A DNA stretch of 64,000 nt, taken from NCBI GenBank assembly GCA_024704765.1, contig JAKMXF010000336.1, positions 214,207 through 278,206 of the forward strand. The letters are read 5' to 3'. Under the pieces are notes generated by a model. The model was not told the DNA's origin and searched no databases. It saw nothing but the letters and a program-made list of their open reading frames with translations. How positions within the stretch are numbered: the stretch's first letter is position 1; each line of letters begins with the position of its first letter. Positions 1 to 64,000 of the stretch are shown one piece after another. This DNA is from Oopsacas minuta (lineage: Eukaryota; Animalia; Porifera). The position numbers and the translations under genes were made by a program.

Positions 1-129
1 CCAAAAATAGAAATGTATATGAAATTGTAGACTTTGTACAACATTCTAGAAGCTCATAAACTGTGGGAGGGCAGTTTTGTAAATTGGAATGGTAGGAATT
101 GTAGCAAATATTTTTCAGCACTGGAATAT

Positions 130-192
130 CAGGGCCGACGGAAGCGTGCCGGCCTGAGACGCCGCACATTTCATGGGCTTCGGACGGCCCTG
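130..192. mobile_element. 63-bp mini inverted-repeat element with hAT-like ends
   Basis: Starts CAGGGCCGACGGAAGC and ends GCTTCGGACGGCCCTG (14/16 inverted match); GC-rich island in AT-rich DNA; no target-site duplication (TSD) seen. Confidence 0.5.
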
Positions 193-285
193 TTTATGTA
201 GATATTATTGTTATGGGTCCCAGACATATTAATCTATATTATTAAACCGCAAATATTCTGAAAGATATCTATATTAATATATATG

Positions 286-426
286 TTTGTATGTTCAGAA
301 TTGATTGAAGAAACTGGAAGACCTCCAAGATAGATTTTTGGCATACATGGGTATTTTGGCATGGCTCGGACAAGTTCGAGTCTTGGACGAAAATTCACAC
401 CTATGGCGAAAATTATGACGTCATTG
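286..426 (+). other. Extra partial copy of the region between the LRR-EGF promoter and the RBR pseudogene
   Basis: ATGTTCAGAATTG...GGACGAAAATTCACACCTATGGCGAAAATTATGAC aligns by eye to about 5830-5975, 45820-45950, 51620-51750 and 62478-62610; cut off at about 426 by GC-rich sequence. Confidence 0.75.
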
Positions 427-894
427 TCTCCCAGAGCCGGCGCCAGCTCGTAAAGATTCAGGAGGGACCAGGGAGGGGCCACCATGTTTAGAGGAGAGGC
501 AAATACCCAGGGCATTTGGATTCAAATCTGTCATTGAATATATTGTTGCACGCTTCGCTTTCTAGGTCGTTATTATTTTCTAGAAACATGTCGTATTTTG
601 GGGTCTTCACCTCTAACTGCAAGGTGTTCTTCGATAGATAACAGTCCATGGATCAAGTATAGTACACTAAGCATGAAATAACAAGAAGTCTAAAATATTT
701 GTTGCAAATCCTTAATTTTTTAGCTTTTCACACTATTCTAGACACGAAGTACCCAGATTACTAACCAAATGCCATGTGGCAGCGCCAGTGTTACCACAGA
801 AGGCCATTAAATGGAATTTGGATGGACCATAGATAATAATAATTCAAATTCCACAAAAATCACCGCAGCACGTAGTCCCGATTATAATAGCAAA

Positions 895-990
895 CCAACC
901 CATCAAGAAATTTAGTCATTGAATAATTACATAAGATAAAGTGGGACACTAAGCTCTCACACAGCTCCCTAGCAAGCGAAGCGGGCTAGT
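895..990 (+). mobile_element. Possible Helitron-like 3' terminus
   Basis: Ends GCAAGCGAAGCGGGCTAG|T; CTAG followed by T is the Helitron 3' end rule. No clear hairpin, 5' end or Rep/helicase identified. Confidence 0.3.
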
Positions 991-1457
991 AATTAATATG
1001 TTACAAAATTAATTTATACTCCAATCCCCTTACCTATAATTATAACATTCAAACTCAAATATTTGTATTTTGAGTGCTAACCTTTGTTGCAATCCATTTA
1101 ACTCTAGAGCAAATTTTAGCTCAGCAACAAGCAAGAGCTTAGATTATTCCATTTGCTATGACTGACCAGTTCATGCAATCTGTGTTTTCCCATATTGCAT
1201 TGGCCAATGGAACTCTATCCCAAATAATATTAAGAGTTCCAATGCCCTTGACGTATTTTTGTGTAAACTCTGAGCTAATCTGTCTACATCAACATTCATC
1301 CAGTCACGCATGAACTTTTTAAGACTATTTTAGCAATATCTTATAGTTTTCTGAATGTGGGAATGATATTAAATACCAAATGAATAATATATACTTTACA
1401 ATATATATACTCATCATAGTATGTATAAAGCCATCTAGCGAAGTTGATGAGGAAATA

Positions 1458-1636
1458 TGCTGTAGGAGCCCAGATTATACACCCTGGTGTATCTCTCTTG
1501 GACAGATTATACCGTATATAATATGAGCTACACCACTTCATACTCAGGGAATAATTTGACCTAGGGTAGAATACCCTGAGGTATATTCTAGTCTAGGACA
1601 GATTATACCCGAGTATAATCTTGTCTGTTACACTGG
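1458..1636. mobile_element. ~180-bp foldback MITE, copy 1 (3' of LRR-EGF gene 1)
   Basis: Family ends (C)GGTGTAGCAGCCCAGATTATAC ... GTATAATCTTGGCTGTTACACCGG, degenerate in this copy; internal CAGATTATAC repeats; same position in all four units; a fragment also at about 9370-9412. Confidence 0.65.
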
Positions 1637-1856
1637 TACTGGAGTTATTACAAAGATAACACTAAACTAGAGAACACAACTAATATAATTCGGATATACA
1701 AAAAGAATCTCTGACTAAATATGTATACAGAGCTTAGAGTTGGTAAGAATCTAGTATACATTAATGGGGATGCCTAAATATACACACTATGAAGTTAACC
1801 TATAGTATAATCCCTGAGATAGATAATCAAAAGTAAAGTCAATGGTGAACTTGATA

Positions 1857-4800
1857 TCAGTTTATCTGGTATCTCACAGCTTCATCCTGCACACTTCCAG
1901 GATAAACTTCTGCAATAAAGTTTGGATCTTTCTTTTCGATTAGTTCAGATTCTATAGCAGTTGTTTTCTTCAATTCATCAGGCTGTACTGATCCGTGCAT
2001 GTAGTTATAGATTTCATTACTATATCCAGCAGTGGGGATTTTATGGTTGTTCGTGTCTTTTGCTTTGAGTATTCTGCGCATTTTGTTGTTCTTTCTAACA
2101 AAATACAAGAATAAAACGATAAACATGAATATTAGGAAAACATTGGACACTAAAGAGATAATCATGAGAATTACTGTTGGTTGGTACCATTCAAATTGGT
2201 TTTGAGTTGACATGGCTTGTTGCGTAAATGAGGATGTCGGATCTGAAGTTTGATGTGTAGTATTTCCTAGTGTATCAACATTTGGGCAAGAATGATTATA
2301 GATCCTGATGTTGAACCCTCCTTGACAAATGAAACGATTTTCATGATAACTGCCATCTACAACGTCACATTGTATGTTGCTTTCACAATGAGTTTCATTG
2401 ATCAGCTGATGACCATACTCACAATAACATTCAAAAGAACCTATGGTATTTCGACATCCAAACTCACATCCTCCATTCGCTTCTTGACACTCATTGACAT
2501 CATCACAATCATATCTATTTGCTGCTAGCTTGTATCCTTCATCACATAAACAAAGATACGAACCTTCTGTGTTCTCGCAGGTATGCTCACAATTTGTTTT
2601 GTGATTACATTCATCGAAGTCTAGACATTCACCTGAATTGTGCAGTGAATAACCAATAGGACAATTTGTTGGCGGTTCAGTTGGTTCTGAGGGTGATGTT
2701 GGGTCAGGGAAACTATGACAATTCAGATTTGTGATTGTGAGATTGAATCCTCCTTGACAAATGAAAATATTTTCTTGATATCCACTACCATCTATCACGT
2801 CACATTGTATATTTCTTTCACAATGAGTTTCATTGATCAGCTGATGACCATGCTCACAATAACATTCAAATGAACCTATGAAATTTCTACAACCAAACTC
2901 ACAACCTCCATTCCATTCATAACACTCATTTACATCTTCACAATCATATCCATTTTGAGAAACTGTGTATCCTTCATTACATGTGCAGTAGAATGAACCT
3001 ACTGTGTTCTCACAGGCATACTCACAATTCGTTTCCTCATCGCATTCATCAAAATCTTTACATTCACCTGAATTGTGCAGTGAATAACCAATAGGACAGT
3101 TTGTTGGCGATTCAGTTGATTCTGTTGTTGAGGGTGATGTTGGGTCTGGGAAGCTATGGCAAGTCAGATTTGTGATTGTGAGATTGAATCCTCCATGACA
3201 AACGAAGCGATATTCTTCATCACCGCTACTATCTACCACGTCACATTGTATGTTGCTTTCACAATGAGTTTTGTTGATCAGCTGATGACCATCCTGACAA
3301 TAACACAGATATGAACCGATTATATTTTGACATCCAAACTCACATCCTCCATTCCCTTCCTGGCACTCGTTAATATCATCACAAGCATATCCATTAGCAG
3401 CTAAGGTGTATCCTTCATCACATACACAACGATATGAACCTTCTGTGTTCTCACAGGCGTATGCACAATCAGTTGCCTCGTTACACTCATCAAAATCTTT
3501 GCATTCACCAGAGTTGTGCAGTGAATAACCTATTGGGCAAAAGGTTGGTGGTATTGTTGACTGTGCTGTTGAAGTTGTTGACGTTGTAGTTGTAGTGCTT
3601 TGACACGTGAAGTTTGTAATTGTCAGATTGAACCCTCCTTGACAAGTGAAGTGGTTTACTTGATAACTACTACTCTCGACCACGTCACATTGAATGTCGC
3701 TCTCACAATGAGTTTGATTAATCAGCTGATGTCCGTACTCACAATAACACAGATATGAACCTATGGTATTTCTACAACCAAACTCACATCCTCCATTCCA
3801 TTCCTGGCACTCATTAGCATCTTCACAATCATATCCATTAATAGCTAGTTTGTATCCTTCTTCACATATGCAATTATATGAACCTTCTGTGTTCTGACAA
3901 GCATATGAACAATTAGTTACTTCAGTGCACTCATTGAAATCTTTGCATTCACCTGAATTATGCAATGAATAACCAATAGGACAACTAGTTGGTTGTTCTG
4001 TTGAAGGTGTTGTTGGTTCAGTGATGCTTTGACAAGTCAGATTTGTGATAGTTAAGTTGAACCCTCCTTGACAAGTGAAGCGGTTTTCTTGATAACCACT
4101 ACTATCGACCACGTCACATTGAATATCGCTCTCACAATGAGTTTCGTTATACAATCGGTGTCCTTGCTCACAGTAACATTGATATGAACCTATGGTATTC
4201 CCACAACCAAACTCACATCCTCCATTTCCTATCTTACACTCATTCACATCATCACAAACATATCCATTTGCAGCTAGCTTGTATCCTTCATCACACACAC
4301 AATGGTATGAACCTTCTGTATTCTCACAGACATGCTCGCATTCAGTTACTACATCGCATTCATCTTCATCTACACATTCTCCTGAACTATCTTGTTGATA
4401 ACCTACAGGACAACTACAAAGGTAACCATCTTGTGTATTATGACATACTTCATTACTGGGACAGGTTATGGACTTGTCAAAGCATTGATAAGATTCTGTT
4501 TGTGAGCAATTGGTATACAACAGTGGATCAGTAATAGACTTTTGGAAGAAAACGTTTGGTTCAGAACAATATCCATTACTTGTATATACCCCATATTGCG
4601 ATACAATTGACGTCCATTGTAATCTACAGTCGCAGATGAACGGGTCATTTAAATATATATTTATGCTTGGTGATTTCATTTGCTGGAATACATATGAGTC
4701 TAGAGTATGATACTCATTGAACAGTAAATATACATCTCTTAGAGATCTTGTATGTATCAGTGCTTCAATAGGGAATCCTGGATTCTCATCTAATCTCAGT

Positions 4801-5600
4801 TCTGTCAGTTCAGTTAAACCTTCGAATACATTATTTGATATAATCTTTATTCCATTATTTTGAAGATAGAGTCTTGACAGACTTGAGAGTTCACTGAATG
4901 TACCATCCTCAATAATACTTAATTTATTGTTTTCAAAGCTCAAAAGTGTTAACGAGTTCAAACCATCCAATGCTCCTTTAGTTATGCTACTGAAATCCGA
5001 GTTGTAGAAACTTAGGTGAACCAAGTTTGATAATCCTCTAACGATTGTGTTATCAAATGTACGCGTGGACGAACCTACTATTCTAATGTCGAGATAAGTT
5101 AGAAATTGTAGATTTGTGAAATATGGTGATTCTTCTGAGATACAATTACCAATGTAGATAGATTTTAGACCAGTGAAATAATTGAAAAAGTTCCCAGACT
5201 CGAGTTGGATATGATAGGCATTATCTATAACTATCCTCGTTAATCCAGTATTCTGACTTGAGGTAGTTAAACGGATATTATCTTTATCTATACCATTGTA
5301 AATGTACAACGTTTGGATATGTGAGGCTATTTCTATATCGACGATTAGATTCCCGTATACTGTTGATGTGTAGTCTTTGTAGACATATATTGTAAAAAAT
5401 GCTGTGCTCTGAACGCTACAGTAGCTTAACAAACCCTTGATAACCTGAGTTTCATTATTAGTGATGTAGCAATTGAGGTAGGAACTATAAAAATCACAAT
5501 AACCTGCTTCATTAGAGCAACTGGGAGCTTCAACCACTCCATAATAGCACAAATATGTCACCAAACCTAACAACAGAGAGATATTTCCGAACTTCCCCAT
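1857..5600 (-). CDS. Intronless type-I membrane receptor, paralog 1 (1247 aa): signal peptide, LRRs, LRRCT, EGF, 5 cbEGF-pair modules, TM, Tyr-containing tail
   Basis: Single ORF; hydrophobic N-terminus; 24-aa LxxLxLxxN repeats; DPFICDCRLQW LRRCT; D-x-D/N-E-C...NTxGSYxC calcium-binding EGF consensus; Thr/Pro linkers; TM VILMIISLVSNVFLIFMFIVLFLYF. Confidence 0.93.
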   Translation of the reverse strand: MGKFGNISLLLGLVTYLCYYGVVEAPSCSNEAGYCDFYSSYLNCYITNNETQVIKGLLSYCSVQSTAFFTIYVYKDYTSTVYGNLIVDIEIASHIQTLYIYNGIDKDNIRLTTSSQNTGLTRIVIDNAYHIQLESGNFFNYFTGLKSIYIGNCISEESPYFTNLQFLTYLDIRIVGSSTRTFDNTIVRGLSNLVHLSFYNSDFSSITKGALDGLNSLTLLSFENNKLSIIEDGTFSELSSLSRLYLQNNGIKIISNNVFEGLTELTELRLDENPGFPIEALIHTRSLRDVYLLFNEYHTLDSYVFQQMKSPSINIYLNDPFICDCRLQWTSIVSQYGVYTSNGYCSEPNVFFQKSITDPLLYTNCSQTESYQCFDKSITCPSNEVCHNTQDGYLCSCPVGYQQDSSGECVDEDECDVVTECEHVCENTEGSYHCVCDEGYKLAANGYVCDDVNECKIGNGGCEFGCGNTIGSYQCYCEQGHRLYNETHCESDIQCDVVDSSGYQENRFTCQGGFNLTITNLTCQSITEPTTPSTEQPTSCPIGYSLHNSGECKDFNECTEVTNCSYACQNTEGSYNCICEEGYKLAINGYDCEDANECQEWNGGCEFGCRNTIGSYLCYCEYGHQLINQTHCESDIQCDVVESSSYQVNHFTCQGGFNLTITNFTCQSTTTTTSTTSTAQSTIPPTFCPIGYSLHNSGECKDFDECNEATDCAYACENTEGSYRCVCDEGYTLAANGYACDDINECQEGNGGCEFGCQNIIGSYLCYCQDGHQLINKTHCESNIQCDVVDSSGDEEYRFVCHGGFNLTITNLTCHSFPDPTSPSTTESTESPTNCPIGYSLHNSGECKDFDECDEETNCEYACENTVGSFYCTCNEGYTVSQNGYDCEDVNECYEWNGGCEFGCRNFIGSFECYCEHGHQLINETHCERNIQCDVIDGSGYQENIFICQGGFNLTITNLNCHSFPDPTSPSEPTEPPTNCPIGYSLHNSGECLDFDECNHKTNCEHTCENTEGSYLCLCDEGYKLAANRYDCDDVNECQEANGGCEFGCRNTIGSFECYCEYGHQLINETHCESNIQCDVVDGSYHENRFICQGGFNIRIYNHSCPNVDTLGNTTHQTSDPTSSFTQQAMSTQNQFEWYQPTVILMIISLVSNVFLIFMFIVLFLYFVRKNNKMRRILKAKDTNNHKIPTAGYSNEIYNYMHGSVQPDELKKTTAIESELIEKKDPNFIAEVYPGSVQDEAVRYQIN

Positions 5601-5719
5601 GACGAATACTGATCAAATGAAATTACCTGTTGTTCAGCAAATTTGAGCAATGAGTCGGAAAAGTAATAATGAATTGAATATTTGATAACAAACTGACATT
5701 TATACTCATTCCCGGAGCT

Positions 5720-5731
5720 GATATCGATATC
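5720..5731. promoter_or_regulatory. 12-bp palindrome GATATCGATATC (contains DRE-type TATCGATA) in the putative bidirectional promoter
   Basis: Identical in all four units (5720, 45700, 51500, 62355), about 120-135 bp upstream of the receptor ATG. A TATAAAT lies on the minus strand just downstream in the receptor direction. Confidence 0.5.
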
Positions 5732-6039
5732 TTGTTATTGGCTGGCATATATGGATTGTAGATGATGGAACATATCTATTTCTAGTGTAATTATATATCA
5801 TATACGTATATCTATACTATTAAAACTCAATTCATCTGTGTATATGTCTAGAATTGTTAGAAGAGATTGGAAGACTCCCAGGGCTGATTTTTGGCATACT
5901 GGAGTATTGTGGGCATGGCTTGGACTAGCTCGAGGATTGAACGAAAGTTCACACCTATGACGAAATTATGATATTATCATATATAATCGAGTGTGGATTT
6001 CGCAAATATATGTATTATGCATATACTTCCAAAACAAAT

Positions 6040-6925
6040 CAATCAATAAATGTAAACATCATTACAATCCTTCATGTTTCTCCACCATTCTGTATTGGTG
6101 CTGTTAAACAGGTTATCCTAGCATTTGGGTTCCAGGTAGTACTCTTACAAATCAGACTGCTTCTTGTAATCGGAGTTTAGCAAATTTGACCAAAGTTATA
6201 CTTGCAGTAATTGCATGTCATGTATGCATGCGGGCTCCGAGGGAATGAAATTTCCATCTTATGCACACAGCATTCTCATAGTTATAGGATTCCTATCACA
6301 GTATTTCCTATTGCAATCTGATAGGAAAATACTAAGTATTCTCCTACCCATTCCATACTTGCCAACCTGAGTGAAGGAAATTTTGTGACAGAAATATGAA
6401 TTTCGTGGGACATCGTGAGATGCAGCATTTGCATTAGACTGGACTACAAAAAACGGGACAATTATGTGAAATTCTAATTTTAGAATATTTCAGATGTAAT
6501 GATGCTTTCGGTAAACAGCCCTCAGGTAAATTGTCTTGTCTGTACAAAGAATATGAGTAAACCCTATCTCTTCTGTTGGTATTGTCTTGGAGAATGGAAA
6601 ATTTCCCCAACTGAATACAAAAACTGTGGGAATTCAAACTGCAAGAAAGCTAAGATTATGCAGCTATAGTCTGCACTAATGATTAATTTCAAAGATAAAA
6701 TGGCAAAACAGTCAAAGTTCCTAGAATATGATCCTGTCCTGACTGACAACTATAGTTGAACATAACGGTGGTTGCGACGAGATGACATGCGATTACTGCA
6801 AGTATAAATTTCTGAAAAATTGTTATATTTGCTTAACTCAGACTGAAAGAGGCAGTCCAATTTGTAAGAGTACTACATGGAACACAAATGTTACGATAAC
6901 TTGTTTACCACCACCAATACACACC
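6040..6925 (+). pseudogene. RBR (IBR + RING2/Rcat) E3 ubiquitin ligase pseudogene, copy 1
   Basis: Manual translation: VNCLVCTKNMSKPYLFCWYCLGEWK...NCGNSNC (IBR-like), then across frameshifts and stops VKVPRI*SCPD..VEHNGGCDEMTCDYCKYKF..CYICL (RING2 consensus). MITE fragment inserted at about 6353-6470. Start boundary approximate. Confidence 0.78.
6353..6470 (-). mobile_element. MITE end fragment inside the RBR pseudogene (present in all four copies)
   Basis: CATACTTGCCAACCTGAGTGAAGG...TTAGACTGGACTACAAAAA is the reverse complement of the right part of the element at 8538-8755. Confidence 0.75.
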
Positions 6926-7217
6926 AACGTATGGTATTCATTCTTCGGGTTATTTGTTAAGATTCAATTGGGCTTAAAATGTACTGAATTATTTCCTTCT
7001 ATCCATTGTTTTAGACTTTTGTCCAGTAATGTATTCTAGTTACTTACTACTTCTAAGCTATGTACGCTCACACGCTATGAATTATATACAAACTGATGTA
7101 CCGAATAATGGACTGTAGCCATATACATTTGTAGAAAGCCTAAAACGTAACCACAAATAATGACATAATTAAAGGCGCTAACTTATAATACTTTCGCCGT
7201 AACCCTGAAATAAATGC

Positions 7218-7246
7218 TGGTGTAACCCAGTTTGAGAACCACTGAT
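7218..7246 (-). mobile_element. Solo hAT-like terminus (CAGTGGTTCTCAAACTGGG on minus strand)
   Basis: CCCAGTTTGAGAACCACTG; recurs in units 2-4 (about 47190, 53010, 63845); no partner end seen. Confidence 0.45.
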
Positions 7247-7431
7247 CTACATCGTATAAGAATATGAGCTAGCTATAATATCGTATTACAATTACGCTAT
7301 AAATAGATAAATTCCACCAACCAACTCAAAGATATCATATTCAAACACGCGTTATACTCTAACATATACTATACTTTATGTATATTTTACCACATATAAT
7401 CCCACCTATAAAGTGCTCTGCCACCACATTC

Positions 7432-7590
7432 CTCAAATTTGCTGAATATTAGGTAAGTGAATTTGTGAATATTTAATCAGTATTTATTCTGAGGAAAAAT
7501 CGGCAAGTTATGCCTGTTGCTATGTTTTGTGACATGTTTGTATTATTATGTCGTGGCATGGTAGAGGTGGTGGATTGCAGCAATTTACTG
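7432..7590 (+). pseudogene. Relic 5' leader and signal peptide of a plus-strand LRR-family paralog
   Basis: CTCAAATTTGCTGAA leader matches the receptor 5' leader; translation GKLCLLLCFVTCLYYYVV[frameshift]VEVVDCSN vs receptor GNICLLLGLVTYLYYYAVVEAVDCSN. Confidence 0.72.
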
Positions 7591-7880
7591 TTATGATGAA
7601 TGATCTTTATTCAACACATTATTGAATTGTTTATTATCTTGATCATTTCTTTATTTTTTAAAACTTATGTAAATTTATACATTTTCCCGCTCACTTTAAA
7701 TTTGCTCCCGACGCACCTGGTGCTGACCATGAGATTCGAATATAGGATCAATATGTTACTGTCCGACAACAGTGTAATTCCAGGAGTGCACTGCAAATAA
7801 GGCACCTTCCAAGAATGTTTAGATAACCCCAGTTGGGTTTACGTATTAATCGAACAAATATTTAATTTAATAACATCATA

Positions 7881-8213
7881 TTAGCATAGAGATACTACAA
7901 TTGTGTCATTGTATAGATTATGATGATTAATGTAATCACGTACAATGTCAGTTGCAAAGAAGATAAAGCAGGCGAATATCTCAATGAAATTTATCATGAA
8001 TAGCAGGAGATATTTACGAATTTCAGTATCGAAATGGTTAATTAATTGCTGATTCGATTCACCTGATTCTTCATCTGTGATATTTCGAGTTGCAACTCTC
8101 TTATATTTGATATTGCAATGTATTTTGTTAATGAACACTATTGCCCAATAAGCATTCATTACTATGAATATTGATAACTAACCTGTAAATGTAACCACTG
8201 TTAAAGCAAACAT
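7881..8213 (-). pseudogene. Inverted, 3'-truncated paralog of the 7-TM gene at 9625-10749
   Basis: MFALTVVTFTG*LSIFIVMNAYWAIVFINKIHCNIKYK...YNDTIVVSL; TAG at codon 12 (8180-8178); breaks at about 7886 where unit 1 ends. Confidence 0.9.
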
Positions 8214-8537
8214 TGTAATAATAATATATTATCAAAATGAAAATGTATAAATTTTTATATGATGCCTTGCAGTCATACATTATTTGTGTTAGATATTACT
8301 TTGAATATAATATTTCGGACAAACCCTTATAAACTATTCATGTATTCAAATCACAGTTACAACATATTTCAAGTTATTCATGCATTACATCATAGAATTA
8401 TCAGTAATTATTCAAATTACCTTTTTCAACTAAAATGTCTACAAGTTTCCTGAACAATTCTAGCTTAAGATTTTTAACATTTCAAAGTTTCAGGATTGCA
8501 TTTGTATATGTGAAGAATTGCGGATGGTAACGTTTAA

Positions 8538-8755
8538 GCATACTTTCCAACTGTCTCGTTCTTGGCGGGACGTCCCCCCCTTTTGGACATATGTTAAGGG
8601 CAATGAGGCAAATGTCAGGCCAAATCTTGCCAAAAATCTGAATTGTCCCACATTTTTGTAGTCCAGTCTAATACAAATATACTACGTCCCGCGATGTCCC
8701 GCTAAATTATTGTCTTTCGTCACAAATTTTTCTTCACTCAGGTTGGCAAGTATGC
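8538..8755. mobile_element. 218-bp MITE
   Basis: Terminal inverted repeats GCATACTTTCCAAC ... GTTGGCAAGTATGC; family also inside the RBR pseudogenes; TSD not clear. Confidence 0.7.
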
Positions 8756-9624
8756 GTTATATTCATTAAGACAATTTCAAAAGTGGAATTGTATTTTACT
8801 TGTTGATTTATGAATATAATGATTCCGTAAAATTCTTAGAGATTTATGGAAATTTTCCCTCTTAACCGACTTCTACCTATTTCAGATTTCGAGTTTTCTC
8901 AGCTAACATGTATAGTAAATAATATTCTAGCTAAAAGTTGTATATCTTAATCACCCTATTGCTCTGAATACAAACCTGGGAGCTTTCTAATTCGTGAGCA
9001 TTTTTTGTCGCGTAAATTTTAACAAAATTCAATTAGAGGCTGTGATAAATATTATTCACAATTCTTGGTGGGATTTCTAGACTCCAGTTTAACAGCCTAG
9101 ATTAACCTCCCCACTTTTTGTAAGAAATAATGTTAGTTCTATGGGGCATGAGTCAGTATAGCCGCCCCACTTTTCATGGGCTTCCATCCTGCCCACCATA
9201 TGTGATGCAAATTTGTTGCATGTAACAAGGGTAATATACATGGTGTAACAATGTTATGTTGTGTTTTCAAGCAACAATTTGTATCGTGAATAGTGGGCTT
9301 TACGAATACATAGATAACACCCACACTTTTTACACATGACATAATAAGGGCAGGGAGTATATTTTGTTCTAGCGCAGATTATACCCGAGTATACTCTGGG
9401 CTGCTACACCGGGTTCGTACCTATACTTATATTATATCCCATTGGATATCTTGAAATTTGATACATAGGTATCTATACACTTTTAAGATGAATATCATTA
9501 AACAAAATATGTAAGATATATGATGTTACAATTAATTAGAGAATTTCTAATTCATTACTTAATTATTGTAAGTCTTGAAGAACTATAAATATTCTAGAAT
9601 TTTGTAATATAGAATATCTTGAAA

Positions 9625-10749
9625 ATGTTTGCAATAACAGCAACAATATTTACTATTTTAATATCATTTTTTGGTGTACTAAATATATATTGGGCAATAG
9701 TGTTCATGAAAAAAATACATTGCAATATCAAATATAAGAAAGTTGCAACTCGAAATATCACAGATGAAGAATCAGGTGAATCGAATCAGCAATCAATTTA
9801 CTACTTCGATACTGAAATTCGTAAATATCTCCTGCTATTCATGATAAATTTCATTGAGATATTCGCCTGCTTTATCTTCTTTGCAACTGACATTGCACGT
9901 GATTACATTAGTCATCATAATCTATACAATGACACAATTGTAGTATCTCTACGCGAATGTACAAGTGCAAACGAATCCATTATGAATCAAATTATCAATC
10001 AACCAATCATATTCCCGTTTCAAAATGGTTTGTTAGCGATAGGAAATTGTGCAGAATTATTTGTTGCGGCATTTGTCATTTGTCTAATGAATCTTCTCAT
10101 TATACGTATAAAGAAAATCAAATACTCGTATATCAAGTTCAATCCTATCATATTTCTTACATTCACTACATTATTGTGCTGTATAATCATCATTACAGGG
10201 TTCATACAAATAATTACCAACATCAGTACATTATTGTTTGCTATTTCAATCTTTCCATATTTCTGGGTATTTGTAAGAACAGCGAATCGATTTAAAAGTG
10301 CCTTGCTTCATAGAGCTATAGAGTGTCTCACACAATACGGATCTAACAAGGAAGAAATGAGACAATACAAAAACTTCAAATACACTATTAATAGTATATC
10401 TTATGGATTCCTGTTGACTATAATAGGAACTTGTTTAGTGCAAATACAATGTGTTTTAGTTACCGAGATTTACTACGCAAAATGCTTCTTTCCACTAAAT
10501 TTTCTCCCTCCGATAAGATTCATGATAGACTCACCTGAAAATACTGAGAGATTTTTAAAATTCTTATTAATCCAACAGACAATTGGCTTGATTTTTATTG
10601 CCATTGGAATATTATTATGGTTATCACCATTTATTGCCGTCACAATATACATTTGGATCAAACAAATCTATCAATATTTTCACAAAACTCCAAAGGAAAA
10701 GTATACCACAGTAGTCTCTACTCTGGGTGATTCATTGTTAAATGATTAG
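9625..10749 (+). CDS. Intronless orphan 7-TM membrane protein A (374 aa from the ATG at 9625)
   Basis: Intact ORF with seven hydrophobic segments by inspection and no canonical rhodopsin motifs. The ORF track starts at TTG 9619; the first ATG is 9625. Confidence 0.85.
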   Translation: MFAITATIFTILISFFGVLNIYWAIVFMKKIHCNIKYKKVATRNITDEESGESNQQSIYYFDTEIRKYLLLFMINFIEIFACFIFFATDIARDYISHHNLYNDTIVVSLRECTSANESIMNQIINQPIIFPFQNGLLAIGNCAELFVAAFVICLMNLLIIRIKKIKYSYIKFNPIIFLTFTTLLCCIIIITGFIQIITNISTLLFAISIFPYFWVFVRTANRFKSALLHRAIECLTQYGSNKEEMRQYKNFKYTINSISYGFLLTIIGTCLVQIQCVLVTEIYYAKCFFPLNFLPPIRFMIDSPENTERFLKFLLIQQTIGLIFIAIGILLWLSPFIAVTIYIWIKQIYQYFHKTPKEKYTTVVSTLGDSLLND

Positions 10750-12395
10750 TAATCTTTTCGAATATATTTGTAACATTTTGTTTCTTAAGCTCACACCATA
10801 CTTTTGTTTTCGTGTATATATTCTGTAGTGTACTAGTTAATATGATATTATTCCAGTCTATATCTAAATGTTTTCAATTTATTCATATTCTCAGCAAAGT
10901 CATTCAGGAAATCTGGGCTGATACATTTTTTTGATTGGACTTTCCTGGATGGCATATTTGGGACAGAAAACAGTTTCCTAGTATATATTTATAGAAATCT
11001 ATGGATTTTCCATAATTCCCTGGATTTCTTATTTAATATGCAAATAATATCGATTTTCCCTCATAAATATAAGAAAAATAGCTAGGAATATCCTATATTT
11101 TCCCTGAATTTAGTAATTTTTCTCCTGAATCATAAGTCCAATCCCTGGATGGTTAACAAGTATGCATTTTACCCCTGTCCTTGTCTGTCTTACCGTAGGC
11201 ATTTCTTACCCTACATGACCATATGCGTAACCAGGATTGAAGCCCTACCGAGGAAAAGTTTTGTAATCGGACAGGTATGTATTTCGGGTATATGGTACTT
11301 CATGACCTGATAAGATCAGCTGATCCCTTGACGTAGGGGTAATCTAAGTCATAAATTGTTTATTTTTGAAAGAAATTATAAGGCGTTGATGACGCAGCAT
11401 ATGTAAAATTCTTTGAGATTTTTAAAAAGATTTTGTAAATAATGTATGATGTCATATCTTTTCACATATTTACTTTAAACAATATTTTTGAAAAATCTCA
11501 ACTTTTCTCGAAAATTCCCTACTCCAACCATATACAAACACCGACCCGATCACGATGTGTAAATAAGTGTAGATATTACCTGAAATTCCTCTAAAATATA
11601 CGTTCTGTTGACATTCTCACGAAAACAAATATCTACTTGTTATAATATAGTATTGAGTAGTTTTAGTAACTAGTAGCATGTTCTGTATTTAAGGAAGTTT
11701 TGTTCTTGCAATATTATGGGTTAATTTTATTTATCCCATAAATGTCCTTTTGAAGCCATTTTATTAAAGTCCCATATGATGTTTCAAATGTAAATATAAT
11801 CTTTCAAAAATAGAGTTAAATTATTGAATTTAAAAAATACGCAAAAAATTCGAACTGATCAACTTCGAACCCGATCCGATCCGAGAAACCCGAACCCGAT
11901 TCCAACTCTGGATGGTGGTCTTCACCCAATGCTAATCTATCAGGTGGCCCTAAAGAACCTGACATAAGTCTACCAGGGTGCTAATTTATACTCACAGACT
12001 ACTATTCAAGGAAATAAGGTATACAAATTCATGTTAACGGAGTTTTCAATGCACCATTCTCTATTTGTCAAGTTCATTTCCTGGATTATGATTAGGTCAC
12101 TTTAAGTGATTTATCCAGATTTCTATACCTGCGCTTTTTTGCAAGGGCTTTCCTAGCTCCTAGGATGGCACCTTGGGACATCAACATACTGATCCGGTAC
12201 TTTATCTGAGTCTCACGGTCGGCACAGATTTTCTTCATGGCAGCTGAGCTAGCTGACTCGCACCTAGAATCTTAGATAAACCCCTGGCTAGTGACCCCGT
12301 CTCTACTGTCAAATAATACAGATACTTTTACCATTTCTAAATCTATTTATTAGCTTTACACTATAATTGATAAATACCCAACAGATTGTCTAATC

Positions 12396-15300
12396 ATGGG
12401 AAGAGAATTTCTTTTCCCTAGAAATTGGTCTTATTTATACTATTTCCTATTTCTGGTGCTCTTATCAAGCGTCACAACTCAGGATACAGTGCTAGAGCCT
12501 CCTCTTGGTGATAGGAGCAAGGAGAGAATGGTCGAGGTATGTAGTCTTTTGTATTTTTATTATTTGAAGTGGAACCTGAGTGCAGGTGAATTTGAATTGT
12601 TTACCTCATTCATTATATACACATCGTAGAGGCCTTCCGGATTATACAGGTGTCGAATTATGCAGGTGCACCTTCGAGATTTGAGCTCGGTACATAATGT
12701 TTTCGGCATTTTTCGCATCATATATTTGACTTTTGGCAGTATTTTAATTCATCAGCTGCCATAAACTGTGAATACATGAGTAATATTAAGCATCTCGTAA
12801 TTGTAATTTAGAGCTACAGTGGAGTCTCCGAATAACGGACACGTTGGGGATATTGCTTCTGCCCACTGTAGATAATTGTCCGCTCATCGGAGACCGCTTA
12901 AGTATTAATTACATGTTTGGAAAATTCAATCCCTGCGGCGAGGTTTGTCCGCTTTCCGGAGTGTCCGTTTTGGGAGACTCCACTGTACAATAGATAGTGT
13001 ATTTGTGAGATCCGGTGGCACTACCCAGACCTCACAAGTTTGGATTTATTATTGTTTTCCCTCTACAAGTGTTATTTTCATCACAGGTCCCTACTCCCTA
13101 TTCCCTATCTTTCGTCAGATTGGATGAATCTCTGAGTCCTAGAATTTACTGATGGGAGTAAAATTCTATATTATACCAAGGTTTCAATCGAATAATATTT
13201 GGCGAATAGTTCAATATTTGGTTACCAAGCGAATATCATTATCAGTATTTGATTAGGCAACTATTCATTAATACTCATACTCGGTTCGATCGGTTTCAAC
13301 CTTGAATTATGCGTATTTTCATATGATTAATCATGTCAGATAATTTGGCGAAACGTCCATAGACATTTTGTTCCTGATTTCACCCATAAATCAGAATGAG
13401 AACATTCTAAGTGTCAAAGTTGTTATAATAAAAACTACAAATACTGAATCGTAACTTGTCTCAATTGTTATATATCCATGGTACATTCATGTCTAGTATC
13501 GTTTCAATAGCCAAATTCTATTCAATATGTTAGATTTGTATATTATCAAATAATTCGTTCAGTCCACTCTTCTAAGATATATTTCGACTATAATTTTATA
13601 GTCTATTGGGCCACTGTTAGTTGGAAACATGTTTCAGCTCCACTGCCCGTATCTGATTTGGATACCGTACTAATGTTGTCATTATTTCACGATTTACTCA
13701 ATGTATAATCAACTACAAGGTGTATAAACTGGCTAGAGTACAATAGAAGTATCATTTCATAATCTAACCTATTCTCATATCAAATTTGACTTTAGTTATT
13801 ATAAAATTTTCTATGAATGAAATGCATGTTCAGCTGGATTTAATGTGGAGCTGGAACAAGTTTCTCGTTAACAGTGGCCTTATTGCTGACGAATTGATGT
13901 ATTCAAATCATGAATTACTCAAAAGAAATGAAGAGATCGAATAAAACGATTTTTCGTGGGTACTCCAGGATTGAAACCTGACCAACCGTACCGTCTCCTA
14001 CGGCCATGAGATAGGCGGACTGAGATAGAAATTTAGCGACAGCTGTTTCTGTCCCTTCCATGAACTTTGTGGACACATCACTGTTAACACTGGGAATTAC
14101 CCAATGTCAAAGAAATCCAGCACTGTGTCCAGAGATTTGATTAACCAAAGGTTGGAAGATATGAATGCGTACGCGTACCAATGATAAAGCGATACAGTAA
14201 GCTGAACTGATAAGACGTACTACTTCTTTCTACTATTAAATTCAGTCCCCATTCATTATGGTAGTCCCAATTTTGGTAAGACGTACAAGTCTTATCTGAG
14301 TTCCACTGTACTTCAATTACGTTCAATTGCTCTATTCTAAAAATATGTTACAGTAAAGGTATTGGGTACATTTTTGGCGAACGCAACGATCAGAAGATCT
14401 CAACCTTGGGGTTACACTAAATCTCCAAATCATTACATCTCTACTCGCCAACTTATTTCCATTTTAGGATAATATATAAACTTTCCATATTTATTATAAG
14501 ACGACAAACAAAGTTCATTTGAACAGATATACCTTATTTTTAGAAAAAAGAATTTGCATATTTGTATAGTATAATAGAGATATCTGTGTGCAATAACAAT
14601 TGTGAATTACTTGTGAATATATGTAAATTCTTATTGTATATATAACTATCCTTACTTTCAATTTCCCAGGAAAATTGCTTAGTTCATTTACTGGATTGTA
14701 CAATATTATGTTATTCATTTAGTGTCAGGTTTCTGCTTATAATTCTAAGAGACATTCCATACCACATCCTTCGTTGCTAGGAAATTTATAGTTTTTTAAG
14801 AATGCCAGATTTTGGTTTGTTTGCTGCTGGATTTCTTAGGTGCTGGTTGATTCATTTATAGAGAAATTTCAAAATGCTACACGTATATATATAACGTTAA
14901 TTTTGATAATTTAATATAATAAATAGAATAAATAGAATAATAAAATGGATTTTGAGACAACTTATTTCCAACCAATTTCTCAATATCTTCCAACACTTTA
15001 CTCACTACCAATGGGGCCTAAAATCTCAAATTTTTCGTCCCCAGCTATGGAAACAAAATTGAAAAAGTGTATGGCACTTAAAGGCCTGTTGATTGACGGT
15101 TGGAATACGAAATTCCACAAATCGCCGTTCATTTCTCTACTCGATTCGCATAAAGTCGCATTTTGTATTGCAGTCCAGGATTTGAATCGAATTTTACAAG
15201 AAAGCGTGTTCACCGACACAGAAAGGAAACGTATTAAGAAACTGCGTTATCAAGGTCGGAACAATAAGGCTGCACAGACTCTACGTATCAAGAACAAACG

Positions 15301-18300
15301 TCGGGAAAATGCCTTGTCATACTCTGTGTATCAACTTGAAAAAGCAAGAATTTCATTGAGTATAGAGAAAGAACAATTAACTTCGGAAATATGTTTCTAC
15401 CAAAAGGCATTATCAACTTCATCCAATTAGTTTAATAATTATATCGTACATATATTTCTGTTATTTTCATATTTACTCACCCTGCTGGACAGGTTTATTG
15501 AGTTATTTGCATGTTTTTCCTTTTATTAAACAATTCCTGCACCTTTAACTATGTTTACACTATTGACCTCATCAACTGGGGCCTATTTAGATATACTTTC
15601 GAGGTTTCCTTTCTGGCCAAGTAACCTGATAATTGACATATATTTAGTGGAACTTCATTAGTACGAACACATTTAATACGAATTTCGGAACAATAGAACA
15701 AATATTTACACAAATTCAGGTCCCTACAATAGTTATTCAAGTGATATTGCTCCTGTCAAGAAGTACTAAATTTAAAGGTCCACTCGTGTACGTATTACAG
15801 AGGTTCTACTGAATCAGGTCATTTCTGGTATATCTCGAGTATCTGTTTGAATTTCACATGGATTTATTTATGAGGGGAATTCCCTGAATGAAATGTCAGT
15901 TCACTGCTGTCACGAAAAGTATTGTAATCTAATTTCTTATTCATACAAAGTATAATATTGAATTTACACAATTAACAAATACAGTGAACCTTCAGTAAGT
16001 GAACACCCCGGGGGCCAGCCAAAGTGTTCACATACGAGAGGTGTTCTCTTTTCGTGACATCGTGCGTAGCAATGGAAAAAATTTGGGACCGAGAAAAGGT
16101 GTTTATCTTTTCGAGGTTTTACTGTATTTACAGTGAGTAACACCAACTTACATTTTACATGGCATCAGTAATTACAGTATCCCATAGATAACAGTATAAC
16201 CTCAAATTCCTAGTTTCATACACATGAGCCTATACAAAAGGGAATTGGGTAGACAGAGAGAATCGGAGTCGCATCTTTTGGCCTTCCTGGCACCCCATTT
16301 ACATTTCTCGGGAGTCCTGATATTTATATCGATATCCCCGATTTTCATAAATTTCCCTGCATTTCTAATTTTATTCGCAAATAATATGAATTTTCACTAT
16401 TTTGTCCGCTGCGAGAAATATCCAATATTTTTGAATGTACAAAATATCCCTGATATAATCTAAAACCCGGGACAATCCACGGATCCAGGGAAGGTTGGAA
16501 AGTGTACGTTTGTGAGGTTGCACTGCAGTAGCTCCCATTGAGGGCGATCACAACTTGATAATCGCCCCGAGAAAATCTCAAACATTTCGTTACGCTATTC
16601 CCTCTCTTATCTAGGCTACCAGCACTTGTGGATTAACAGGTTCAGAAACATACTGTAGGTTTCTAGGTCCTTCTCAACCTGATTCAGTATCTCTTGCTCC
16701 TGAATGTAATATTGATAACTGTGATAATACATGTCCTCATGGAAATACCTCTCCAACTCCCATTATGATTGAAATAGGTAAGTGTGTATGTTAGACGTCA
16801 CAAGCACGGCACAGGTCGTTCGGGCTTCTGGCTGTCTGGCCGGGTCAGGGGTAGTCCCAAGATCTGGCATTCCTGCGACAAATGCCTCGTCAGGCCTGGG
16901 GTTAGAGTAATATGTGATTGTAATTGTAATAGTAACGATTACAATTTGAAAGGTAATTGTAATATTGCAATTGATCTTATTGTGCAGCAATATTTAACTG
17001 TTCCAGCTTCTCAGCTCCAGTAGAGAGACTTTTAGTATAGCTGGTTAATTCTTTCGAACTGATAGGTGTTCCCTAAGCCTAAGTGATGAGGTATTTCAGA
17101 AACTCATCACTGTCAAATCCAATGCGGGTTTATAAAAACTGATTTGAGTTTTTGCATACAAAATCTATCATTTTGTATTAACACTCGTCAAATCCAAACG
17201 TGACAGCTTTTCACTAATCCGAACGAATTATCTTGCAATTTCTGTTCGGATTAGCGAAGGTATACTATATATTGTATGTACAATTTAACCATATATTATT
17301 ATTCCACGAGGCTCAATATTACAAACAGACACGCCTGCTCCAGGACAATCAGGAACCTCTCTGATGTTTTCTGGTGAATCAGATAGTTTTATATCTCATA
17401 GTAATATACCTGTTATAGATGATAATACAGGTTTCTCATTCTCTTCATGGTTTAGAGTTGATTCTGGGAATATTAATGGGTAATTTAATTGTTGGGAATA
17501 TTATATTGTATGTTGTATGTATGTATGTATGTATGTATGTATGTATGTATGTATGTATGTATGTATGTATGTATGTATGTATGTATGTATGTATGTATGT
17601 ATGTATGTATGTATGTATGTATGTATGTATGTATGTATGTATGTATGTATGTATGTATGTATTGTATGTATGTATGTATGTATGTATGTATGTATGTATG
17701 TATGTATGTATGTATGTATTGTGTATGTATGTATGTATGTATGTATGTATGTATGTATGTATGTATGTATGTATGTATGTATGTATGTATGTATGTATGT
17801 ATGTATGTATGTATGTATGTTTGTTTGTTTGTTTGTTTATTTGTTTGTTTTTATGTGTGCTTGCTCGCTTGCTTGCTTGCTTGTTTAGCATTTACTTGTC
17901 GTATGTTGACTGTTGTTTTTTTGTTGGTTTGACTGTTATCTATGTTTGTTATTCTCCCAATTTCCCTAATATTTGTATCTACAGAATAATTATATCACGA
18001 GGAAATGATGACATAGATTCAGAGGAAATATTCCACATACGCGTTTCTGGCACATCTCTATACATTTCCTATATCCCATTAACCAGTAATACAGCTTCAG
18101 AAATTCAAATTCCATCTTTCGTTATCGTATCCAACGTATGGTATCATATATCTGTAGCAATATACCAAGAGGACGTATCTGTATATGTGAATGGAGCTAT
18201 ACAGTATGCTACGTCACTTATTGCTGATATTAAGGGACCTGCTGGTGTATTGTATCTGGGAAGAGGTGTTGATGGTGAGCAAACACGACCCGTTCAAGCG

Positions 18301-21300
18301 TTTTCTAATTATTAGAGTAGCTCCTATAGGGAGATGCCATAATTGCATGGAGGATATGACTTCCATACGTCCGTCCACGCAGCCGTGCTAAATCTAGCAG
18401 TCCTATTAACACCAAATTGGCATTACAGTATCATCATGTTTTTCGTACTCTAGGGTCAAGCGTTTTACCCAATCGGTTCATTCCAGACCGCCGTGGGTCT
18501 GGTCGGGACTGATTATCTAGTTTAGAATTGTTTGGGTCACCTGTTAATCGGGTCAAAATGATCTGGTCCCGAAATGATTTTATCAAATGGAGTATGCGTA
18601 TATACGTACTGTAATTAAATAAAGTTGTCTCTCATTGAACTCTGAAAACCAATTAAATTTTCCTGTTTTGTGAATTGTAATAATACTTCTAATGGACTAC
18701 TATAATGTATTCAAATTTCTCAATGATTTGTATTAACGGATATCTTTCAACATATCAATTCAATTCTAGAATTATTCAAGCTGACAAATTGAAGCTGGTG
18801 ATCAAATTGTGGATGTTTGACAAACTCAACAATGATTAAGCTAAATTATCCTAAGATTATTTAGCGAACTTTTGATCTTTGACTCAATATAATTGTCTTT
18901 TTTTCCTAGATTTCTTACCCAATCTTGTTTAGAACGTTTACCCGTGTATCATCTGATTTCTATTGAATAATAATTTGAGACAGATTAATTCTTAAAATTC
19001 CCTTTCAATTTGGGGATTTTGAATATGGTAATTTGTTGAAAGTATTCTAATGAGAAATCGACTACTTTTGCGTTTAATATATTGTGGTTTATTGAGATTG
19101 TATTATTTGAATTGCAATATATTTCTTAATGAATATGGGAAATTTCTAATTATTGATCAAAGTAATGAATATGATTGTTGATTATTAAAATGTTTCCTTA
19201 GAAAGATATTTATTATTATGACCATATATAGGAATATTTGATACAAATATCAATTTTAGGTTCTAACAGTTTTAAGGGAAATTTGGATGTTCCAGCTTAT
19301 TATACACAAGCGATAACTCAAAGGTAATTTGAAATAATTTTTCCTGTCTTATACGTATTTAACAAATCTGGCAATTGAACACTTCCTTCAGGACATTTCT
19401 GTGCTCGGATATTTCGTCCACAATGGCATCATTTATTTCACACCATGTTTGTAGTTTGTTTTTATTGTGCTAATTATTCCAGACGAAATGTTATGTTGGT
19501 GCTAAGAAATATCCGAGATGAAGTTCCGGTGACTGTGCGCTCTCCATTCTCCAATATTCTGGGGCGTAATTTGAGATCCCAGAGCGAGAAGGCAAGGATG
19601 GATATTTGCCTCAATATAATGGGGATTACAATAGGAAGATGGGGTAACATCCGAAAAAGCGAGGCAACTGTCTCCTCTGCCTCAATCGTAGTTACACCCC
19701 AGCTAATCTGTCCATTTTATAGCTCGCTATTAATTTTAAAGAGTATATACTCTTTAGTCTTTTTATCTTATGAAAATTTGGGGATTGAAACTACCGTATT
19801 GCAACACTTATTATTTCCTCACTTTTTGTTGACCCAATTATGTATGATAATTTGTAAATTTTGCCGAAAATTTCATCAAAACATTTTCTTGTGTGTGCTA
19901 ATAAATTTGTATTTACAAGTCTTGGAGCGTTTTTTCTAGCCCCGAGCGCTTATTTTAGGAAATACGTTATGATACTATTATTTAATAACTGAATTCTCAT
20001 TTTCGGATCTTTTTCACAATTCCTCTTTCAAAACATTTCAATATTTATTTCACATTGATGCTCCTTGTATAGAGAAGCATATGAAGTACATTCAGGATCT
20101 CTCTCCTTCCTTCATCTCTCACCAAATTGCAGATGTCCTCCCTCACACCCTGTTGTATCACTCACAACACCCTCATTATGTACCCAACATCCTGGATTAA
20201 CCACAGACAGAGGGAATAATAACAGACTGAATACAGATGCACATCCTCCAAGCTACTCTAATGATAATTTTACTAATTCATATTGGCTGTCTTCGCCTGG
20301 TGATAGGATGCTTAATATTACTTATGTACTCAGTGATAAACTCATTGAGGTTTGTGATTATTCTTCACATTAAGACAAGCCGCTTCACTTGCTCGTGCTG
20401 CGCGGCTTGCGAACACTTTGTGTTCGAATGGGACTCGACACTTCGTGCCTCGAGTTTAGCAAAGTCTAAAATTGCAAAATTGAATAAATTACTTAATATT
20501 AACACGATGAGTACATAGTTATGCGACATCTCAGAATTGATAAATTCGAATCTAATACAACATTCCACAAATCCTTTCCTTGGCAACGGACAAACAGACA
20601 GACAAAAATAACAACTTTTCCCTCTTAAGAGTGAAGTTACGAAATTTATCTACACGTTAATCATACCTTTGTGTTATACCATGTGTTTATATCCGAACTA
20701 ACAGCATATGTATATATACATCATATACAGGAGAATTTTAGGACCCCTCTGGAGGCTACTATTCAAGGATTCCCCTGAGGGATCCAAAAATTCCCTCCAA
20801 AACATGATATATCCTCGCTTTTGCCACTAGCATTCCTTGACCTAGCACGAATATTGAATATTCGAATATTCGAAAGTTACCATTTCAAATATTTGTTCCG
20901 GTCATTTTGCTCATAATATCGAACAAACAATTCGTAACTGTCCAACTATAATTTCCCATTTCTTTAGGTTCTTTTCATTCTCGCGGAATTCAGAAGTCCT
21001 AGACCTCAATCAATTGTTTTACTAAAATCCTCAGATGATGGCAATACATTTACTCCATTACAATATTTCTCTAGTGATTGTATGGGAGATTTTGGGCTCA
21101 TGGCTGGTGCTGATATTACTTCTCCTTCTGATGCTGTCTGTGTTGATACTTACTCTCTGTAAGTATTGAATATTACCACTTGATAACATACAAGAAAACA
21201 GATAGATAAATAAACAAACAAACAAACAAATATAGAAATAACTAAACTAACTAACAAATAAGGAAATAAACAAGAATTTTCTATTTCCAATTTATTTTAT

Positions 21301-24300
21301 TTCTAACATTTTTTCGATTAAAATATTTAACACATTTTTACACGGAAAAATTGTTAAAAATATCCGTTTTCTAATTGAAAAATGAATACAGATTATTTTA
21401 TCTAATGAACATCTCATCTTTAGTCAGAGTCCTCTATCTACAGCCACAATCAGTTTAAATCTATTCCATCCAGATAGACCAGGTGTATCATCCTTCAATA
21501 CTAATCTAGAAATAAGAGATTTTATATCTGCCAATCAAGTACGATTCTCTTTCAGGAATTACTTCACGGAATTTACTACAGACAGGCATCTGTATTACTC
21601 TCTCTCCACTGTTACTGTTGCAGCTAGGTATAGTTAGTTACTTGTAGTAAACTTCTCCCGTTACAATCGAGTCTCCCATTAAGGGACGCATTGGGGATTA
21701 GATTTTCTCCTTTGTAAGTGAGATATCCGCTTCTCAGAGATTGATTAAGTATTATTTACATGTAATAGTAACTTATTCGTTCCATGAGCTTGTACGTTTT
21801 GGGAGACTCCACTGTATCATATTTCACGAAGTCGATCTATCTCATCATTCTAGTCTATGTATTTCCATTATCCGTATTTATCAAACTACTATTTGATGTT
21901 TTAGATGTAAGTGTAACGGTCATGCAGATAGCTGTATATTCAGTCCCACATCTTCTACTTGTCAATGTCAACACAATACACAAGGAGATTTGGTAAGAAT
22001 ATTTGAAGTGTTGCTAATCGCAATTTCGTATCCGAAACTTTCATCATCGTGCATTATCATAGTTATACTGTGTTTAGTAAAATTAGCGTTTTATTGTGTG
22101 AATAGCTAATTAGAGTTTCTTGAGCTACAGGGTTCGTTTATTTTACACCTCATTGACGTCATAAAATCACACATATTCCCGACAGTATTCGGTTAACGAG
22201 ATTCTACTGTATTATGATAAATTTATAAACGGACAGATATATTTATTACGAGCCTTTGGCTCGTCGCTTCATGATGAACTCGTCGCATTGTGCCTCGAGG
22301 TATCCATTATTCTCCAAATTGACGGCCCCTTTAAGTATTATAACATAGATATATTTAGAACAATGTAATTCACAAATATACGTATATGGCATATATAATA
22401 TTGCATTATTTTGTAAGATCAACCCTCTTTGCAGCCGTTGAGAGCAAACCTATTCATAGAAACAACAATAATTTACATATCAAAGGACAAACAAAATTGA
22501 GATTTAATAATATAGATTACATGACATACATACTTTACTTTTTAGTGTGAAGAGTGTCTTCCTCTCTACAATGACAAACCGTGGCTGTTTGGCATACCTT
22601 GTGTAGCTTGTACCTGTAATAATCATGCAGACGAGTGTATGTATGATGAAGCACTGGATAGTAACCCGAATGATAGAAACGCAGAAGGTGGAGGTATGTG
22701 ATAGTTGATTACGTCACAGTTGGATTGTTGTAATTGCCAATTCTCTTTATAATGTATATTTCTTATGTGTGTAAGATCGAACGTTGAAATAGTCAGCTGG
22801 AAAAATTCTTGAGAAAACGAATATTTCCCTCAACGAACAATTTCATAGTCCCATTTGTGGTTGGGCCACACAAACTGAGCACTTGAATTTCACTATTGAG
22901 ACTTTCTCGTTTGAGTTTAATCAAAAACGTGTCTGGCTTGGACAAAAAATATTTTCTGACTCGAAAAAACTTTGCTAACTTTGCTTGGAAGTTTGCTTCT
23001 CCATCGTATGACTGTGATAGGAACATAGCCAGCACTTTACGTAAGAAGGTGCCAAGGTTTTGACAGGTGACGCTACCCTGTCTACATCCTGTACTGGAAA
23101 TCAACCAAGAAAGTTTACAGTGCGTTAATACTGAAGTATCATTGAACTATTGGCTTAATTTCCAAGTTTTCTGCTAATTAACTTAGTGGTTTATATTGAA
23201 ATTAGATTCTAAATTATTCCGTTAGAAACAAAATGATCTGAAAATGCTCTTATCACATAATTGTTAGATTCAATTAAACTCTTTCAACACATAATACTGA
23301 TAAATCAATTTACATATTAACCTTTATTCTAAGATCAATTTGAACTGATACAAACTATGTACCAGTTAGAGTCTATACAAATCATTGGTAATTGAGATTT
23401 TCATTGAAATGGGTTTCTTGATAACTTACAATAGTTTAGAAGAATTGTTTTAATACGTATAACAGCAGGTATACTTTTGGCTATAGTTTAATAGTTCAAG
23501 TAACTTTCTAGGTAAATTGTCCCTCGAAATGGTTGGGAGATCATATATTCATGTTTTCTAGGTCAAAATATGTTAGGTCAGTTTGTGCGAGCAAAACACT
23601 TTGAAGGAAATTTGACTTTTTCAGAGTTTGAACTTTTTATTGGAACTGATTTTATCCATATTTCAGTTGGTTCATTCGTGCAACCTCTATAAGAGGGGAA
23701 TTCTATGATAAATTCCTTGATTAATCAATTTTGGTGCTAAGTTTAGAAAAGCAGTATTTATCGCTATGAGGAATTGAAATTTTGGGTTTCTCAGAGAGAC
23801 TATTTTACAAAATTGTATATTCAATCAACAACCTTAGGGCGTATTATAATAATCGAATATCTCTTCTCTCATTTGAGGATGCATTTGGAAATATAAATGG
23901 GGCATGGGAGGTTATCAGGCCCGACTTTGATTTATTCCGAATTCTACAACCATACTAGTAATGAGAATCAATTTTAGTACTACACTAAGAATGTTCTTAT
24001 AACCGGTAAAAATCCCATGGAGTAGAATACAACAGATTCCCTAATTCAAATTATGGTTCTTACAATCGGTGTTCTTATATCCGGCATCACAAAAATTGCT
24101 TTATAATGTTTATGCAAAATAACAACTTGCATTCTTTTCTAAACAATGAATCAAATCTATGACAGTTTGCATCAGACAACCTGCATGCTTGTTGACTTCA
24201 ATAATGAAAGCCTTCTACACCGGATGAACTGTAATTTTGAACTATCAGCTTATACTTTTATTGTAATATACTTTTCTACGACGTTTATTCGAAACTTTTA

Positions 24301-27300
24301 GAGATTATATATATTCCCTTTTATGGAAGTTTGTTTATCATAACTATATATGCGATTATTTCGCTTAATAGGGGTAGGACGTATAACATCATTGTGTTGA
24401 AGCTTAAACTACTCGTGAATATATAGGAAGCGATATCTCGTGCTGCGCTATATACCTTACTTCTGTTTAGGAGAATGCATCACGTGTAGAGATAACACAC
24501 AAGGTAGATACTGTAGTGAGTGTATAGATACTTTCTATAGAGATGTTAGTAAACCGATTGAAGATTCCGATGTATGTCTGCCATGTGGTTGTGATAGTAG
24601 AGGTATTACTGATGAAGGATTATGTACTCTGGTGAGTTTATCAAATACTAGCGCGCTTCGCATGCATGACATAGCACACACCGGTTGAGAATCACTTATC
24701 TATTAGATTTTAGAAATAATAATTCTTACATTATGATATTTCTCAGGATATTAATGGCAACCCTCAATGCAATTGCAAACCAAACGTTGAAGACCCTACT
24801 TGCTCTACCTGTAAAATAGGCTATTTTTCATTAAATGCTTCAAACTCTGACGGTTGCACAGATTGCGCATGTTTTATAGCAGGCACTAAATTAGGCAGCA
24901 CAGCTTGTCATGCTGACTCAGGACAATGTGAATGCAAGAGCAACGTGGATGGACTAAAGTAAGTTTCTATGTAAGAAGAACGAACCGCTTCACTTGTTCC
25001 TGCTGCGCGGCTTGTGAACACTTTGTGTTCGCATGGAACTCGACACTTCATGCCTCGAATTTTGGCAAAGTATAAAAATTGCAAATGAATTAATATATAC
25101 ATATATACGTATATATTTCAACTATTTGTTTACTTTATATTCATAAAAACAACAATTTGGTGATATTACGTGTAGTCCAGCACAGTTGCCAATGTGATAT
25201 GAGCTAGTTTGTAGGTAATTTCATTGAAATACTTGATACCATAATTATTGCCATACATGGTAATTGATAATTTTATTTGAGTTGTGGAGCTGCAACAAGA
25301 TTCCGACTAACAATGGGCTCATGATGGATACGATAATTATATTCATGGTTATCATTATACATCTTCCAGGAATAACTTATAGTTGGAATTCCATGGATTA
25401 TACCTTGGATATATCCTGGATTGGCTGTAAAACAGACTAGCGCGTGCTTCACATGCTAGGTCGCTGTGTTTGTAGTTCGTACCTCGGATTATGAAACAGC
25501 TAAATTTCTAGTGCTTTTACTGGCTACTTCGACAGGATATAGTCAGCACTATGTCCCTACAGTTAGAAAATTAAGGCTCTAATATGAATTTATTAGCCAT
25601 GGACCATCCCCAAATAACTATTTTAATGATTTCCAGTAGTAAGACCAGAGCCATTACGTAGCTTTTGGTTATCGATTTCGGCACTGAATGCCTCGCGCAT
25701 AAAGGAATTCTGGAATTCTCAATTTTGTCCCAATTTACCTCAGTTGGCTGTATTCATATTATGATCCTTAGATGTGATACTTGTGAATCCAATTTTACAC
25801 GTCTGACATCAACTAATGCAGATGGTTGTGTAGCGTGTGCATGTAACCAAATTGGATCAAAGAATGATAACTGCGACCCGATCACTTCTAACTGCGATTG
25901 TAAACCAGGTGTTGGGGCTGTTCGATGTGACACATGTTTATCTGGTTTCCATTCCTTTTCCACAAATGGTTGTCAAGCATGCCGATGTGGAAATGGATCT
26001 ATAAATGAGATATGTGACGTCACTAATGGACTCTGTGAGTGTAAATTGAATGTGAAAGGCAATAATTGTGATGTCTGCAAAGATGGCTTTTTCAACTTGA
26101 TGCCTTCAAACGAAGATGGGTGAGTAGTAAATATATTAATAGTGTGATATTTTCATTACTTTGTATTGTGTACAATCTAATTCAATAATATAGCTGATAG
26201 TATCCATCTTATTTCAATAATATGGTAGGATTAGATAACTTACCATTTAATGCATACCTCTACAGGGCATTGGATGATAGTTTCACTAGTCGAAACTTTA
26301 TATCTTTTGACGCTTGCACTGCCCTACAGCCATATCACGCGGTACTCATGCTTGTTAATCCATATTATAATATAATTCAATATAGTGTAACCTCTAGAAA
26401 TGGGGAACTTCTTCCATTTTCATTCATTTACATAGAAACTAACCTCTATAAGCAGGGAGTGGTGAATGAGGCATGTTTTACAGTTAATTATGTCTCACAC
26501 CATTGAAAGCCTCAATAAGTGGGGAATTCTACGATAAATTTCTTGAATAATCAATTTTTGTGCTAAATTTGGAAAACTAACGTAATTATCGTTATAACGA
26601 ATTGAAATCTTTGGGTTTCTCTGAAGATAATTTATTTCAAATAATATATTCAAACAATAACTTTAGGGCACATTATATTAATACTAAACAGCTGTTGGAG
26701 CAAATGGCTATACGTGATGGCTCAAAAATTTCTGTTTATAGGGCATTTTAGGTTGATATTATAATTGAGGAATGGGCCCGACCTCCCCCACTTATAGAGG
26801 TTCTACCGTACTAGAAATAAGTGGGCTCAGAATTTAGAATAGCACAACTTCTCAAATAATTTGCCAACTTAAGATATCGTGAATCCATGAACTTTACATA
26901 TACGCATATATTTAATGCATATTTTGTAACGATGTATACTTTGTAGCTAATGTAATAAGGAATGTGGCTAATTATAATCCAAATATAAATTTATAACCCC
27001 TCTTACTATTAGGTGTATTTCCTGTGGATGTGACCAATCAGGAACTGAACTAGACACACAATTATGTGACACTATATCAGGAGAATGTAATTGCAAACTG
27101 AATGTACAGGGCCCGAATTGTGATGACTGTAAACCTGGATTTTTCCTTCTACAAGAATCGAACTCAGAAGGCTGTGAATCTTGTCAGTGTAATGAACTTG
27201 GTACCAATACTACAGGAGATATCTGTGATATGATTACTGGTGGATGTGAATGTATTGAACCTGCAATGGGTATGTTAAGGGTAGATTTCGATCATAACGG

Positions 27301-30300
27301 TCTATTCAAGCCACATAAATCTATCATTCGAATAGATTTGACGATAGGCATCGTAATTCACCCAGCTGATATTCCTGATTTTGCAGATTTTGAGTTTTGG
27401 TCAGTGGGACCTGTTCATAACGGCTACCAAAGGGAACGAACTCTGGGTTACCTATATTTTTTGGTGACTACCCTTAATAGTCAAGTTATACTGATTGACT
27501 TTTCTCCCTAGGCACCAAATGTGACGGTTGCACTACAGGTCATTTCCTATCCTCTGATGCTTCTACTCTGTGTGAAGTCTGTGCATGTAACCCTATAACA
27601 GCTTTTGGTCAGGATTGTAACTCTACAACAGGTCAATGTTTGTGTCGAGGTATAGATGGTGATGGAGCAGCGTTAGGAATAGGAGGACGTACTTGCGATG
27701 AATGTATTGATGGTTACTTTCTATTCTCAACAACTGGGTATTTTTAATTAATAATTAAATTCATTTGTATCTGAAAAACCAGCTGTTGGCAGCTGTTTTT
27801 GAAGCATACTTTAGCAAGTCGACGTCATGATTAACTTTATTACATCTTTAGCAGTTTACGAATAGATATTTTCGCGAAGGATCGGTCTTGGAGAAAATTC
27901 GTCATTGTTCGAGTTCATTTTGAGTCACTATCGGTTTGTTTGGGTGTATACATTATTCTGGATTAGCGCTTATACCTGCTTTGATTTTTGTGTGACTGAT
28001 CTTCCGGCACGCTCGTTCTCCCAGCGACCAATTGCCCCGCGATTATTTTTCCGCAACAAACTTCGCCATTCATAATAACTGTGTTTTAGGCAGTAATAAA
28101 GTTAATCACAACTCGGATCTAGAGGTCGCAAGCCTGGCTTCGGGGCCTATAATTTAGGGCCCAGAATAAACCAACGGCCCATTAAATTTCGAAATAATTT
28201 CCTTTCATTCCTTGGATTAAATTAGAATTGACTTTAAAATTCTTTTTTCAATCACAGTTTCTGATCGTAAGATCTGATTCAACAATTTTTTATTCAATTT
28301 TGAAAAATTTTCTAAACCATGTTGTAGGCATGCTGGGTCGGGAGTTTGCTCTGACCTTCAATTCCCTTGGATTTGTTCATTGTTTTCTTATGTGTAACAA
28401 ATCAAATACTTATTTCCCTATTTATCCCTACAGATGTGTAGAATGCGACTGCAATATTGCTGGGAGCGAAGGTATCGGCTGTGATCAGGCAACAGGAGCT
28501 TGTGTTTGTAAGAAAAATGTGCAAGGAATTACATGTGATACTTGTAAAGATGGATTTGGATTCTTGAACGAAAATGATGAATTTGGATGTTCCTCAAGTA
28601 ATAATATAATCACATAATTAGATTTGTTCCTTCCTGGCAAGGCCAAAATTTATGTGACCATGCGATAATGAGGAGATTGCCAATTTGGTGTTCACATATA
28701 TTGTCGAATTATGCCCTCAAATATTCCCAGCTCAGAATTATTGATATTTTCCGTACGAATCATTCAATTGAAGCGAAACTTTTTCGGAACTGCGAATATC
28801 ATTTTTGACCCTTTAGAATTTTGCTCTGTATTTATTGCTAAGTTCAGTTTGTTCCTATCAGGATGTTGAATTATTTTTTTCGACCAAGCCGGCGAAATCT
28901 TACAGTGGATGCCGGTTATAATAACCCATTGGGAAGAGTAATACATGTTCTTATAACAGGCATAATACTAAAGGAATATATGAGAACTGTTTTTCCAGAG
29001 GATGGTACTTATATCCGGCACGTTCTTACTACCAGTATCCCTGTTTTTATATTTTCACAATCTTGTAGTTCCAACAGGACTCGCTCCACCTACCCTAACA
29101 ATCATATCCTCTTCCTCAATCTTAATATCCTGGTCGCCTGCTAGTTCTGAATCAGCTATACTATTCTACGGAGTTTCTCGAAACTTTACAGAAATCCATC
29201 AAACTACAGAATTAGAATACACAGACACTGGCCTATCCCCAAACACCATTTATACCTACACTATAACTGCAACGAATAATGCAGGTTTAAGTGAGAGTGG
29301 CGGCACTACTGATCGTACACTAGAAGATGCTCCTACGGGTGTTTCACCTGTCATGTTGACTAATATACAGGCTAGATCACTACAAGCTAGTTGGAGTGTA
29401 CCTACTCAACCGAATGGAGATATTACTGTGTATAATATTTTCGTTTCTTCGGACAATGGAGATGAGTTATATTTTTCTGGATTGGCACTGACTACAACTA
29501 TTTCTAGTAAGTTTAATCATTACCCATGTGCCCTATCCTTCAATGCGTGATTATAGACATTTTTATCGTCCATTGTGCATCCAAATTTCATACATTTAAA
29601 GACTTTTTGTGTGGACAATGCAGTTGCTACCTTGCTTTTGGTTACTAATCTTTGTACTTCGTGCATATTGTATTCGAAATTCTGAAAGTTTGGAAATTGA
29701 AAAACTACAATTTGTGCACAGTCATGATTACGTAATAATTCCATGATGAGTTTGCATTTTATCAAAATCATTCTGTCGGGACATTAGTAAATTGAAGGTT
29801 ACCTGTGATTATATTTTCGACCTTCTATCATATATATTGGCTAAACAGTGTCTAATAATTTAATTTACCGCAAATGCAAAAAAGTTGACACTTACGTCAT
29901 AATTTCGTCATAGGTGTGAATTTTCGACATGTCCGGGCCAGGTCAAACATATCTCTGTATGCCAAATATCACCCATGGGTGTTTTCCGGTTTCTTCAATC
30001 AATTCTAGACATACTGAATAATTGCGTATTAATAGTATAGATATTATTATGAAATCATATTCTGTTTGTTGTTCATCTCCCCTTCAACCCTACTGGGGTC
30101 TTACATCTCCCCCCAGCATTCCAGCTGGATTGGCATCCCTCACAAGAGATTCCTGGATCTGCCACTGCAAAATACTATCAGTTAGCATAGTACTCGTATA
30201 TTTGAATACAATTGAGTTGTTAGGTTGTGCAGCACATGATGACCATAGCTCCAACTGAACAGAGACTACGAGAACTGATATGATTGAAATGATATTATTA

Positions 30301-33300
30301 TCAGCTTAGGGATGCACCAGACATCTAAGCATGTCCATTTCTGAGTAATAATGTAAGAATCATCAACTGGTTTAAGTATAAATTCGCTAGAATACATTTC
30401 TGATATCATTCAGTAGCGTATCTATGAATTTCTGATTTGAAGGGTGCTATTAATCGCGAGTTAATTGGTTTTCAACTCTAGACAATAAGAAAGGGACACC
30501 AAATATATTTATCGTAACATGGGAACAAGATATTTCAAGCAATCCTAGTTAGTGTTTGTCATGAAAATCTGTTGTAACTATATGATTAATACATCTTTTT
30601 TGTAATTTTCAATATTTCAAAACATTTTTTTCCCGTGACAGTTCGAATTAACAGTGGTGGCCTCATTTATGCGAATATATGAGTAAATTTAATTCTTCAC
30701 TTTAGTGTATGCTAATTTTCCTCTAATCTCATAGGTCTCAAACCCTTCACAGAATACAGTTTCACCCTACAAGTATGCACTAATACAGGTTGTACTAACA
30801 GCTCCGTATCTAATATAACTACACTACAAGATGTTCCTGAACAGGTATCTACACCTCTTGCTTCTTCTATCTTCTCAGATTCCCTACAGTTATCATGGTC
30901 ACCCCCCACACAACCTAATGGTATTATTATCGCTTACGAAGTGTTTCAAAGGCAATCACCATTCACTGGACCAAGTGTCTCTATTGACAGTCTTTCTGGT
31001 AGTGAATTGAGTGTGTCTGTTACAGGACTCAATGCATTTACTGAGTATGAGTTTGCTGTATTAGCTTCTACTATTATTGGGGGTAATTTAAGCGAGAATG
31101 TTAGAATCAGGACATCTGAAGCTGGTAAGTTAAGAGTCACATGAACTTATTTTAGCTGTATATGGCATATAGGTATCTGAATATATCTACTGGCTGGAGT
31201 GCCCTATATCTCATTGTATTTTGATGTTATTATAAGAAATTCATTTCTTGATCAAAAATATTTCAACGTTTTTAGGCTTTGTCCATCTGATTGCTTTCAA
31301 GAATTTTTATCTCATTGTTTCATGACGTCCTCACCAGCTAACAATTTTCTTGGTCATTGGGACTAGAATGTGAAAAATATTATTTAAAATTTATGGTTGA
31401 GTTGAAATTATGAAATAATAGTGTGAATTGTACTTAAATATCGCCAATAGTCGTGTTGTAGCTAAAATTGGAAATTGGAAATCAAACTGAACCAATTTCT
31501 AACTAAAAACGGTATGAGAAATGAATTCTCTGTAGCTAGGGAAATTTGCTATACTGTAGAACCTCTTTAATACATACACCAAGGGACCGTCGAGATTTGT
31601 ACTCCTTATCCAGAGTACGTATTAACGAGGTTTCACTGTAATTCCATAAATTTCCTACTTTCAATACCAAATTTTTTATCTTTATAGCGCCAACTGAGAT
31701 TCAAGACCCTATCCTAACAGTACTAGGCGCTATGTCTGTACAGATATCATGGCAAAATCCTACAACACCAAATGCAGATTCAATAATCCACCATATTATT
31801 CGAACTAGCCCGCTACCCATGTCTGTTATTGTCAGTTCTACTAATACTGGGTCTTTCATTTTACCCAATCTACAGCCTTTCACTATGTATTCATTTCTAT
31901 TACAAGTATGTAATGTTGCAGGTTGTGGCAATAGTTCAGCTGTAACCATAACAACGGATGAGCATAGTAAGTATGCATTATTTTATATTACATTATAACA
32001 TGCATTATCCTGCACTTTTTTACTCGACAGTGTTTCTGATTTGAAATTGCTTCCGACTATTTAATTCACGTTCACACCCCGACACAATGGTCAGGTCCAA
32101 ACGAGTGTGTCGGGTTGTGCAGGTTTCACTATCCGTTGTAAAAATACCAGTTAATGTTTTGTATTATGTCTATATACTGGAAATGATTAAAATGTACAGT
32201 AAAAACAGTGTGAAAAAGTGTACGATCAAAATATTTTTTTGCCAACATGCACTAGAAAACCCCATTACGACTGTGTATAAAGATCGATGAAATTTTTATT
32301 CATGATTATTTTTCTAGCTCCTTCAGGCCAATCACCTCCTATCATCATATCCTCATATCCTAACAACATATCTCTAGGATGGGATCCACCATCTCTACCC
32401 AATGGCATAATTACGTCATACACTTTATCTAGACGTCTACCATCTCTAACACTATCTTCGCAACTAATTCATGAGAAAGGATTCCGTTTTCATGGAGGAG
32501 GTTATGCTAGATTTCCAACAGGCTCTTTCAATCCTGGGTTTTCAACTTCCATAGGTCTTCGTATACGTACTTTTAGTACAGACGGCTTGATAATGCTCCT
32601 GTCCACAGCCAGTATGTATGATTACATAGCGATTTCATTTAATAGCACTGCAGTACAGTTTGCATTCGATTCTGGTACCAATTCATTGACAAACATCCTC
32701 GTACTGAATGTAGCTATTAATGATGGTGCTTGGCATGACATAGCTGCTACCCGTATTGGTAACGAGGGTGGATTAAGTATAGATAGCAGTTTTAGTGTCG
32801 GGAAAACTGTTGCTGGATCTGATAATGACATTGCACAGAGTTCTATTGCTTTTGTGGGTGGAGTTGATGCGGATTTTGTATTTCCTGATGTTTTCCCTGT
32901 TCTGAGTGTGCATAGTATTGCTGGTTGTGTTCGTGATATGGAATTTAATTCTGAATTTGTTGATTTTGATTCTATAGAGAGTTCAGGACAGTTTGATTTG
33001 ACGCTTGCTGGTTGTCCTGTCGATATCGAGCAAGGTACGCATTACTCTGGTGCAGGTTTCGCGAAATTTGACGCTTCTAATGCTGAGATCAACGGTGAAT
33101 CATTTGATATTTCATTCGAGCTTAAAACAATAGAAAGTACCAGCATAATATTAGCATTAGGACTGGATTCAGCTACTCAATCGAGTGATTATATACTTTT
33201 CACAATCGCAGATTCTTTCCCAATGATAGATTTCCAAATTGACGGAGTGAAAGGCTCAATTTTATTTATTGAAACTACCATAGATATCTGCGATGGAAAA

Positions 33301-36300
33301 TGGCATTCATTTTCCCTGCAAAAAACCGCAACACGAATTTTAATGGTAGTTGATGAGGAGTCAAATCCCATTCCATTAGCTATGATAATCCAGATGGATA
33401 CAATATATTTTGGTGGTTTAGACGTGTTGTCGCCTTTTTATACTAAACTCGAGGCTGAATCCTTATTAGCGCCTAATTTCGGTGGATGTATACGCGGGCT
33501 ACAGCTGGATGGTGTTGAATTGGATTATTCATATGCAAGTGAAATATGGAATGTAGATATTGATGGTTGTCCTACTGTGTCTGTTGGGAGCTGTACTGCT
33601 GCTGGTATCAATGATTTAACTAGTGGAGATGTATTGAGTTATACAAATACTGGATTGATGGAATTTAGAGGTATTTTTTGACGGATTTTCATTATTTTCG
33701 TGTGAACTATAGGCTCTCGTTATATGCACATCAATAGGCTGTTGAATTCATACTTCATATAAGGAGTGTGATTAATAGTGTTCAACAAGCTGGTGGTTTG
33801 TTGGCGTTAGCCACCGAGATTCATTGCTTGCTGGCAGGGGCGCCTAACTTTGTAACAAATTTAACGGTACAGATGGTTGCTCACACATATTTTTTGTATT
33901 AGCTCTTTAGGGCTATAACCAAACGAGGAGGCTCGAGCCTCAAGCCCCCTCGGGTTCGGCGCTTGTGCTGGCTTAGTTATCCCACCATCTAATTTTTGTT
34001 TTTTCGAACACTAGTGCTTAATTGCTTATGGTATTTGGTTAAGATATCCAGCACACGCGAATCCTGGATTATATTTCATTGCCTTGTAAAAAACAATTTC
34101 CAAGGTTGAAACCGATCAAACTGAATATCAGTATTCATGTATAGCAACATAACCAAATACTAATAATATTCGGTTTGGGCCAACCAAATACAGAATATTG
34201 AACTATTCGCTTGCAACCTTGACAATTTCCTAGTTATTCATATATATATTTGCGAAATTTTGATGTAGCCTCTATGTCTATGGGAGTACGTGTACAAATG
34301 ATCTACAAATATTTATTTTTTGTATTTCCAGTGCTAACGAGAGTCTAATCTAGTTTGCAGCAATCAATGAATTTGCTTATATATTTATCTCTTATAGAAT
34401 ATTACTATAGAGTTAGTAGTCAAAACAGTGCTGGATTTGGTGTTAGTAATTGGCAGAGAGCTAATACACAACAAGGAGGTAAGTAGTTGTTTTAATGTTA
34501 TTGGTGTACTTTTGTATTCGTACTCAGCTTTTAGTTACGTCATTCCTAGATTAATAATGTATAACAAGTTGTAATACCCTGAGAAATTTCTAGTGGAAAC
34601 TGCTATACTGCCTCTAATTGAATACAATGTTTGCATTGTATGATTGCATACAGCGTATAGTTGCCGATGCCTATAGCTCGATAAATCATCTATTTAACTA
34701 ATTTCAATATTCAGAGCCTGAGGCGTAACTAGAGATCCTAGAGCTAGGAGGGAAGGATGGATATTTGCCTCAATAATGGCGATTACAATAGGGAGATGAG
34801 GTAACGCCCGAAAAAGCAATTGTCTCCTCTGCCTCAATGCTAGTTACGCCCTAGAGAGCATGGTGGATGATATTCTTTCTGTGAAACACTATATATACAC
34901 GTACTTCGGAGACCTAAATACTCTCATACGATTTTCCACAAATCCAAACCCGTGATTCTAATCAATTCATATACTATTTCCAACATCTGTGCTAATGTGT
35001 ATAATGTCTTTTCTTAGTATCATCTCCACCTTCAAACCTTCAGTTAACAGCACTCAGTACTTCTATTCAAGTTAGTTGGGATGCTCCTACAACTCTAAAT
35101 GGAGTAATAGACATGTATTTTATCACAACACTATTGAATGGTAAGTCTTGTATTAATGTACAGGTAATGCGTAGCTCGGGGTCACAGAGGTCACATGCCC
35201 CCTGGCCAAGATTTAATAAATTAAAATTTCTTACAAATATCAATATGGATTACTAAAACGAGCAAAATTGAAGATAACACCTTCAAGCTATTGGTGGTAA
35301 AGAATTACTTCGTTATGTTATACCGGATATTATTGTTTATTGCTAACTGTTCTCTTTTAGCGCTTTTTAACCCTAAATTTGTCCATGTTTTTCAGTGTCC
35401 ACACTCGACATACTCCCAGTTGGGCGGGTGCCTCTCCCTTCTCCTCTCTACTCCTGTTATATAGAACGGATACTTCGAAATACCGCTTTTATATTGAAGT
35501 CTGAAATTGTACAAACGTGGTCTAAAGCCTATCATAGAATTCATTGGTTATATCAAAGTAATTATTACACTTCCTTGGGTTCGATATAACAGGAGTTGCC
35601 TGTTCTCCTCCTCCTTTATCAATTTCTTTAACATCTTTTATTTAACTCCATATAGGGAATATCGTATCACAAGATAGTGTACCAGATACTCAGTTACAAC
35701 TTGATGTACAGGGTCTATCGCCATTCACCAATTATACTATCTCATTAGCTGTTCAGTTGACTACTGGAGTATTATCTGATTCAGTTACTGATACAGTTAC
35801 TACGCTAGAAGATGGTAATTATGCCTATAACCTTGAAATTAGCCGAGTTATGCCACATTCCTTATAACTTGTATAATTCTCTAGTTCCATCTAATGTAAT
35901 TCCTCCCAATCCTGTGAGTGTTACGTCACGCGATGCTACCATATCCTGGCAGCCTCCGAATCAACCTAATGGCCTGATAACAAGCTACAGTATATTATCA
36001 CTATCTCCTACTCAAGATACACTATATGTAGGGAATAGTAATGTATTCGCTACAACTTTATTGAATTTATCACCATTCACTGAGTATCAAATTCTTCTGA
36101 GAGCTTGTACTGTTATTGGGTGTGCTGATAGTGAAGCTGTAATATTCACAACGGATGAAGATATTCCTGAAAGTGAGTAGAGTTGGATTTGCTTCAAAAT
36201 GTTACTCTCAATATTGGTCTATTACTCTATTTCAATTTTCACTTATTATAGGGGAAAAGTGTACTATCACAATTTCCCTATTAGTCTCTTCAACCGCCGT

Positions 36301-37624
36301 AACCTATTTCTAATTATAATTCTAAGACTTAACAATATTTGGCGAAATTTCGATAAAATTCATTGCATCGATTAAGTATTGCAGTGCTTTTTAGAAAAGC
36401 TATTTTTAGAATCTTTAATTCGATGTCACATTTATTCGTAAATATTTCTACCCATTATTGACATTGTGAATTAACAATTACGACCGTTGAATAGTTATGT
36501 AGATTACAGAGAAGCACTTGTAATACAGAATCAAATAGAATTCCATTTGTCTTATTTGTGTATTTCCTCATATTTAGGTTTGAACCGTCCCAGCTTAATA
36601 GTACTAGACGCCAGAAGAGTATTGGTACAGTGGATCGCTCCATTTCTCCCCAACGGTGTAATCACCAGCTACACAGTGTTATATGCTCTATCAACAGATC
36701 CTAATAATAGTATTACAGCTGGTACGGTCAATGCTACTGTACTAGAGTTTACTGTATCAGGTAAAGTACTTTTTTGTAAATACTACAGTTGAAATCGGCG
36801 GTTGTTGTCAATTTCTTTCCACCAAGAATGAAGACAAAAACATCCGGTAGGCCTAATCATCCGAAGGTATTTTAGCCAAAAGCCTTTTTCTTTACAATTA
36901 AACATAACCCGATTAAACTGCACATAATGCCTCAGAAATGGACGCCTGGGGAATCGCATACATCTACGCACATTGTTTCTTACCATATCCCATCTATATA
37001 ATCACCTCCCTCGCCTAGGGTGATGTGTAATTGATGGATCATGGGTCACGGAACCAGGGCCCATCACCTATGACCCATCACCATGACTGATTGCCTATTG
37101 GCATTTGGATGTACAATCTAATTTCTGACTTATGAGCCACTCGGGTCGAAGTGTGTGACCAAATACCAACATACTAACAACTACGAAATATGTAGTACAC
37201 ATAGAAATCACAAATATAACATGTGCCCTGTAGCTATTAGAAGTAATGAGATACTTTTTTCATTGACGCTAATCCCTAGGCTTACCTCCTATCTACAGTT
37301 CCTTTGTGTATCCGTATACGTTACTTGATTGCATATTTTCATTACTTTCCTACCTCCTAGGGTTACAACCAGCAACAGAATACCAATTCTCAATACAAGC
37401 TACAAATAGCCTAGGTTCTATAACAAGTGATGTCACTATAAACTCAACACTACATGATGTACCAGAAGGAATATCTCCACCATCTGTATCAATTGTAACT
37501 GCTGTGAGTTTATTGGTTGTCTGGCAGATACCCGAATTACCTAACGGTGACATCATCAACTATAAACTGCTTATTGATCAGAATGAAGTATTTGAAGGGT
37601 TGCAATTACAGACAAATGTAACAG
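12396..37624 (+). CDS. USH2A: Usherin-like multi-exon gene, 3'-incomplete in this window (~2214 codons)
   Basis: GT-AG exons with consistent phases: 12396-12536, 16615-16777, 17329(or 17311)-17479, 17985-18274, 19260-19323, 20073-20349, 20968-21158, 21424-21627, 21905-21992, 22546-22693, 24471-24631, 24747-24958, 25772-26119, 27013-27269, 27512-27737, 28434-28597, 29069-29506, 30735-31124, 31688-31966, 32318-33670, 34398-34478, 35018-35140, 35656-35814, 35885-36172, 36578-36760, 37361-37624. Domain order signal, LamG-like, LamNT, laminin-EGF array, FN3, 2x LamG, FN3 is that of usherin. HLSPNCRCPPSHP...RLNTDAHPPSYSNDN resembles the usherin LamGL/LamNT junction as I recall it. Confidence 0.9.
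12817..12985. mobile_element. Tc1/mariner-type MITE (169 bp) in usherin intron 1
   Basis: TA|CAGTGGAGTCTCC ... GGAGACTCCACTG|TA: 13-bp perfect TIR and TA TSD. Confidence 0.85.
13177..13304. mobile_element. Small MITE (CAAGGTT...AACCTTG ends); second copy inverted at 34101-34221
   Basis: Terminal inverted repeats and shared internal CGAATA/TATTCG motifs. Confidence 0.55.
14945..15430 (+). CDS. Intronless bZIP transcription factor (CNC/Maf-like, 161 aa) nested in usherin intron 1
   Basis: VQDLNRILQ..FTDTERKRIKKLRYQGRNNKAAQTLRIK basic region with extended homology region; zipper L-x6-L-x6-L-x6-L; TATA-like tract at about 14884; ATTAAA at about 15524. Confidence 0.8.
   Translation: MDFETTYFQPISQYLPTLYSLPMGPKISNFSSPAMETKLKKCMALKGLLIDGWNTKFHKSPFISLLDSHKVAFCIAVQDLNRILQESVFTDTERKRIKKLRYQGRNNKAAQTLRIKNKRRENALSYSVYQLEKARISLSIEKEQLTSEICFYQKALSTSSN
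15982..16124. mobile_element. Tc1/mariner-type MITE; related copies at 37920-38081 and about 31555-31640
   Basis: TA|CAGTGAACC ... AGGTTTTACTG|TA; internal GTTCACATACGAGAGGTGTTC and TTTGGGACCGAGAAAAG shared with 37920-38081. Confidence 0.75.
17515..17886. repeat. Compound microsatellite: (TATG)n of ~305 bp with two interruptions, then (TTTG)n and (CTTG)n, in usherin intron 3
   Basis: Directly visible; source of the spurious MYVC/TYIH ORFs. Confidence 0.98.
19559..19702. mobile_element. ~140-bp TIR element, copy A (family shared with 34718-34854)
   Basis: CTGGGGCGTAAT ... GTTACACCCCAG; internal AAGGATGGATATTTGCCTCAAT and TGTCTCCTCTGCCTCAAT shared with copy B. Confidence 0.75.
20378..20640 (+). 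repeat. Dispersed intronic repeat; related copies at about 24985-25085 and 22248-22300
   Basis: CCGCTTCACTTGCTCGTGCTGCGCGGCTTGCGAACACTTTGTGTTCG..GGACTCGACACTTCGTGCCTCGA shared; contains GACAAACAGACAGACAAA; superfamily not assignable. Confidence 0.6.
21664..21814. mobile_element. Second copy of the 12817-12985 MITE family
   Basis: TA|CAATCGAGTCTCC ... GTTTTGGGAGACTCCACTG|TA. Confidence 0.75.
26505..26812. mobile_element. ~300-bp intronic repeat, homologous to about 23680-23860
   Basis: AAGTGGGGAATTCTACGATAAATT...TTTGGGTTTCTC shared; ends CACTTATAGAGGTTCTACCG|TA (mariner-MITE-like). Confidence 0.55.
34718..34854. mobile_element. TIR element copy B flanked by 5-bp direct repeat AGAGC
   Basis: AGAGC|CTGAGGCGTAACTAG ... 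CTAGTTACGCCCTAG|AGAGC. Confidence 0.7.
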
Positions 37625-38483
37625 GTTTGATATGCTCTTCATAAGGTTCTTGTGGTAATACACCTGTATGCAAGGTTTGGCGAAGATATATCCGTTATGA
37701 AAAGATATCGAAAATAACGTATACGGTATGCCGTTGAAAATATCCATATGTAGCTGGATTTCTTAAAGTTATTCGAAAAATATCGAAATCATCTAAATAT
37801 CTAAATTTTCAATATTGATAGCTGATATTTCCGATCTTTTCTATATTTTTCGGGGAGAAAACTTATCTAGTACTCCTCTTATATTTCCCGTCAATCACAA
37901 TCTCTGTCTTCTCCATATACGGTGTAACCTCTTTCAGTAATTGAACATCCTGGGGACCAGCCAAAATGTTCACATACGAGAGGTGTTCACTTGTCATGAC
38001 ATTGTACGCAGCAATATAAGACATTTGGGACCGAGAAAAGATGTTCATCTTTTGGAGATATAACTTCTTAGAGGTTTGCTGTACTTTATAAAAGTCAGGG
38101 AAAGGCTAATATGATTAGAGTAATCAAAATGAAATATTTCCCCATTGAAAATATCCTTTCAACCAAACGATATCCATTAACGATTACACTATATATCCAG
38201 TATCACTATACCTAACATTCTATTAGTTTCTATTGATTCAATATTTGTATATTTTTTGTATTAATTATTTCGCTAGAATGCAATCATGTTACTTTTTAAC
38301 AGGCCCTAATATTAGGGACTATACATTTGGATATGCATTCTTATGCATACACTAAATGGCTGGATAATGATATCTTTTACATATTAGCAAAACGTATATA
38401 TAATCTCTAAATTTTGATAATGTAAGAATATTTATCTGTATATTCAATCCTAGTTTTGATACAATTTCCTTGCGAGTGCTACC

Positions 38484-39631
38484 ATGCTTATCCATGTGTA
38501 TTTTGATGCTCTTATGTTATCCATTTTCGGTATCATAAGTTTGTGTGCCGCGATATGCTACACAGTATGGATTGTAAAAGTTATCAAACATCTTAAACAA
38601 TGCATAACAAAGTACAGAATAAACAAGAGAATGGATTACCGTGACATTCGTGAACGTTATAGAATTCTCTACAACTTTGAAACTCATATAGTTAAAGACA
38701 TAATATTACTCATTGTATGCTGTGCTGAGATCGGTGAACCGTTTATGGCTATAATAATTGGCGTTGTCATTTCGTATTACAATCTGAATCTTGGAGTTTC
38801 CAAAATTCGATTGAATAGGACTTCTAGCTTAACTTCCTGTACTTTGAAACAAAGTATTTTAGAAATTGATGCTATAGGAAACGACACCTCATTTCAGTAC
38901 CTGTATTTAACCACCCTTCTAATACTCATCTGTCAACTAATTCTAATTTTACTCTCATTCTTAACACAGTATCTCTCGAAGAGATATTTCCTTCATTCTA
39001 TAAGGAAAACTAGCATTTCTCATTTCACTCTTGCAATGATACAAATCTCCATCATTGTCTGTCTAACTAATAGAGATACAATAATTCTGTATCTCTTAGT
39101 TATACCGCTACTGGTATTCATGGATTGGTGCATTTTAGTCAGAAACAGTAGAATCCTATATCGAGTACTTAAATCAAATGTAAGAGATTTGAAGTTGAAT
39201 CTATCAAATCAATATTTGTACATAAAGCAATGGAGACTGCTTCGAATATACAAAATACTGATGCCTGTACTATTAACCGCGTTATTCTTCGGTTTTTGCA
39301 CGATTTTTCTTCGTTTTTATTTCAAGTTTTGTTTCGCATTTTGATGTCAAATTGTTTTGACATAATGTTAAGAGACACATTCACAGTTACTCGAGTCAAT
39401 GGTCTACATAGAATAATTTTCTACTTTCAATGTGCATCTGAATACCTAATTCTTATTAGTATGACAATCCACTTCATATTACTTGGTTTCCCAATATTCG
39501 CTATTTCAATTGGAATGCTATATACAGCTTGTGTAAATAGGTGGGGCAAGAAGAAAAAGAATTTTTACAGATTTGACTATACTAACTTCAAGGAAACTTT
39601 ACTTAAGTTAAACCTGAGAACTCCGTATTGA
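38484..39631 (+). pseudogene. Intronless orphan 7-TM protein B with a single 1-bp frameshift (382 aa if repaired)
   Basis: ORFs 38484-39344 and 39230-39631 join if T4 at 39339-39342 is read as T5, as in the paralog at 54346-54350. Seven hydrophobic segments; shares the Y.F.T.I.K..LL motif with protein A. Could be an assembly error in an intact gene. Confidence 0.8.
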
Positions 39632-40464
39632 CAATTTGTGTGTATATTTTCAATTGTCTAATATTTAACTGTATTGTTGATTTCATGAATATATGCAAAC
39701 AAATTATCCGAATCTCTAAATATAGATAGGGAATTGCTCTCAACAGACTTACAAGGTAATTTAGTACGCTAAATCTGAATTTCGCATTTCTAATTTTCTC
39801 ATATGTAAATTTATTGTTGTTTTTCGAACAAATAATTGAAACCTTGAATAATCGTAGAAACTTGCTCTCAACAGACATATAGGGGTAATAAATAACCCTG
39901 AGTCCGGTGCCTTAAGGAAAAATTACGTCGGCACAGATGGTGATTTGAATTTCCCTTTTGTATATCACAGACTTTCAACCTTGTTTTAATGCCAAATTAG
40001 CTGTGTACTTATTGACATCTCGTAATTCGTTAATGCTAGACACAGGGAATCTATTATTTTCGTATAAGAAGTCATATTTTGGGAGTTCAATGTTCATATT
40101 AGTTTGCCGGAAATATTTGCGGAATCTAAGTTATGCGATATTCACACTTTTCCATAAATGTTATTACAGTGACTCATTCTGTGCACCCCCTACTGTCATC
40201 CTTGGACCACCAAGAGGTCCATAGACCCCAGTTTGGGAACTGATGAACCAGATCTTCCCTGGAAGTGTTTGTATTATGTCTATGTACTTCAAATGAATTA
40301 AATTGTACATTAAATAATGAAAAACTGAAACTGTATGTATAGTCTAACTCTCTTTGCCCCAAAAAATGCGTGAGAAAAGAAGAAAACTCGCAGCAATCCT
40401 ATCTAGATTATAACATCATAACAATTATGCGTAAATATCTTAGTAATAATATGTGTATTATTTA

Positions 40465-40717
40465 TTAGTATAGCGATCTCAAGTTGGCTTCATTTATAGC
40501 TTCCTTACAGTTATCATAGTTAAATTCGTAATGATTCTTATTAGTGCACCTCTTTACACAAACTGAATATAGCATTCCAATTGAGACACCGAACATTGGA
40601 AATCCAAGCAAGAAGAAGTGGATTGTAATGCAAATTATCAGTAAGTATTCAGACGCAACTTCTAAGTATGAAATTATGCTGAATATATTCTTGTATTCTG
40701 TGTTTGAGTGTGTACTT
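40465..40717 (-). pseudogene. C-terminal (TM7 + tail) fragment of a convergent 7TM-B paralog
   Basis: STHSNTEYKNIFSIISYLEVASEYLLIICITIHFFLLGFPMFGVSIGMLYSVCVKR...NLRSLY* vs 7TM-B CASEYLILISMTIHFILLGFPIFAISIGMLYTACVNR...NLRTPY*; truncated exactly at the element end at 40718. Confidence 0.85.
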
Positions 40718-41532
40718 CAGTGGCGGCCATATGGGGTGTGCAGGGTGTGCGGTGCACAGGGGCCCCCAAAGAGATCATTTGGATGGAGAGGAGATTAACC
40801 GAGATTTTTGGGGAATGATTGGGCCCACAAAATCCCAGGACAACCTTTATTCTAGGTTGAGTATAGTTAATTGTTTAGTTGATCTATGTATTCATGAAGT
40901 TTGAAATTACATTAGTCAATAAACATAGGATATGACTACTATAAGAATTTAAATTTCCATGAATTGGTTTTAATTTAGATATTTTCCTTTTAGATCGTTA
41001 ATTTATTAGTTATTCATCTCTTGTACACATAGATTATATAGAAATATAGTTTCACAAACATTAAATTGTATTTCCGTGTATTATTAAGATATCTGTCACG
41101 AAAGTTCTTATTAGTTATACCACAGGAGAAACTTATGCTGGGGCAGATCCAAGGGGTCCAAGGGGTCCTAGGGGTCCTAGGACCCCTCCTCGGTGTTCCT
41201 AGTGTGAATCAAAATGGAATCAAAATTTCAGTTTTGAATTTCTGTCTAAAATTAATGAATAGTAAGATAAATGAATTTACATATATTTCTCTATATGTGG
41301 TAGAAATGTCTTTAGATCTCTATTTCAGTGTCGAAATATTCAAAACAACTTCTGAGGGCACCCCTTAGGATAGCTCGCTCGGCTCGCGCTTGGATCCCCC
41401 TAGGTAAATCCTGGATCCGCTCCATGTTATGCATGTGCCATGTGCATAAGTTTGCATCTTTTTTTTGATAATTGAGAAGGGGGCCCAAGAAAAACATTGC
41501 ACAAGGCCCTCAATATCCTATGGTCGCCACTG
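40718..41532. mobile_element. Non-autonomous hAT-like element (815 bp) with nested element; no matching TSD
   Basis: CAGTGGCGGCCATA ... TATGGTCGCCACTG; flanks GTGTACTT and ACACTGAG differ. Confidence 0.8.
41138..41426. mobile_element. Nested 289-bp TIR element with 5-bp direct repeat TTATG
   Basis: TTATG|CTGGGGCAGATCCAAGG ... CCTGGATCCGCTCCATG|TTATG; second copy at 56130-56413 starts CAGGGGCGGATCC. Confidence 0.7.
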
Positions 41533-41833
41533 ACACTGAGTTATATATGTATACCGCATAACTTCTAAGCCTAATACCTGAATGAACCTCAGGTAAGAGA
41601 CCTTCCATATAGCCGCGCCAGTTATAACCAGAGTGGACCGATTATGGCCGCTCAGTTATGGATGTCACTACTGGTGCAGTAAGAGTTGTGGCCTTTTCAA
41701 AAGATTTTATCAATATTTTATAGTTTCTGAATGTGAGAATGATTTGATATACCGAATGAATATTCTATACTTTACAATACATATACACATTAAAGTATGT
41801 ATAAAGCCATCTACCGAAGTTGATGACGAAACA

Positions 41834-41973
41834 TGGTGTAGCAGCCCTGGTGTATTCTCTCTTGGACAGATTATACCGTATATATTATGAGCTAGACCAC
41901 TTTATACTCAGGGAATAATTTGACCTAGGCTAGAACAGATTATGCCTGAGTATAATCTTGGCTGTTACACCGG
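41834..41973. mobile_element. Foldback MITE, copy 2 (internally deleted)
   Basis: Homologous to 1458-1636; ends TTGGCTGTTACACCGG. Confidence 0.65.
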
Positions 41974-42192
41974 TACTGGAGTTATTCCAAACATACACTA
42001 AACTCGAGCACACAACTAATATAATTCGCATATACAGAAATAATCTATGACGAAATATGAATACAAAGCTTATAGTTAGTAAGTATCTAGTATACATTAC
42101 TGGGGATACCTAAATATACACACTATGAGGTTAATCTATAGTTAATTCCCTGAGATGGATAATCTAAAGTAAAGTCAAAGATGAACTTGATA

Positions 42193-45100
42193 TCAGTTTA
42201 TCTGGTATCTCACAGCTTCATCCTGCACACTTCCTGGATAAACTTCTGCAATAAGGTTTGGATCTTTCTTTTCGATTAGTTCAGATTCTATAGCAGTTGT
42301 TTTCTTCAATTCATCAGGCTGTGCTGATCCGTGGATGCTGTTATAGATTTCATTACTATATCCAGCTGTGGGGATTCTATGGTTGTTCGTGTCTTTTGCT
42401 TTGGGAATCCCTTGTAGTTTGTTAACCTTTCTAACAAAATACAAGAATAATGCTATAAACATGAATATTAGGAAAACATTGGACACTAAAGAGATAACCA
42501 TGAGAATTACTGTTGGTTGGTACCATTCAAATTGGTTTTGAGTTGACATGGCTCGTGGCGTAAATGAGGATGTCGGATCTGAAGTTTGATGCGTGGTATT
42601 TCCTAGTGTATCAACATTGGGGCAAGAAAAATTCTGGATAGTGATGTTGAATCCTCCTTGACAAATGAAACGATTTTCGTGATAACTGCTATCAACCACA
42701 TCACATTGTATGTTGCTTTCACAATGAGTTTTGTTGATCAGCTGATGACCATCTTGACAATAACACAGATATGAACCGATTATATTTTGACATCCAAACT
42801 CACATCCTCCATTCCCTTCCTGGCACTCGTTAATATCATCACAAGCATATCCATTAGCAGCTACAGTGTATCCTTCATCACATGCACAACGATATGAACC
42901 TTCTGTGTTCTCACAGGCGTATGCACAATCAGTTGCCTCGTTACACTCATCAAAATCTTTGCATTCACCAGAATTGTGCAGTGAATATCCTATCGGACAA
43001 AAGGTTGGTGGTATTGTTGACTGTGCTGTTGAAGTTTTTGGCATTGTAATTGCAGTGCTTTGACAAGTGAAGTTTGTAATTGTCAGATTGAACCCACCAT
43101 CACAAATGAATTGATATTCTTCATTGTTACTACTATCAATCACGTCACATTGAATATCGCTCTCACAATGGGTTTGATTAATCAGCTGATGTCCGTACTC
43201 GCAATAACACAGATATGAACCTATGGTATTTCTACAACCAAACTCACATCCTCCATTCCATTCTTGGCACTCATTAGCATCTTCACAATCATATCCATTA
43301 ATAGCTAGTTTGTATCCTTCTTCACATATGCAATTATATGAACCTTCTGTGTTCTGACAAGCATATGAACAATTAGTTACTTCAGTGCACTCATTGAAAT
43401 CTTTGCATTCACCTGAATTATGCAATGAATAACCAATGGGACAACTAGTTGGTTGTTCTGTTGAAGGTGTTGTTTGTTTAGTGATGCTTTGACAAGTCAG
43501 ATTTGTGATAGTTAGGTTGAAACCTCCTTGACAAGTGAAGCGGTTTTCTTGATGACCACTACTATCGACCACGTCACATTGAATGTCGCTCTCACAATGC
43601 GTTTGATTAATCAGCTGATGTCCGTACTCGCAATAGCACAGATATGAACCTATGGTATTTCTACAACCAAACTCACATCCTCCATTCCATTCCTGGCACT
43701 CATTCGCTTCTTCACAATCATATCCATTAATAGCTAGCTTGTATCCTTCTTCACATATGCAACTGTATGAACCTTCTGTATTCTGACAGGCATATGTACA
43801 GTTAGTCACCTCATCACATTCATCGAAATCTTTACATTCACCAGAATTGTGTAGTGAATACCCAATGGGACAACTAGTTGGTTGTTCTGTTGAAGGTGTT
43901 GTTGGTTCAGTGATGCTGTGACAAGTCAGATTTGTGATAGTTAGGTTGAAACCTCCTTGACAAGTGAAGCGGTTTTCTTGATAACCACTACTATCGACCA
44001 CGTCACATTGAATATCGCTCTCACAATGAGTTTCGTTATACAATTGGTGTCCTTGCTCACAGTAACATTGATACGAACCTATGGTATTACCACAACCAAA
44101 CTCACATCCTCCATTTCCGACCTTACATTCATTAACATCATCACAAACATATCCATTTGCAGCTAGCTTGTATCCTTCATCACACACACAATGGTATGAA
44201 CCTTCTGTGTTCTCACAGGTATGCTCGCATTCAGTTACTACATCACATTCATCTTCATCCACACATTCTCCTGAACTATGTTGTAGATAACCTATAGGGC
44301 AACCACACAAGTAACTATCTTGTGTATTATGACATACTTGATTACTAGGACAGGTTATCAATTTGTCAAAGCATTGATAAGATTCTGTTTGTGAGCAATT
44401 GGCATACAACAGTGGATCAGTAATAGACTTTTGGAAGAAAACGTTTGGTTCAGAACAATACCCATTACTTATATATACCCCATATTGCGATACCATTGAC
44501 GTCCATTGTAATCTACAGTCGCAGATGAACGGGTCGCTTAAATATAGATATATGCTGCTTGGTGATTTCATTTGCTGGAATACATACGGGTCTAGGGTAT
44601 GATACTCATTGTACTGCAAGAGTACATACCTTAGAGATCTTGTATTTATCAGTGCTTCAATAGGGAATCCTGGATTCTCATCTAAATTCAGGTATGTCAG
44701 TTCAGTTAAACCTTCGAAAACATTATTTGATATAATCTTTATTCCATTGTTTTGAAGATAGAGTTGTAACAGGCTTGAGAGTTCATTGAATGTACCATCC
44801 TCAATGATACCTAACTTATTGTTTTGAAGATAGAGAGATAGCAGACTTGAGAGTTCATTGAATGTACCATCTTCAATAATACTTAATTTGTTGTTTGCAA
44901 AGCTCAGATATGTTAACGAGTTCAAACCATCCAATGCTCCTTTAGTTATGCTACTGAAATCCGAGTTGTAGAAATTTAGGTAAACCAAGTTTGATAATTC
45001 TCTAACTATTGTGTTATCAAATGTACGCGTGGACGCACCTACTATTCTAACGCTGAGAGAACTTAGATATTGAAGATTTGTAAACGATGGTGTTTCTTTT

Positions 45101-45564
45101 GAAATACAATAACCCAAGTAGATATATTTTAGACCTGTGAAGTAATTGAAAAAGTTTTTAGCCTCGAGCTGGATATGATAGCTACTACTAACAGATATCC
45201 TCGTTAATCCAGTATTTTGGCTAGATGTAGTTAGACGGATATTATCTCGATCTTCGTAATTGTAAATGCGTAAATATTGGATATTTGAGGCTAATTCTAT
45301 ATCAATGATTAGGTTCCCGTATACTGTTGATACGTAGTTTTTGTAGACATATATTGTAGAAAATACTGTACTCTGACCGCTACAGTAGCTTAACAAACTC
45401 TTGATGACCTGAGTTTCATTATTAGTGATGTAGCACTGTAGATAGCTACTACCATAATTACAATACCCTGCTCCATTAGAGCAATCGACAGCTTCAACCA
45501 CTCCATAATAATACAAATATGTCACCAAACCTAACAACAGGCATATATTACCGAACTTCCCCAT
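42193..45564 (-). CDS. LRR-cbEGF type-I receptor, paralog 2 (1123 aa): one extra 24-aa LRR, 4 EGF modules
   Basis: Intact ORF; tandem NNKLSIIEDGTFNELSSL / NNKLGIIEDGTFNELSSL LRR duplication; same architecture as 1857-5600. Confidence 0.93.
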   Translation of the reverse strand: MGKFGNICLLLGLVTYLYYYGVVEAVDCSNGAGYCNYGSSYLQCYITNNETQVIKSLLSYCSGQSTVFSTIYVYKNYVSTVYGNLIIDIELASNIQYLRIYNYEDRDNIRLTTSSQNTGLTRISVSSSYHIQLEAKNFFNYFTGLKYIYLGYCISKETPSFTNLQYLSSLSVRIVGASTRTFDNTIVRELSNLVYLNFYNSDFSSITKGALDGLNSLTYLSFANNKLSIIEDGTFNELSSLLSLYLQNNKLGIIEDGTFNELSSLLQLYLQNNGIKIISNNVFEGLTELTYLNLDENPGFPIEALINTRSLRYVLLQYNEYHTLDPYVFQQMKSPSSIYLYLSDPFICDCRLQWTSMVSQYGVYISNGYCSEPNVFFQKSITDPLLYANCSQTESYQCFDKLITCPSNQVCHNTQDSYLCGCPIGYLQHSSGECVDEDECDVVTECEHTCENTEGSYHCVCDEGYKLAANGYVCDDVNECKVGNGGCEFGCGNTIGSYQCYCEQGHQLYNETHCESDIQCDVVDSSGYQENRFTCQGGFNLTITNLTCHSITEPTTPSTEQPTSCPIGYSLHNSGECKDFDECDEVTNCTYACQNTEGSYSCICEEGYKLAINGYDCEEANECQEWNGGCEFGCRNTIGSYLCYCEYGHQLINQTHCESDIQCDVVDSSGHQENRFTCQGGFNLTITNLTCQSITKQTTPSTEQPTSCPIGYSLHNSGECKDFNECTEVTNCSYACQNTEGSYNCICEEGYKLAINGYDCEDANECQEWNGGCEFGCRNTIGSYLCYCEYGHQLINQTHCESDIQCDVIDSSNNEEYQFICDGGFNLTITNFTCQSTAITMPKTSTAQSTIPPTFCPIGYSLHNSGECKDFDECNEATDCAYACENTEGSYRCACDEGYTVAANGYACDDINECQEGNGGCEFGCQNIIGSYLCYCQDGHQLINKTHCESNIQCDVVDSSYHENRFICQGGFNITIQNFSCPNVDTLGNTTHQTSDPTSSFTPRAMSTQNQFEWYQPTVILMVISLVSNVFLIFMFIALFLYFVRKVNKLQGIPKAKDTNNHRIPTAGYSNEIYNSIHGSAQPDELKKTTAIESELIEKKDPNLIAEVYPGSVQDEAVRYQIN

Positions 45565-46019
45565 AACGAATACTGATCAAATGAAATTACCTGTTGTTCA
45601 GCAAATTTGAGCAATGAGTAGGAAAAGTAATGATTATTTGAATATTTGATTATTTGAATATTTGATAAGAAACTAACATTTATACTCATTGCCGGAGCTG
45701 ATATCGATATCTTGTTATTGGCTGGCTGATTTGGATTATAGATGATGGAACATATCTATTTCTAGTGTAATTATATATCATATATATCTATACTATTAAA
45801 ACTCAATTCATCTGTGTATATGTCTAGAATTGTTAGAAGAGATTGGAAGACTCCCAGGGCTGATTTTTGGCATACAGGAGTATTGTGGGCATGGCTTGGA
45901 CTAGCTCGAGGATTGAACGAAAGTTCGCACCTATGACGAAATTATGATATTATCATATATAATCGAGTGTGGATTTCGCAAATATATGTATTATGCATAT
46001 ACTTCCAAAACAAATCAAT

Positions 46020-46900
46020 CAATAAATGTAAACATCATTACAATCTTTCATGTTTCTCCACCATTCTGTATTGGTACTGTTAAACAGGTTATCCTAGCAT
46101 TTGGGTTCCAGGTAGTACTCTTACAAATCAGACTGCTTCTTGTATTCGGAGTTTAGCAAATTTGACCAAAGTTATACTTGCAGTAATTGCATGTCATGTA
46201 TGCATGCGGGCTCCGTGGGAATGAAATTTCCATCTTATGCACACAGCATTCTCATAGTTATAGGATTCCTATCACAGTATTTCCTATTGCAAACTGATAG
46301 GAAAATACTAAGTATTCTCCTACCCATTCCATACTTGCCAACCTGAGTGAAGGAAATTTTGTGACAGAAATATGTATTTTGTGGGACATCGTGAGATGCA
46401 GCATTTGCATTAGACTGGACTACAAAAAACGGGACAATTATGTGAAATTCTAATTTTAGAATATTTCAGATGTAATGATGCTTTCGGTAAACAACCCTCA
46501 GGTAAATTGTCTTATCTGTACAAAGAATATGAGTAAACCCTATCTCTTCTGTTGGTATTGTCTCGGAGAGGGGAAAAGTTCCCTAACTGAATACAAAACT
46601 GTGGGAATTAAAACTGCAAGAAAGCTAAGATTATACAGCTAGAGTCTGCACCAAAGATTGATTTCAGAGATAATACAGGCAAAACAGTCAAAGTTCCTAG
46701 AATAATAGCCTGTCCTAAATGCACAACTGTAGTTGAACATAATGGCGGTTGCAACGAGATGACATGCGATCACTGCAAGTATAAATTTCTGGAAATTTGT
46801 TCTATTTGCTTAACTCCGACTAAAGAAGCAGTCTAATTTGTAAGAGTAATACCTGGAGCACAAATGCTACGATAACCTGTTTCCCACCACCAATACACAT
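46020..46900 (+). pseudogene. RBR E3 ligase pseudogene, copy 2
   Basis: FCWYC and VEHNGGCNEMTCDHCKYKF..CSICL motifs with stops and frameshifts; same MITE fragment. Confidence 0.75.
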
Positions 46901-47440
46901 CAACATATGATATTTATTCTTCGATTTATTTGTTAAGGTTCAACTAGGCTTAAAATCTGTATTCTTTCCATTTATACATTGTTTTGGACTTTTGGCCAGT
47001 AATGTATTCTAGTTACTTACTACTTCTAAGCTATGTACGCTCACACGCTATGAATTATATACAAACTAATGTACCGAATAATGGAAAATAGCCATATATG
47101 TTTGTAGAAAGCCTAAAACGTAACCACAAATAACAATATAATCAAAGGCGCTAACTTATAATACTTTCGCCGTAACCCAGTTTGAGAACCACTGATCTAC
47201 ATCGTATAAGAATACATGATGAGCTAGCTATAATATCGTATACATTTACGCTATAAATAGATAAATTCCACCAACCAACTCAAAGATATCATATTCAAAC
47301 ACGTGTTATACTCTAACATATACTATACTTTATGTATTTTCTAACATATACTCCCATCTATAAAGTGCTCTGCCAAGACATTCCTCAAATTTGCTGAATA
47401 TTAGGTAAGTGAATTTGTGAATATTCAATCAGTATTTATT

Positions 47441-48821
47441 CTGAGGACAAATCGGTAGAGGCGGTGGATTGCAGCAATTTACTGTTATTATAATAGTTTG
47501 TATCTTGAGTGTTTCCTTTACAATAATGATACGGGATTGATTAGAATTCTGTTAAAGAATTGCAGTATCCTGAACACTGCGATAGACTACATGATGTGTA
47601 TAAACACTATTATCCACCAACATATGGCCATTTAATCATTGATATTGACTTACCTACAAGTATTCATACAATATTTGGTCAGAACGTTGGGTTAAATTGG
47701 TTAACCAGTTTTGCACATGTTGTATTCGAATCGCAAAACTTTTTCAACAACTTTCAAGTTCTCCAGCATATATACATGAGCAATCTTATTCTAAAATAGA
47801 CACAATAGTTCACGAATCTAGAATATCTGAACATTTTCGAAAGTTTACATGATTTGACATCATTAGACATATCTGAGAGTCCAGAGTTTTCTATTATAAC
47901 ACTGCTACATGCAAGATCTCTCGATATTCTATACTTACAATAGTTATAGAACGCTTCACTCGTGTATATTCCAACAAATGAATTCATTAAGATATCTGTG
48001 TCCGGATAATCCATTTACTATGGAGTAATTCGATCCATCAATTTATCACAAATCCATAACTATATTCAAATTGCTTCATTCATGCAAATAATACGAATGA
48101 TGAGAGTTTGCCATCTTTAGCTTCTATTGATATTGATATAGATCGTAAATTTGAACTCAGCGAACTATCAGGTATCATGATGGGGAAGCTTATAAGAGGC
48201 ATATTCGTTATACTTCTAATTATTCTAGGTTGTGTGTGTATAATATCTGGTATTATTCCAAGTTCTCAATATTTGTCAGTAAATATACTAATCAATACAA
48301 GTATGTTCAGTACTTGTAATAGTTTCGAATTTGATACAGGTAGCATTACTAATAGGAGAAGATGTATAAATTTGTATCTGTTGGCAGTTAGTTTGTTTGG
48401 AATTGTTTCAACAGTTATTGCATGTTTAAGAGGTAGTGAAAAGAAATATGTGAATATTATTGTAGCCTTGTTGAGATTCTTGGTGATGTGTTAGATGGTA
48501 TTTTTCGCAATATTTATCATTGGGAGATAATTGTAAAGTAATGAGAAAATTGATACAGATTTCGTGACAAAATTTGAATTCAATAAAGGTATGCTCGTCT
48601 TGTCCACGTTTTGCACTACTTTTTGCTTACTAATATTTATTCCAGACTTCACCCATGACATTGCTAGAAAGTCGATAATTGCTCCAGTGATGATTATATC
48701 ATTCATAACAGTACTGATATAGATTATCATATACACTGTCGTATTAGCATTTTCTTATGGTAATGATATACATCAAAAACAGTGTAATACAGCTCCAACC
48801 TTACACTGTTGGGAATCATAG
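47441..48821 (+). pseudogene. Diverged LRR paralog relic continuing in frame into a multi-pass membrane region
   Basis: Manual translation: VEAVDCSN..CYYNSLYLECFLYNNDTGLIRILLKNCS / VYKHYYPPTYGHLIIDIDLP / HVVFESQNFFNNF / NIFESLHDLTSLDISESPEFSIITLLHARSLDILYLQ / IFQQMNSLRYLCPDNPF / FITNP*LYSNC, each matching the receptor N-terminal region in order. It then continues in the same frame into about 5 hydrophobic segments (48190-48760) with four further in-frame stops. Confidence 0.78.
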
Positions 48822-49242
48822 TATTGCAGTAAAGGAATATCACATTTGGGTACTTTTCTGCCCGAACCAGTTCTGGTACCTATAACTAGTTCGCCCATTG
48901 TAGAACGATCTTTCAGGATCAGTATTGGCGGCAACTAAGCTACACTGAGATATTTACGTATACCGTATGACTTCTAAGCCTAATAACTGAATGAACCTCA
49001 GGTAAGCGACCTTCAAATCTCCGGCCTAGTTATGACCAGGGTGGATCAATTAGTGCCGGTCAGTTAAGGCTGTCACCACTGGTGCCGTAAGAGTTGTGGC
49101 TTGTTTCAGAAGGTTTTTGCAATATATTAAAATTTCTGAATGCTGGAATGATTTGAAATACCGAATGAATTTTCTATTCTTTACAATGCATATACCGATT
49201 TTAGTATTTATTAAGCCAGCTACCGAAGTTGATGAGGAAACA

Positions 49243-49419
49243 TGGCGTAGCAGCCCAGATTATACCCTGGTGTATTCTCTCTGGGACAGATTATACAGTA
49301 TATATTGTCAGCTAGACCATTTCATACTCAGAGATTAATTTGACCTAGGGTAGAATACCCTGAGGTATATCTGGGCTAGGACAGATTATACCTGAGTATA
49401 TTCTTGGCTGTTACACCGG
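49243..49419. mobile_element. Foldback MITE, copy 3
   Basis: Homologous to 1458-1636. Confidence 0.65.
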
Positions 49420-49639
49420 TACTGGAGTTATTACAAAGATTGCAAGAATTAGAGCGCACAACTAACATAATTCGCATATACAAAAAGAATCTCTGACTAA
49501 ATATGAATACAGAGCTTAGAGTTAGTAAGTACCTAGTATACATTACTGGGGATGTCTAAATATACACACTATGAGGGTTAACCCATAGTTGAATCCTTGA
49601 GATAGATAATCTAAAGTAAAGTCAATGATGAACTTGATA

Positions 49640-51382
49640 TCAGTTTATCTGCACACTTCCAGGATAAACTTCTGAAATAAGGTTGGAATCTTTCTTTTCG
49701 ATTAGTTCAGATTCTTTAACAGTTGTTTTCTTCAATTCATCAGGTTGTACTGATCCGTGCATGCAGTTATAGATTTTATTACTATATCCAGCAGTGGGGA
49801 TTCTATGGTTTTTCGGGTCTTTTGCTTTGAGAATCCCTTGTAGTTTGTTAACCTTTATAACAAAATACAAGAATAATGCTATAAACATGAATATTAGGAA
49901 AACATTAGACACTAAAGAGATAATCATGAGAATTACTGTTAGTTGTCCTTGCTCACAGTAACACAGATATGAACCTATTGTATTGCCACAACCAAACTCA
50001 CATCCTCCATTTCCTATCATACACTCATTGACATCATCACAAACATATCCATTTGCAGCTAGCTTGTATCCTTCTTCGCACACACAATGGTATGAACCTT
50101 CTGTGTTGACACAGGTATGCTCGCATTCAGTTTCCTCATCACATTCATCGAAGTCTCTACATTCTCCTGAAACATATAGTAGATAACCTACAGGACAACC
50201 ACAATAGTAATCATCTTCTGCATTATGACATACTTGATTACTAGGACAGGTTGTGGACTTGTCAAAGCATTGATATGATTCTGTTTGTGAGCAATTTGTA
50301 TACAGCTGTGGATTACTAATATCTTTGTTGAGGAAATTGTTTGGTTCAGAACAAATACCATTGTATATATTTATCCCATATTGAGATACAATTGACGTCC
50401 ATTGTAATCTACAATCGCAGACGAAAGGGTCGTTTAAATATATGCTGGTTAGTGATTTCATTTGCTGGAATACATATGGGTCTAGAGTATGATAATCATT
50501 GTACTGTAAGTATACAGATTCAAGAGATCTTGTGTGTATCAGTGCTTCAATAGGGAATCCTGGATTCTCATCTAATCTCAGTTCTGTCAGTTCAGTTAAA
50601 CCTTCGAAAACATTATTTGATATACTCTTTATTCCATTATTTTGAAGATAGAGTTCTAACAGACTTGAGAGTTCACTGAATGTACCATCCTCAATACTAC
50701 TTAATTTATTGTTTTCAAAGCTCAGAAGAGTTAACGAGTTCAAACCATCCAATGCTCCTTTAGTTATGTTGCTGATACCCGAGTTTGGGAAACTTAGCAA
50801 AGTCAGGTTAGATAATCCTCTAACGATTGTATTATCAAATGTACGCGTGGACGAACCGATTATTCTAACATAGAGATAAAGTAGATATTGTAGATTTGTG
50901 AAAGATGGCGTTTCTTTTGAAATAACATAACCCATCAAGATAGATTTTAGACCTGTGAAGTAATTGAAAAAGTTTTTAGACTCAAGCTGGATATGATCGT
51001 TACCAACATATATGTGCAATAAGCCAGTATTTTGACTAGATGTAGTTAAACGGATATTGTCTTGATCTTCGTCATTCTTAAGGTACAATCGTTGGATATT
51101 TGAGGCTAATTCTATATCAATGATTAGATTCCCGTATACTGTTGATACGTAGTATTTGTAGACATATATTGATACAAATGCTGTGTTCTGACCGCTACAG
51201 TAGCTTAACAAACTCCTGATGACCTGAGTTTCACTATTGGTGATGTAGCAACTGAGGGAGGAACTAGTATAATCACAATACCCTGCTCCATTGGAGCAAT
51301 CGACAGCTTCAACCACTGCATAATAATACAAATAAGTCACCAAACCTAACAGCAGACATATATTTCCGAACTTCCCCATCAC
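49640..51382 (-). CDS. LRR-cbEGF receptor, paralog 3 (580 aa), stalk removed by an in-frame deletion
   Basis: Intact ORF; the last EGF ends CYCEQGQ and joins directly to LTVILMIISL (TM); tail GSVQIN lacks DEAVRYQ. Confidence 0.88.
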   Translation of the reverse strand: MMGKFGNICLLLGLVTYLYYYAVVEAVDCSNGAGYCDYTSSSLSCYITNSETQVIRSLLSYCSGQNTAFVSIYVYKYYVSTVYGNLIIDIELASNIQRLYLKNDEDQDNIRLTTSSQNTGLLHIYVGNDHIQLESKNFFNYFTGLKSILMGYVISKETPSFTNLQYLLYLYVRIIGSSTRTFDNTIVRGLSNLTLLSFPNSGISNITKGALDGLNSLTLLSFENNKLSSIEDGTFSELSSLLELYLQNNGIKSISNNVFEGLTELTELRLDENPGFPIEALIHTRSLESVYLQYNDYHTLDPYVFQQMKSLTSIYLNDPFVCDCRLQWTSIVSQYGINIYNGICSEPNNFLNKDISNPQLYTNCSQTESYQCFDKSTTCPSNQVCHNAEDDYYCGCPVGYLLYVSGECRDFDECDEETECEHTCVNTEGSYHCVCEEGYKLAANGYVCDDVNECMIGNGGCEFGCGNTIGSYLCYCEQGQLTVILMIISLVSNVFLIFMFIALFLYFVIKVNKLQGILKAKDPKNHRIPTAGYSNKIYNCMHGSVQPDELKKTTVKESELIEKKDSNLISEVYPGSVQIN

Positions 51383-51809
51383 TAATACTGATCAAATGAA
51401 ATTACCTGTTGTCCAGCAAATTTGAGCAATAATGTAGGAAAAGTAAGGATGATTTGAATATTTGATAAGAATCTAGCATTTATACTCATTGCCGGAGCTG
51501 ATATCGATATCTTGTTATTGACTGGCTTATTTGGTAGGTAGATGACGGAATAAATCTATTTCTAGTGTAATTGAATATCATATATATCTATACTATTCAG
51601 ACTCAATTTATCTGTTTGTATGTCCAGAATTGTTAGAAGAAATTGGGAGACTTCCGGGGCTGATTTTAAGCATAGAGGGGTATTTTGGGTATGGCTCGGA
51701 CTAGTTCGAGGATTGGACGAAAGTTCACACCTATGACAAAATTATGACATCATTATAAATTTATGATTGTGGATTTCGCAAAATTTATGTATTATGCATA
51801 TATTACCAA

Positions 51810-52700
51810 ACCAAATCAATGAATAAATGTAATCATCATTATAATCCTACATGTTTCTCTCCCATTCTGTATTGGTGCTGTTAAACAGGTTATCGTAGCA
51901 TTTTGACTTACAGGTAGTACTCTTACAAATCAGACTGCCTCTTGTATTCGGAGTTAAGCAAATTTGACAAAATTTATGTCTGCAGTAATTGCATGTCATG
52001 TATGCTTGCGGGCTCCGTGGGAATGAAATTTCCATCACATGCACACAGCATTCTCATAGTTATAGGATTGCTATCACAGTATTTCCTATTGCAATCTGAT
52101 AGGAAAATACTATGTATTCCCCTACACATTCCATACTTGCCAACTTGAGTGAAGGGAAAATTTGGGACAGAAATTATGAATTTAGTGGGACATCGTGAAA
52201 TGCAGCATTTGCATTAGACTACAGAAATCGGGACAATTAATTGAAATCAAAATTTTGAATATTTCAGATATAATGATGTTTTCGGTAAACAGCCCTCAGG
52301 TGAATTATCTTGTCTGTACATAGAATATGATTAAGGCCTATCTCTTCCATCGGGATTGTCTTGGAGAATGAAAAAGTTCCCCAACTGAGTACAAAAACTG
52401 TGGGAATTGAACTGCCAGAAAGCTAAGATTATGTAGCTAGAGTCTGCACCAATAATTGATTTCAAAGATAAAAAAGGCAAAACAGTCAAAGTTCCTAGAA
52501 TAAGAGCTTGTCCTGACTGCCCAACTATACTTGGACATAATGGTGGTTGCAACGAGATGACATGCAATTACTGCAAGTACAATGTTTTTCAATCTGGGAT
52601 ATTTGCTTAACTCCGACTAAAAGAGGCAGTCTAATTTGTAAGAGTACTACCTGGAACACAAATGCTACGATAACCTGTTTAACACCACCAATACCCACCA
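51810..52700 (+). pseudogene. RBR E3 ligase pseudogene, copy 3
   Basis: KTVKVPRIRACPDCPTILGHNGGCNEMTCNYCKY read in one frame at about 52480-52580 (best-preserved RING2); disrupted elsewhere. Confidence 0.8.
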
Positions 52701-53204
52701 ACATATGATATTCATTCTTCTGTCTATTTGTTAAGGTTCAACTAGGCTTAAAATCTATATTATTTCCATTTATACATTGTTTTGTACTTTTGTCCAGTAA
52801 TGTATTCTAGTTACTTACTACTTCTAAGCTATGTACGCTCACACGCTATGAATTTTATACAAACTAATGTACTCAATAATGGAATATAGCCATATATGTT
52901 TGTAGAAAGCCTAAAACGTAGCCACAAATAATAACATAATCAAGGACGCTAACTTATAATCGTATAGCCGTACCCCTGAAACAACTGCTGGAGTAACCCG
53001 GTTTGAGAACCACTGATTTACATCATAGAAGAATATATGAGCTAGCTATAATATCGTAGACAATTACGCTATGAATAGATAAATTCCACCAACCAGCTCA
53101 AAGATAGCATATTCAAACACGTGTTATACTCTAACATATACTATACTTTATGTATTTTCTAACATATACTCCATCTATAAAGTACTCTGCCAGCACATAA
53201 CTCA

Positions 53205-53365
53205 AATTTGCTGAACATTAGGTAAGTGAATTTGTGAATATTCAATCAGTATTTATTCTGAGGAAAATCGGCAAGTTATGCCTGTTGCTATGTTTTGTGA
53301 CATGTTTGTATTATTATGTCGTGGCATGGTAGAGGCGGTGGATTGCAGCAATTTACTGTTATGAT
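53205..53365 (+). pseudogene. Relic leader and signal peptide of plus-strand LRR paralog (unit 3)
   Basis: Near-identical to 7432-7590, encoding ...VEAVDCSN. Confidence 0.72.
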
Positions 53366-53731
53366 GAATGATCTTTATTCAATACATTATTGAATTGTTT
53401 ATTATCTTGATCATTTCATTATTTCTTAAAACTTATGTAAATTTATACATTTTCCCGCTCACTTTAAATTTGCTCCCGACGCACCTGGTGCCGACCATGG
53501 GATTCGGGTATAGGATCAATATGTTACTGTCCGACAACAGTGTAATTCCAGGGAGTGCACTGCAAATAAGGCACCTTCCAATAATGTTTAGATAACCCCA
53601 GTCGGGTTTACGTATTAATCGAACAAATATTTAATTTAATAACATTATATTAGCAAACAATAGAATAAATACACACAAACAAATAAATGACATAATGTAA
53701 TATAGATATGCAAATTCATTTAATCAAAATG

Positions 53732-53790
53732 CTAATTATTTAACAATAAATCACCCAGAGTAGAGTCTACTGTGGTATACTTCATCTCCA
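53732..53790 (-). pseudogene. 3' end of the inverted 7TM-A paralog
   Basis: Minus strand reads KYTTVDSTLGDLLLNN* vs intact KYTTVVSTLGDSLLND*. Confidence 0.85.
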
Positions 53791-53827
53791 TAGTTTCATT
53801 TGAATGTTATTGTGAGTATGGTCATCA
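53788..53827 (+). other. 40-bp piece of a receptor EGF repeat, inverted relative to the receptor genes, at a rearrangement junction
   Basis: CCATAGTTTCATTTGAATGTTATTGTGAGTATGGTCATCA vs receptor sense-strand (C)CATAGGTTC(A/T)TTTGAATGTTATTGTGAGTATGG(T/A)CATCA (e.g. 2410-2449, 59035-59074); 1-2 mismatches. Confidence 0.8.
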
Positions 53828-54639
53828 CTTCTAGCTTAACTTCGTGTACTTTGAAACAAAGTATTTTAGAAATTGATGCTATAGGGGACGACACCCCATT
53901 TTGGTACCTGTATTTAACCACCCTTCTGAAAATAATCTGTCAACTGTTTCTGATTTTACTCTCATTCTTAACACAGTATCTCTCGAAGAGATATTTCCTT
54001 CATTCTTTAAGGAAAACTAGCATTGCTCATTTCACTCTTGCAATGATACAAATCTCCATCATTGTCTGTCTAACTAATAGAGATACAATAATTCTGTACC
54101 TCTTGATTGTACCGCTACTGGTATTCATGGATTGGTGCATTTTAGTCAGAAACAGTAAAATCCTATATCGAGTACTTAAATCAAATGTAAGAGATTTGAA
54201 GTTGAATCTATCAAATCGATATTTGTACATAGAGCAATGGAGACTGCTTCGAATATACAAAATACTGATGCCTGTACTATTAACCGCGTTATTCTTCGGG
54301 TTTTGCACAATTTTTCTTCGTTTTTATTTCAAGTTATCTTTCGCATTTTTGATATCAAATTGTTTTGACATAATGTTAAGAGACACATTCACAGTTACTC
54401 GAGTCAATGGTCTACACAGAATAATTTTCTACTTTCAATGTGCATCTGAATACCTAATGCTTATTTGTATGACAATCCACTTCATATTACTTGGTTTCCC
54501 AATATTGGCTATTTCAATTGGAATGCTATATACAGCTTGTGTAAATAGGTGGGGCAAGAAGAAAAAGAATTTTTACAGATTTGACTATACTAACTTCAAG
54601 GAAACTTTGCTTAAGTTAAACCTGAGAGCTCCGTATTGA
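53828..54639 (+). pseudogene. 5'-truncated 7TM-B duplicate (TM3-TM7 in an open frame)
   Basis: Homology to 7TM-B begins at TSSLTSC (38821); TM1-2 and the start codon are missing; the ORF-track start at 53800 lies in the inserted EGF piece. Confidence 0.88.
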
Positions 54640-55456
54640 TAATTTATGTGTATATTTTCAATTGTCTAATATTTAACTGTATTGTTGATTTCATGAATAT
54701 ATGCAAACAAATTATCCGAATCTCTAAATAAAGATAGAGAATTGCTCTCAACAGTCTTATAAGGTAATTTAGTACGCTAAATCTGAATTTCGCATTTCTA
54801 ATTTTCTCATATGTAAATTTATTGTTGTTTTTCGAACAAATAATTGAAACCTTGAATAATCGTAGAAACTTGCTCTCAACAGATATATAGGGGTAATAAA
54901 TAACCCTGAGTCCGGTGCCTTAAGGAAAAATCGCGTCGGCACAGATGGTGATTTGAATTTTCCTTTTGTATATCACAGACTTTCAACCTTGTTTTAATGC
55001 CAAATTAGCTGTATAGTTATTGACATCTCGTAATTCGTTAATGCTAGACACAGGGAATCTATTATTTTCGTATAAGAAGTCATATTTTGGGAGTTCAATG
55101 TTCATATTAGTTTACCGGAAATATTTGCGGAATCTATGTTATGCGATATTCACACTTTCCATAAATGTTATTACAGTGACTCATTCTGTGCACCCCCTGC
55201 TGTCATCCTTGGACCACCAAGAGGTCCATAGATCCCAGTTTGGGAACTGATGAACCAGATCTTCCCTGGAAGTGTTTGAATTATGTCTGTGTACTACAAA
55301 TGAATTACATTGTACATTAAATAATAAAAAACTGTGAAACTGTATGTATAGTCAAAAATGCGTGAGAAAAGAGGAAAACCCACGACAATCCTGTCTAGAT
55401 TACAACATCATAAGAATTATGCGTAAATATCTCAGTAATAATATGTGTATTATTTA

Positions 55457-55709
55457 TCAATATAGCGATCTCAAGTTGGCTTCATTCATAGCTTCCTTAC
55501 AGTTATCATAGTTAAATTCGTAATGATTCTTCTTAGTCCACCTCTTTACACAAGCTGAATATAGAATTCCAATTGAGATACCGAACATTGGAAATTCAAG
55601 CAAGAAGAAGTGGATTGTAATGCAAATTATCAGTAAATATTCTGACGCAACTTCCAAGTCTAAAATTATTGTGAATATATTCTTGTATTCTGTGTTTGAG
55701 TGTGTACTT
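55457..55709 (-). pseudogene. Convergent 7TM-B paralog C-terminal fragment, second copy
   Basis: EVASEYLLIICITIHFFLLEFPMFGISIGILYSACVKRW...NLRSLY*. Confidence 0.85.
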
Positions 55710-56520
55710 CACTGGCGGCCATATGGGGTGTACAGGCTGTGCGGTACACAGGGGCCCCCAAAGAGATCATTTGGAAGGAGAGGAGATTAACCGAGATTTT
55801 TGGGGAATGGTTGGGCCCACAAAATCCCAGGGCAACCTTATTCTGGGTTGAGTATAGTTAATTGTCTAGTTGATCTATGTATTCATGAAGTTTGAAATTA
55901 CATTAGTCAATAAACATAGGATATGACTATCACTAGAATTTATATTTCCTTGAATTGGTTTTAATTTAGACATTTTTCCTCTTAGATCGTTAATTTATTA
56001 GTTATTCATCTCTTGTACACATAGATTATATAGAAATATAGTTTCACAAACATTACATCGTATTTCCGTGTATTATTAAGATATCTGTCACGAAAGTTCT
56101 AATCAGTTATACTACAGGAGAAACTTATGCAGGGGCGGATCCAAGGGGCGTCCTAGGGGTCCTAGGACCCCTCCTCGGTGTTCCTAGCGAGAATCGAAAT
56201 GGAACCAAAATTTGAGTTTTGACTTTCTGTCTAAAAATTAATGAATAATTTGATAATTGAATTTACATATATTTCTCTATATGTGGTAGAAATGTCTTTA
56301 GATCGCTATTTCAGTGTCGAAATATTCAAAAAAAATTCTGGGGGCACCCCTTAGGATAGCTCGCTGCGCTCCTGCTTGGACTCCCCCTAGATAAATCCTG
56401 GATCCGCTCCATGTTATGCATGTGCCATGTGCATAATTTTGCCTCTTTTTTTTTATAATTGAGAAGGGGCCCCAAGAAAACCATTGCACAAGGGCCCCCA
56501 ATATCCTATGGCCGCCACTG
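55710..56520. mobile_element. Duplicate of the hAT-like composite element (nested element at 56130-56413)
   Basis: CACTGGCGGCCATA ... TATGGCCGCCACTG. Confidence 0.8.
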
Positions 56521-56665
56521 ACAATGAGTTATATATGTATACCGCATAACTTCTAAGCCTAATAACTGAATGAACCTCAAGTAAGAGACCTTCCATATAC
56601 CTAGCCCAGTTATGACCAGAGTGGACCGATTATGGCCGGCCAGTTATGCATGTCACTACTGGTGC

Positions 56666-57486
56666 CAGTGGCGGCGCTAGGAATTTCTTTAAGAAGGGCG
56701 GTCAAAGTGGTTGCCAATACATAGGGATCTAATTGTTTACTAATTCACGCCTAGGGTGTAGAGTAATTCATCCACTCACATTTTGGATTGAGAGGATACT
56801 CTTTAGGAATATTGTATCAGTGCTAGACTGTCTACATATTATAGTTATCAAAAAATTGAACTCAAGTAGGTTTATGTGTAATAGGAACTGTGACAAATAC
56901 TTAAGTTTTTCGACCTTTCCTTTGCTTGTCCTGTTTTGATAAGGCCAATCAAAACCAATGCTGGACACAAACGCGTTGTTAAGCAGATTCAGTCTATCAT
57001 GATCGGATAACTCGGCAGTTTTTCCAATGACAGTTCCAATGTCATTCGTGGTTGCACTTCCATCAGTCATCGTTAGGGTTGTGATTTTTGTGGCTACCAT
57101 TTTGGTAATTTCTGTTTCTGCAGTCTCAGGGTTGGTGATTTGATGCCTACAGGCTGTGGATCGTAAAAGTCACGAAGTTTGCGCTTCATCGCATAATAAT
57201 TCTTCTAATGGCAACGAACAAAACTGGTTGAATTGATTGTTATAATAATATATACAGGACTACTTTGTTATTTTTACTCGCTTATAGTAAGTCTTCAACA
57301 ATAACATGAAAGGCTATAGTAATATGTTGTTATTCATTAAATACAATTGTTTACAAATCCCGGATAGAGGGCTTCATTTGACCCAACAGTAGTAAGTCTA
57401 AAATCAAATCTTTGGGATATTTTCTGTGACGGGAGGGGGGGGGCGATCGCACGTTCGCCCCATCCCCCCCCCGTCCGCCGCCACTG
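56666..57486 (-). mobile_element. 821-bp hAT deletion derivative with perfect 8-bp TSD; unit-4-specific insertion
   Basis: ACTGGTGC|CAGTGGCGGCG ... CGCCGCCACTG|ACTGGTGC; empty sites ACTGGTGC at about 41669 and 49078. Internal ORF 56768-57100 (NDIG..LSDHDRLNLL..F....FDWP) and a downstream EWMNYS resemble the N-terminus of ZMYM1-like/TTF-zinc-finger hAT transposases (by eye only). Confidence 0.9.
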
Positions 57487-57646
57487 ACTGGTGCTTACGA
57501 GTTGTGGCATTCCAGAAGATCTTAGCTATATCTTATAGTTTTCTGAATGTGGGAATGATTTGAGATACCGAATGAATATTATATACTTTATAATACATAT
57601 ACCCATTAAGTATGTATAAAGCCATCTACCGAAGTTGATGAGGAAA

Positions 57647-57826
57647 CAGGGTGTAGCAGCCCAGATTATACCCTGTTGTATTCTCTCTTGGACCGATTAT
57701 ACCGTATATATTATGAGCTAGAGCACTTCATACTCAGGGGATAATTTGACCTAGGGTGGAATACCCTGAGGTATATTCTGGGATAGGATAAATTCTACCT
57801 GAGCAGAATCTTGGCTGTTACACCGG
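57647..57826. mobile_element. Foldback MITE, copy 4
   Basis: Homologous to 1458-1636. Confidence 0.65.
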
Positions 57827-58046
57827 TACTGGAGTTATTACAAAGATTACAATAATTCGAGCACACAACTAATTTAATTCGCATATACAAAAAGAATCTC
57901 TGAGTAAATATGTAAACAGAGCTTATAGTTAGTAAGTATCTAGTATACATTACTGGGGATGCCTAAATATACACACTATGAGGGTTAACCTATAGTTAAA
58001 TCCCTGAGATAGATAATCAAAAGTAAAGTCAATGGTGAACTTGATA

Positions 58047-61000
58047 TCAGTTTATCTGGTATCTCACAGCTTCGTCCTGCACACTTCCAGGATAAACTTC
58101 TGCAATAAGGTTTGGATCTTTCTTTTCGATTAGTTCAGATTCTTTAGTAATTGTTTTCTTCAATTCATCAGGCTGTGCTGATCCGTGAATGCTGTTATAG
58201 ATTTCATTACTATATCCAACTCTGGGGATTCTATGGTTGTTCGTGTCTTTTGCTTTGAGTATTCTGTGCATTTTGTTGTTCTTTCTAACAAAATACAAGA
58301 ATAATGCTATAAACATGAATATTAGGAAAACATTGGACACTAAAGAGATAATCATGAGAATTACTGTTGGTTGGTACCATTCAAATTGGTTTTGAGTTGA
58401 CATGACTTGTTGCGTAAATGAGGATGTCGGATCTGAAGTTTGATGTGTAGTATTTCCTAGTATATCAACATTGGGGAAAGAATGATTATAGATCGTGATG
58501 TTGAACCCTCCTTGACAAATGAATCGATTTTCATGATAACTGCTATCTACAACGTCACATTGTATGTTGCTTTCGCAATGAGTTTCATTGATCAACTGAT
58601 GACCATACTCACAATAACATTCAAAAGAACCTATGATATTTCTACAACCAAATTCACAACCTCCATTCGCTTCTTGACACTCATTGACATCATCACAATC
58701 ATATCCATTAGCTGCTAGCTTGTATCCTTCATCGCATACACAAAGATACGAACCTTCTGTGTTCTCACAGCTATGCTCACAATTCGTTTCCTCATCGCAT
58801 TCATCGAAATCTTTGCATTCACCTGAATTGTGTAGTGAATAACCAATAGGACAGTTTGTTGGCGATTCAGTTGATTCTGAGTGTGATGTTGGGTCAGGAA
58901 AGCTATGACAAGTCAGATTTGTGATTATGAGACTGAATCCTCCTTGACAAATGAAACGATTTTCTTGATATCCACTACCATCTACCACGTCACATTGTAT
59001 GTTGCTCTCACAGTGAGTTTCATTTATCAGCTGATGTCCATACTCACAATAACATTCAAATGAACCTATGGTATTTCTACAACCAAATTCACAACCTCCA
59101 TTCCATTCCTTACACTCATTTGTGTCTTCACAATCATAACCATTAGTAGACACTGTGTATCCTTCATTACATAAGCAATAGTACGAACCTTCTGAGTTCT
59201 CACAGGAATGCTCACAATTCGTTTCCTCATCGCATTCATCCACATCTTTGCATTCACCTGAATTGTGTAGTGAATAACCAATAGGACAGTTTGTTGGCGA
59301 TTCAGTTGATTCTGTTGTTGAGGGTGATGTTGGGTTAGGGAAGCCATGGCAAGTCAGATTTGTGATTGTAAGATTGAATCCTCCATGACAAACGAAGCGA
59401 TATTCTTCATCACCGCTTCTATCTACCACGTCACATTGTATGTTGCTTTCACAGTGAGTTTCATTTATCAGCTGATGTCCATACTCACAATAACATTCAA
59501 ATGAACCTATGGTATTTCTACAACCAAATTCACAACCTCCATTCCATTCCTTACACTCATTTGTGTCTTCACAATCATAACCATTAGTAGACACTGTGTA
59601 TCCTTCATTACATAAGCAATAGTACGAACCTTCTGAGTTCTCACAGGAATGCTCACAATTCGTTTCCTCATCGCATTCATCCACATCTTTGCATTCACCT
59701 GAATTGTGTAGTGAATAACCAATAGGACAGTTTGTTGGCGATTCAGTTGATTCTGTTGTTGAGGGTGATGTTGGGTTAGGGAAGCCATGGCAAGTCAGAT
59801 TTGTGATTGTAAGATTGAATCCTCCATGACAAACGAAGCGATATTCTTCATCACCGCTTCTATCTACCACGTCACATTGTATGTTGCTTTCACAATGAGT
59901 TTTGTTGATCAGCTGATGACCATCCTGACAATAACACAGATATGAACCGATTATATTTTGACATCCAAACTCACATCCTCCATTCCCTTCCTGGCACTCG
60001 TTGATATCATCACAAGCATATCCATTAGCAGCTAAGGTGTATCCTTCATCACATACACAAAGATATGAACCTTCTGTGTTCTCACAGGCATATGCACAAT
60101 CAGTTGCCTCGTTACACTCATCAAAGTCTTTGCATTCACCAGAGTTGTGCAGTGAATAACCTATCGGACAAAATGTTGGTGGTATTGTTGACTGTGCTGT
60201 TGAAGTTGTTGACGTTGTTATTGTAGTGCTTTGACACGTGAAGTTTGTAATTGTGAGATTGAACCCACCATCACAAACGAATCGATATTCTTCATAGTTG
60301 CTACTATCAGCCACGTCACATTTTATGCTCCTCTCACAATGGGTTTTATTAATCAGCTGAGATCCGTACTCACAGTAACACAGATATGAACCTATGGTAT
60401 TTCTACAGCCAAACTCACATCCTCCATTCCATTCATGGCACTCATTAGCATCTTCACAATCATATCCATTAATAGCTAGTTTGTATCCTTCTTCACATAT
60501 GCAATTATATGAACCTTCTGTGTTCTGACAAGCATATGAACAATTAGTTACTTCAGTGCACTCATTGAAATCTTTGCATTCACCTGAATTATGCAATGAA
60601 TAACCAATGGGACAACTAGTTGGTTGTTCTGTTGAAGGTATTGTTGGTTCTGTGATGCTATGACAAGTCAGATTTGTGATAGTAAGGTTGAACCCTCCTT
60701 GACAAGTGAAGCGGTTTTCTTGATAACCACTACTATCGACCACGTCACATTGAATATCGCTCTCACAATGAGTTTCGTTATACAATCGGTGTCCTTGCTC
60801 ACAGTAACATTGATATGAACCTATGGTATTACCACAACCAAACTCACATCCTCCATTTCCTATCTTACACTCATTCACATCATCACAAACATATCCATTT
60901 GCAGCTAGCTTGTATCCTTCATCACATACACAATGGTATGAACCTTGTGTGTTGACACAGGTATGCTCGCATTCAGTTTCCTCATCACATTCATCGAAAT

Positions 61001-62234
61001 CTCTACATTCTCCTGAATTGTGCAGTGAATATCCTTTTGGACAACTACAAAGGTAGCCATTTTGTGTATTATGGCATACTTCATTACTGGGACAGGTTAT
61101 AGACTTGTCAAAGCATTGATAAGATTCTGTTTGTGTACAATTTGTATACAACAGTGGATTAGTAATAGAATTTTGGAAGAAAATGCTTGGTTCAGAACAA
61201 TATCCATTTCTTATATATACCCCATATTGCGAGACAATTGACGTCCATTGTAATCTACAGTCGCAGATGAACGGGTCATTTACATATATATATATGCTAG
61301 TTTGTGATTTCAATTGCTGGAATACATATGGGTCTAGAGTATGATAATCATTGTATCGTAAGTATACATACCTTAGAGATCTTGTATTTATCAGTGCTTC
61401 AATAGGGAATCCTGGATTCTCTTCTAAATTCAGGTATGTCAGTTCAGTTAAACCTTCGAAAACATTATTTGATATGATCTTTATTCCATTATTTTGAAGA
61501 TGGAGTTGTAACATGCTTGAGAGTTCATTGAATGTACCATCCTCAATAATGCTTAATTTATTGTTTTGGAAGCTCAGATATGTTAACGAGTTCAAACCAT
61601 CCAATGCTCCTTTAGTTATGCTAGTGAAATCTGAGTTATAGAACCTTAGGTAAACCAAGTTTGATAATCCTCTAGCGATTGTATTATCAAATGTACGCGT
61701 GGACGAACCGATTATTCTAGCGTAGAGATAAGTTAGATATTGTAGATTTGTAAAAGATGGTGTTTCTTTTGTAATACAATAACCCGTGTAGATAGATTTT
61801 AGACCAGTGAAGTAATTGAAAAAGTTACCAGACTCGAGCTGGAAATGATAGTTACTGCTAAGATATATTCTCGTTAATCCAGTATTTTGACTAGATGTAG
61901 TTAAACGGATATTGTCTTGATCTCTGGAATTGTAAATGTATAGATATTGGATATTTGAGGCTAATTCTATATCAATGATTAGATTCCCGTATACTGTTGA
62001 TACGTAGTATTTGTACACATATATTGTTACAAATGCTGTGCTCTGACCACTACAGTAGCTTATCAAACTCTTGGCAACCTGAGTTTCATTATTGGTGATG
62101 TAGCACCGTAGATAGTTACTATAATAATCACAATACCCTGCTCCATTAGAGCAATCGACAGCTTCAACCACTGCATAATAATACAAATATGTCACCAAAC
62201 CTAACAGCAAACATATATTACCGAACTTCCCCAT
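58047..62234 (-). CDS. LRR-cbEGF type-I receptor, paralog 4 (1395 aa): 6 EGF modules
   Basis: Intact ORF, same architecture; modules 4 and 5 identical. Confidence 0.93.
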   Translation of the reverse strand: MGKFGNICLLLGLVTYLYYYAVVEAVDCSNGAGYCDYYSNYLRCYITNNETQVAKSLISYCSGQSTAFVTIYVYKYYVSTVYGNLIIDIELASNIQYLYIYNSRDQDNIRLTTSSQNTGLTRIYLSSNYHFQLESGNFFNYFTGLKSIYTGYCITKETPSFTNLQYLTYLYARIIGSSTRTFDNTIARGLSNLVYLRFYNSDFTSITKGALDGLNSLTYLSFQNNKLSIIEDGTFNELSSMLQLHLQNNGIKIISNNVFEGLTELTYLNLEENPGFPIEALINTRSLRYVYLRYNDYHTLDPYVFQQLKSQTSIYIYVNDPFICDCRLQWTSIVSQYGVYIRNGYCSEPSIFFQNSITNPLLYTNCTQTESYQCFDKSITCPSNEVCHNTQNGYLCSCPKGYSLHNSGECRDFDECDEETECEHTCVNTQGSYHCVCDEGYKLAANGYVCDDVNECKIGNGGCEFGCGNTIGSYQCYCEQGHRLYNETHCESDIQCDVVDSSGYQENRFTCQGGFNLTITNLTCHSITEPTIPSTEQPTSCPIGYSLHNSGECKDFNECTEVTNCSYACQNTEGSYNCICEEGYKLAINGYDCEDANECHEWNGGCEFGCRNTIGSYLCYCEYGSQLINKTHCERSIKCDVADSSNYEEYRFVCDGGFNLTITNFTCQSTTITTSTTSTAQSTIPPTFCPIGYSLHNSGECKDFDECNEATDCAYACENTEGSYLCVCDEGYTLAANGYACDDINECQEGNGGCEFGCQNIIGSYLCYCQDGHQLINKTHCESNIQCDVVDRSGDEEYRFVCHGGFNLTITNLTCHGFPNPTSPSTTESTESPTNCPIGYSLHNSGECKDVDECDEETNCEHSCENSEGSYYCLCNEGYTVSTNGYDCEDTNECKEWNGGCEFGCRNTIGSFECYCEYGHQLINETHCESNIQCDVVDRSGDEEYRFVCHGGFNLTITNLTCHGFPNPTSPSTTESTESPTNCPIGYSLHNSGECKDVDECDEETNCEHSCENSEGSYYCLCNEGYTVSTNGYDCEDTNECKEWNGGCEFGCRNTIGSFECYCEYGHQLINETHCESNIQCDVVDGSGYQENRFICQGGFSLIITNLTCHSFPDPTSHSESTESPTNCPIGYSLHNSGECKDFDECDEETNCEHSCENTEGSYLCVCDEGYKLAANGYDCDDVNECQEANGGCEFGCRNIIGSFECYCEYGHQLINETHCESNIQCDVVDSSYHENRFICQGGFNITIYNHSFPNVDILGNTTHQTSDPTSSFTQQVMSTQNQFEWYQPTVILMIISLVSNVFLIFMFIALFLYFVRKNNKMHRILKAKDTNNHRIPRVGYSNEIYNSIHGSAQPDELKKTITKESELIEKKDPNLIAEVYPGSVQDEAVRYQIN
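59008..59894. repeat. Apparently perfect 441-bp tandem duplication (one 147-aa module) in paralog 4
   Basis: 59008-59453 matches 59449-59894 with no mismatch seen; identical ORF-track peptides at 59066 and 59507 are offset by 441. Confidence 0.92.
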
Positions 62235-62679
62235 GACGAATACTGATCGAATGAAACTACCTATTGTTCAGCAAATTTGAGCAATGAGTAGGGAAAAGTA
62301 ATGATGAATTGAATATTTGATAAGAAACAAACATTTATACTCATAACCGGAGCTGATATCGATATCTTGTTATTGGCTGGCTTATTAGGATTTTAGATGA
62401 CGGAATATATCTATTTCTAGTGTAATTTTATATCATATATATCTATACTATTAAAACTCAATTAATCTGTGTGTATGTCCAGAATTGCTTGAAGTAATTG
62501 GAAAACTTCCAGTGCTGATTTTTGGCATACAGTAGGATTTTGGGTATGGCTTGGCCTAGTTCGAGGATTGGACGAAAGTTAACACCTATAACAAAATTAT
62601 GACATCGTTATATATTTATGATTGTGGATTTCGCAAAATTTATGTATTATGCATATATTACCAAAACAATATCAATGAA

Positions 62680-63535
62680 TAAATGTAAGCATCATTCCAA
62701 TCCTTCATGTTTCTATGCCATTCTGTATTGGTGCTGTTAAACAGGTTATCGTAGCATTATGGCTTACAGGTAGTACACTTACAAATCAGACCGCCTCTTG
62801 TATTCGGAGTTAAGCAAATTTGACAAAATTTATACTAGCAGTAATCGTATGTCATGTATGCATGCAGGGTCCGTGGGAATGAAATTCCCATCTCATGCAC
62901 ACAGCATTCTCATTGTGATGGGATTCCTATCACAGGATTTCCTATAGGAATTCCCATTGAAATCTGATAGGAAAATACTAAGTATTCCCCTACCCATTCC
63001 ATAGTTGCCATCCTGAGTGAAGGAAAAATTGGGGACAGAAAATATGAATTTGTGGGACATCGTGAGATGCAGCATTTGCATTAGACTGGACTACAAAAAT
63101 CGGGAGAATTTTAGAATGTTTCAGATGTAATGATGCTTTCGGTAAACAGCCCTCAGGTAAATTGTCTTATCTGTACAAAGAATATGAATGAACCCTATCA
63201 CTTCTGTTGGTATTGTCGGAGAAGGGGAAAGTTCCCCAACTGTATACAAAACTGTGGGAATTAACACTGCAAGAATGCTAAGATTATGCAGTAGAGTCTG
63301 CAATCAATAATTACCATCAAAGATAAGAATGGCAAAACAGTCAAAGTTCCTAGAATATGAGCCTGTCCTGACTCACAACTATACTTGAACATAATGGCGG
63401 TTGTAACGAGATGGCATGCGATTACTGCAAGTATAAACTTTTTTACATTTGTTTTATTTGCTTTTCTCTGACTAAAAGAGGCAGTCTAATTTGTAAGAGT
63501 ACTACCTGGAACACAAATGCTAATACCTACCAACA
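62680..63535 (+). pseudogene. RBR E3 ligase pseudogene, copy 4
   Basis: VNCLICTKNMNEPYHFCWYC...NCGN*HC...KTVKVPRI*ACPD / EHNGGCNEMACDYCKY; same MITE fragment. Confidence 0.75.
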
Positions 63536-64000
63536 TATGATATTCATTCTTCTGTTTATTTTTTAAGGTTCAATTGGGCTTAAAATGTACTGAATTATTT
63601 CCTTTTATCCATTGTTTTGGACTTTTGTCCAGTAATGTATTCTAGTTACTTACTACTTCTAGGCTATGTACGCTCACACGCTATGAATTTTATACAAACT
63701 GATGTACCGAATAATGGAATATAGCCATATACGTTTGTAGAAAGCCTGAAACGTAACCACAAATAATAAAATAATCAAGGACGCTAACTTATAATAGTTT
63801 CGCCGTAACCCTGAAACAACTGCTGGTGTAACCCAGTTTGAGAACCACTGATCTACATCGTATAAGAATACATGATGAGCTAGCTATAATATCGTATATA
63901 ATTACGCTATAAATAGATAAATTCCACCAACCAACTCAAAGATATCATATTCAAACACGTGTTATACTCTAACATATACTATACTTTATGTATTTTCTAA

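Follow-up and report, generated by a model that had tools for sequence, protein, structure and literature searches.

Fourfold amplification of an intronless LRR-cbEGF receptor gene, probably with pseudogene debris of its neighbours, in the glass sponge Oopsacas minuta

Introduction

In invertebrates, lineage-specific LRR surface receptors, for example those of expanded Toll-like and LRR-only families, can be encoded in arrays that arose by tandem or segmental duplication. The window analysed here, a whole stretch of 64 kb that forms the end of contig JAKMXF010000336.1 of Oopsacas minuta, raises the question whether three genes (an LRR-EGF receptor, an RBR E3 ligase placed head-to-head with it and an LRR receptor with a multipass membrane part) were amplified together as one ancestral sensing module, as proposed in the initial annotation, or whether a receptor gene was duplicated along with the remains of its neighbours. 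The paper on the O. minuta genome says nothing of LRR or RBR expansions, and keyword searching of the literature, which was not exhaustive, found no such pairing in sponges.

The Repeat Units and Their Receptors

Four repeat units (~1327-7886, 41533-47455, 48942-53655 and 57482-64000) share 82-90% identity over kilobases, which bears out the proposed fourfold amplification; each is 5-6.5 kb in size, the fourth being truncated where the contig itself ends, not merely at the window edge, and the expected minus-strand receptor is found in all four as one intact, intronless LRR-cbEGF-TM gene per unit. The repeat extends leftward of units 2 and 4 through a duplicated block (38820..41677, plus strand; second copy 53827-56665, 94% identity), in which an orphan multipass ORF is present in decayed copies. 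Orphan multipass ORFs are present in the window at 9619-10749, 38484-39344 and 53800-54639; the first has no Pfam match, and the Atlas returns for it the weak leads THH1/TOM1/TOM3-like and GPR137-like, with a recognition value (2046) below the benchmark of 2300. An ORF located 10 kb to the left of the window has a weak Pfam DED match (E 0.009, below the cut-off), which is not counted as evidence.

The receptor of unit 1 (1857..5600, minus strand, 1247 aa), an intact intronless ORF composed of LRR, cbEGF modules, TM and tail, matches Pfam LRR_8, EGF_CA (10 stretches) and cEGF and is a called gene in GCA_024704765.1; those of unit 2 (42193..45564, minus strand, 1123 aa) and unit 4 (58047..62234, minus strand, 1395 aa) are likewise intact ORFs; that of unit 3 (49640..51382, minus strand, 580 aa, recognised by ORF and Pfam and called as a 579-aa gene) has lost most of its cbEGF modules by deletion and keeps the TM with a tail of reduced length. 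The proteins are labelled 'Fibrillin-2-like' at NCBI. An LRR block and calcium-binding EGF (Pfam LRR_8, EGF_CA) are present; a putative signal peptide and one putative TM helix are seen in the translations as a hydrophobic N-terminal end and a single hydrophobic segment close to the C-terminus; Pfam yields no TIR match (E up to 0.01), which sets these proteins apart from the Toll-like receptors. Between paralogs, identity in the LRR head is 76-82% and dN/dS there ~0.5; the number of modules varies, the stalk comprising 1-6 large cbEGF modules. Outside glass-sponge-like data, the best matches (chaoptin-, Slit- and TLR-like) reach only 25-33% identity. With the invertebrate LRR arrays the cluster shares intronless genes for LRR ectodomains, dense tandem arrangement, a varying number of modules and pseudogene debris between copies; it differs from them in that the O. 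minuta receptors carry a stalk of cbEGF modules and neither TIR nor any other known signalling domain. They would serve in recognition or adhesion at the cell surface.

The Ligase Relics

An intact co-directional pair, a Ubl-RBR ligase followed by a 953-aa receptor, lies just to the left of the window and provides the reference for the ligase-like sequences within it. The RBR gene of this pair (L001:18044-18880) is a single 837-nt exon of 278 codons, whose product matches Pfam IBR_1 and IBR and whose RING2 matches the RING2 chains of ARIH1, ARIH2 and parkin in the PDB; Pfam gives no RING match, and a Cys/His-rich stretch is visible at residues ~47-90. It is preceded by a ubiquitin-like gene or exon, the two being joined in one protein in the paralog P0038. 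It belongs to a small RBR family (~278 aa without the Ubl, no RING0) with dozens of paralogs in glass-sponge-like data; another RBR is found 15 kb left of the window. The intact neighbour thus has in common with the Ubl-bearing RBR ligases (Parkin-like, with an Ariadne-type RING2) the IBR, the RING2 and the preceding Ubl, from which the family departs by its small size and lack of RING0, and the four copies in the window by being fragments with stops or frameshifts.

As to these copies, the RBR origin of the ligase-like sequence is confirmed; of the plus-strand RBR gene that had been assigned to each unit, RBR sequence is indeed there in four of four, but only codons 142-278 of the 278 are covered, so that none is a whole gene. 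In unit 1 (6514..6961, plus strand), the relic comprises IBR, RING2 and 3' flank and is broken by a stop and two frameshifts; in unit 2 (46490..46995, plus strand) there are two frameshifts, in unit 3 (52288..52783, plus strand) a stop and two frameshifts, and in unit 4 (63145..63522, plus strand) several indels, including a 23-nt deletion (all located by tblastn and blastn). The RBR-like similarity proper, by tblastn, spans 6514-6931, 46490-46907, 52288-52705 and 63145-63521. IBR and RING2 are recognisable at 61-81% amino acid identity, without a single open reading frame: every copy has at least two frameshifts and two copies have a stop in addition, and the NCBI annotation (GCA_024704765.1) calls no gene in any relic region. 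When the N-terminal halves of 8 paralogs were used as tblastn queries (E up to 5), no RING1 or Ubl was found upstream of the relics in any unit. That the frame changes are introns of a live gene was rejected, because the relics can be aligned base for base to the intact, single-exon paralog, from which they differ by stops and by indels of 1-2 nt, and they lack everything before codon 142.

The 5' breakpoint, at codon 142, is identical in all four relics; their stops and frameshifts are private, and one 1-nt deletion is common to units 2 and 4. In the tree, the relics form one clade and the minus-strand scraps described below form another, both within a young RBR subfamily; dN/dS of the relics is 0.73-1.65, near 1. 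The common breakpoint, the single clade, the private lesions and dN/dS near 1 indicate that the ligase was, as far as the sequences tell, already dead before amplification. The opposite order, in which decay followed amplification, is not supported, given the truncation and inverted layout common to all four units, the single clade and dN/dS near 1.

An Imperfect Palindrome in the Place of a Promoter

Between receptor and relic, where a short divergent promoter had been placed, further RBR-derived sequence is found in the sense of the receptor. In unit 1 this consists of a scrap of RBR codons 232-278 with RBR 3' flank (5980..6221, minus strand; by tblastn, and by blastn to L001 18737-19014 at 72-73%) and of a homolog of the sequence that immediately precedes the intact RBR exon (6220..6446, minus strand; blastn to L001 17703-17957 at 75-83%), which continues straight into codon 232, with ~780 bp of exon sequence missing. 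Units 2-4 contain minus-strand counterparts both of the scrap (45956-46197, 51772-51999 and 62627-62855; tblastn, blastn) and of the upstream region (46196-46422, 51998-52220 and 62854-63093; blastn). Within a unit, the two arms are inverted relative to each other at 70-83% identity; the inverted RING2 arms, of ~140 nt, are 79-83% identical and lie ~560 nt apart in all units examined.

Both arms of each unit are collinear with the intact locus, in which RBR and 953-aa receptor follow each other in the same direction (L001). The suggestion that ligase and receptor travelled together therefore holds for this cluster, and each unit is best read as an imperfect palindrome of two old copies of a co-directional pair, RBR then receptor. 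The head-to-head layout, with the promoter it was thought to share, would accordingly not be ancestral: it arises from inverted duplication.

The inverted arms, present in all units examined, and the position of the relics less than 1 kb from the receptor start could also be taken to mean that the relics are kept as functional non-coding DNA, either as a promoter or enhancer of the receptor or as a source of antisense or hairpin RNA regulating intact RBR paralogs; this is very unlikely, as the relics have private indels and a rate of divergence equal to that of synonymous sites, and the identity of the arms is too low for a good hairpin. Repeats and palindromes might, finally, be mis-joins at a contig end, a reading that we consider extremely improbable: the window does end at the contig end, inside unit 4, and the contigs of the public runs break at repeat borders; against it, the units differ by 10-18% and by private indels, and therefore are not collapsed or duplicated reads, and 5942-6453, 6625-7264 and 7292-7911 are covered with few differences by contigs of single-copy depth, although these runs are of one sample and may be the data used to build the assembly. 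In these contigs the relic region is at single-copy depth, and the four public runs have the character of genomic DNA, in that their depth stays even through intergenic sequence.

The Supposed Third Gene

A receptor-type leader had been noted after the RBR relic in units 1-3, and it is seen in units 1 and 3 (7427..7556, plus strand, and its counterpart 53183-53352) as a relic of receptor-type promoter and signal peptide, stop-broken in unit 1. Unit 2 holds the leader, with a 58-bp deletion, and the decayed LRR head of a diverged paralog (47379..47986, plus strand; all by sequence comparison); the head itself (47471-47986) lies in several frames, is 35-50% identical to the receptor head and lacks residues ~168-256. 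The gene of about 1.4 kb described between units 2 and 3 dissolves into this LRR-head relic and an adjoining fragment (48060..48863, plus strand) of an amino-acid-transporter-like pseudogene, which supplies the multipass part of what had been taken for a multipass LRR sensor.

The transporter-like fragment aligns to residues ~73-342 of ~494-aa proteins (E ~1e-53), some of which match Pfam Aa_trans (PF01490), and its O. minuta paralog is named amino acid transporter transmembrane domain protein in UniRef. It differs from the members of that family in being an internal fragment with 4 in-frame stops, homologous to them and not a functional member. Its transporter-like relatives are without an LRR head, no shown splice puts the LRR head in frame with it, and the LRR ectodomain and complete multipass domain that an LGR-like receptor has in one gene are not found together here. 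Kinship of the multipass part with the orphan multipass ORFs of the window was considered and rejected; there is no similarity between them, and the match is to transporter-like proteins instead.

Linkage at Other Loci

The proposed link between receptor and ligase was also followed in 8 other loci on independent contigs, which are a sample and not the whole genome. At none of the three receptor loci (L010, L011, L007) is an RBR present, and only one of the five RBR loci has an adjacent receptor, none being present at L004, L005, L008 and L012; at L006 alone a distant LRR-cbEGF gene is paired with a Ubl-RBR gene. A general linkage of receptor and ligase is thus not upheld, the adjacency expected at independent loci of a conserved module being missing from most of those sampled; in these sequences, it appears recurrent only within the present cluster. 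This distant LRR-cbEGF gene, on another contig, is arranged head-to-head with repeats of Ubl-RBR-E2 and with TRAF genes. Contig 277 carries Ubl-RBR-E2 triplets together with TRAF genes.

That the RBR regulates the adjacent LRR receptor or receptors by ubiquitination, the genes having been co-amplified as an ancestrally linked module because they work together, is improbable. It can appeal to the intact Ubl-RBR that immediately precedes the 953-aa receptor in the same direction, to the origin of the two arms of each unit in pairs of this kind, to the head-to-head arrangement with E2 and TRAF genes and to the further RBR 15 kb away; it is opposed by the receptor clusters without RBR and the RBR loci without receptor, and by the lack of any gene that corresponds to the third member. 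Moreover, the ligase is dead in four of the five pairs in reach and the receptors are intact, at the dN/dS given above, and therefore the receptors need no cis-linked ligase. A broader version, unlikely as well, sees in the co-directional Ubl-RBR and LRR-cbEGF pair a real functional unit of glass sponges, a surface receptor with its own ligase within a wider ubiquitin-based signalling toolkit that includes the triplets and TRAF genes of contig 277; the dead copies in the window would then be products of birth-and-death turnover of the pair. The adjacency recurs more than pure chance easily gives; a functional tie, past or present, may lie behind it.

Proposed History and Implications

The explanation that we hold to be probable, as one joint judgement, is an ordinary segmental duplication of a receptor with pseudogene debris, and not a working three-gene system, the receptors being a lineage-specific family of intronless LRR-cbEGF single-pass membrane proteins in a fast-evolving tandem cluster of O. 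minuta. It builds on direct observations: the anatomy of the units, the breakpoint common to the relics, their neutral evolution, and a collinear order in units and intact pair. The older building block would have been the co-directional pair of Ubl-RBR ligase and receptor, which an old inverted duplication may have set back to back; deletions would then have taken the 5' parts of both ligase copies, leaving an imperfect palindrome with the receptor and, upstream of it, the scrap of codons 232-278 in the minus arm, and codons 142-278 followed by the head of a second receptor paralog in the plus arm. Unequal recombination would then have amplified this already broken block fourfold, and gene conversion would later have acted between the copies; selection presumably kept the minus-strand receptor ORFs only, the remainder drifting neutrally as passenger debris, which in unit 2 would have come to abut the unrelated transporter fragment. 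The order of these events is read from the identities, which gene conversion can distort.

The debris resembles the pseudogene passengers, processed or duplicated, of segmental duplications, which are truncated fragments of neighbour genes copied with the unit and neutral thereafter; it differs from them in that the O. minuta passengers keep the trace of older, palindromic ligase-receptor pairs.

The claim of a three-gene sensing system fails, and follow-up effort is saved. What the locus offers in its place is a well-mapped case of an LRR-cbEGF receptor family, expanded and undescribed, that evolves by birth and death in a glass sponge, an early-branching animal about whose recognition receptors little is known, with a clear trace of inverted and tandem duplications carrying neighbour-gene debris. 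It also offers a modest lead to a candidate link between these receptors and ubiquitination: in one cluster they repeatedly adjoin members of a small Ubl-RBR family, which in other places is paired with genes for E2 and TRAF.

The four-fold repeat and its receptors

The amplification proposed in the initial annotation is real; indeed, comparison of the window with itself returns four units (about 1327-7886, 41533-47455, 48942-53655 and 57482-64000), 82-90% identical to one another across kilobases. Unit 4 is truncated by the assembly and not by the window alone, because the contig's final base is window base 64000, and the units do not form a simple head-to-tail array, since an usherin-like gene of 2226 aa (12396-37644, plus strand; Laminin_N, EGF_laminin, fn3 and LamG domains) separates unit 1 from units 2-4. 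Within the span of this gene, a 298-aa ORF (17419-18315, plus strand) was rejected as a gene, since it is largely the in-frame translation of an 8-nt microsatellite. A larger block, 38820-41677, is repeated at 53827-56665 with 94% identity.

Each unit carries on its minus strand an intronless receptor ORF (1857-5600, 42193-45564, 49640-51382 and 58047-62234, of 1247, 1123, 580 and 1395 aa, respectively), always composed of a signal-peptide-like start, an LRR block, 1-6 large cbEGF modules, a single hydrophobic stretch and a tail of ~100 aa; no TIR or other signalling domain was detected by domain search. Once record positions are converted to window positions (by subtracting 214206), called genes of JAKMXF010000336.1 (GCA_024704765.1) exactly match the products of three long minus-strand ORFs; homologs in this assembly bear the name Oopsacas minuta, and the genome paper lists JAKMXF as the accession for the species. 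The LRR heads of the paralogs yield dN/dS values of 0.41-0.64 at a dS of about 0.2, which argues that the ORFs are under some constraint. The unit 3 receptor (49640-51382, minus strand) has lost nearly all its cbEGF modules and part of its tail, its frame being open and annotated; the tail dN/dS is 0.73-0.80 against the other units and 0.60 against a 953-aa receptor left of the window. Two readings fit this ORF, a paralog resembling a short isoform and a pseudogene at an early stage.

The window also holds a family of orphan multipass-membrane ORFs, devoid of NCBI gene calls, at 9619-10749 (plus), 7881-8219 (minus), 38484-39628 (plus) and 53800-54639 (plus), comprising one intact copy (376 aa), an inverted 5' fragment (81% identity), a frameshifted copy and an N-terminally cut one; it has no Pfam match and only weak Atlas leads.

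Architecture of the units

Just left of the window, at locus L001, the 953-aa receptor is preceded on its own strand by two annotated genes, one ubiquitin-like and the other encoding an IBR-domain protein of 278 aa (the intact RBR, L001:18044-18880). Compared at the DNA level with this intact locus and read in the receptor sense, the units show the region preceding the RBR exon (L001 17703-17957) in direct contact with a piece spanning RBR codon 232 to the 3' flank (L001 18737-19014), after which comes the receptor promoter (L001 20592-20897); the minus arm is a co-directional RBR-then-receptor pair deprived of about 780 bp of exon. On the opposite strand, a stretch running from RBR codon 142 into the 3' flank is followed, ~500 nt further on, by a receptor-type promoter and leader. 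In units 1-3 the two arms align to each other, inverted and collinear, at 70-83% identity; unit 4 reaches the contig end before its plus-arm leader. This inverted collinearity, together with the match to the intact locus, argues that each unit is an imperfect palindrome, made of two old RBR-then-receptor pairs joined on the ligase side. The head-to-head receptor and ligase proposed as the original arrangement, and the short divergent promoter placed between them, are thus not upheld: the 0.9 kb from the receptor start to the plus-strand ligase relic is occupied by ligase debris and is no shared promoter.

Origin of the ligase fragments

Probing with the 278-aa RBR retrieved two pieces in four of four units, codons 142-278 on the plus strand (the relics) and, on the minus strand closer to the receptor, codons 232-275 (the scraps), so that RBR-derived sequence is indeed present in every unit, but as fragments only: RING1 and Ubl are absent from all units at E values up to 5 when N-terminal halves from eight paralogs, and also Ubl-RBR proteins, serve as probes. 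All four plus-strand copies diverge from the intact sequence at one identical base, right before codon 142; stops or frameshifts are private to each copy, except for a 1-nt deletion common to units 2 and 4, and relic-to-relic dN/dS, read in the intact frame, is 0.73-1.65. In the maximum-likelihood tree the four relics are monophyletic (89/87), as are the four scraps (100/99), and both clades are nested in the young subfamily containing the intact neighbour. The common breakpoint, the single relic clade and the dN/dS values argue, against the proposed decay through amplification, that the common ancestor of these units carried the ligase only in fragmentary form, and that the fragment has been drifting from then on.

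The four public runs containing the stretch resemble genomic DNA from a single sample, with even cover of coding and intergenic DNA and breaks at repeat borders; the relic region finds support in them, at single-copy depth, and loose ends at 6515 read on into intact RBR sequence, as expected because the common relic breakpoint lies there.

Units 1 and 2 share a 300-bp patch (5807-6106 and 45783-46082) at 99% identity, the remainder being about 90% identical, and the scraps of these units are near-identical in the tree, a pattern that suggests recent gene conversion upstream of the receptor.

The putative third gene

The leader of a further LRR paralog is present in units 1, 3 and, with a 58-bp deletion, 2; in units 1 and 3 the leader alone is left, with a stop at the expected start of the mature protein, and the sequence departs at an identical point after it. 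In unit 2 the LRR head runs on to 47986 in several frames, with 35-50% identity to the receptors and residues about 168-256 absent. The adjoining membrane-spanning part (48060-48863; one frame, four stops), searched against 1.84 billion representatives, matches multipass proteins of 438-552 aa that have no LRR head, entering them at residue 30-108 and aligning to residues about 73-342 (E about 1e-53); some of these relatives match Pfam Aa_trans, and the O. minuta paralog LOD99_8670 is named 'amino acid transporter transmembrane domain protein' in UniRef. Since an LRR-head relic here adjoins a transporter-like fragment with separate relatives, the 1.4-kb stretch consists of two unrelated pseudogene pieces; the proposals of an LRR-multipass receptor and of a clean ancestral tandem junction between units 2 and 3 are both rejected.

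The intact transporter-like gene P0180 (LOD99_8670) lies 11 locus tags from P0082 (LOD99_8681), in an LRR-cbEGF cluster on contig JAKMXF010000340.1, and in ENA each of the two families has a member (P0177, P0084) for which a contig of identical length, 645573 bp, is given; the unit 2 debris may copy an older neighbourhood.

Linkage of ligase and receptor at other loci

Eight loci outside the present cluster were surveyed. RBR was absent by tblastn from three receptor loci, namely O. minuta contigs 340 (L010, four receptors) and 15 (L011, one receptor) and an ENA sample (L007, at least six receptors in 13 kb); four RBR loci have no receptor within reach, two in O. minuta (L004, amid NHL-repeat genes; L005, with Ubl and E2 genes) and two in ENA samples (L008, an array purely of RBR; L012, the nearest ENA relative, 66% identical, amid housekeeping genes). 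The remaining locus, L006 on O. minuta contig 277, combines two Ubl-RBR-E2 triplets with two TRAF genes and has within reach a 465-aa LRR-cbEGF protein, collinear with the receptors but 24% identical to them (E 2e-16) and head-to-head with a Ubl-RBR gene. The lengths of the contigs reported for RBR homologs and for receptor homologs coincide solely for the present contig, on which a further RBR copy (L009:19291-20010, window -15254 to -14538, plus strand; codons 40-278, 90% identical to the intact RBR), annotated as 215 aa, lies in the opposite orientation with no receptor directly downstream. Adjacency therefore recurs in the present cluster, is found once more at a distance, and is no rule of either family.

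At L006:1-20825 (JAKMXF010000277.1) the two triplets (Ubl, RBR and a UQ_con E2) are consecutive and adjoin the two zf-TRAF genes and the distant LRR-cbEGF gene; as a candidate for a genuine module, this pairing of ligase and E2 is more convincing than the one in the window. In the L009 stretch, the first exon of a called 209-aa gene (L009:14667-15826, window about -9911 to -11070) has a weak sub-threshold DED match (E 0.009).

Evolutionary reading of the locus

The three-gene cassette is partly confirmed as an observation and partly supported as an interpretation, the repeat being genuine and its companions being passenger pseudogenes instead of parts of a module. No publication describing the receptor family or the RBR-receptor pairing was found in a keyword-level, non-exhaustive literature search and the O. 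minuta genome paper. The locus represents birth-and-death evolution of an expanded receptor family, with pseudogenes as passengers; the sole trace of a possible functional tie between ligase and receptor is their repeated co-directional pairing in this one cluster.

Follow-up and report, generated by a model that had tools for sequence, protein, structure and literature searches.

A putative germline family of diversifying LRR-cbEGF receptors in the glass sponge Oopsacas minuta

Four receptor genes on the minus strand of a 64-kb stretch of Oopsacas minuta DNA (the whole stretch analysed, hereafter the window) were found to differ preferentially at the strand residues predicted to line the concave face of an LRR solenoid. 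In 11 O. minuta paralogs, and again in a second glass sponge, dN/dS exceeded one at these putative binding-face sites and not elsewhere, which bears out the diversification of the concave face proposed in a sequence-only reading of this DNA and is the pattern that diversifying selection would leave. The genes thus carry the putative signature of fast-evolving recognition receptors, and they probably represent a germline LRR-cbEGF receptor family in which a fixed solenoid presents a concave face diversified by duplication, exchange and selection, with the tail as its likely output.

Gene complement, architecture and predicted fold

Each of the four genes (R1–R4) is a single exon with one complete ORF, and all share a plan that runs from a signal peptide through an LRRNT, 10–11 LRRs, an LRRCT and cbEGF modules to a transmembrane segment (TM) and a short tail. 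R1 (1857..5600, minus strand) is intronless, and translation of its ORF yields a type I receptor of 1247 aa with 10 LRRs and an 80-aa tail. Its LRRNT and LRR solenoid (4626..5525, minus strand; residues 26–325) carry the hypervariable strand positions x3, x5 and x7, and are followed by the LRRCT and a linker (4401..4625, minus strand; residues 326–400) with a second variable patch at residues 339–360; a CDC motif is present in the LRRCT of the receptors. The interval 4640–5540, in which the paralog differences had originally been placed, corresponds to R1 residues 21–320, from the LRRNT to the tenth LRR. The TM (2100..2177, minus strand; residues 1142–1167) comprises the hydrophobic run TVILMIISLVSNVFLIFMFIVLFLYF, and the cytoplasmic tail (1860..2099, minus strand) holds the Tyr motifs IYNYM, YPGS and RYQIN. 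R1 returned Pfam matches to LRR_8, EGF_CA, cEGF and FXa_inhibition, and the repetition of EGF_CA/cEGF (EGF_CA in 10 stretches, E = 1.1e-57) identifies the modules as calcium-binding EGF. With a capped solenoid (Pfam LRR_8/LRR_4), a signal peptide and a single TM, the receptors are extracellular LRR type I membrane proteins.

The remaining genes are variations on this plan. R2 (42193..45564, minus strand) encodes 1123 aa and has one additional LRR of 24 residues (residues 229–252; window 44809–44880), R3 (49640..51379, minus strand) is a short paralog of 579 aa in which a single cbEGF pair is joined directly to the TM and the tail is shortened, and R4 (58047..62234, minus strand; 1395 aa) has the highest EGF module count. 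The cbEGF modules would accordingly form a stalk of variable length. Between R2 and R3, tblastn pieces on the plus strand (47471..47986) mark a decayed LRR-domain fragment, a relic paralog with 36–50% identity to R1 residues 6–42, 48–142 and 232–285. Two tandem arrays of the O. minuta genome contain at least 11 close paralogs, and LRR-domain matches in the genome number 55 or more; one paralog is without the start codon of the family. Family members are labelled 'fibrillin-like' or 'SCUBE-like' at NCBI. LamG-domain ORFs near R1–R4 lie on the opposite strand and are separate genes.

The only four runs in which the stretch was found consist of contigs from a single sample, and they represent DNA because intergenic DNA is covered too; run depth over residues 165–400 is inflated by superposed paralogs. 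A Logan contig from a further relative (P0031) was considered as transcript evidence and rejected, as it has no poly(A).

The AlphaFold2 model of the R1 LRR domain (mean pLDDT 92.3, pTM 0.90) contains all ten motif-assigned strands as DSSP strands, located at x3-L4-x5 of each repeat. Foldseek matched the model to LRRTM2, the Nogo receptor, FLRT and Toll, the best structural matches being LRRTM2, FLRT2/3 and the Nogo receptor (TM-score 0.5–0.7, Foldseek E 1e-8 to 1e-7, identity 15–21%). The predicted fold is therefore that of the extracellular LRR protein type. Variable sites were mapped to surfaces by LRR motif and DSSP rather than by model coordinates.

Variation and selection across the LRR domain

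Site classes were set from the LxxLxLxxN motif ahead of counting variation, with x2, x3, x5, x7 and x8 defined as concave, x3, x5 and x7 as core, and x2 and x8 as edge. All five sets of example strings quoted in the sequence-only reading were found as given in R1, R2, R3 and R4, and the concentration of differences at strand x-positions that they were meant to illustrate was borne out: across the four window genes, 33 of 49 concave columns (67%) were variable against 61 of 251 (24%) in the rest of the domain (Fisher p = 1.4e-8), the latter comprising 9 of 40 scaffold L/N columns and 52 of 211 in the remainder. With 11 paralogs the corresponding counts were 42/49 and 118/251 (p = 2.9e-7), and no two paralogs have the same combination of strand residues. 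At the core, Tyr (29.5%, 5.4 times its level in the rest), Arg (12.5%, 6-fold) and Ser (15.8%, 1.4-fold) are enriched, as had been read from the swaps, but the Asp named alongside them is not enriched (5.2% against 5.1% elsewhere).

Counting substitutions by NG86 in the 11 paralogs gave a core dN/dS of 1.97 (bootstrap 1.28–3.76) and a value of 0.42 off the concave face. Positions exposed on the convex side by motif, which served as an exposure control, remained at 0.26–0.45 (0.45 in the 11-paralog set), contradicting an even spread over all surfaces, and the edge positions did not exceed one in Oopsacas. A further set of genes was obtained from a second glass-sponge assembly, taken as a relative through its neighbouring CWC25 and F-box genes, which are syntenic and 72–76% identical. 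In this species the core dN/dS was 3.38 (2.08–6.07) against 0.55 elsewhere (NG86), and 21 of 29 sites selected under M2a belonged to the concave set (p = 7e-15). Eight selected sites are common to Oopsacas and the second sponge (p = 7e-5), and this sharing of sites between two species makes the signal unusually clean.

An account by relaxed constraint alone would have the concave residues of redundant paralogs, or of a functionless face, drifting at a dN/dS of about 1 with no selection for change. The four window genes taken by themselves agree with this, as NG86 with same-codon dS gave 1.06 (0.60–2.04) for all concave positions and 1.29 (0.70–2.85) for the core, neither significantly above one, and the decayed fragment and the paralog lacking the family start codon are further signs of gene birth and death. 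Conversely, the bootstrap intervals exclude one in the 11 Oopsacas paralogs and in the second species, drift is not expected to enrich Tyr 5-fold and Arg 6-fold, the convex exposed positions keep to 0.26–0.45, every ORF is intact and selected sites are shared by the two species. On this balance we regard drift as an unlikely explanation of the pattern.

Maximum likelihood gave higher estimates, in tests that hold the synonymous rate equal over all site classes and presuppose trees with which recombination is partly at odds: core dN/dS was 2.5–2.7 in the four window genes under all three topologies (p <= 8e-6), and in the 11 paralogs GY94+F3x4 with a single tree returned 3.06, 0.74 and 0.52 for core, edge and rest, respectively (2dlnL = 88 against core = 1). 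The implementation was checked by its M0 lnL, which equalled that of IQ-TREE (-4568.49). Comparison of M1a with M2a (2dlnL = 123) placed 10.6% of sites at a dN/dS of 4.3; of 22 sites with posterior >0.9, 11 belong to the 49 codons classed beforehand as concave (p = 1.5e-5) and half lie outside. Sites 341, 344 and 360 of the R1 LRRCT patch were among the M2a sites; site 341 is selected in the second sponge too, where these sites correspond to high-entropy columns in 50 paralogs.

Recombination between paralogs was detected (PHI p <= 0.001, third codon positions included), and this raises the possibility of an artefact of concerted evolution, in which conversion lowers dS, older unconverted strand codons mimic an excess of dN, and single-tree models overstate selection. 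Such a process would also suit the synonymous divergence of TM and tail, which reaches roughly half the LRR-region value (0.09–0.12 against 0.22–0.32), and the excess of the shared-dS ML estimate over the local-dS NG86 value. The tree-free NG86 ratios, with dN and dS drawn from the same codons, nevertheless still stand at 1.97 and 3.38, dS at core codons equals that elsewhere (0.236 and 0.225 in the 11 genes), and the use of four segment-specific trees, with IQ-TREE branch lengths scaled per segment, shifted the core estimate merely from 3.06 to 2.95 (2dlnL = 73.5). Furthermore, differences kept despite conversion would in themselves amount to diversity-maintaining selection. An artefact of this kind is thus considered very improbable.

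Under the preferred reading of a diversified germline family, R1–R4 would belong to a glass-sponge family of type I membrane receptors, each encoded in the germline by a single exon, in which the LRR solenoid acts as a fixed scaffold and the variable binding surface would consist of the concave beta-sheet, the LRRNT strand and the LRRCT patch. Duplication and inter-paralog exchange, combined with selection for changed residues at x3, x5 and x7, may have given each paralog its specific Tyr/Ser/Arg-rich surface. The concave face would bind ligand, and the ligands would be variable and either microbial or conspecific.

The same molecules might serve conspecific recognition rather than microbe sensing, for example in allorecognition, in gamete recognition or as a code for the adhesion of cells or syncytium. 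The nearest solved folds (LRRTM2, FLRT and the Nogo receptor) are adhesion and guidance LRR proteins, and stalks built of cbEGF modules are a usual feature of matrix and adhesion proteins. Additionally, contigs of the second sponge show blocks of 94–98.6% identity flanking receptor genes that have diverged, a pattern that haplotypes could produce, although segmental duplication fits this comparison equally well. We rate a conspecific role as a possibility to be taken seriously, albeit one on the unlikely side.

The transmembrane segment and tail as a putative output

The TM and tail had been described as near-invariant, and the low divergence among R1–R4 agrees (dN 0.017 in the TM and 0.083 in the tail). 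With a dS of 0.093 the TM has a dN/dS of 0.18, while the tail reaches 0.72. Near-invariance of the two segments is partly due to their halved synonymous divergence and not to constraint alone; in the tail, strong constraint is not the main cause.

The short tail with its tyrosine motifs is probably where the receptor feeds into SH2-type or sorting machinery, and it may signal through its tyrosines. Among 40 tails of the family, 23 have a Yxx[LMIV] motif within their final nine residues, against an expectation of 2.5 after shuffling; the tails of R1, R2 and R4 end in YQIN, outside the Yxx[LM] motif of the family. Pfam scans of R1 and R3 found no domain in the tail (80–100 residues). In the O. 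minuta genome, SH2 domains were matched at least 56 times. Receptors of the hemITAM/ITAM type combine an acidic stretch with YxxL/I in the tail, which is read by a Syk-family tandem-SH2 kinase, and a Syk-like partner was accordingly looked for; of the tandem-SH2 ORFs, the two inspected are non-kinases, one of them a caspase-SH2 protein.

Significance and relation to known receptor systems

To our knowledge, the recognition biology of glass sponges is almost unknown and no TLR-type receptors are recognised in them; no description of a diversifying LRR receptor family in these animals was found in the glass-sponge genome papers or full-text literature searched. The LRR-cbEGF family supplies candidate genes for the discrimination of microbes or foreign tissue in a syncytial, filter-feeding, early-branching animal, together with a defined set of residues for binding work (x3, x5 and x7 of ten repeats and the LRRNT and LRRCT patches). 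A bolder proposal is that this germline repertoire constitutes the main variable recognition system of glass sponges, with Tyr/Ser/Arg-rich concave surfaces re-sorted by tandem-paralog exchange and kept different by selection, serving microbe discrimination or tissue allorecognition and signalling through a conserved C-terminal acidic-Yxx[LM] motif. This is speculative and we consider it doubtful as a whole; if true, it would mean that a variable receptor system built on LRRs was invented independently in early animals. Diversifying LRR receptors have been described in plants and, among animals, in jawless vertebrates, echinoderms and molluscs.

The receptors had been likened to VLRs, TLRs and NLRs. 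The hypervariability of the concave strands and LRRCT upholds the likeness, but it can be kept as analogy only, since the genes are germline-complete and lack TIR, NB-ARC and a donor-cassette array. The VLRs of lamprey and hagfish share the LRRNT-LRR-LRRCT solenoid, the variability on concave strands and an LRRCT patch, and the Tyr-rich binding positions, and the resemblance in hypervariability is a functional one only. VLR genes are germline-incomplete and somatically assembled from flanking cassettes, and their products are GPI-anchored or secreted, whereas R1–R4 are complete, single-exon and TM-anchored, with cbEGF modules. Identity with VLRs was rejected on these complete germline ORFs and on the absence of a cassette array within 64 kb, where tblastn of the LRR domain (E <= 1) returned just the four genes and the one decayed fragment.

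The expanded TLR families of invertebrates (sea urchin, bivalves, amphioxus) likewise form large, tandem, often intronless expansions with diversifying LRR residues. R1–R4 differ from them in their single short LRR domain with both caps, their cbEGF stalk and their lack of TIR, the domain being absent from Pfam scans of R1 and R3, so that they are not Toll-like receptors. Similarly, Pfam found no NB-ARC/NACHT domain, and a signal peptide and TM are present, which sets them apart from NLRs. LRRTM2, FLRT2/3 and the Nogo receptor are alike in fold and type I membrane topology; unlike the sponge genes, they are conserved and single-copy, form no diversifying arrays and are without cbEGF modules. 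Slit also has a capped LRR domain followed by EGF repeats, but it is secreted, with four LRR domains, LamG and a C-terminal cystine knot; Slit identity was rejected, as the receptors have one LRR domain and a TM, and LamG and CTCK are absent from the ORF. Plant LRR receptor-like proteins in tandem arrays, such as those of the tomato Cf-4/Cf-9 Hcr9 clusters, resemble R1–R4 in their LRR ectodomain, single TM, short kinase-free tail, tandem arrangement and paralog sequence exchange, and in positive selection on the solvent-exposed x of xxLxLxx. They differ in belonging to an unrelated lineage and LRR subtype without a cbEGF stalk, and in signalling via partner kinases (SOBIR1/BAK1) that a sponge would not be expected to have.

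Architecture of the receptor genes

R1 to R4, the four single-exon receptor genes of the window (G000:C336:214207-278206; Oopsacas minuta genome total 61.5 Mb), are stop-free minus-strand ORFs located at 1857-5600 (R1, 1247 aa), 42193-45564 (R2, 1123 aa), 49640-51379 (R3, 579 aa) and 58047-62234 (R4, 1395 aa). Their products share one layout: a signal peptide of 25 residues comes first, then an LRR domain with Cys caps and an LRRCT bearing a CDC motif; calcium-binding EGF (cbEGF) modules follow in varying number, and after a single TM segment the protein closes with a tail of approximately 80-100 residues, in which no domain was found by Pfam scan. The closest NCBI entries are Oopsacas minuta proteins labelled 'fibrillin-like' or 'SCUBE-like'. 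Window positions 4640-5540 correspond to R1 residues 21-320, i.e. the LRRNT and ten LRRs. R1 residues 26-400 were modelled with AlphaFold2 (alignment of 64 family sequences; mean pLDDT 92.3, pTM 0.90), and the DSSP strands of the model coincide exactly with x3-L4-x5 in all ten repeats, which had been annotated from the LxxLxLxxN motif. Foldseek groups the domain, at 15-21% identity, with extracellular LRR proteins: its matches are LRRTM2, Nogo receptor, FLRT, Toll and a TLR4-VLR hybrid.

The length of the cbEGF stalk differs among family genes. Additionally, R2 carries an extra LRR of exactly 24 residues (IIEDGTFNELSSLLSLYLQNNKLG; residues 229-252, window 44809-44880, minus strand), the result of a recent duplication of a repeat within the gene; variation thus affects the number of repeats and not residues alone. 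R3 is a short form in which one cbEGF pair leads straight into the TM segment (…CEQGQLTVILMII…) and whose tail lacks the last 8 residues; it looks like the product of a frame-preserving internal deletion. A relic LRR-domain fragment of the same family (window 47471-47986, plus strand; 36-50% identity to R1 in four pieces) sits between R2 and R3 on the strand opposite to both. Two further matches are possible pseudogenes or assembly gaps: a close paralog without an ATG at the family start position (L010, G000:C340:216378-217571), and a 161-residue match with a stop codon, adjoining a run of N (L018/L032, G000:C336:192758-193237). Interspersed among the receptor genes are Laminin G ORFs at 32287-33681 (E = 5.6e-28) and 17419-18315 (weak match) and one bZIP_Maf-like ORF at 14945-15430, all on the plus strand and probably exons of multi-exon genes.

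Variation and selection on the concave face

All strings quoted in the sequence-only reading were found in R1-R4 exactly as written, and its claim that paralog differences focus on the strand x positions was confirmed. With site classes defined by motif alone, variable columns amounted to 33/49 at concave x positions versus 61/251 elsewhere in the four genes (Fisher p = 1.4e-8), and 42/49 versus 118/251 in 11 close paralogs (p = 2.9e-7), listed as nine from the window's contig and neighbouring DNA and three from contig C340. Among the 11, the mean number of different residues is 4.0 at x3, 4.1 at x5 and 3.4 at x7, and every paralog has a different strand-residue combination. Core positions (x3/x5/x7) include 29.5% Tyr, 15.8% Ser and 12.5% Arg, in line with the reported swaps except that Asp is not enriched. 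A fixed LRR scaffold bears a diversified Tyr/Ser/Arg-rich concave surface.

The PHI test was significant (p <= 0.001) whether all informative sites or third codon positions alone were used, and segment trees were mutually discordant, indicating sequence exchange between paralogs; tandem duplication, decay and exchange all occur in the family. Such exchange inflates single-tree likelihood ratios; the conservative figures are those of NG86, which is tree-free and takes dN and dS from the same codons. Across the 11 paralogs (55 pairs pooled), NG86 gave a core dN/dS of 1.97 (bootstrap 1.28-3.76) versus 0.42 at non-concave sites, with equal dS in both classes (0.22-0.24). The expectation of dN/dS above 1 at concave positions accordingly held for this core, but not for the edge (x2/x8; ML 0.74), nor for the four window genes by NG86, where the core (1.29, 0.70-2.85) and all concave sites (1.06) were approximately threefold above background (non-concave 0.35) yet not significantly above 1.

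Maximum likelihood (custom GY94+F3x4 code, with an M0 likelihood identical to that of IQ-TREE, -4568.49) presupposes a single synonymous rate for all site classes and, for the 11 paralogs, returned dN/dS values of 3.06 (core) and 0.52 (rest) with fixed classes, and 2.95, 0.75 (edge) and 0.50 with four segment-specific trees; fixing the core at 1 cost 2dlnL = 88 and 73.5, respectively. For the four window genes the core value was 2.5-2.7 under all three topologies (rest 0.42-0.43; core fixed at 1, p <= 8e-6). With unlabelled sites, M2a was favoured over M1a (2dlnL = 123; 10.6% of sites at dN/dS 4.3), and 11 of the 22 sites with posterior >0.9 fell within the 49 concave codons (p = 1.5e-5), the remainder including sites 38 and 43 in the LRRNT strand, site 103 in the loop that follows strand b, and sites 341, 344 and 360 in the LRRCT. 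Substitutions were not spread evenly over the surfaces: in regular repeats, motif-surface convex and loop positions had dN/dS of 0.26-0.45 versus 2.0-2.1 in the concave core, and exposure alone is therefore insufficient to explain the pattern.

The near-invariance noted for the TM segment and tail was borne out as low divergence, but not as strong constraint on the tail: dS among R1-R4 is 0.09-0.12 there, at most half of that in the LRR region, and dN/dS is 0.72 in the tail (TM 0.18), so the similarity partly reflects recent common ancestry or homogenisation.

The family in a second glass sponge

ENA assemblies yielded about 70 relatives at ~55% identity, likewise in tandem arrays. They are flanked by CWC25 and an F-box LRR gene, both with counterparts of 72-76% identity that lie next to each other on Oopsacas contig C340, alongside further family members; the source is a glass sponge related to Oopsacas, and its cluster is syntenic. 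Column entropy in 50 of its paralogs was 2.52 bits at core positions versus 1.10 elsewhere (p = 2e-16), core dN/dS in 11 genes available as DNA was 3.38 (2.08-6.07) versus 0.55, and of 29 sites selected under M2a 21 were concave (p = 7e-15). The two species have eight such sites in common (38, 43, 99, 124, 195, 243, 289 and 341; p = 7e-5). Since identity is 73-82% inside each species' main group versus ~55% between species, expansion or homogenisation proceeded separately in each lineage. In three contigs of this sponge (ENA ERZ25069837; L034, L035 and L037 at 105x, 82x and 113x), strongly differing receptor genes are surrounded by shared blocks of 94-98.6% identity, one non-LRR gene among them; the contigs represent either haplotypes whose receptor alleles are very divergent or segmental duplicates of recent origin.

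Tail motifs and likeness to known receptors

Yxx[LMIV] occurs within the last nine residues of 23/40 family tails (2.5 expected from shuffled tails), often preceded by acidic residues; R1, R2 and R4 end in YQIN. A recurrent C-terminus among P0003-P0074 reads EPYPG-x-Q-D/E-x(3-4)-Y-x-N/T-L/M (e.g. YANLK, YENMK, DYQTL, YMNV), its two tyrosines being spaced 11 residues apart. SH2 matches number at least 56 in the genome, but neither of the two candidates inspected proved to be a Syk-like partner. The search for Syk-like proteins also met a 632-aa ORF of unusual architecture, in which three SH2 stretches accompany a caspase (Peptidase_C14) domain (L041:280-2178, G000:C151:4579-6477). The concave face would bind varying or evolving ligands, be they microbes, food particles or conspecific tissue, and a signal might perhaps be relayed from the tail via its tyrosines.

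A full-text literature search found no description of the family, and the Oopsacas and Aphrocallistes genome papers make no mention of it. The proposed VLR/TLR-like character stands as functional likeness, the family working like VLRs and expanded invertebrate TLRs, but not as membership: the Pfam scan found neither a TIR nor an NB-ARC domain, and the genes, unlike those of VLRs, are germline-complete, with no donor cassettes in the window. From Slit they differ in having one LRR domain and a TM segment. The closest functional likeness is to plant Cf-type LRR receptor-like proteins, of which the family is likewise not a member, and which combine tandem arrays, inter-paralog exchange and selection on xxLxLxx.

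Follow-up and report, generated by a model that had tools for sequence, protein, structure and literature searches.

Segment-by-segment mosaicism in a clustered LRR-cbEGF receptor family of the glass sponge Oopsacas minuta, probably shaped by gene conversion and unequal crossover

In lampreys and hagfish, variable lymphocyte receptors (VLRs) gain new concave surfaces by recombining LRR cassettes through gene-conversion-like copying. This assembly is somatic, proceeding from an incomplete germline gene that is flanked by banks of cassettes. Gene conversion has also been described between the mammalian TLR1 and TLR6 genes, which are tandem Toll-like receptor paralogs (PMC2077338), and plant LRR resistance genes provide a further example in the coffee SH3 cluster of NBS-LRR genes, with gene conversion, unequal crossing-over and chimeric genes (PMC3113787).

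The locus compared here with these systems lies in a window (the whole stretch of DNA analysed, 64,000 nucleotides) that makes up the end of contig C336 in Oopsacas minuta. Illumina data and corrected PacBio reads were combined in a hybrid SPAdes assembly with k up to 99; SSPACE scaffolding followed, and Pilon and GapFiller were used for polishing (PMC10280926). The sequenced sample may be a pool of several individuals. Within the window are four intronless LRR-cbEGF-transmembrane genes, P1 to P4, all on the minus strand, with an usherin-like gene between P1 and the other three:

1857..5600, minus strand: P1, 1247 aa, intronless, defined by its ORF, Pfam matches and module dissection
17400..37650 (limits approximate), plus strand: usherin-like gene, multi-exon
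42193..45564, minus strand: P2, paralog of P1, 1123 aa, 4 modules
44809-44880: the one additional LRR of P2
49640..51379, minus strand: P3, paralog, 579 aa
58047..62234, minus strand: P4, paralog, 1395 aa, 6 modules
58980-59453 and 59421-59894: internal 441-nt tandem duplication of P4, with 1 mismatch

The usherin-like gene carries laminin EGF, FN3 and 2 LamG domains, as read from ORFs and from Pfam on single exon ORFs, its exons having been scanned one by one. No part of the window resembles human DNA. The listed ORF of P3 starts at a GTG at 51382, with an ATG at 51379, and an in-frame deletion in this gene connects the second cbEGF directly to the transmembrane helix (junction 49937-49951). 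The genes are arranged in tandem, four of them with a common unit of ~530 bp of 3′ flank and 1.8-2.3 kb of 5′ flank. Close paralogs in the O. minuta cluster number at least eleven, P1-P4 plus at least seven more nearby, and both strands are represented; the Q3-P3 and Q3-P0 pairs are inverted, and the members of the Q3-R3 and P4-R1 pairs are on different contigs.

The encoded proteins consist of a signal peptide, an LRR domain with a Cys-rich cap, EGF/cbEGF modules, one transmembrane helix and a cytoplasmic tail, the signal peptide and helix being recognised in the translations by a hydrophobic N-terminus and by 27 hydrophobic residues with R/K after them. The order in P1 is LRR-EGF-(2 cbEGF + small Cys domain + S/T/P linker) x5 -TM-tail, with Pfam matches to LRR_8, EGF_CA, cEGF and FXa_inhibition, to which LRR_4 is added across the receptors. 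The tails, ~105 residues in length, have no match to TIR or to any other Pfam domain at E ≤ 0.01. Membership in the TLR, VLR or Slit families is ruled out by Pfam domain content. Family members are annotated only as 'fibrillin-like' or 'hypothetical', literature searches for the family turned up no paper, and the term LRR is absent from the Oopsacas genome paper (PMC10280926). This is a large, undescribed family of intronless receptor genes.

How the family relates to the known systems depends on which feature is compared. What it shares with TLR1/TLR6 is a set of tandem LRR-ectodomain paralogs whose adjacent segments acquire different histories via interlocus gene conversion, some segments being homogenised and the ligand-binding parts divergent. 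In contrast to TLR1/TLR6, the sponge receptors lack TIR and any Pfam domain in the tail, stand on a stalk of cbEGF modules, and occur in at least eleven copies of both orientations with many short tracts in place of one conserved stretch. Like the genes of coffee SH3, they are clustered, exchange sequence among paralogs, vary in repeat number and show positive selection at exposed LRR residues, but they belong to an animal, a sponge, and encode extracellular LRR-EGF membrane proteins that lack an NBS or kinase domain. The recombination of LRR cassettes by conversion-like copying is the likeness to the VLRs. However, P1-P4 do not form a VLR-type locus of incomplete germline gene and partial LRR cassettes: each is a complete germline ORF, from signal peptide through stop, and nothing points to somatic change.

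The first-pass annotation of this DNA had claimed that all three possible pairings of the four genes occur along the proteins, and each motif it quoted is found in the protein alignment of P1-P4. The LRR core groups (1,3)|(2,4), with LTLLSFEN, TFSEL, LTELRLDEN and LIHTRSL in P1/P3 and LTYLSF.N, TFNEL, LTYLNL.EN and LINTRSL in P2/P4; the first cbEGF groups (1,2)|(3,4), with VDEDECDVVTEC in P1/P2 and RDFDECDEETEC in P3/P4; and the juxtamembrane region groups (1,4)|(2,3), with KNNKM.RI in P1/P4 and KVNKLQGI in P2/P3. The corresponding DNA blocks are placed as follows:

P1 4737..4946, P2 44629-44910, P3 50519-50728, P4 61371-61580, minus strand: LRR-core block, grouping 13|24
P1 4323..4393, P2 44212-44282, P3 50108-50178, P4 60954-61024, minus strand: first cbEGF block, 11 informative sites in a row grouping 12|34
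P1 2070..2090, P2 42406-42426, P3 49832-49852, P4 58260-58280, minus strand: juxtamembrane micro-tract, 21 nt with 9 differences grouping 14|23

We aligned the DNA of the four genes across the 5′ flank, N-terminal CDS, C-terminal CDS and 3′ flank, where 159 sites divide the genes two by two (76 as 12|34, 33 as 13|24 and 50 as 14|23). Adjacent sites of this kind carry the same pattern in 109 of 158 cases, against 57.9 ± 5.7 when shuffled (p ≤ 1e-5), and in the N-terminal CDS only, in 36 of 57 against 20.6 ± 3.5 (p = 3e-5). Penalised segmentation of the alignment, from which the 3′ flank past ~540 nt was excluded as non-homologous in most pairs, places at least three breakpoints: 12|34 extends from the upstream flank, with a run of 37 consecutive sites, to nt 61, 13|24 occupies nt 117-935, 12|34 returns at nt 959-1352, and 14|23 covers the C-terminus and 3′ flank, the same order that the annotation had given.

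The annotation had also proposed exchange across the usherin-like gene, on which the non-coding DNA upstream of the receptors bears directly:

5758..6587, minus strand: upstream non-coding tract of P1, 830-bp, 98.6% identical to the P2 tract
45738..46563, minus strand: P2 copy of this tract
7450..7829, minus strand: distal upstream tract of P1, ~97% identical to P3 53219-53598

The P1-P2 tract has only four genomic copies (100, 98, 88 and 86% identity, those of P3 and P4 being the 88% and 86%) and directly supports such an exchange, as P1 and P2 are 40 kb apart with the usherin-like gene between them. The CDS starts of P1 and P2 beside it are only ~85% identical. The distal tract is a 1-3 pairing within non-coding DNA.

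When seven further paralogs are added, the trees do not become congruent; instead the incongruence grows stronger, PHI z moving from -4.7 (four genes) through -10.9 (five) to -22.4 (all eleven). Segment ML trees are in conflict, and AU tests, on clades picked after the trees were known, reject clades that are well supported elsewhere; that no simple duplication tree yields such a pattern had been the annotation's claim. In nt 701-960, (P2,P4) is supported at 95/89 and (Q3,P0) at 100/99; the first is rejected in nt 1261-1536 (p-AU 8e-5), the second elsewhere. The {P0,P1,P2,R2} clade, with 100/99 in nt 1261-1536, is rejected by three other segments (p ~2e-4), and (P0,P3) has 100/100 in nt 961-1260. 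Zero-mismatch runs that are globally significant by permutation connect Q2-Q3 (142 nt), P0-P3 (128 nt), Q3-R3 (122 nt) and the inverted pair Q3-P3 (104 nt). Among P1-P4 themselves, a GENECONV-style search for runs gave zero globally significant identical coding tracts, which argues that exchange in their coding DNA is not of very recent date. The pairings among the four genes are real, but they are in truth slices of family-wide sequence classes: VDEDEC is additionally found in P0 and R2, and the LTELRL/LIHTRSL type in Q2, so a donor may equally be a paralog other than P1-P4. In a second species, eight tandem homologues (ENA ERZ25069837, contig ctg27681) give a PHI z of -4.3 (p ≤ 2e-4), a signal present only with eight genes, as the four-gene quartet test is not significant (p = 0.15). 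Trees of this receptor family are meaningless unless made segment by segment.

The EGF module array is rearranged in its own manner. Full modules number 3 in P0, 5 in P1, 4 in P2 and 6 in P4, with only a truncated first module in P3. Module heads and tails pair with differing types through out-of-register duplications and deletions, and hybrid modules are present in P0, P2 and P4; in P2, module 2 is an out-of-register duplicate with a tail of type A and a head of type B, and module 4 joins a head of type C to the terminal tail. Variable copy number and out-of-register hybrids at a conserved boundary mark this array as a probable product of unequal crossover or slippage.

Synonymous-only tests proved too sparse (the four-gene runs test, with 12 sites only, gives no signal, and invariant-amino-acid codons alone give a non-significant PHI z of -1.1 from 45 sites in eleven genes), and they were replaced by cross-class PHI and by counting silent differences where non-synonymous similarity had picked the cells. 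By cross-class PHI, the compatibility of purely synonymous sites with informative sites is much higher within 30-150 nt than at a distance (z ~-4.7, p ≤ 2e-4). Silent differences are only 15-20% lower in pair-by-window cells picked by amino-acid similarity alone, which means that many tracts may be old, or that selection partly keeps amino-acid blocks. In module C, dS is 0.02-0.12 against 0.2-0.3 elsewhere (about a third).

The annotation's reading, gene conversion or unequal crossover, is borne out by PHI, identical runs, tree conflict, the collapse of silent and non-coding divergence and the out-of-register modules. The conflicting segment trees, clustered incompatible sites and collapsed silent and non-coding divergence observed here, together with the block structure, are features expected of interlocus gene conversion. 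We consider it likely that short-tract gene conversion between paralogs, acting with unequal crossover and with the whole family as partners, best explains the locus.

Hybrid birth alone, in which copies arise as hybrids via unequal crossover of misaligned tandem genes (birth and death) and are not converted later, is an unlikely account. The genes are indeed tandem, the four sharing their flank unit, the module array holds clear out-of-register events, and many coding tracts go back a long way (94-97% identity). However, one unequal crossover leaves one junction, whereas the coding blocks are short (20-300 nt) and numerous, each gene has many different partners, and adjacent segments of one gene pair differ 3- to 10-fold in divergence. 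Significant exchange also connects opposite orientations (Q3-P3, Q3-P0) and another contig (Q3-R3, P4-R1), and since a crossover of inverted copies would invert the interval and yield no hybrids, exchange between opposite orientations counts against this account.

The mosaic evidence in Oopsacas rests on one genome assembly, and as the main rival reading it could be supposed that wrong de Bruijn paths between paralogs, bulge collapsing or short reads mis-mapped during Pilon/GapFiller polishing created it, the true genes fitting one duplication tree. The hybrid SPAdes build with its later steps gives this some room, as do the location of both receptor clusters at contig ends, exact repeats of 173-446 nt in the module arrays and 118 nt in the P1/P2 upstream tract, and a search for independent Oopsacas sequence in which a 161-aa P2 junction fragment matched only distant ENA relatives. 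Long exact repeats could mislead the assembly about how many modules each gene has, in what order they stand and which N-terminus belongs with which tail; the 14|23 tail pairing claimed in the annotation is thus seen, but it is joined to the N-terminal pairings via such repeats, where the assembly is least secure. Against an artefact, the longest exact stretches shared with the other copies examined are 95/74/95 nt in the N-terminal regions of P1/P2/P4 and 49-75 nt in all four C-terminal regions, and as these are shorter than k = 99, assembler behaviour suggests that a path switch should not occur inside them; these regions alone keep significant blocks with all three pairings. Path switching merely relabels segments of consistent genes and cannot cause the best pairwise identity per 120-nt window to swing between 92% and 100% with the top pair changing repeatedly, most tracts are 94-98% identical and not 100%, which fits polishing or collapse poorly, and the signal recurs in the second species' assembly. 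We regard an artefact as quite improbable, and the gene models of the cluster require long-read validation. That selection drove parallel amino-acid changes at a handful of variable positions, which imitate shared blocks with no recombination, is disfavoured already and scarcely credible: the informative coding sites are mostly amino-acid-changing (47 of 59 in four genes), synonymous-only codons by themselves lack PHI signal and the LRR face is under positive selection, but the non-coding flanks are equally blocky (37 consecutive 12|34 sites and the 98.6% identical tract), silent sites have the same local genealogy as the sites around them, silent divergence in module C has collapsed, and 9 linked differences in 21 nt cannot arise twice independently.

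Under short-tract conversion with unequal crossover, non-allelic (interlocus) gene conversion would copy tracts of ~20 bp to ~800 bp between genes that are separated by 5-90 kb, occur in either orientation and probably sit on two contigs, making each gene a patchwork of its nearest relatives; we infer both the molecular mechanism and the direction of transfer. Conversion would homogenise some parts (EGF modules B and C, the P1/P2 promoter) and, within the LRR domain, recombine variable cassettes, while the array of 441-nt EGF modules would change in module number and gain hybrid modules through unequal crossover or slippage. Such shuffling may yield new binding surfaces, the 'new specificities' of the annotation. 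Omega at LRR beta-strand x positions is 1.54, and 0.39 over the remaining LRR domain, which is consistent with this.

Clustered receptor genes are well known to evolve by gene conversion and unequal crossover, so that the novelty here is the carrier family and not the mechanism. It is tentatively hypothesized that glass sponges keep a germline cassette-shuffling system, in which pervasive short-tract conversion among dozens of clustered LRR-cbEGF genes is coupled to positive selection on the concave LRR face. The recognition surfaces that cassette shuffling would continually make, if this is true, could let a syncytial animal tell self from non-self or recognise microbes, and the R-gene clusters of plants would then have an evolutionary counterpart at the base of the animals. 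One family here unites genes built as patchworks, EGF stalks of accordion-like length and an omega above 1 on the predicted binding face, which makes it a concrete candidate for a fast-evolving recognition system in an early-branching syncytial animal.

A whole-genome search (assembly of 61.46 Mb in 365 contigs) places the window, whose G+C content is about 35%, at C336:214207-278206, where it makes up the terminal 64 kb of the contig (total length 278,206 bp); protein matches point to the glass sponge Oopsacas minuta. Besides the four LRR-cbEGF-TM receptor paralogs in the window, P1-P4, the genome holds at least seven additional close copies at 84-88% DNA identity.

Receptor genes of the family (window positions unless prefixed by contig)
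1857-5600, minus strand: P1, intronless ORF, 1247 aa
42193-45564, minus strand: P2, intronless ORF, 1123 aa
49640-51379, minus strand: P3, intronless ORF, 579 aa; the listed ORF is one codon longer at the start, from GTG
58047-62234, minus strand: P4, intronless ORF, 1395 aa
C336:206100-208961, minus strand: P0, close paralog just ahead of the window
C336:180777-190130, plus strand: Q1-Q3, close paralogs, inverted relative to P0-P4
End of contig C340: R1-R3, close paralogs

Between the Q genes and P0, C336 also contains a fragment of one more paralog (C336:192770-194406), and two stretches of this interval (C336:193323-194114 and 197384-198648) read as N. Pfam assigns LRR_8/LRR_4 and many EGF_CA, cEGF and FXa_inhibition matches to P1-P4, with no Pfam match in their cytoplasmic tails; these tails of about 105 aa (1857-2180 in P1, and equivalents in P2-P4) contain Tyr motifs, IYNSI and RYQIN among them, that are retained from paralog to paralog, while the final DEAVRYQ stretch is absent from P3. 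The proteins are not TLRs, since they have no TIR domain, and the locus is not of VLR type, since the germline ORFs are complete. The duplicated unit extends past the CDS on both sides: the copies also have in common 1.8-2.3 kb of 5′ flank and some 530 bp of 3′ flank. The interval between P1 and P2 contains a usherin-like gene on the plus strand with multiple exons, among them exons for laminin-EGF, FN3 and LamG; within its region, a long microsatellite of the (TATG/TGTA)n type, about 390 bp in length (17499-17887), yields spurious ORFs in both orientations. Adjoining receptor genes are three multi-pass membrane ORFs, orphans without a Pfam match (9619-10749, 38484-39631 and 53800-54639 (+)), and a 271-bp inverted repeat, 96% identical (7880-8150 and 9688-9958), lies between the P1 upstream flank and the start of the adjacent multi-pass ORF. 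The segments 38820-41680 and 53827-56669 are 94% identical, while the adjoining P2/P4 receptor 3′ flanks drop to about 79%, a step that marks one more switch of history at the edge of a unit.

The first-pass annotation had read P1-P4 as recombinational mosaics, with the LRR core pairing (1,3)|(2,4), the LRRCT/first cbEGF (1,2)|(3,4) and the juxtamembrane segment (1,4)|(2,3), and every motif it quoted is present in the protein alignment with its pairing. We aligned the four genes as DNA in four parts: the 5′ flank, the N-terminal CDS (ending after the first cbEGF pair), the C-terminal CDS (starting at the TM helix) and the 3′ flank. A single tree produces one dominant site pattern, the other two being rare and scattered. 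Here, the 159 two-by-two sites divide into 76 of 12|34, 33 of 13|24 and 50 of 14|23, with runs of 37 consecutive 12|34 sites in the upstream flank, 10 of 13|24 in the LRR core and 11 of 12|34 in the first cbEGF, and nine 14|23 sites inside 21 nt at the juxtamembrane motif. Adjacent sites agree in pattern in 109 of 158 cases (57.9 +/- 5.7 when shuffled, p <= 1e-5), and the same test detects clustering in the N-terminal CDS alone (p = 3e-5). Penalised segmentation needs at least three breakpoints and recovers the pairings in the order given by the first-pass annotation. The mosaic pattern of P1-P4 is confirmed.

Adding the seven further copies does not restore congruent trees. When the codons of all eleven genes are aligned, each gene's nearest relative switches every 100-300 nt and often lies outside P1-P4, as for P4 and R1 (96-97% identity, nt 241-480), P3 and Q3 (98%, nt 241-360) and P0 and P3 (95-99%, nt 961-1260), with P2 and P4 reaching 99% over nt 841-960. 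The PHI z score moves from -4.7 with four genes to -10.9 with five and -22.4 with eleven, and, in a GENECONV-style analysis under global permutation, identical runs are significant for the pairs Q2-Q3, Q3-R3, P0-P3 and Q3-P3. Six segment trees carry conflicting clades at 95-100% support that AU tests reject in other segments; the p-values for (P2,P4) in nt 1261-1536 (8e-5) and for {P0,P1,P2,R2} in three segments (~2e-4) are descriptive, because the clades were named after the trees had been inspected. These data support an exchange network that takes in the whole family, beyond P1-P4.

The EGF array is built from modules of about 147 aa, in which a cbEGF pair forms the head and a small Cys domain with an S/T/P linker forms the tail. 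Types A-E can be told apart among the heads and tails, and in several modules a head of one type is joined to a tail of another.

Hybrid modules
P0 module 1: A-type head, B-type tail
P2 module 2: B-type head, A-type tail
P2 module 4: C-type head, terminal tail
P4 module 4: D-type head, C-type tail

In addition, a 441-nt stretch of P4 is duplicated in tandem with only one mismatch, P2 contains an additional LRR, and an in-frame deletion has removed from P3 everything between the second cbEGF and the TM helix. These features and the hybrid modules bear the marks of out-of-register recombination or slippage.

Mosaics could also arise as an assembly artefact, through graph paths switching between paralogs. 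The genome was assembled with SPAdes in hybrid mode (Illumina plus corrected PacBio reads, k up to 99) and post-processed with SSPACE, Pilon and GapFiller (PMC10280926), and both receptor clusters end contigs: C336 stops (window 64000) 1766 bp upstream of P4, and C340 stops 5.6 kb past R3 (C340:218325-223910). With breaks within or beside both clusters, the array may extend further, or C336 and C340 may join. Independent Oopsacas sequence was sought and none was found. However, no exact stretch shared with any other copy examined reaches 99 nt in the C-terminal regions of the four genes or in the N-terminal regions of P1, P2 and P4, and therefore, from assembler behaviour, no path switch would be expected inside them; these regions alone contain all three pairings. 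Path switching, moreover, merely relabels segments and cannot account for best pairwise identities that range from 92 to 100% between windows. PHI is also significant (z -4.3) among eight tandem homologues in another organism's assembly (ENA ERZ25069837, contig ctg27681), at 52-59% protein identity to the Oopsacas genes. That array holds at least eight intronless tandem homologues with 1-4 EGF modules each, interspersed with small ankyrin-repeat ORFs; one of the genes is broken into two ORFs that overlap (15732-17192 and 17189-18538, coordinates of locus L038). What does remain vulnerable is the number and order of modules and the linkage of each N-terminus to its tail, because exact repeats of 173-446 nt are crossed, and the 14|23 tail pairing depends on assembly phasing.

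Amino-acid convergence could in principle make shared blocks without recombination. Since the majority of informative coding sites fall in codons that change the amino acid, and no clustering is seen with synonymous-only codons by themselves, we sought signals beyond the reach of protein selection. About 830 bp of upstream non-coding DNA (5758-6587 and 45738-46563) is 98.6% identical between P1 and P2, against about 85% at the adjoining CDS start, and farther upstream, still in non-coding DNA, P1 pairs instead with P3 at about 97%. Only four copies of the upstream tract exist in the genome (100, 98, 88 and 86% identity), and the exchange partners are therefore P1 and P2 themselves; lying 40 kb apart on either side of the usherin-like gene, they bear out the proposed exchange across it. 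Within this shared promoter tract, 5834-5971 is occupied by a dispersed repeat, roughly 140 bp long, with at least 40 copies of about 80% identity on many contigs. Within the CDS, dS is 0.02-0.12 in module C of P0, P1, P2 and P4, against 0.2-0.3 in the N-terminal region and modules A and D, and purely synonymous informative sites are far more compatible with informative sites within 30-150 nt than with distant ones (z ~-4.7, p <= 2e-4). In pair-by-window cells selected solely on low non-synonymous difference, silent differences fall 15-20% under expectation (p 0.006-0.057), a drop in the right direction but modest in size. It may be that many of the coding tracts are old or are partly maintained by selection.

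Taken together, PHI, the conflicting segment trees, the non-coding and silent tracts and the hybrid modules argue for recombination, probably by gene conversion or unequal crossover as first proposed, with partners across the family. The process matches known cases: interlocus conversion in tandem LRR receptors such as TLR1/TLR6 of mammals (PMC2077338), and the combination of conversion with unequal crossover by which plant R-gene clusters evolve (PMC3113787). Our literature search found no paper describing this LRR-cbEGF receptor family and none on gene conversion in hexactinellids.

Variation in the LRR domain is concentrated on one face. Across the eleven paralogs, the beta-strand x positions (LxxLxLxxN) hold a mean of 3.0 distinct residues, against 1.64 in the rest of the repeat (p 2e-9), and pooled omega is 1.54 at x positions against 0.39 in the rest of the LRR domain, with equal dS. 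The 100-300 nt tracts span one to four LRRs, and therefore conversion would recombine variable cassettes of the predicted binding face. It is plausible that such shuffled LRR cassettes would give rise to new specificities.
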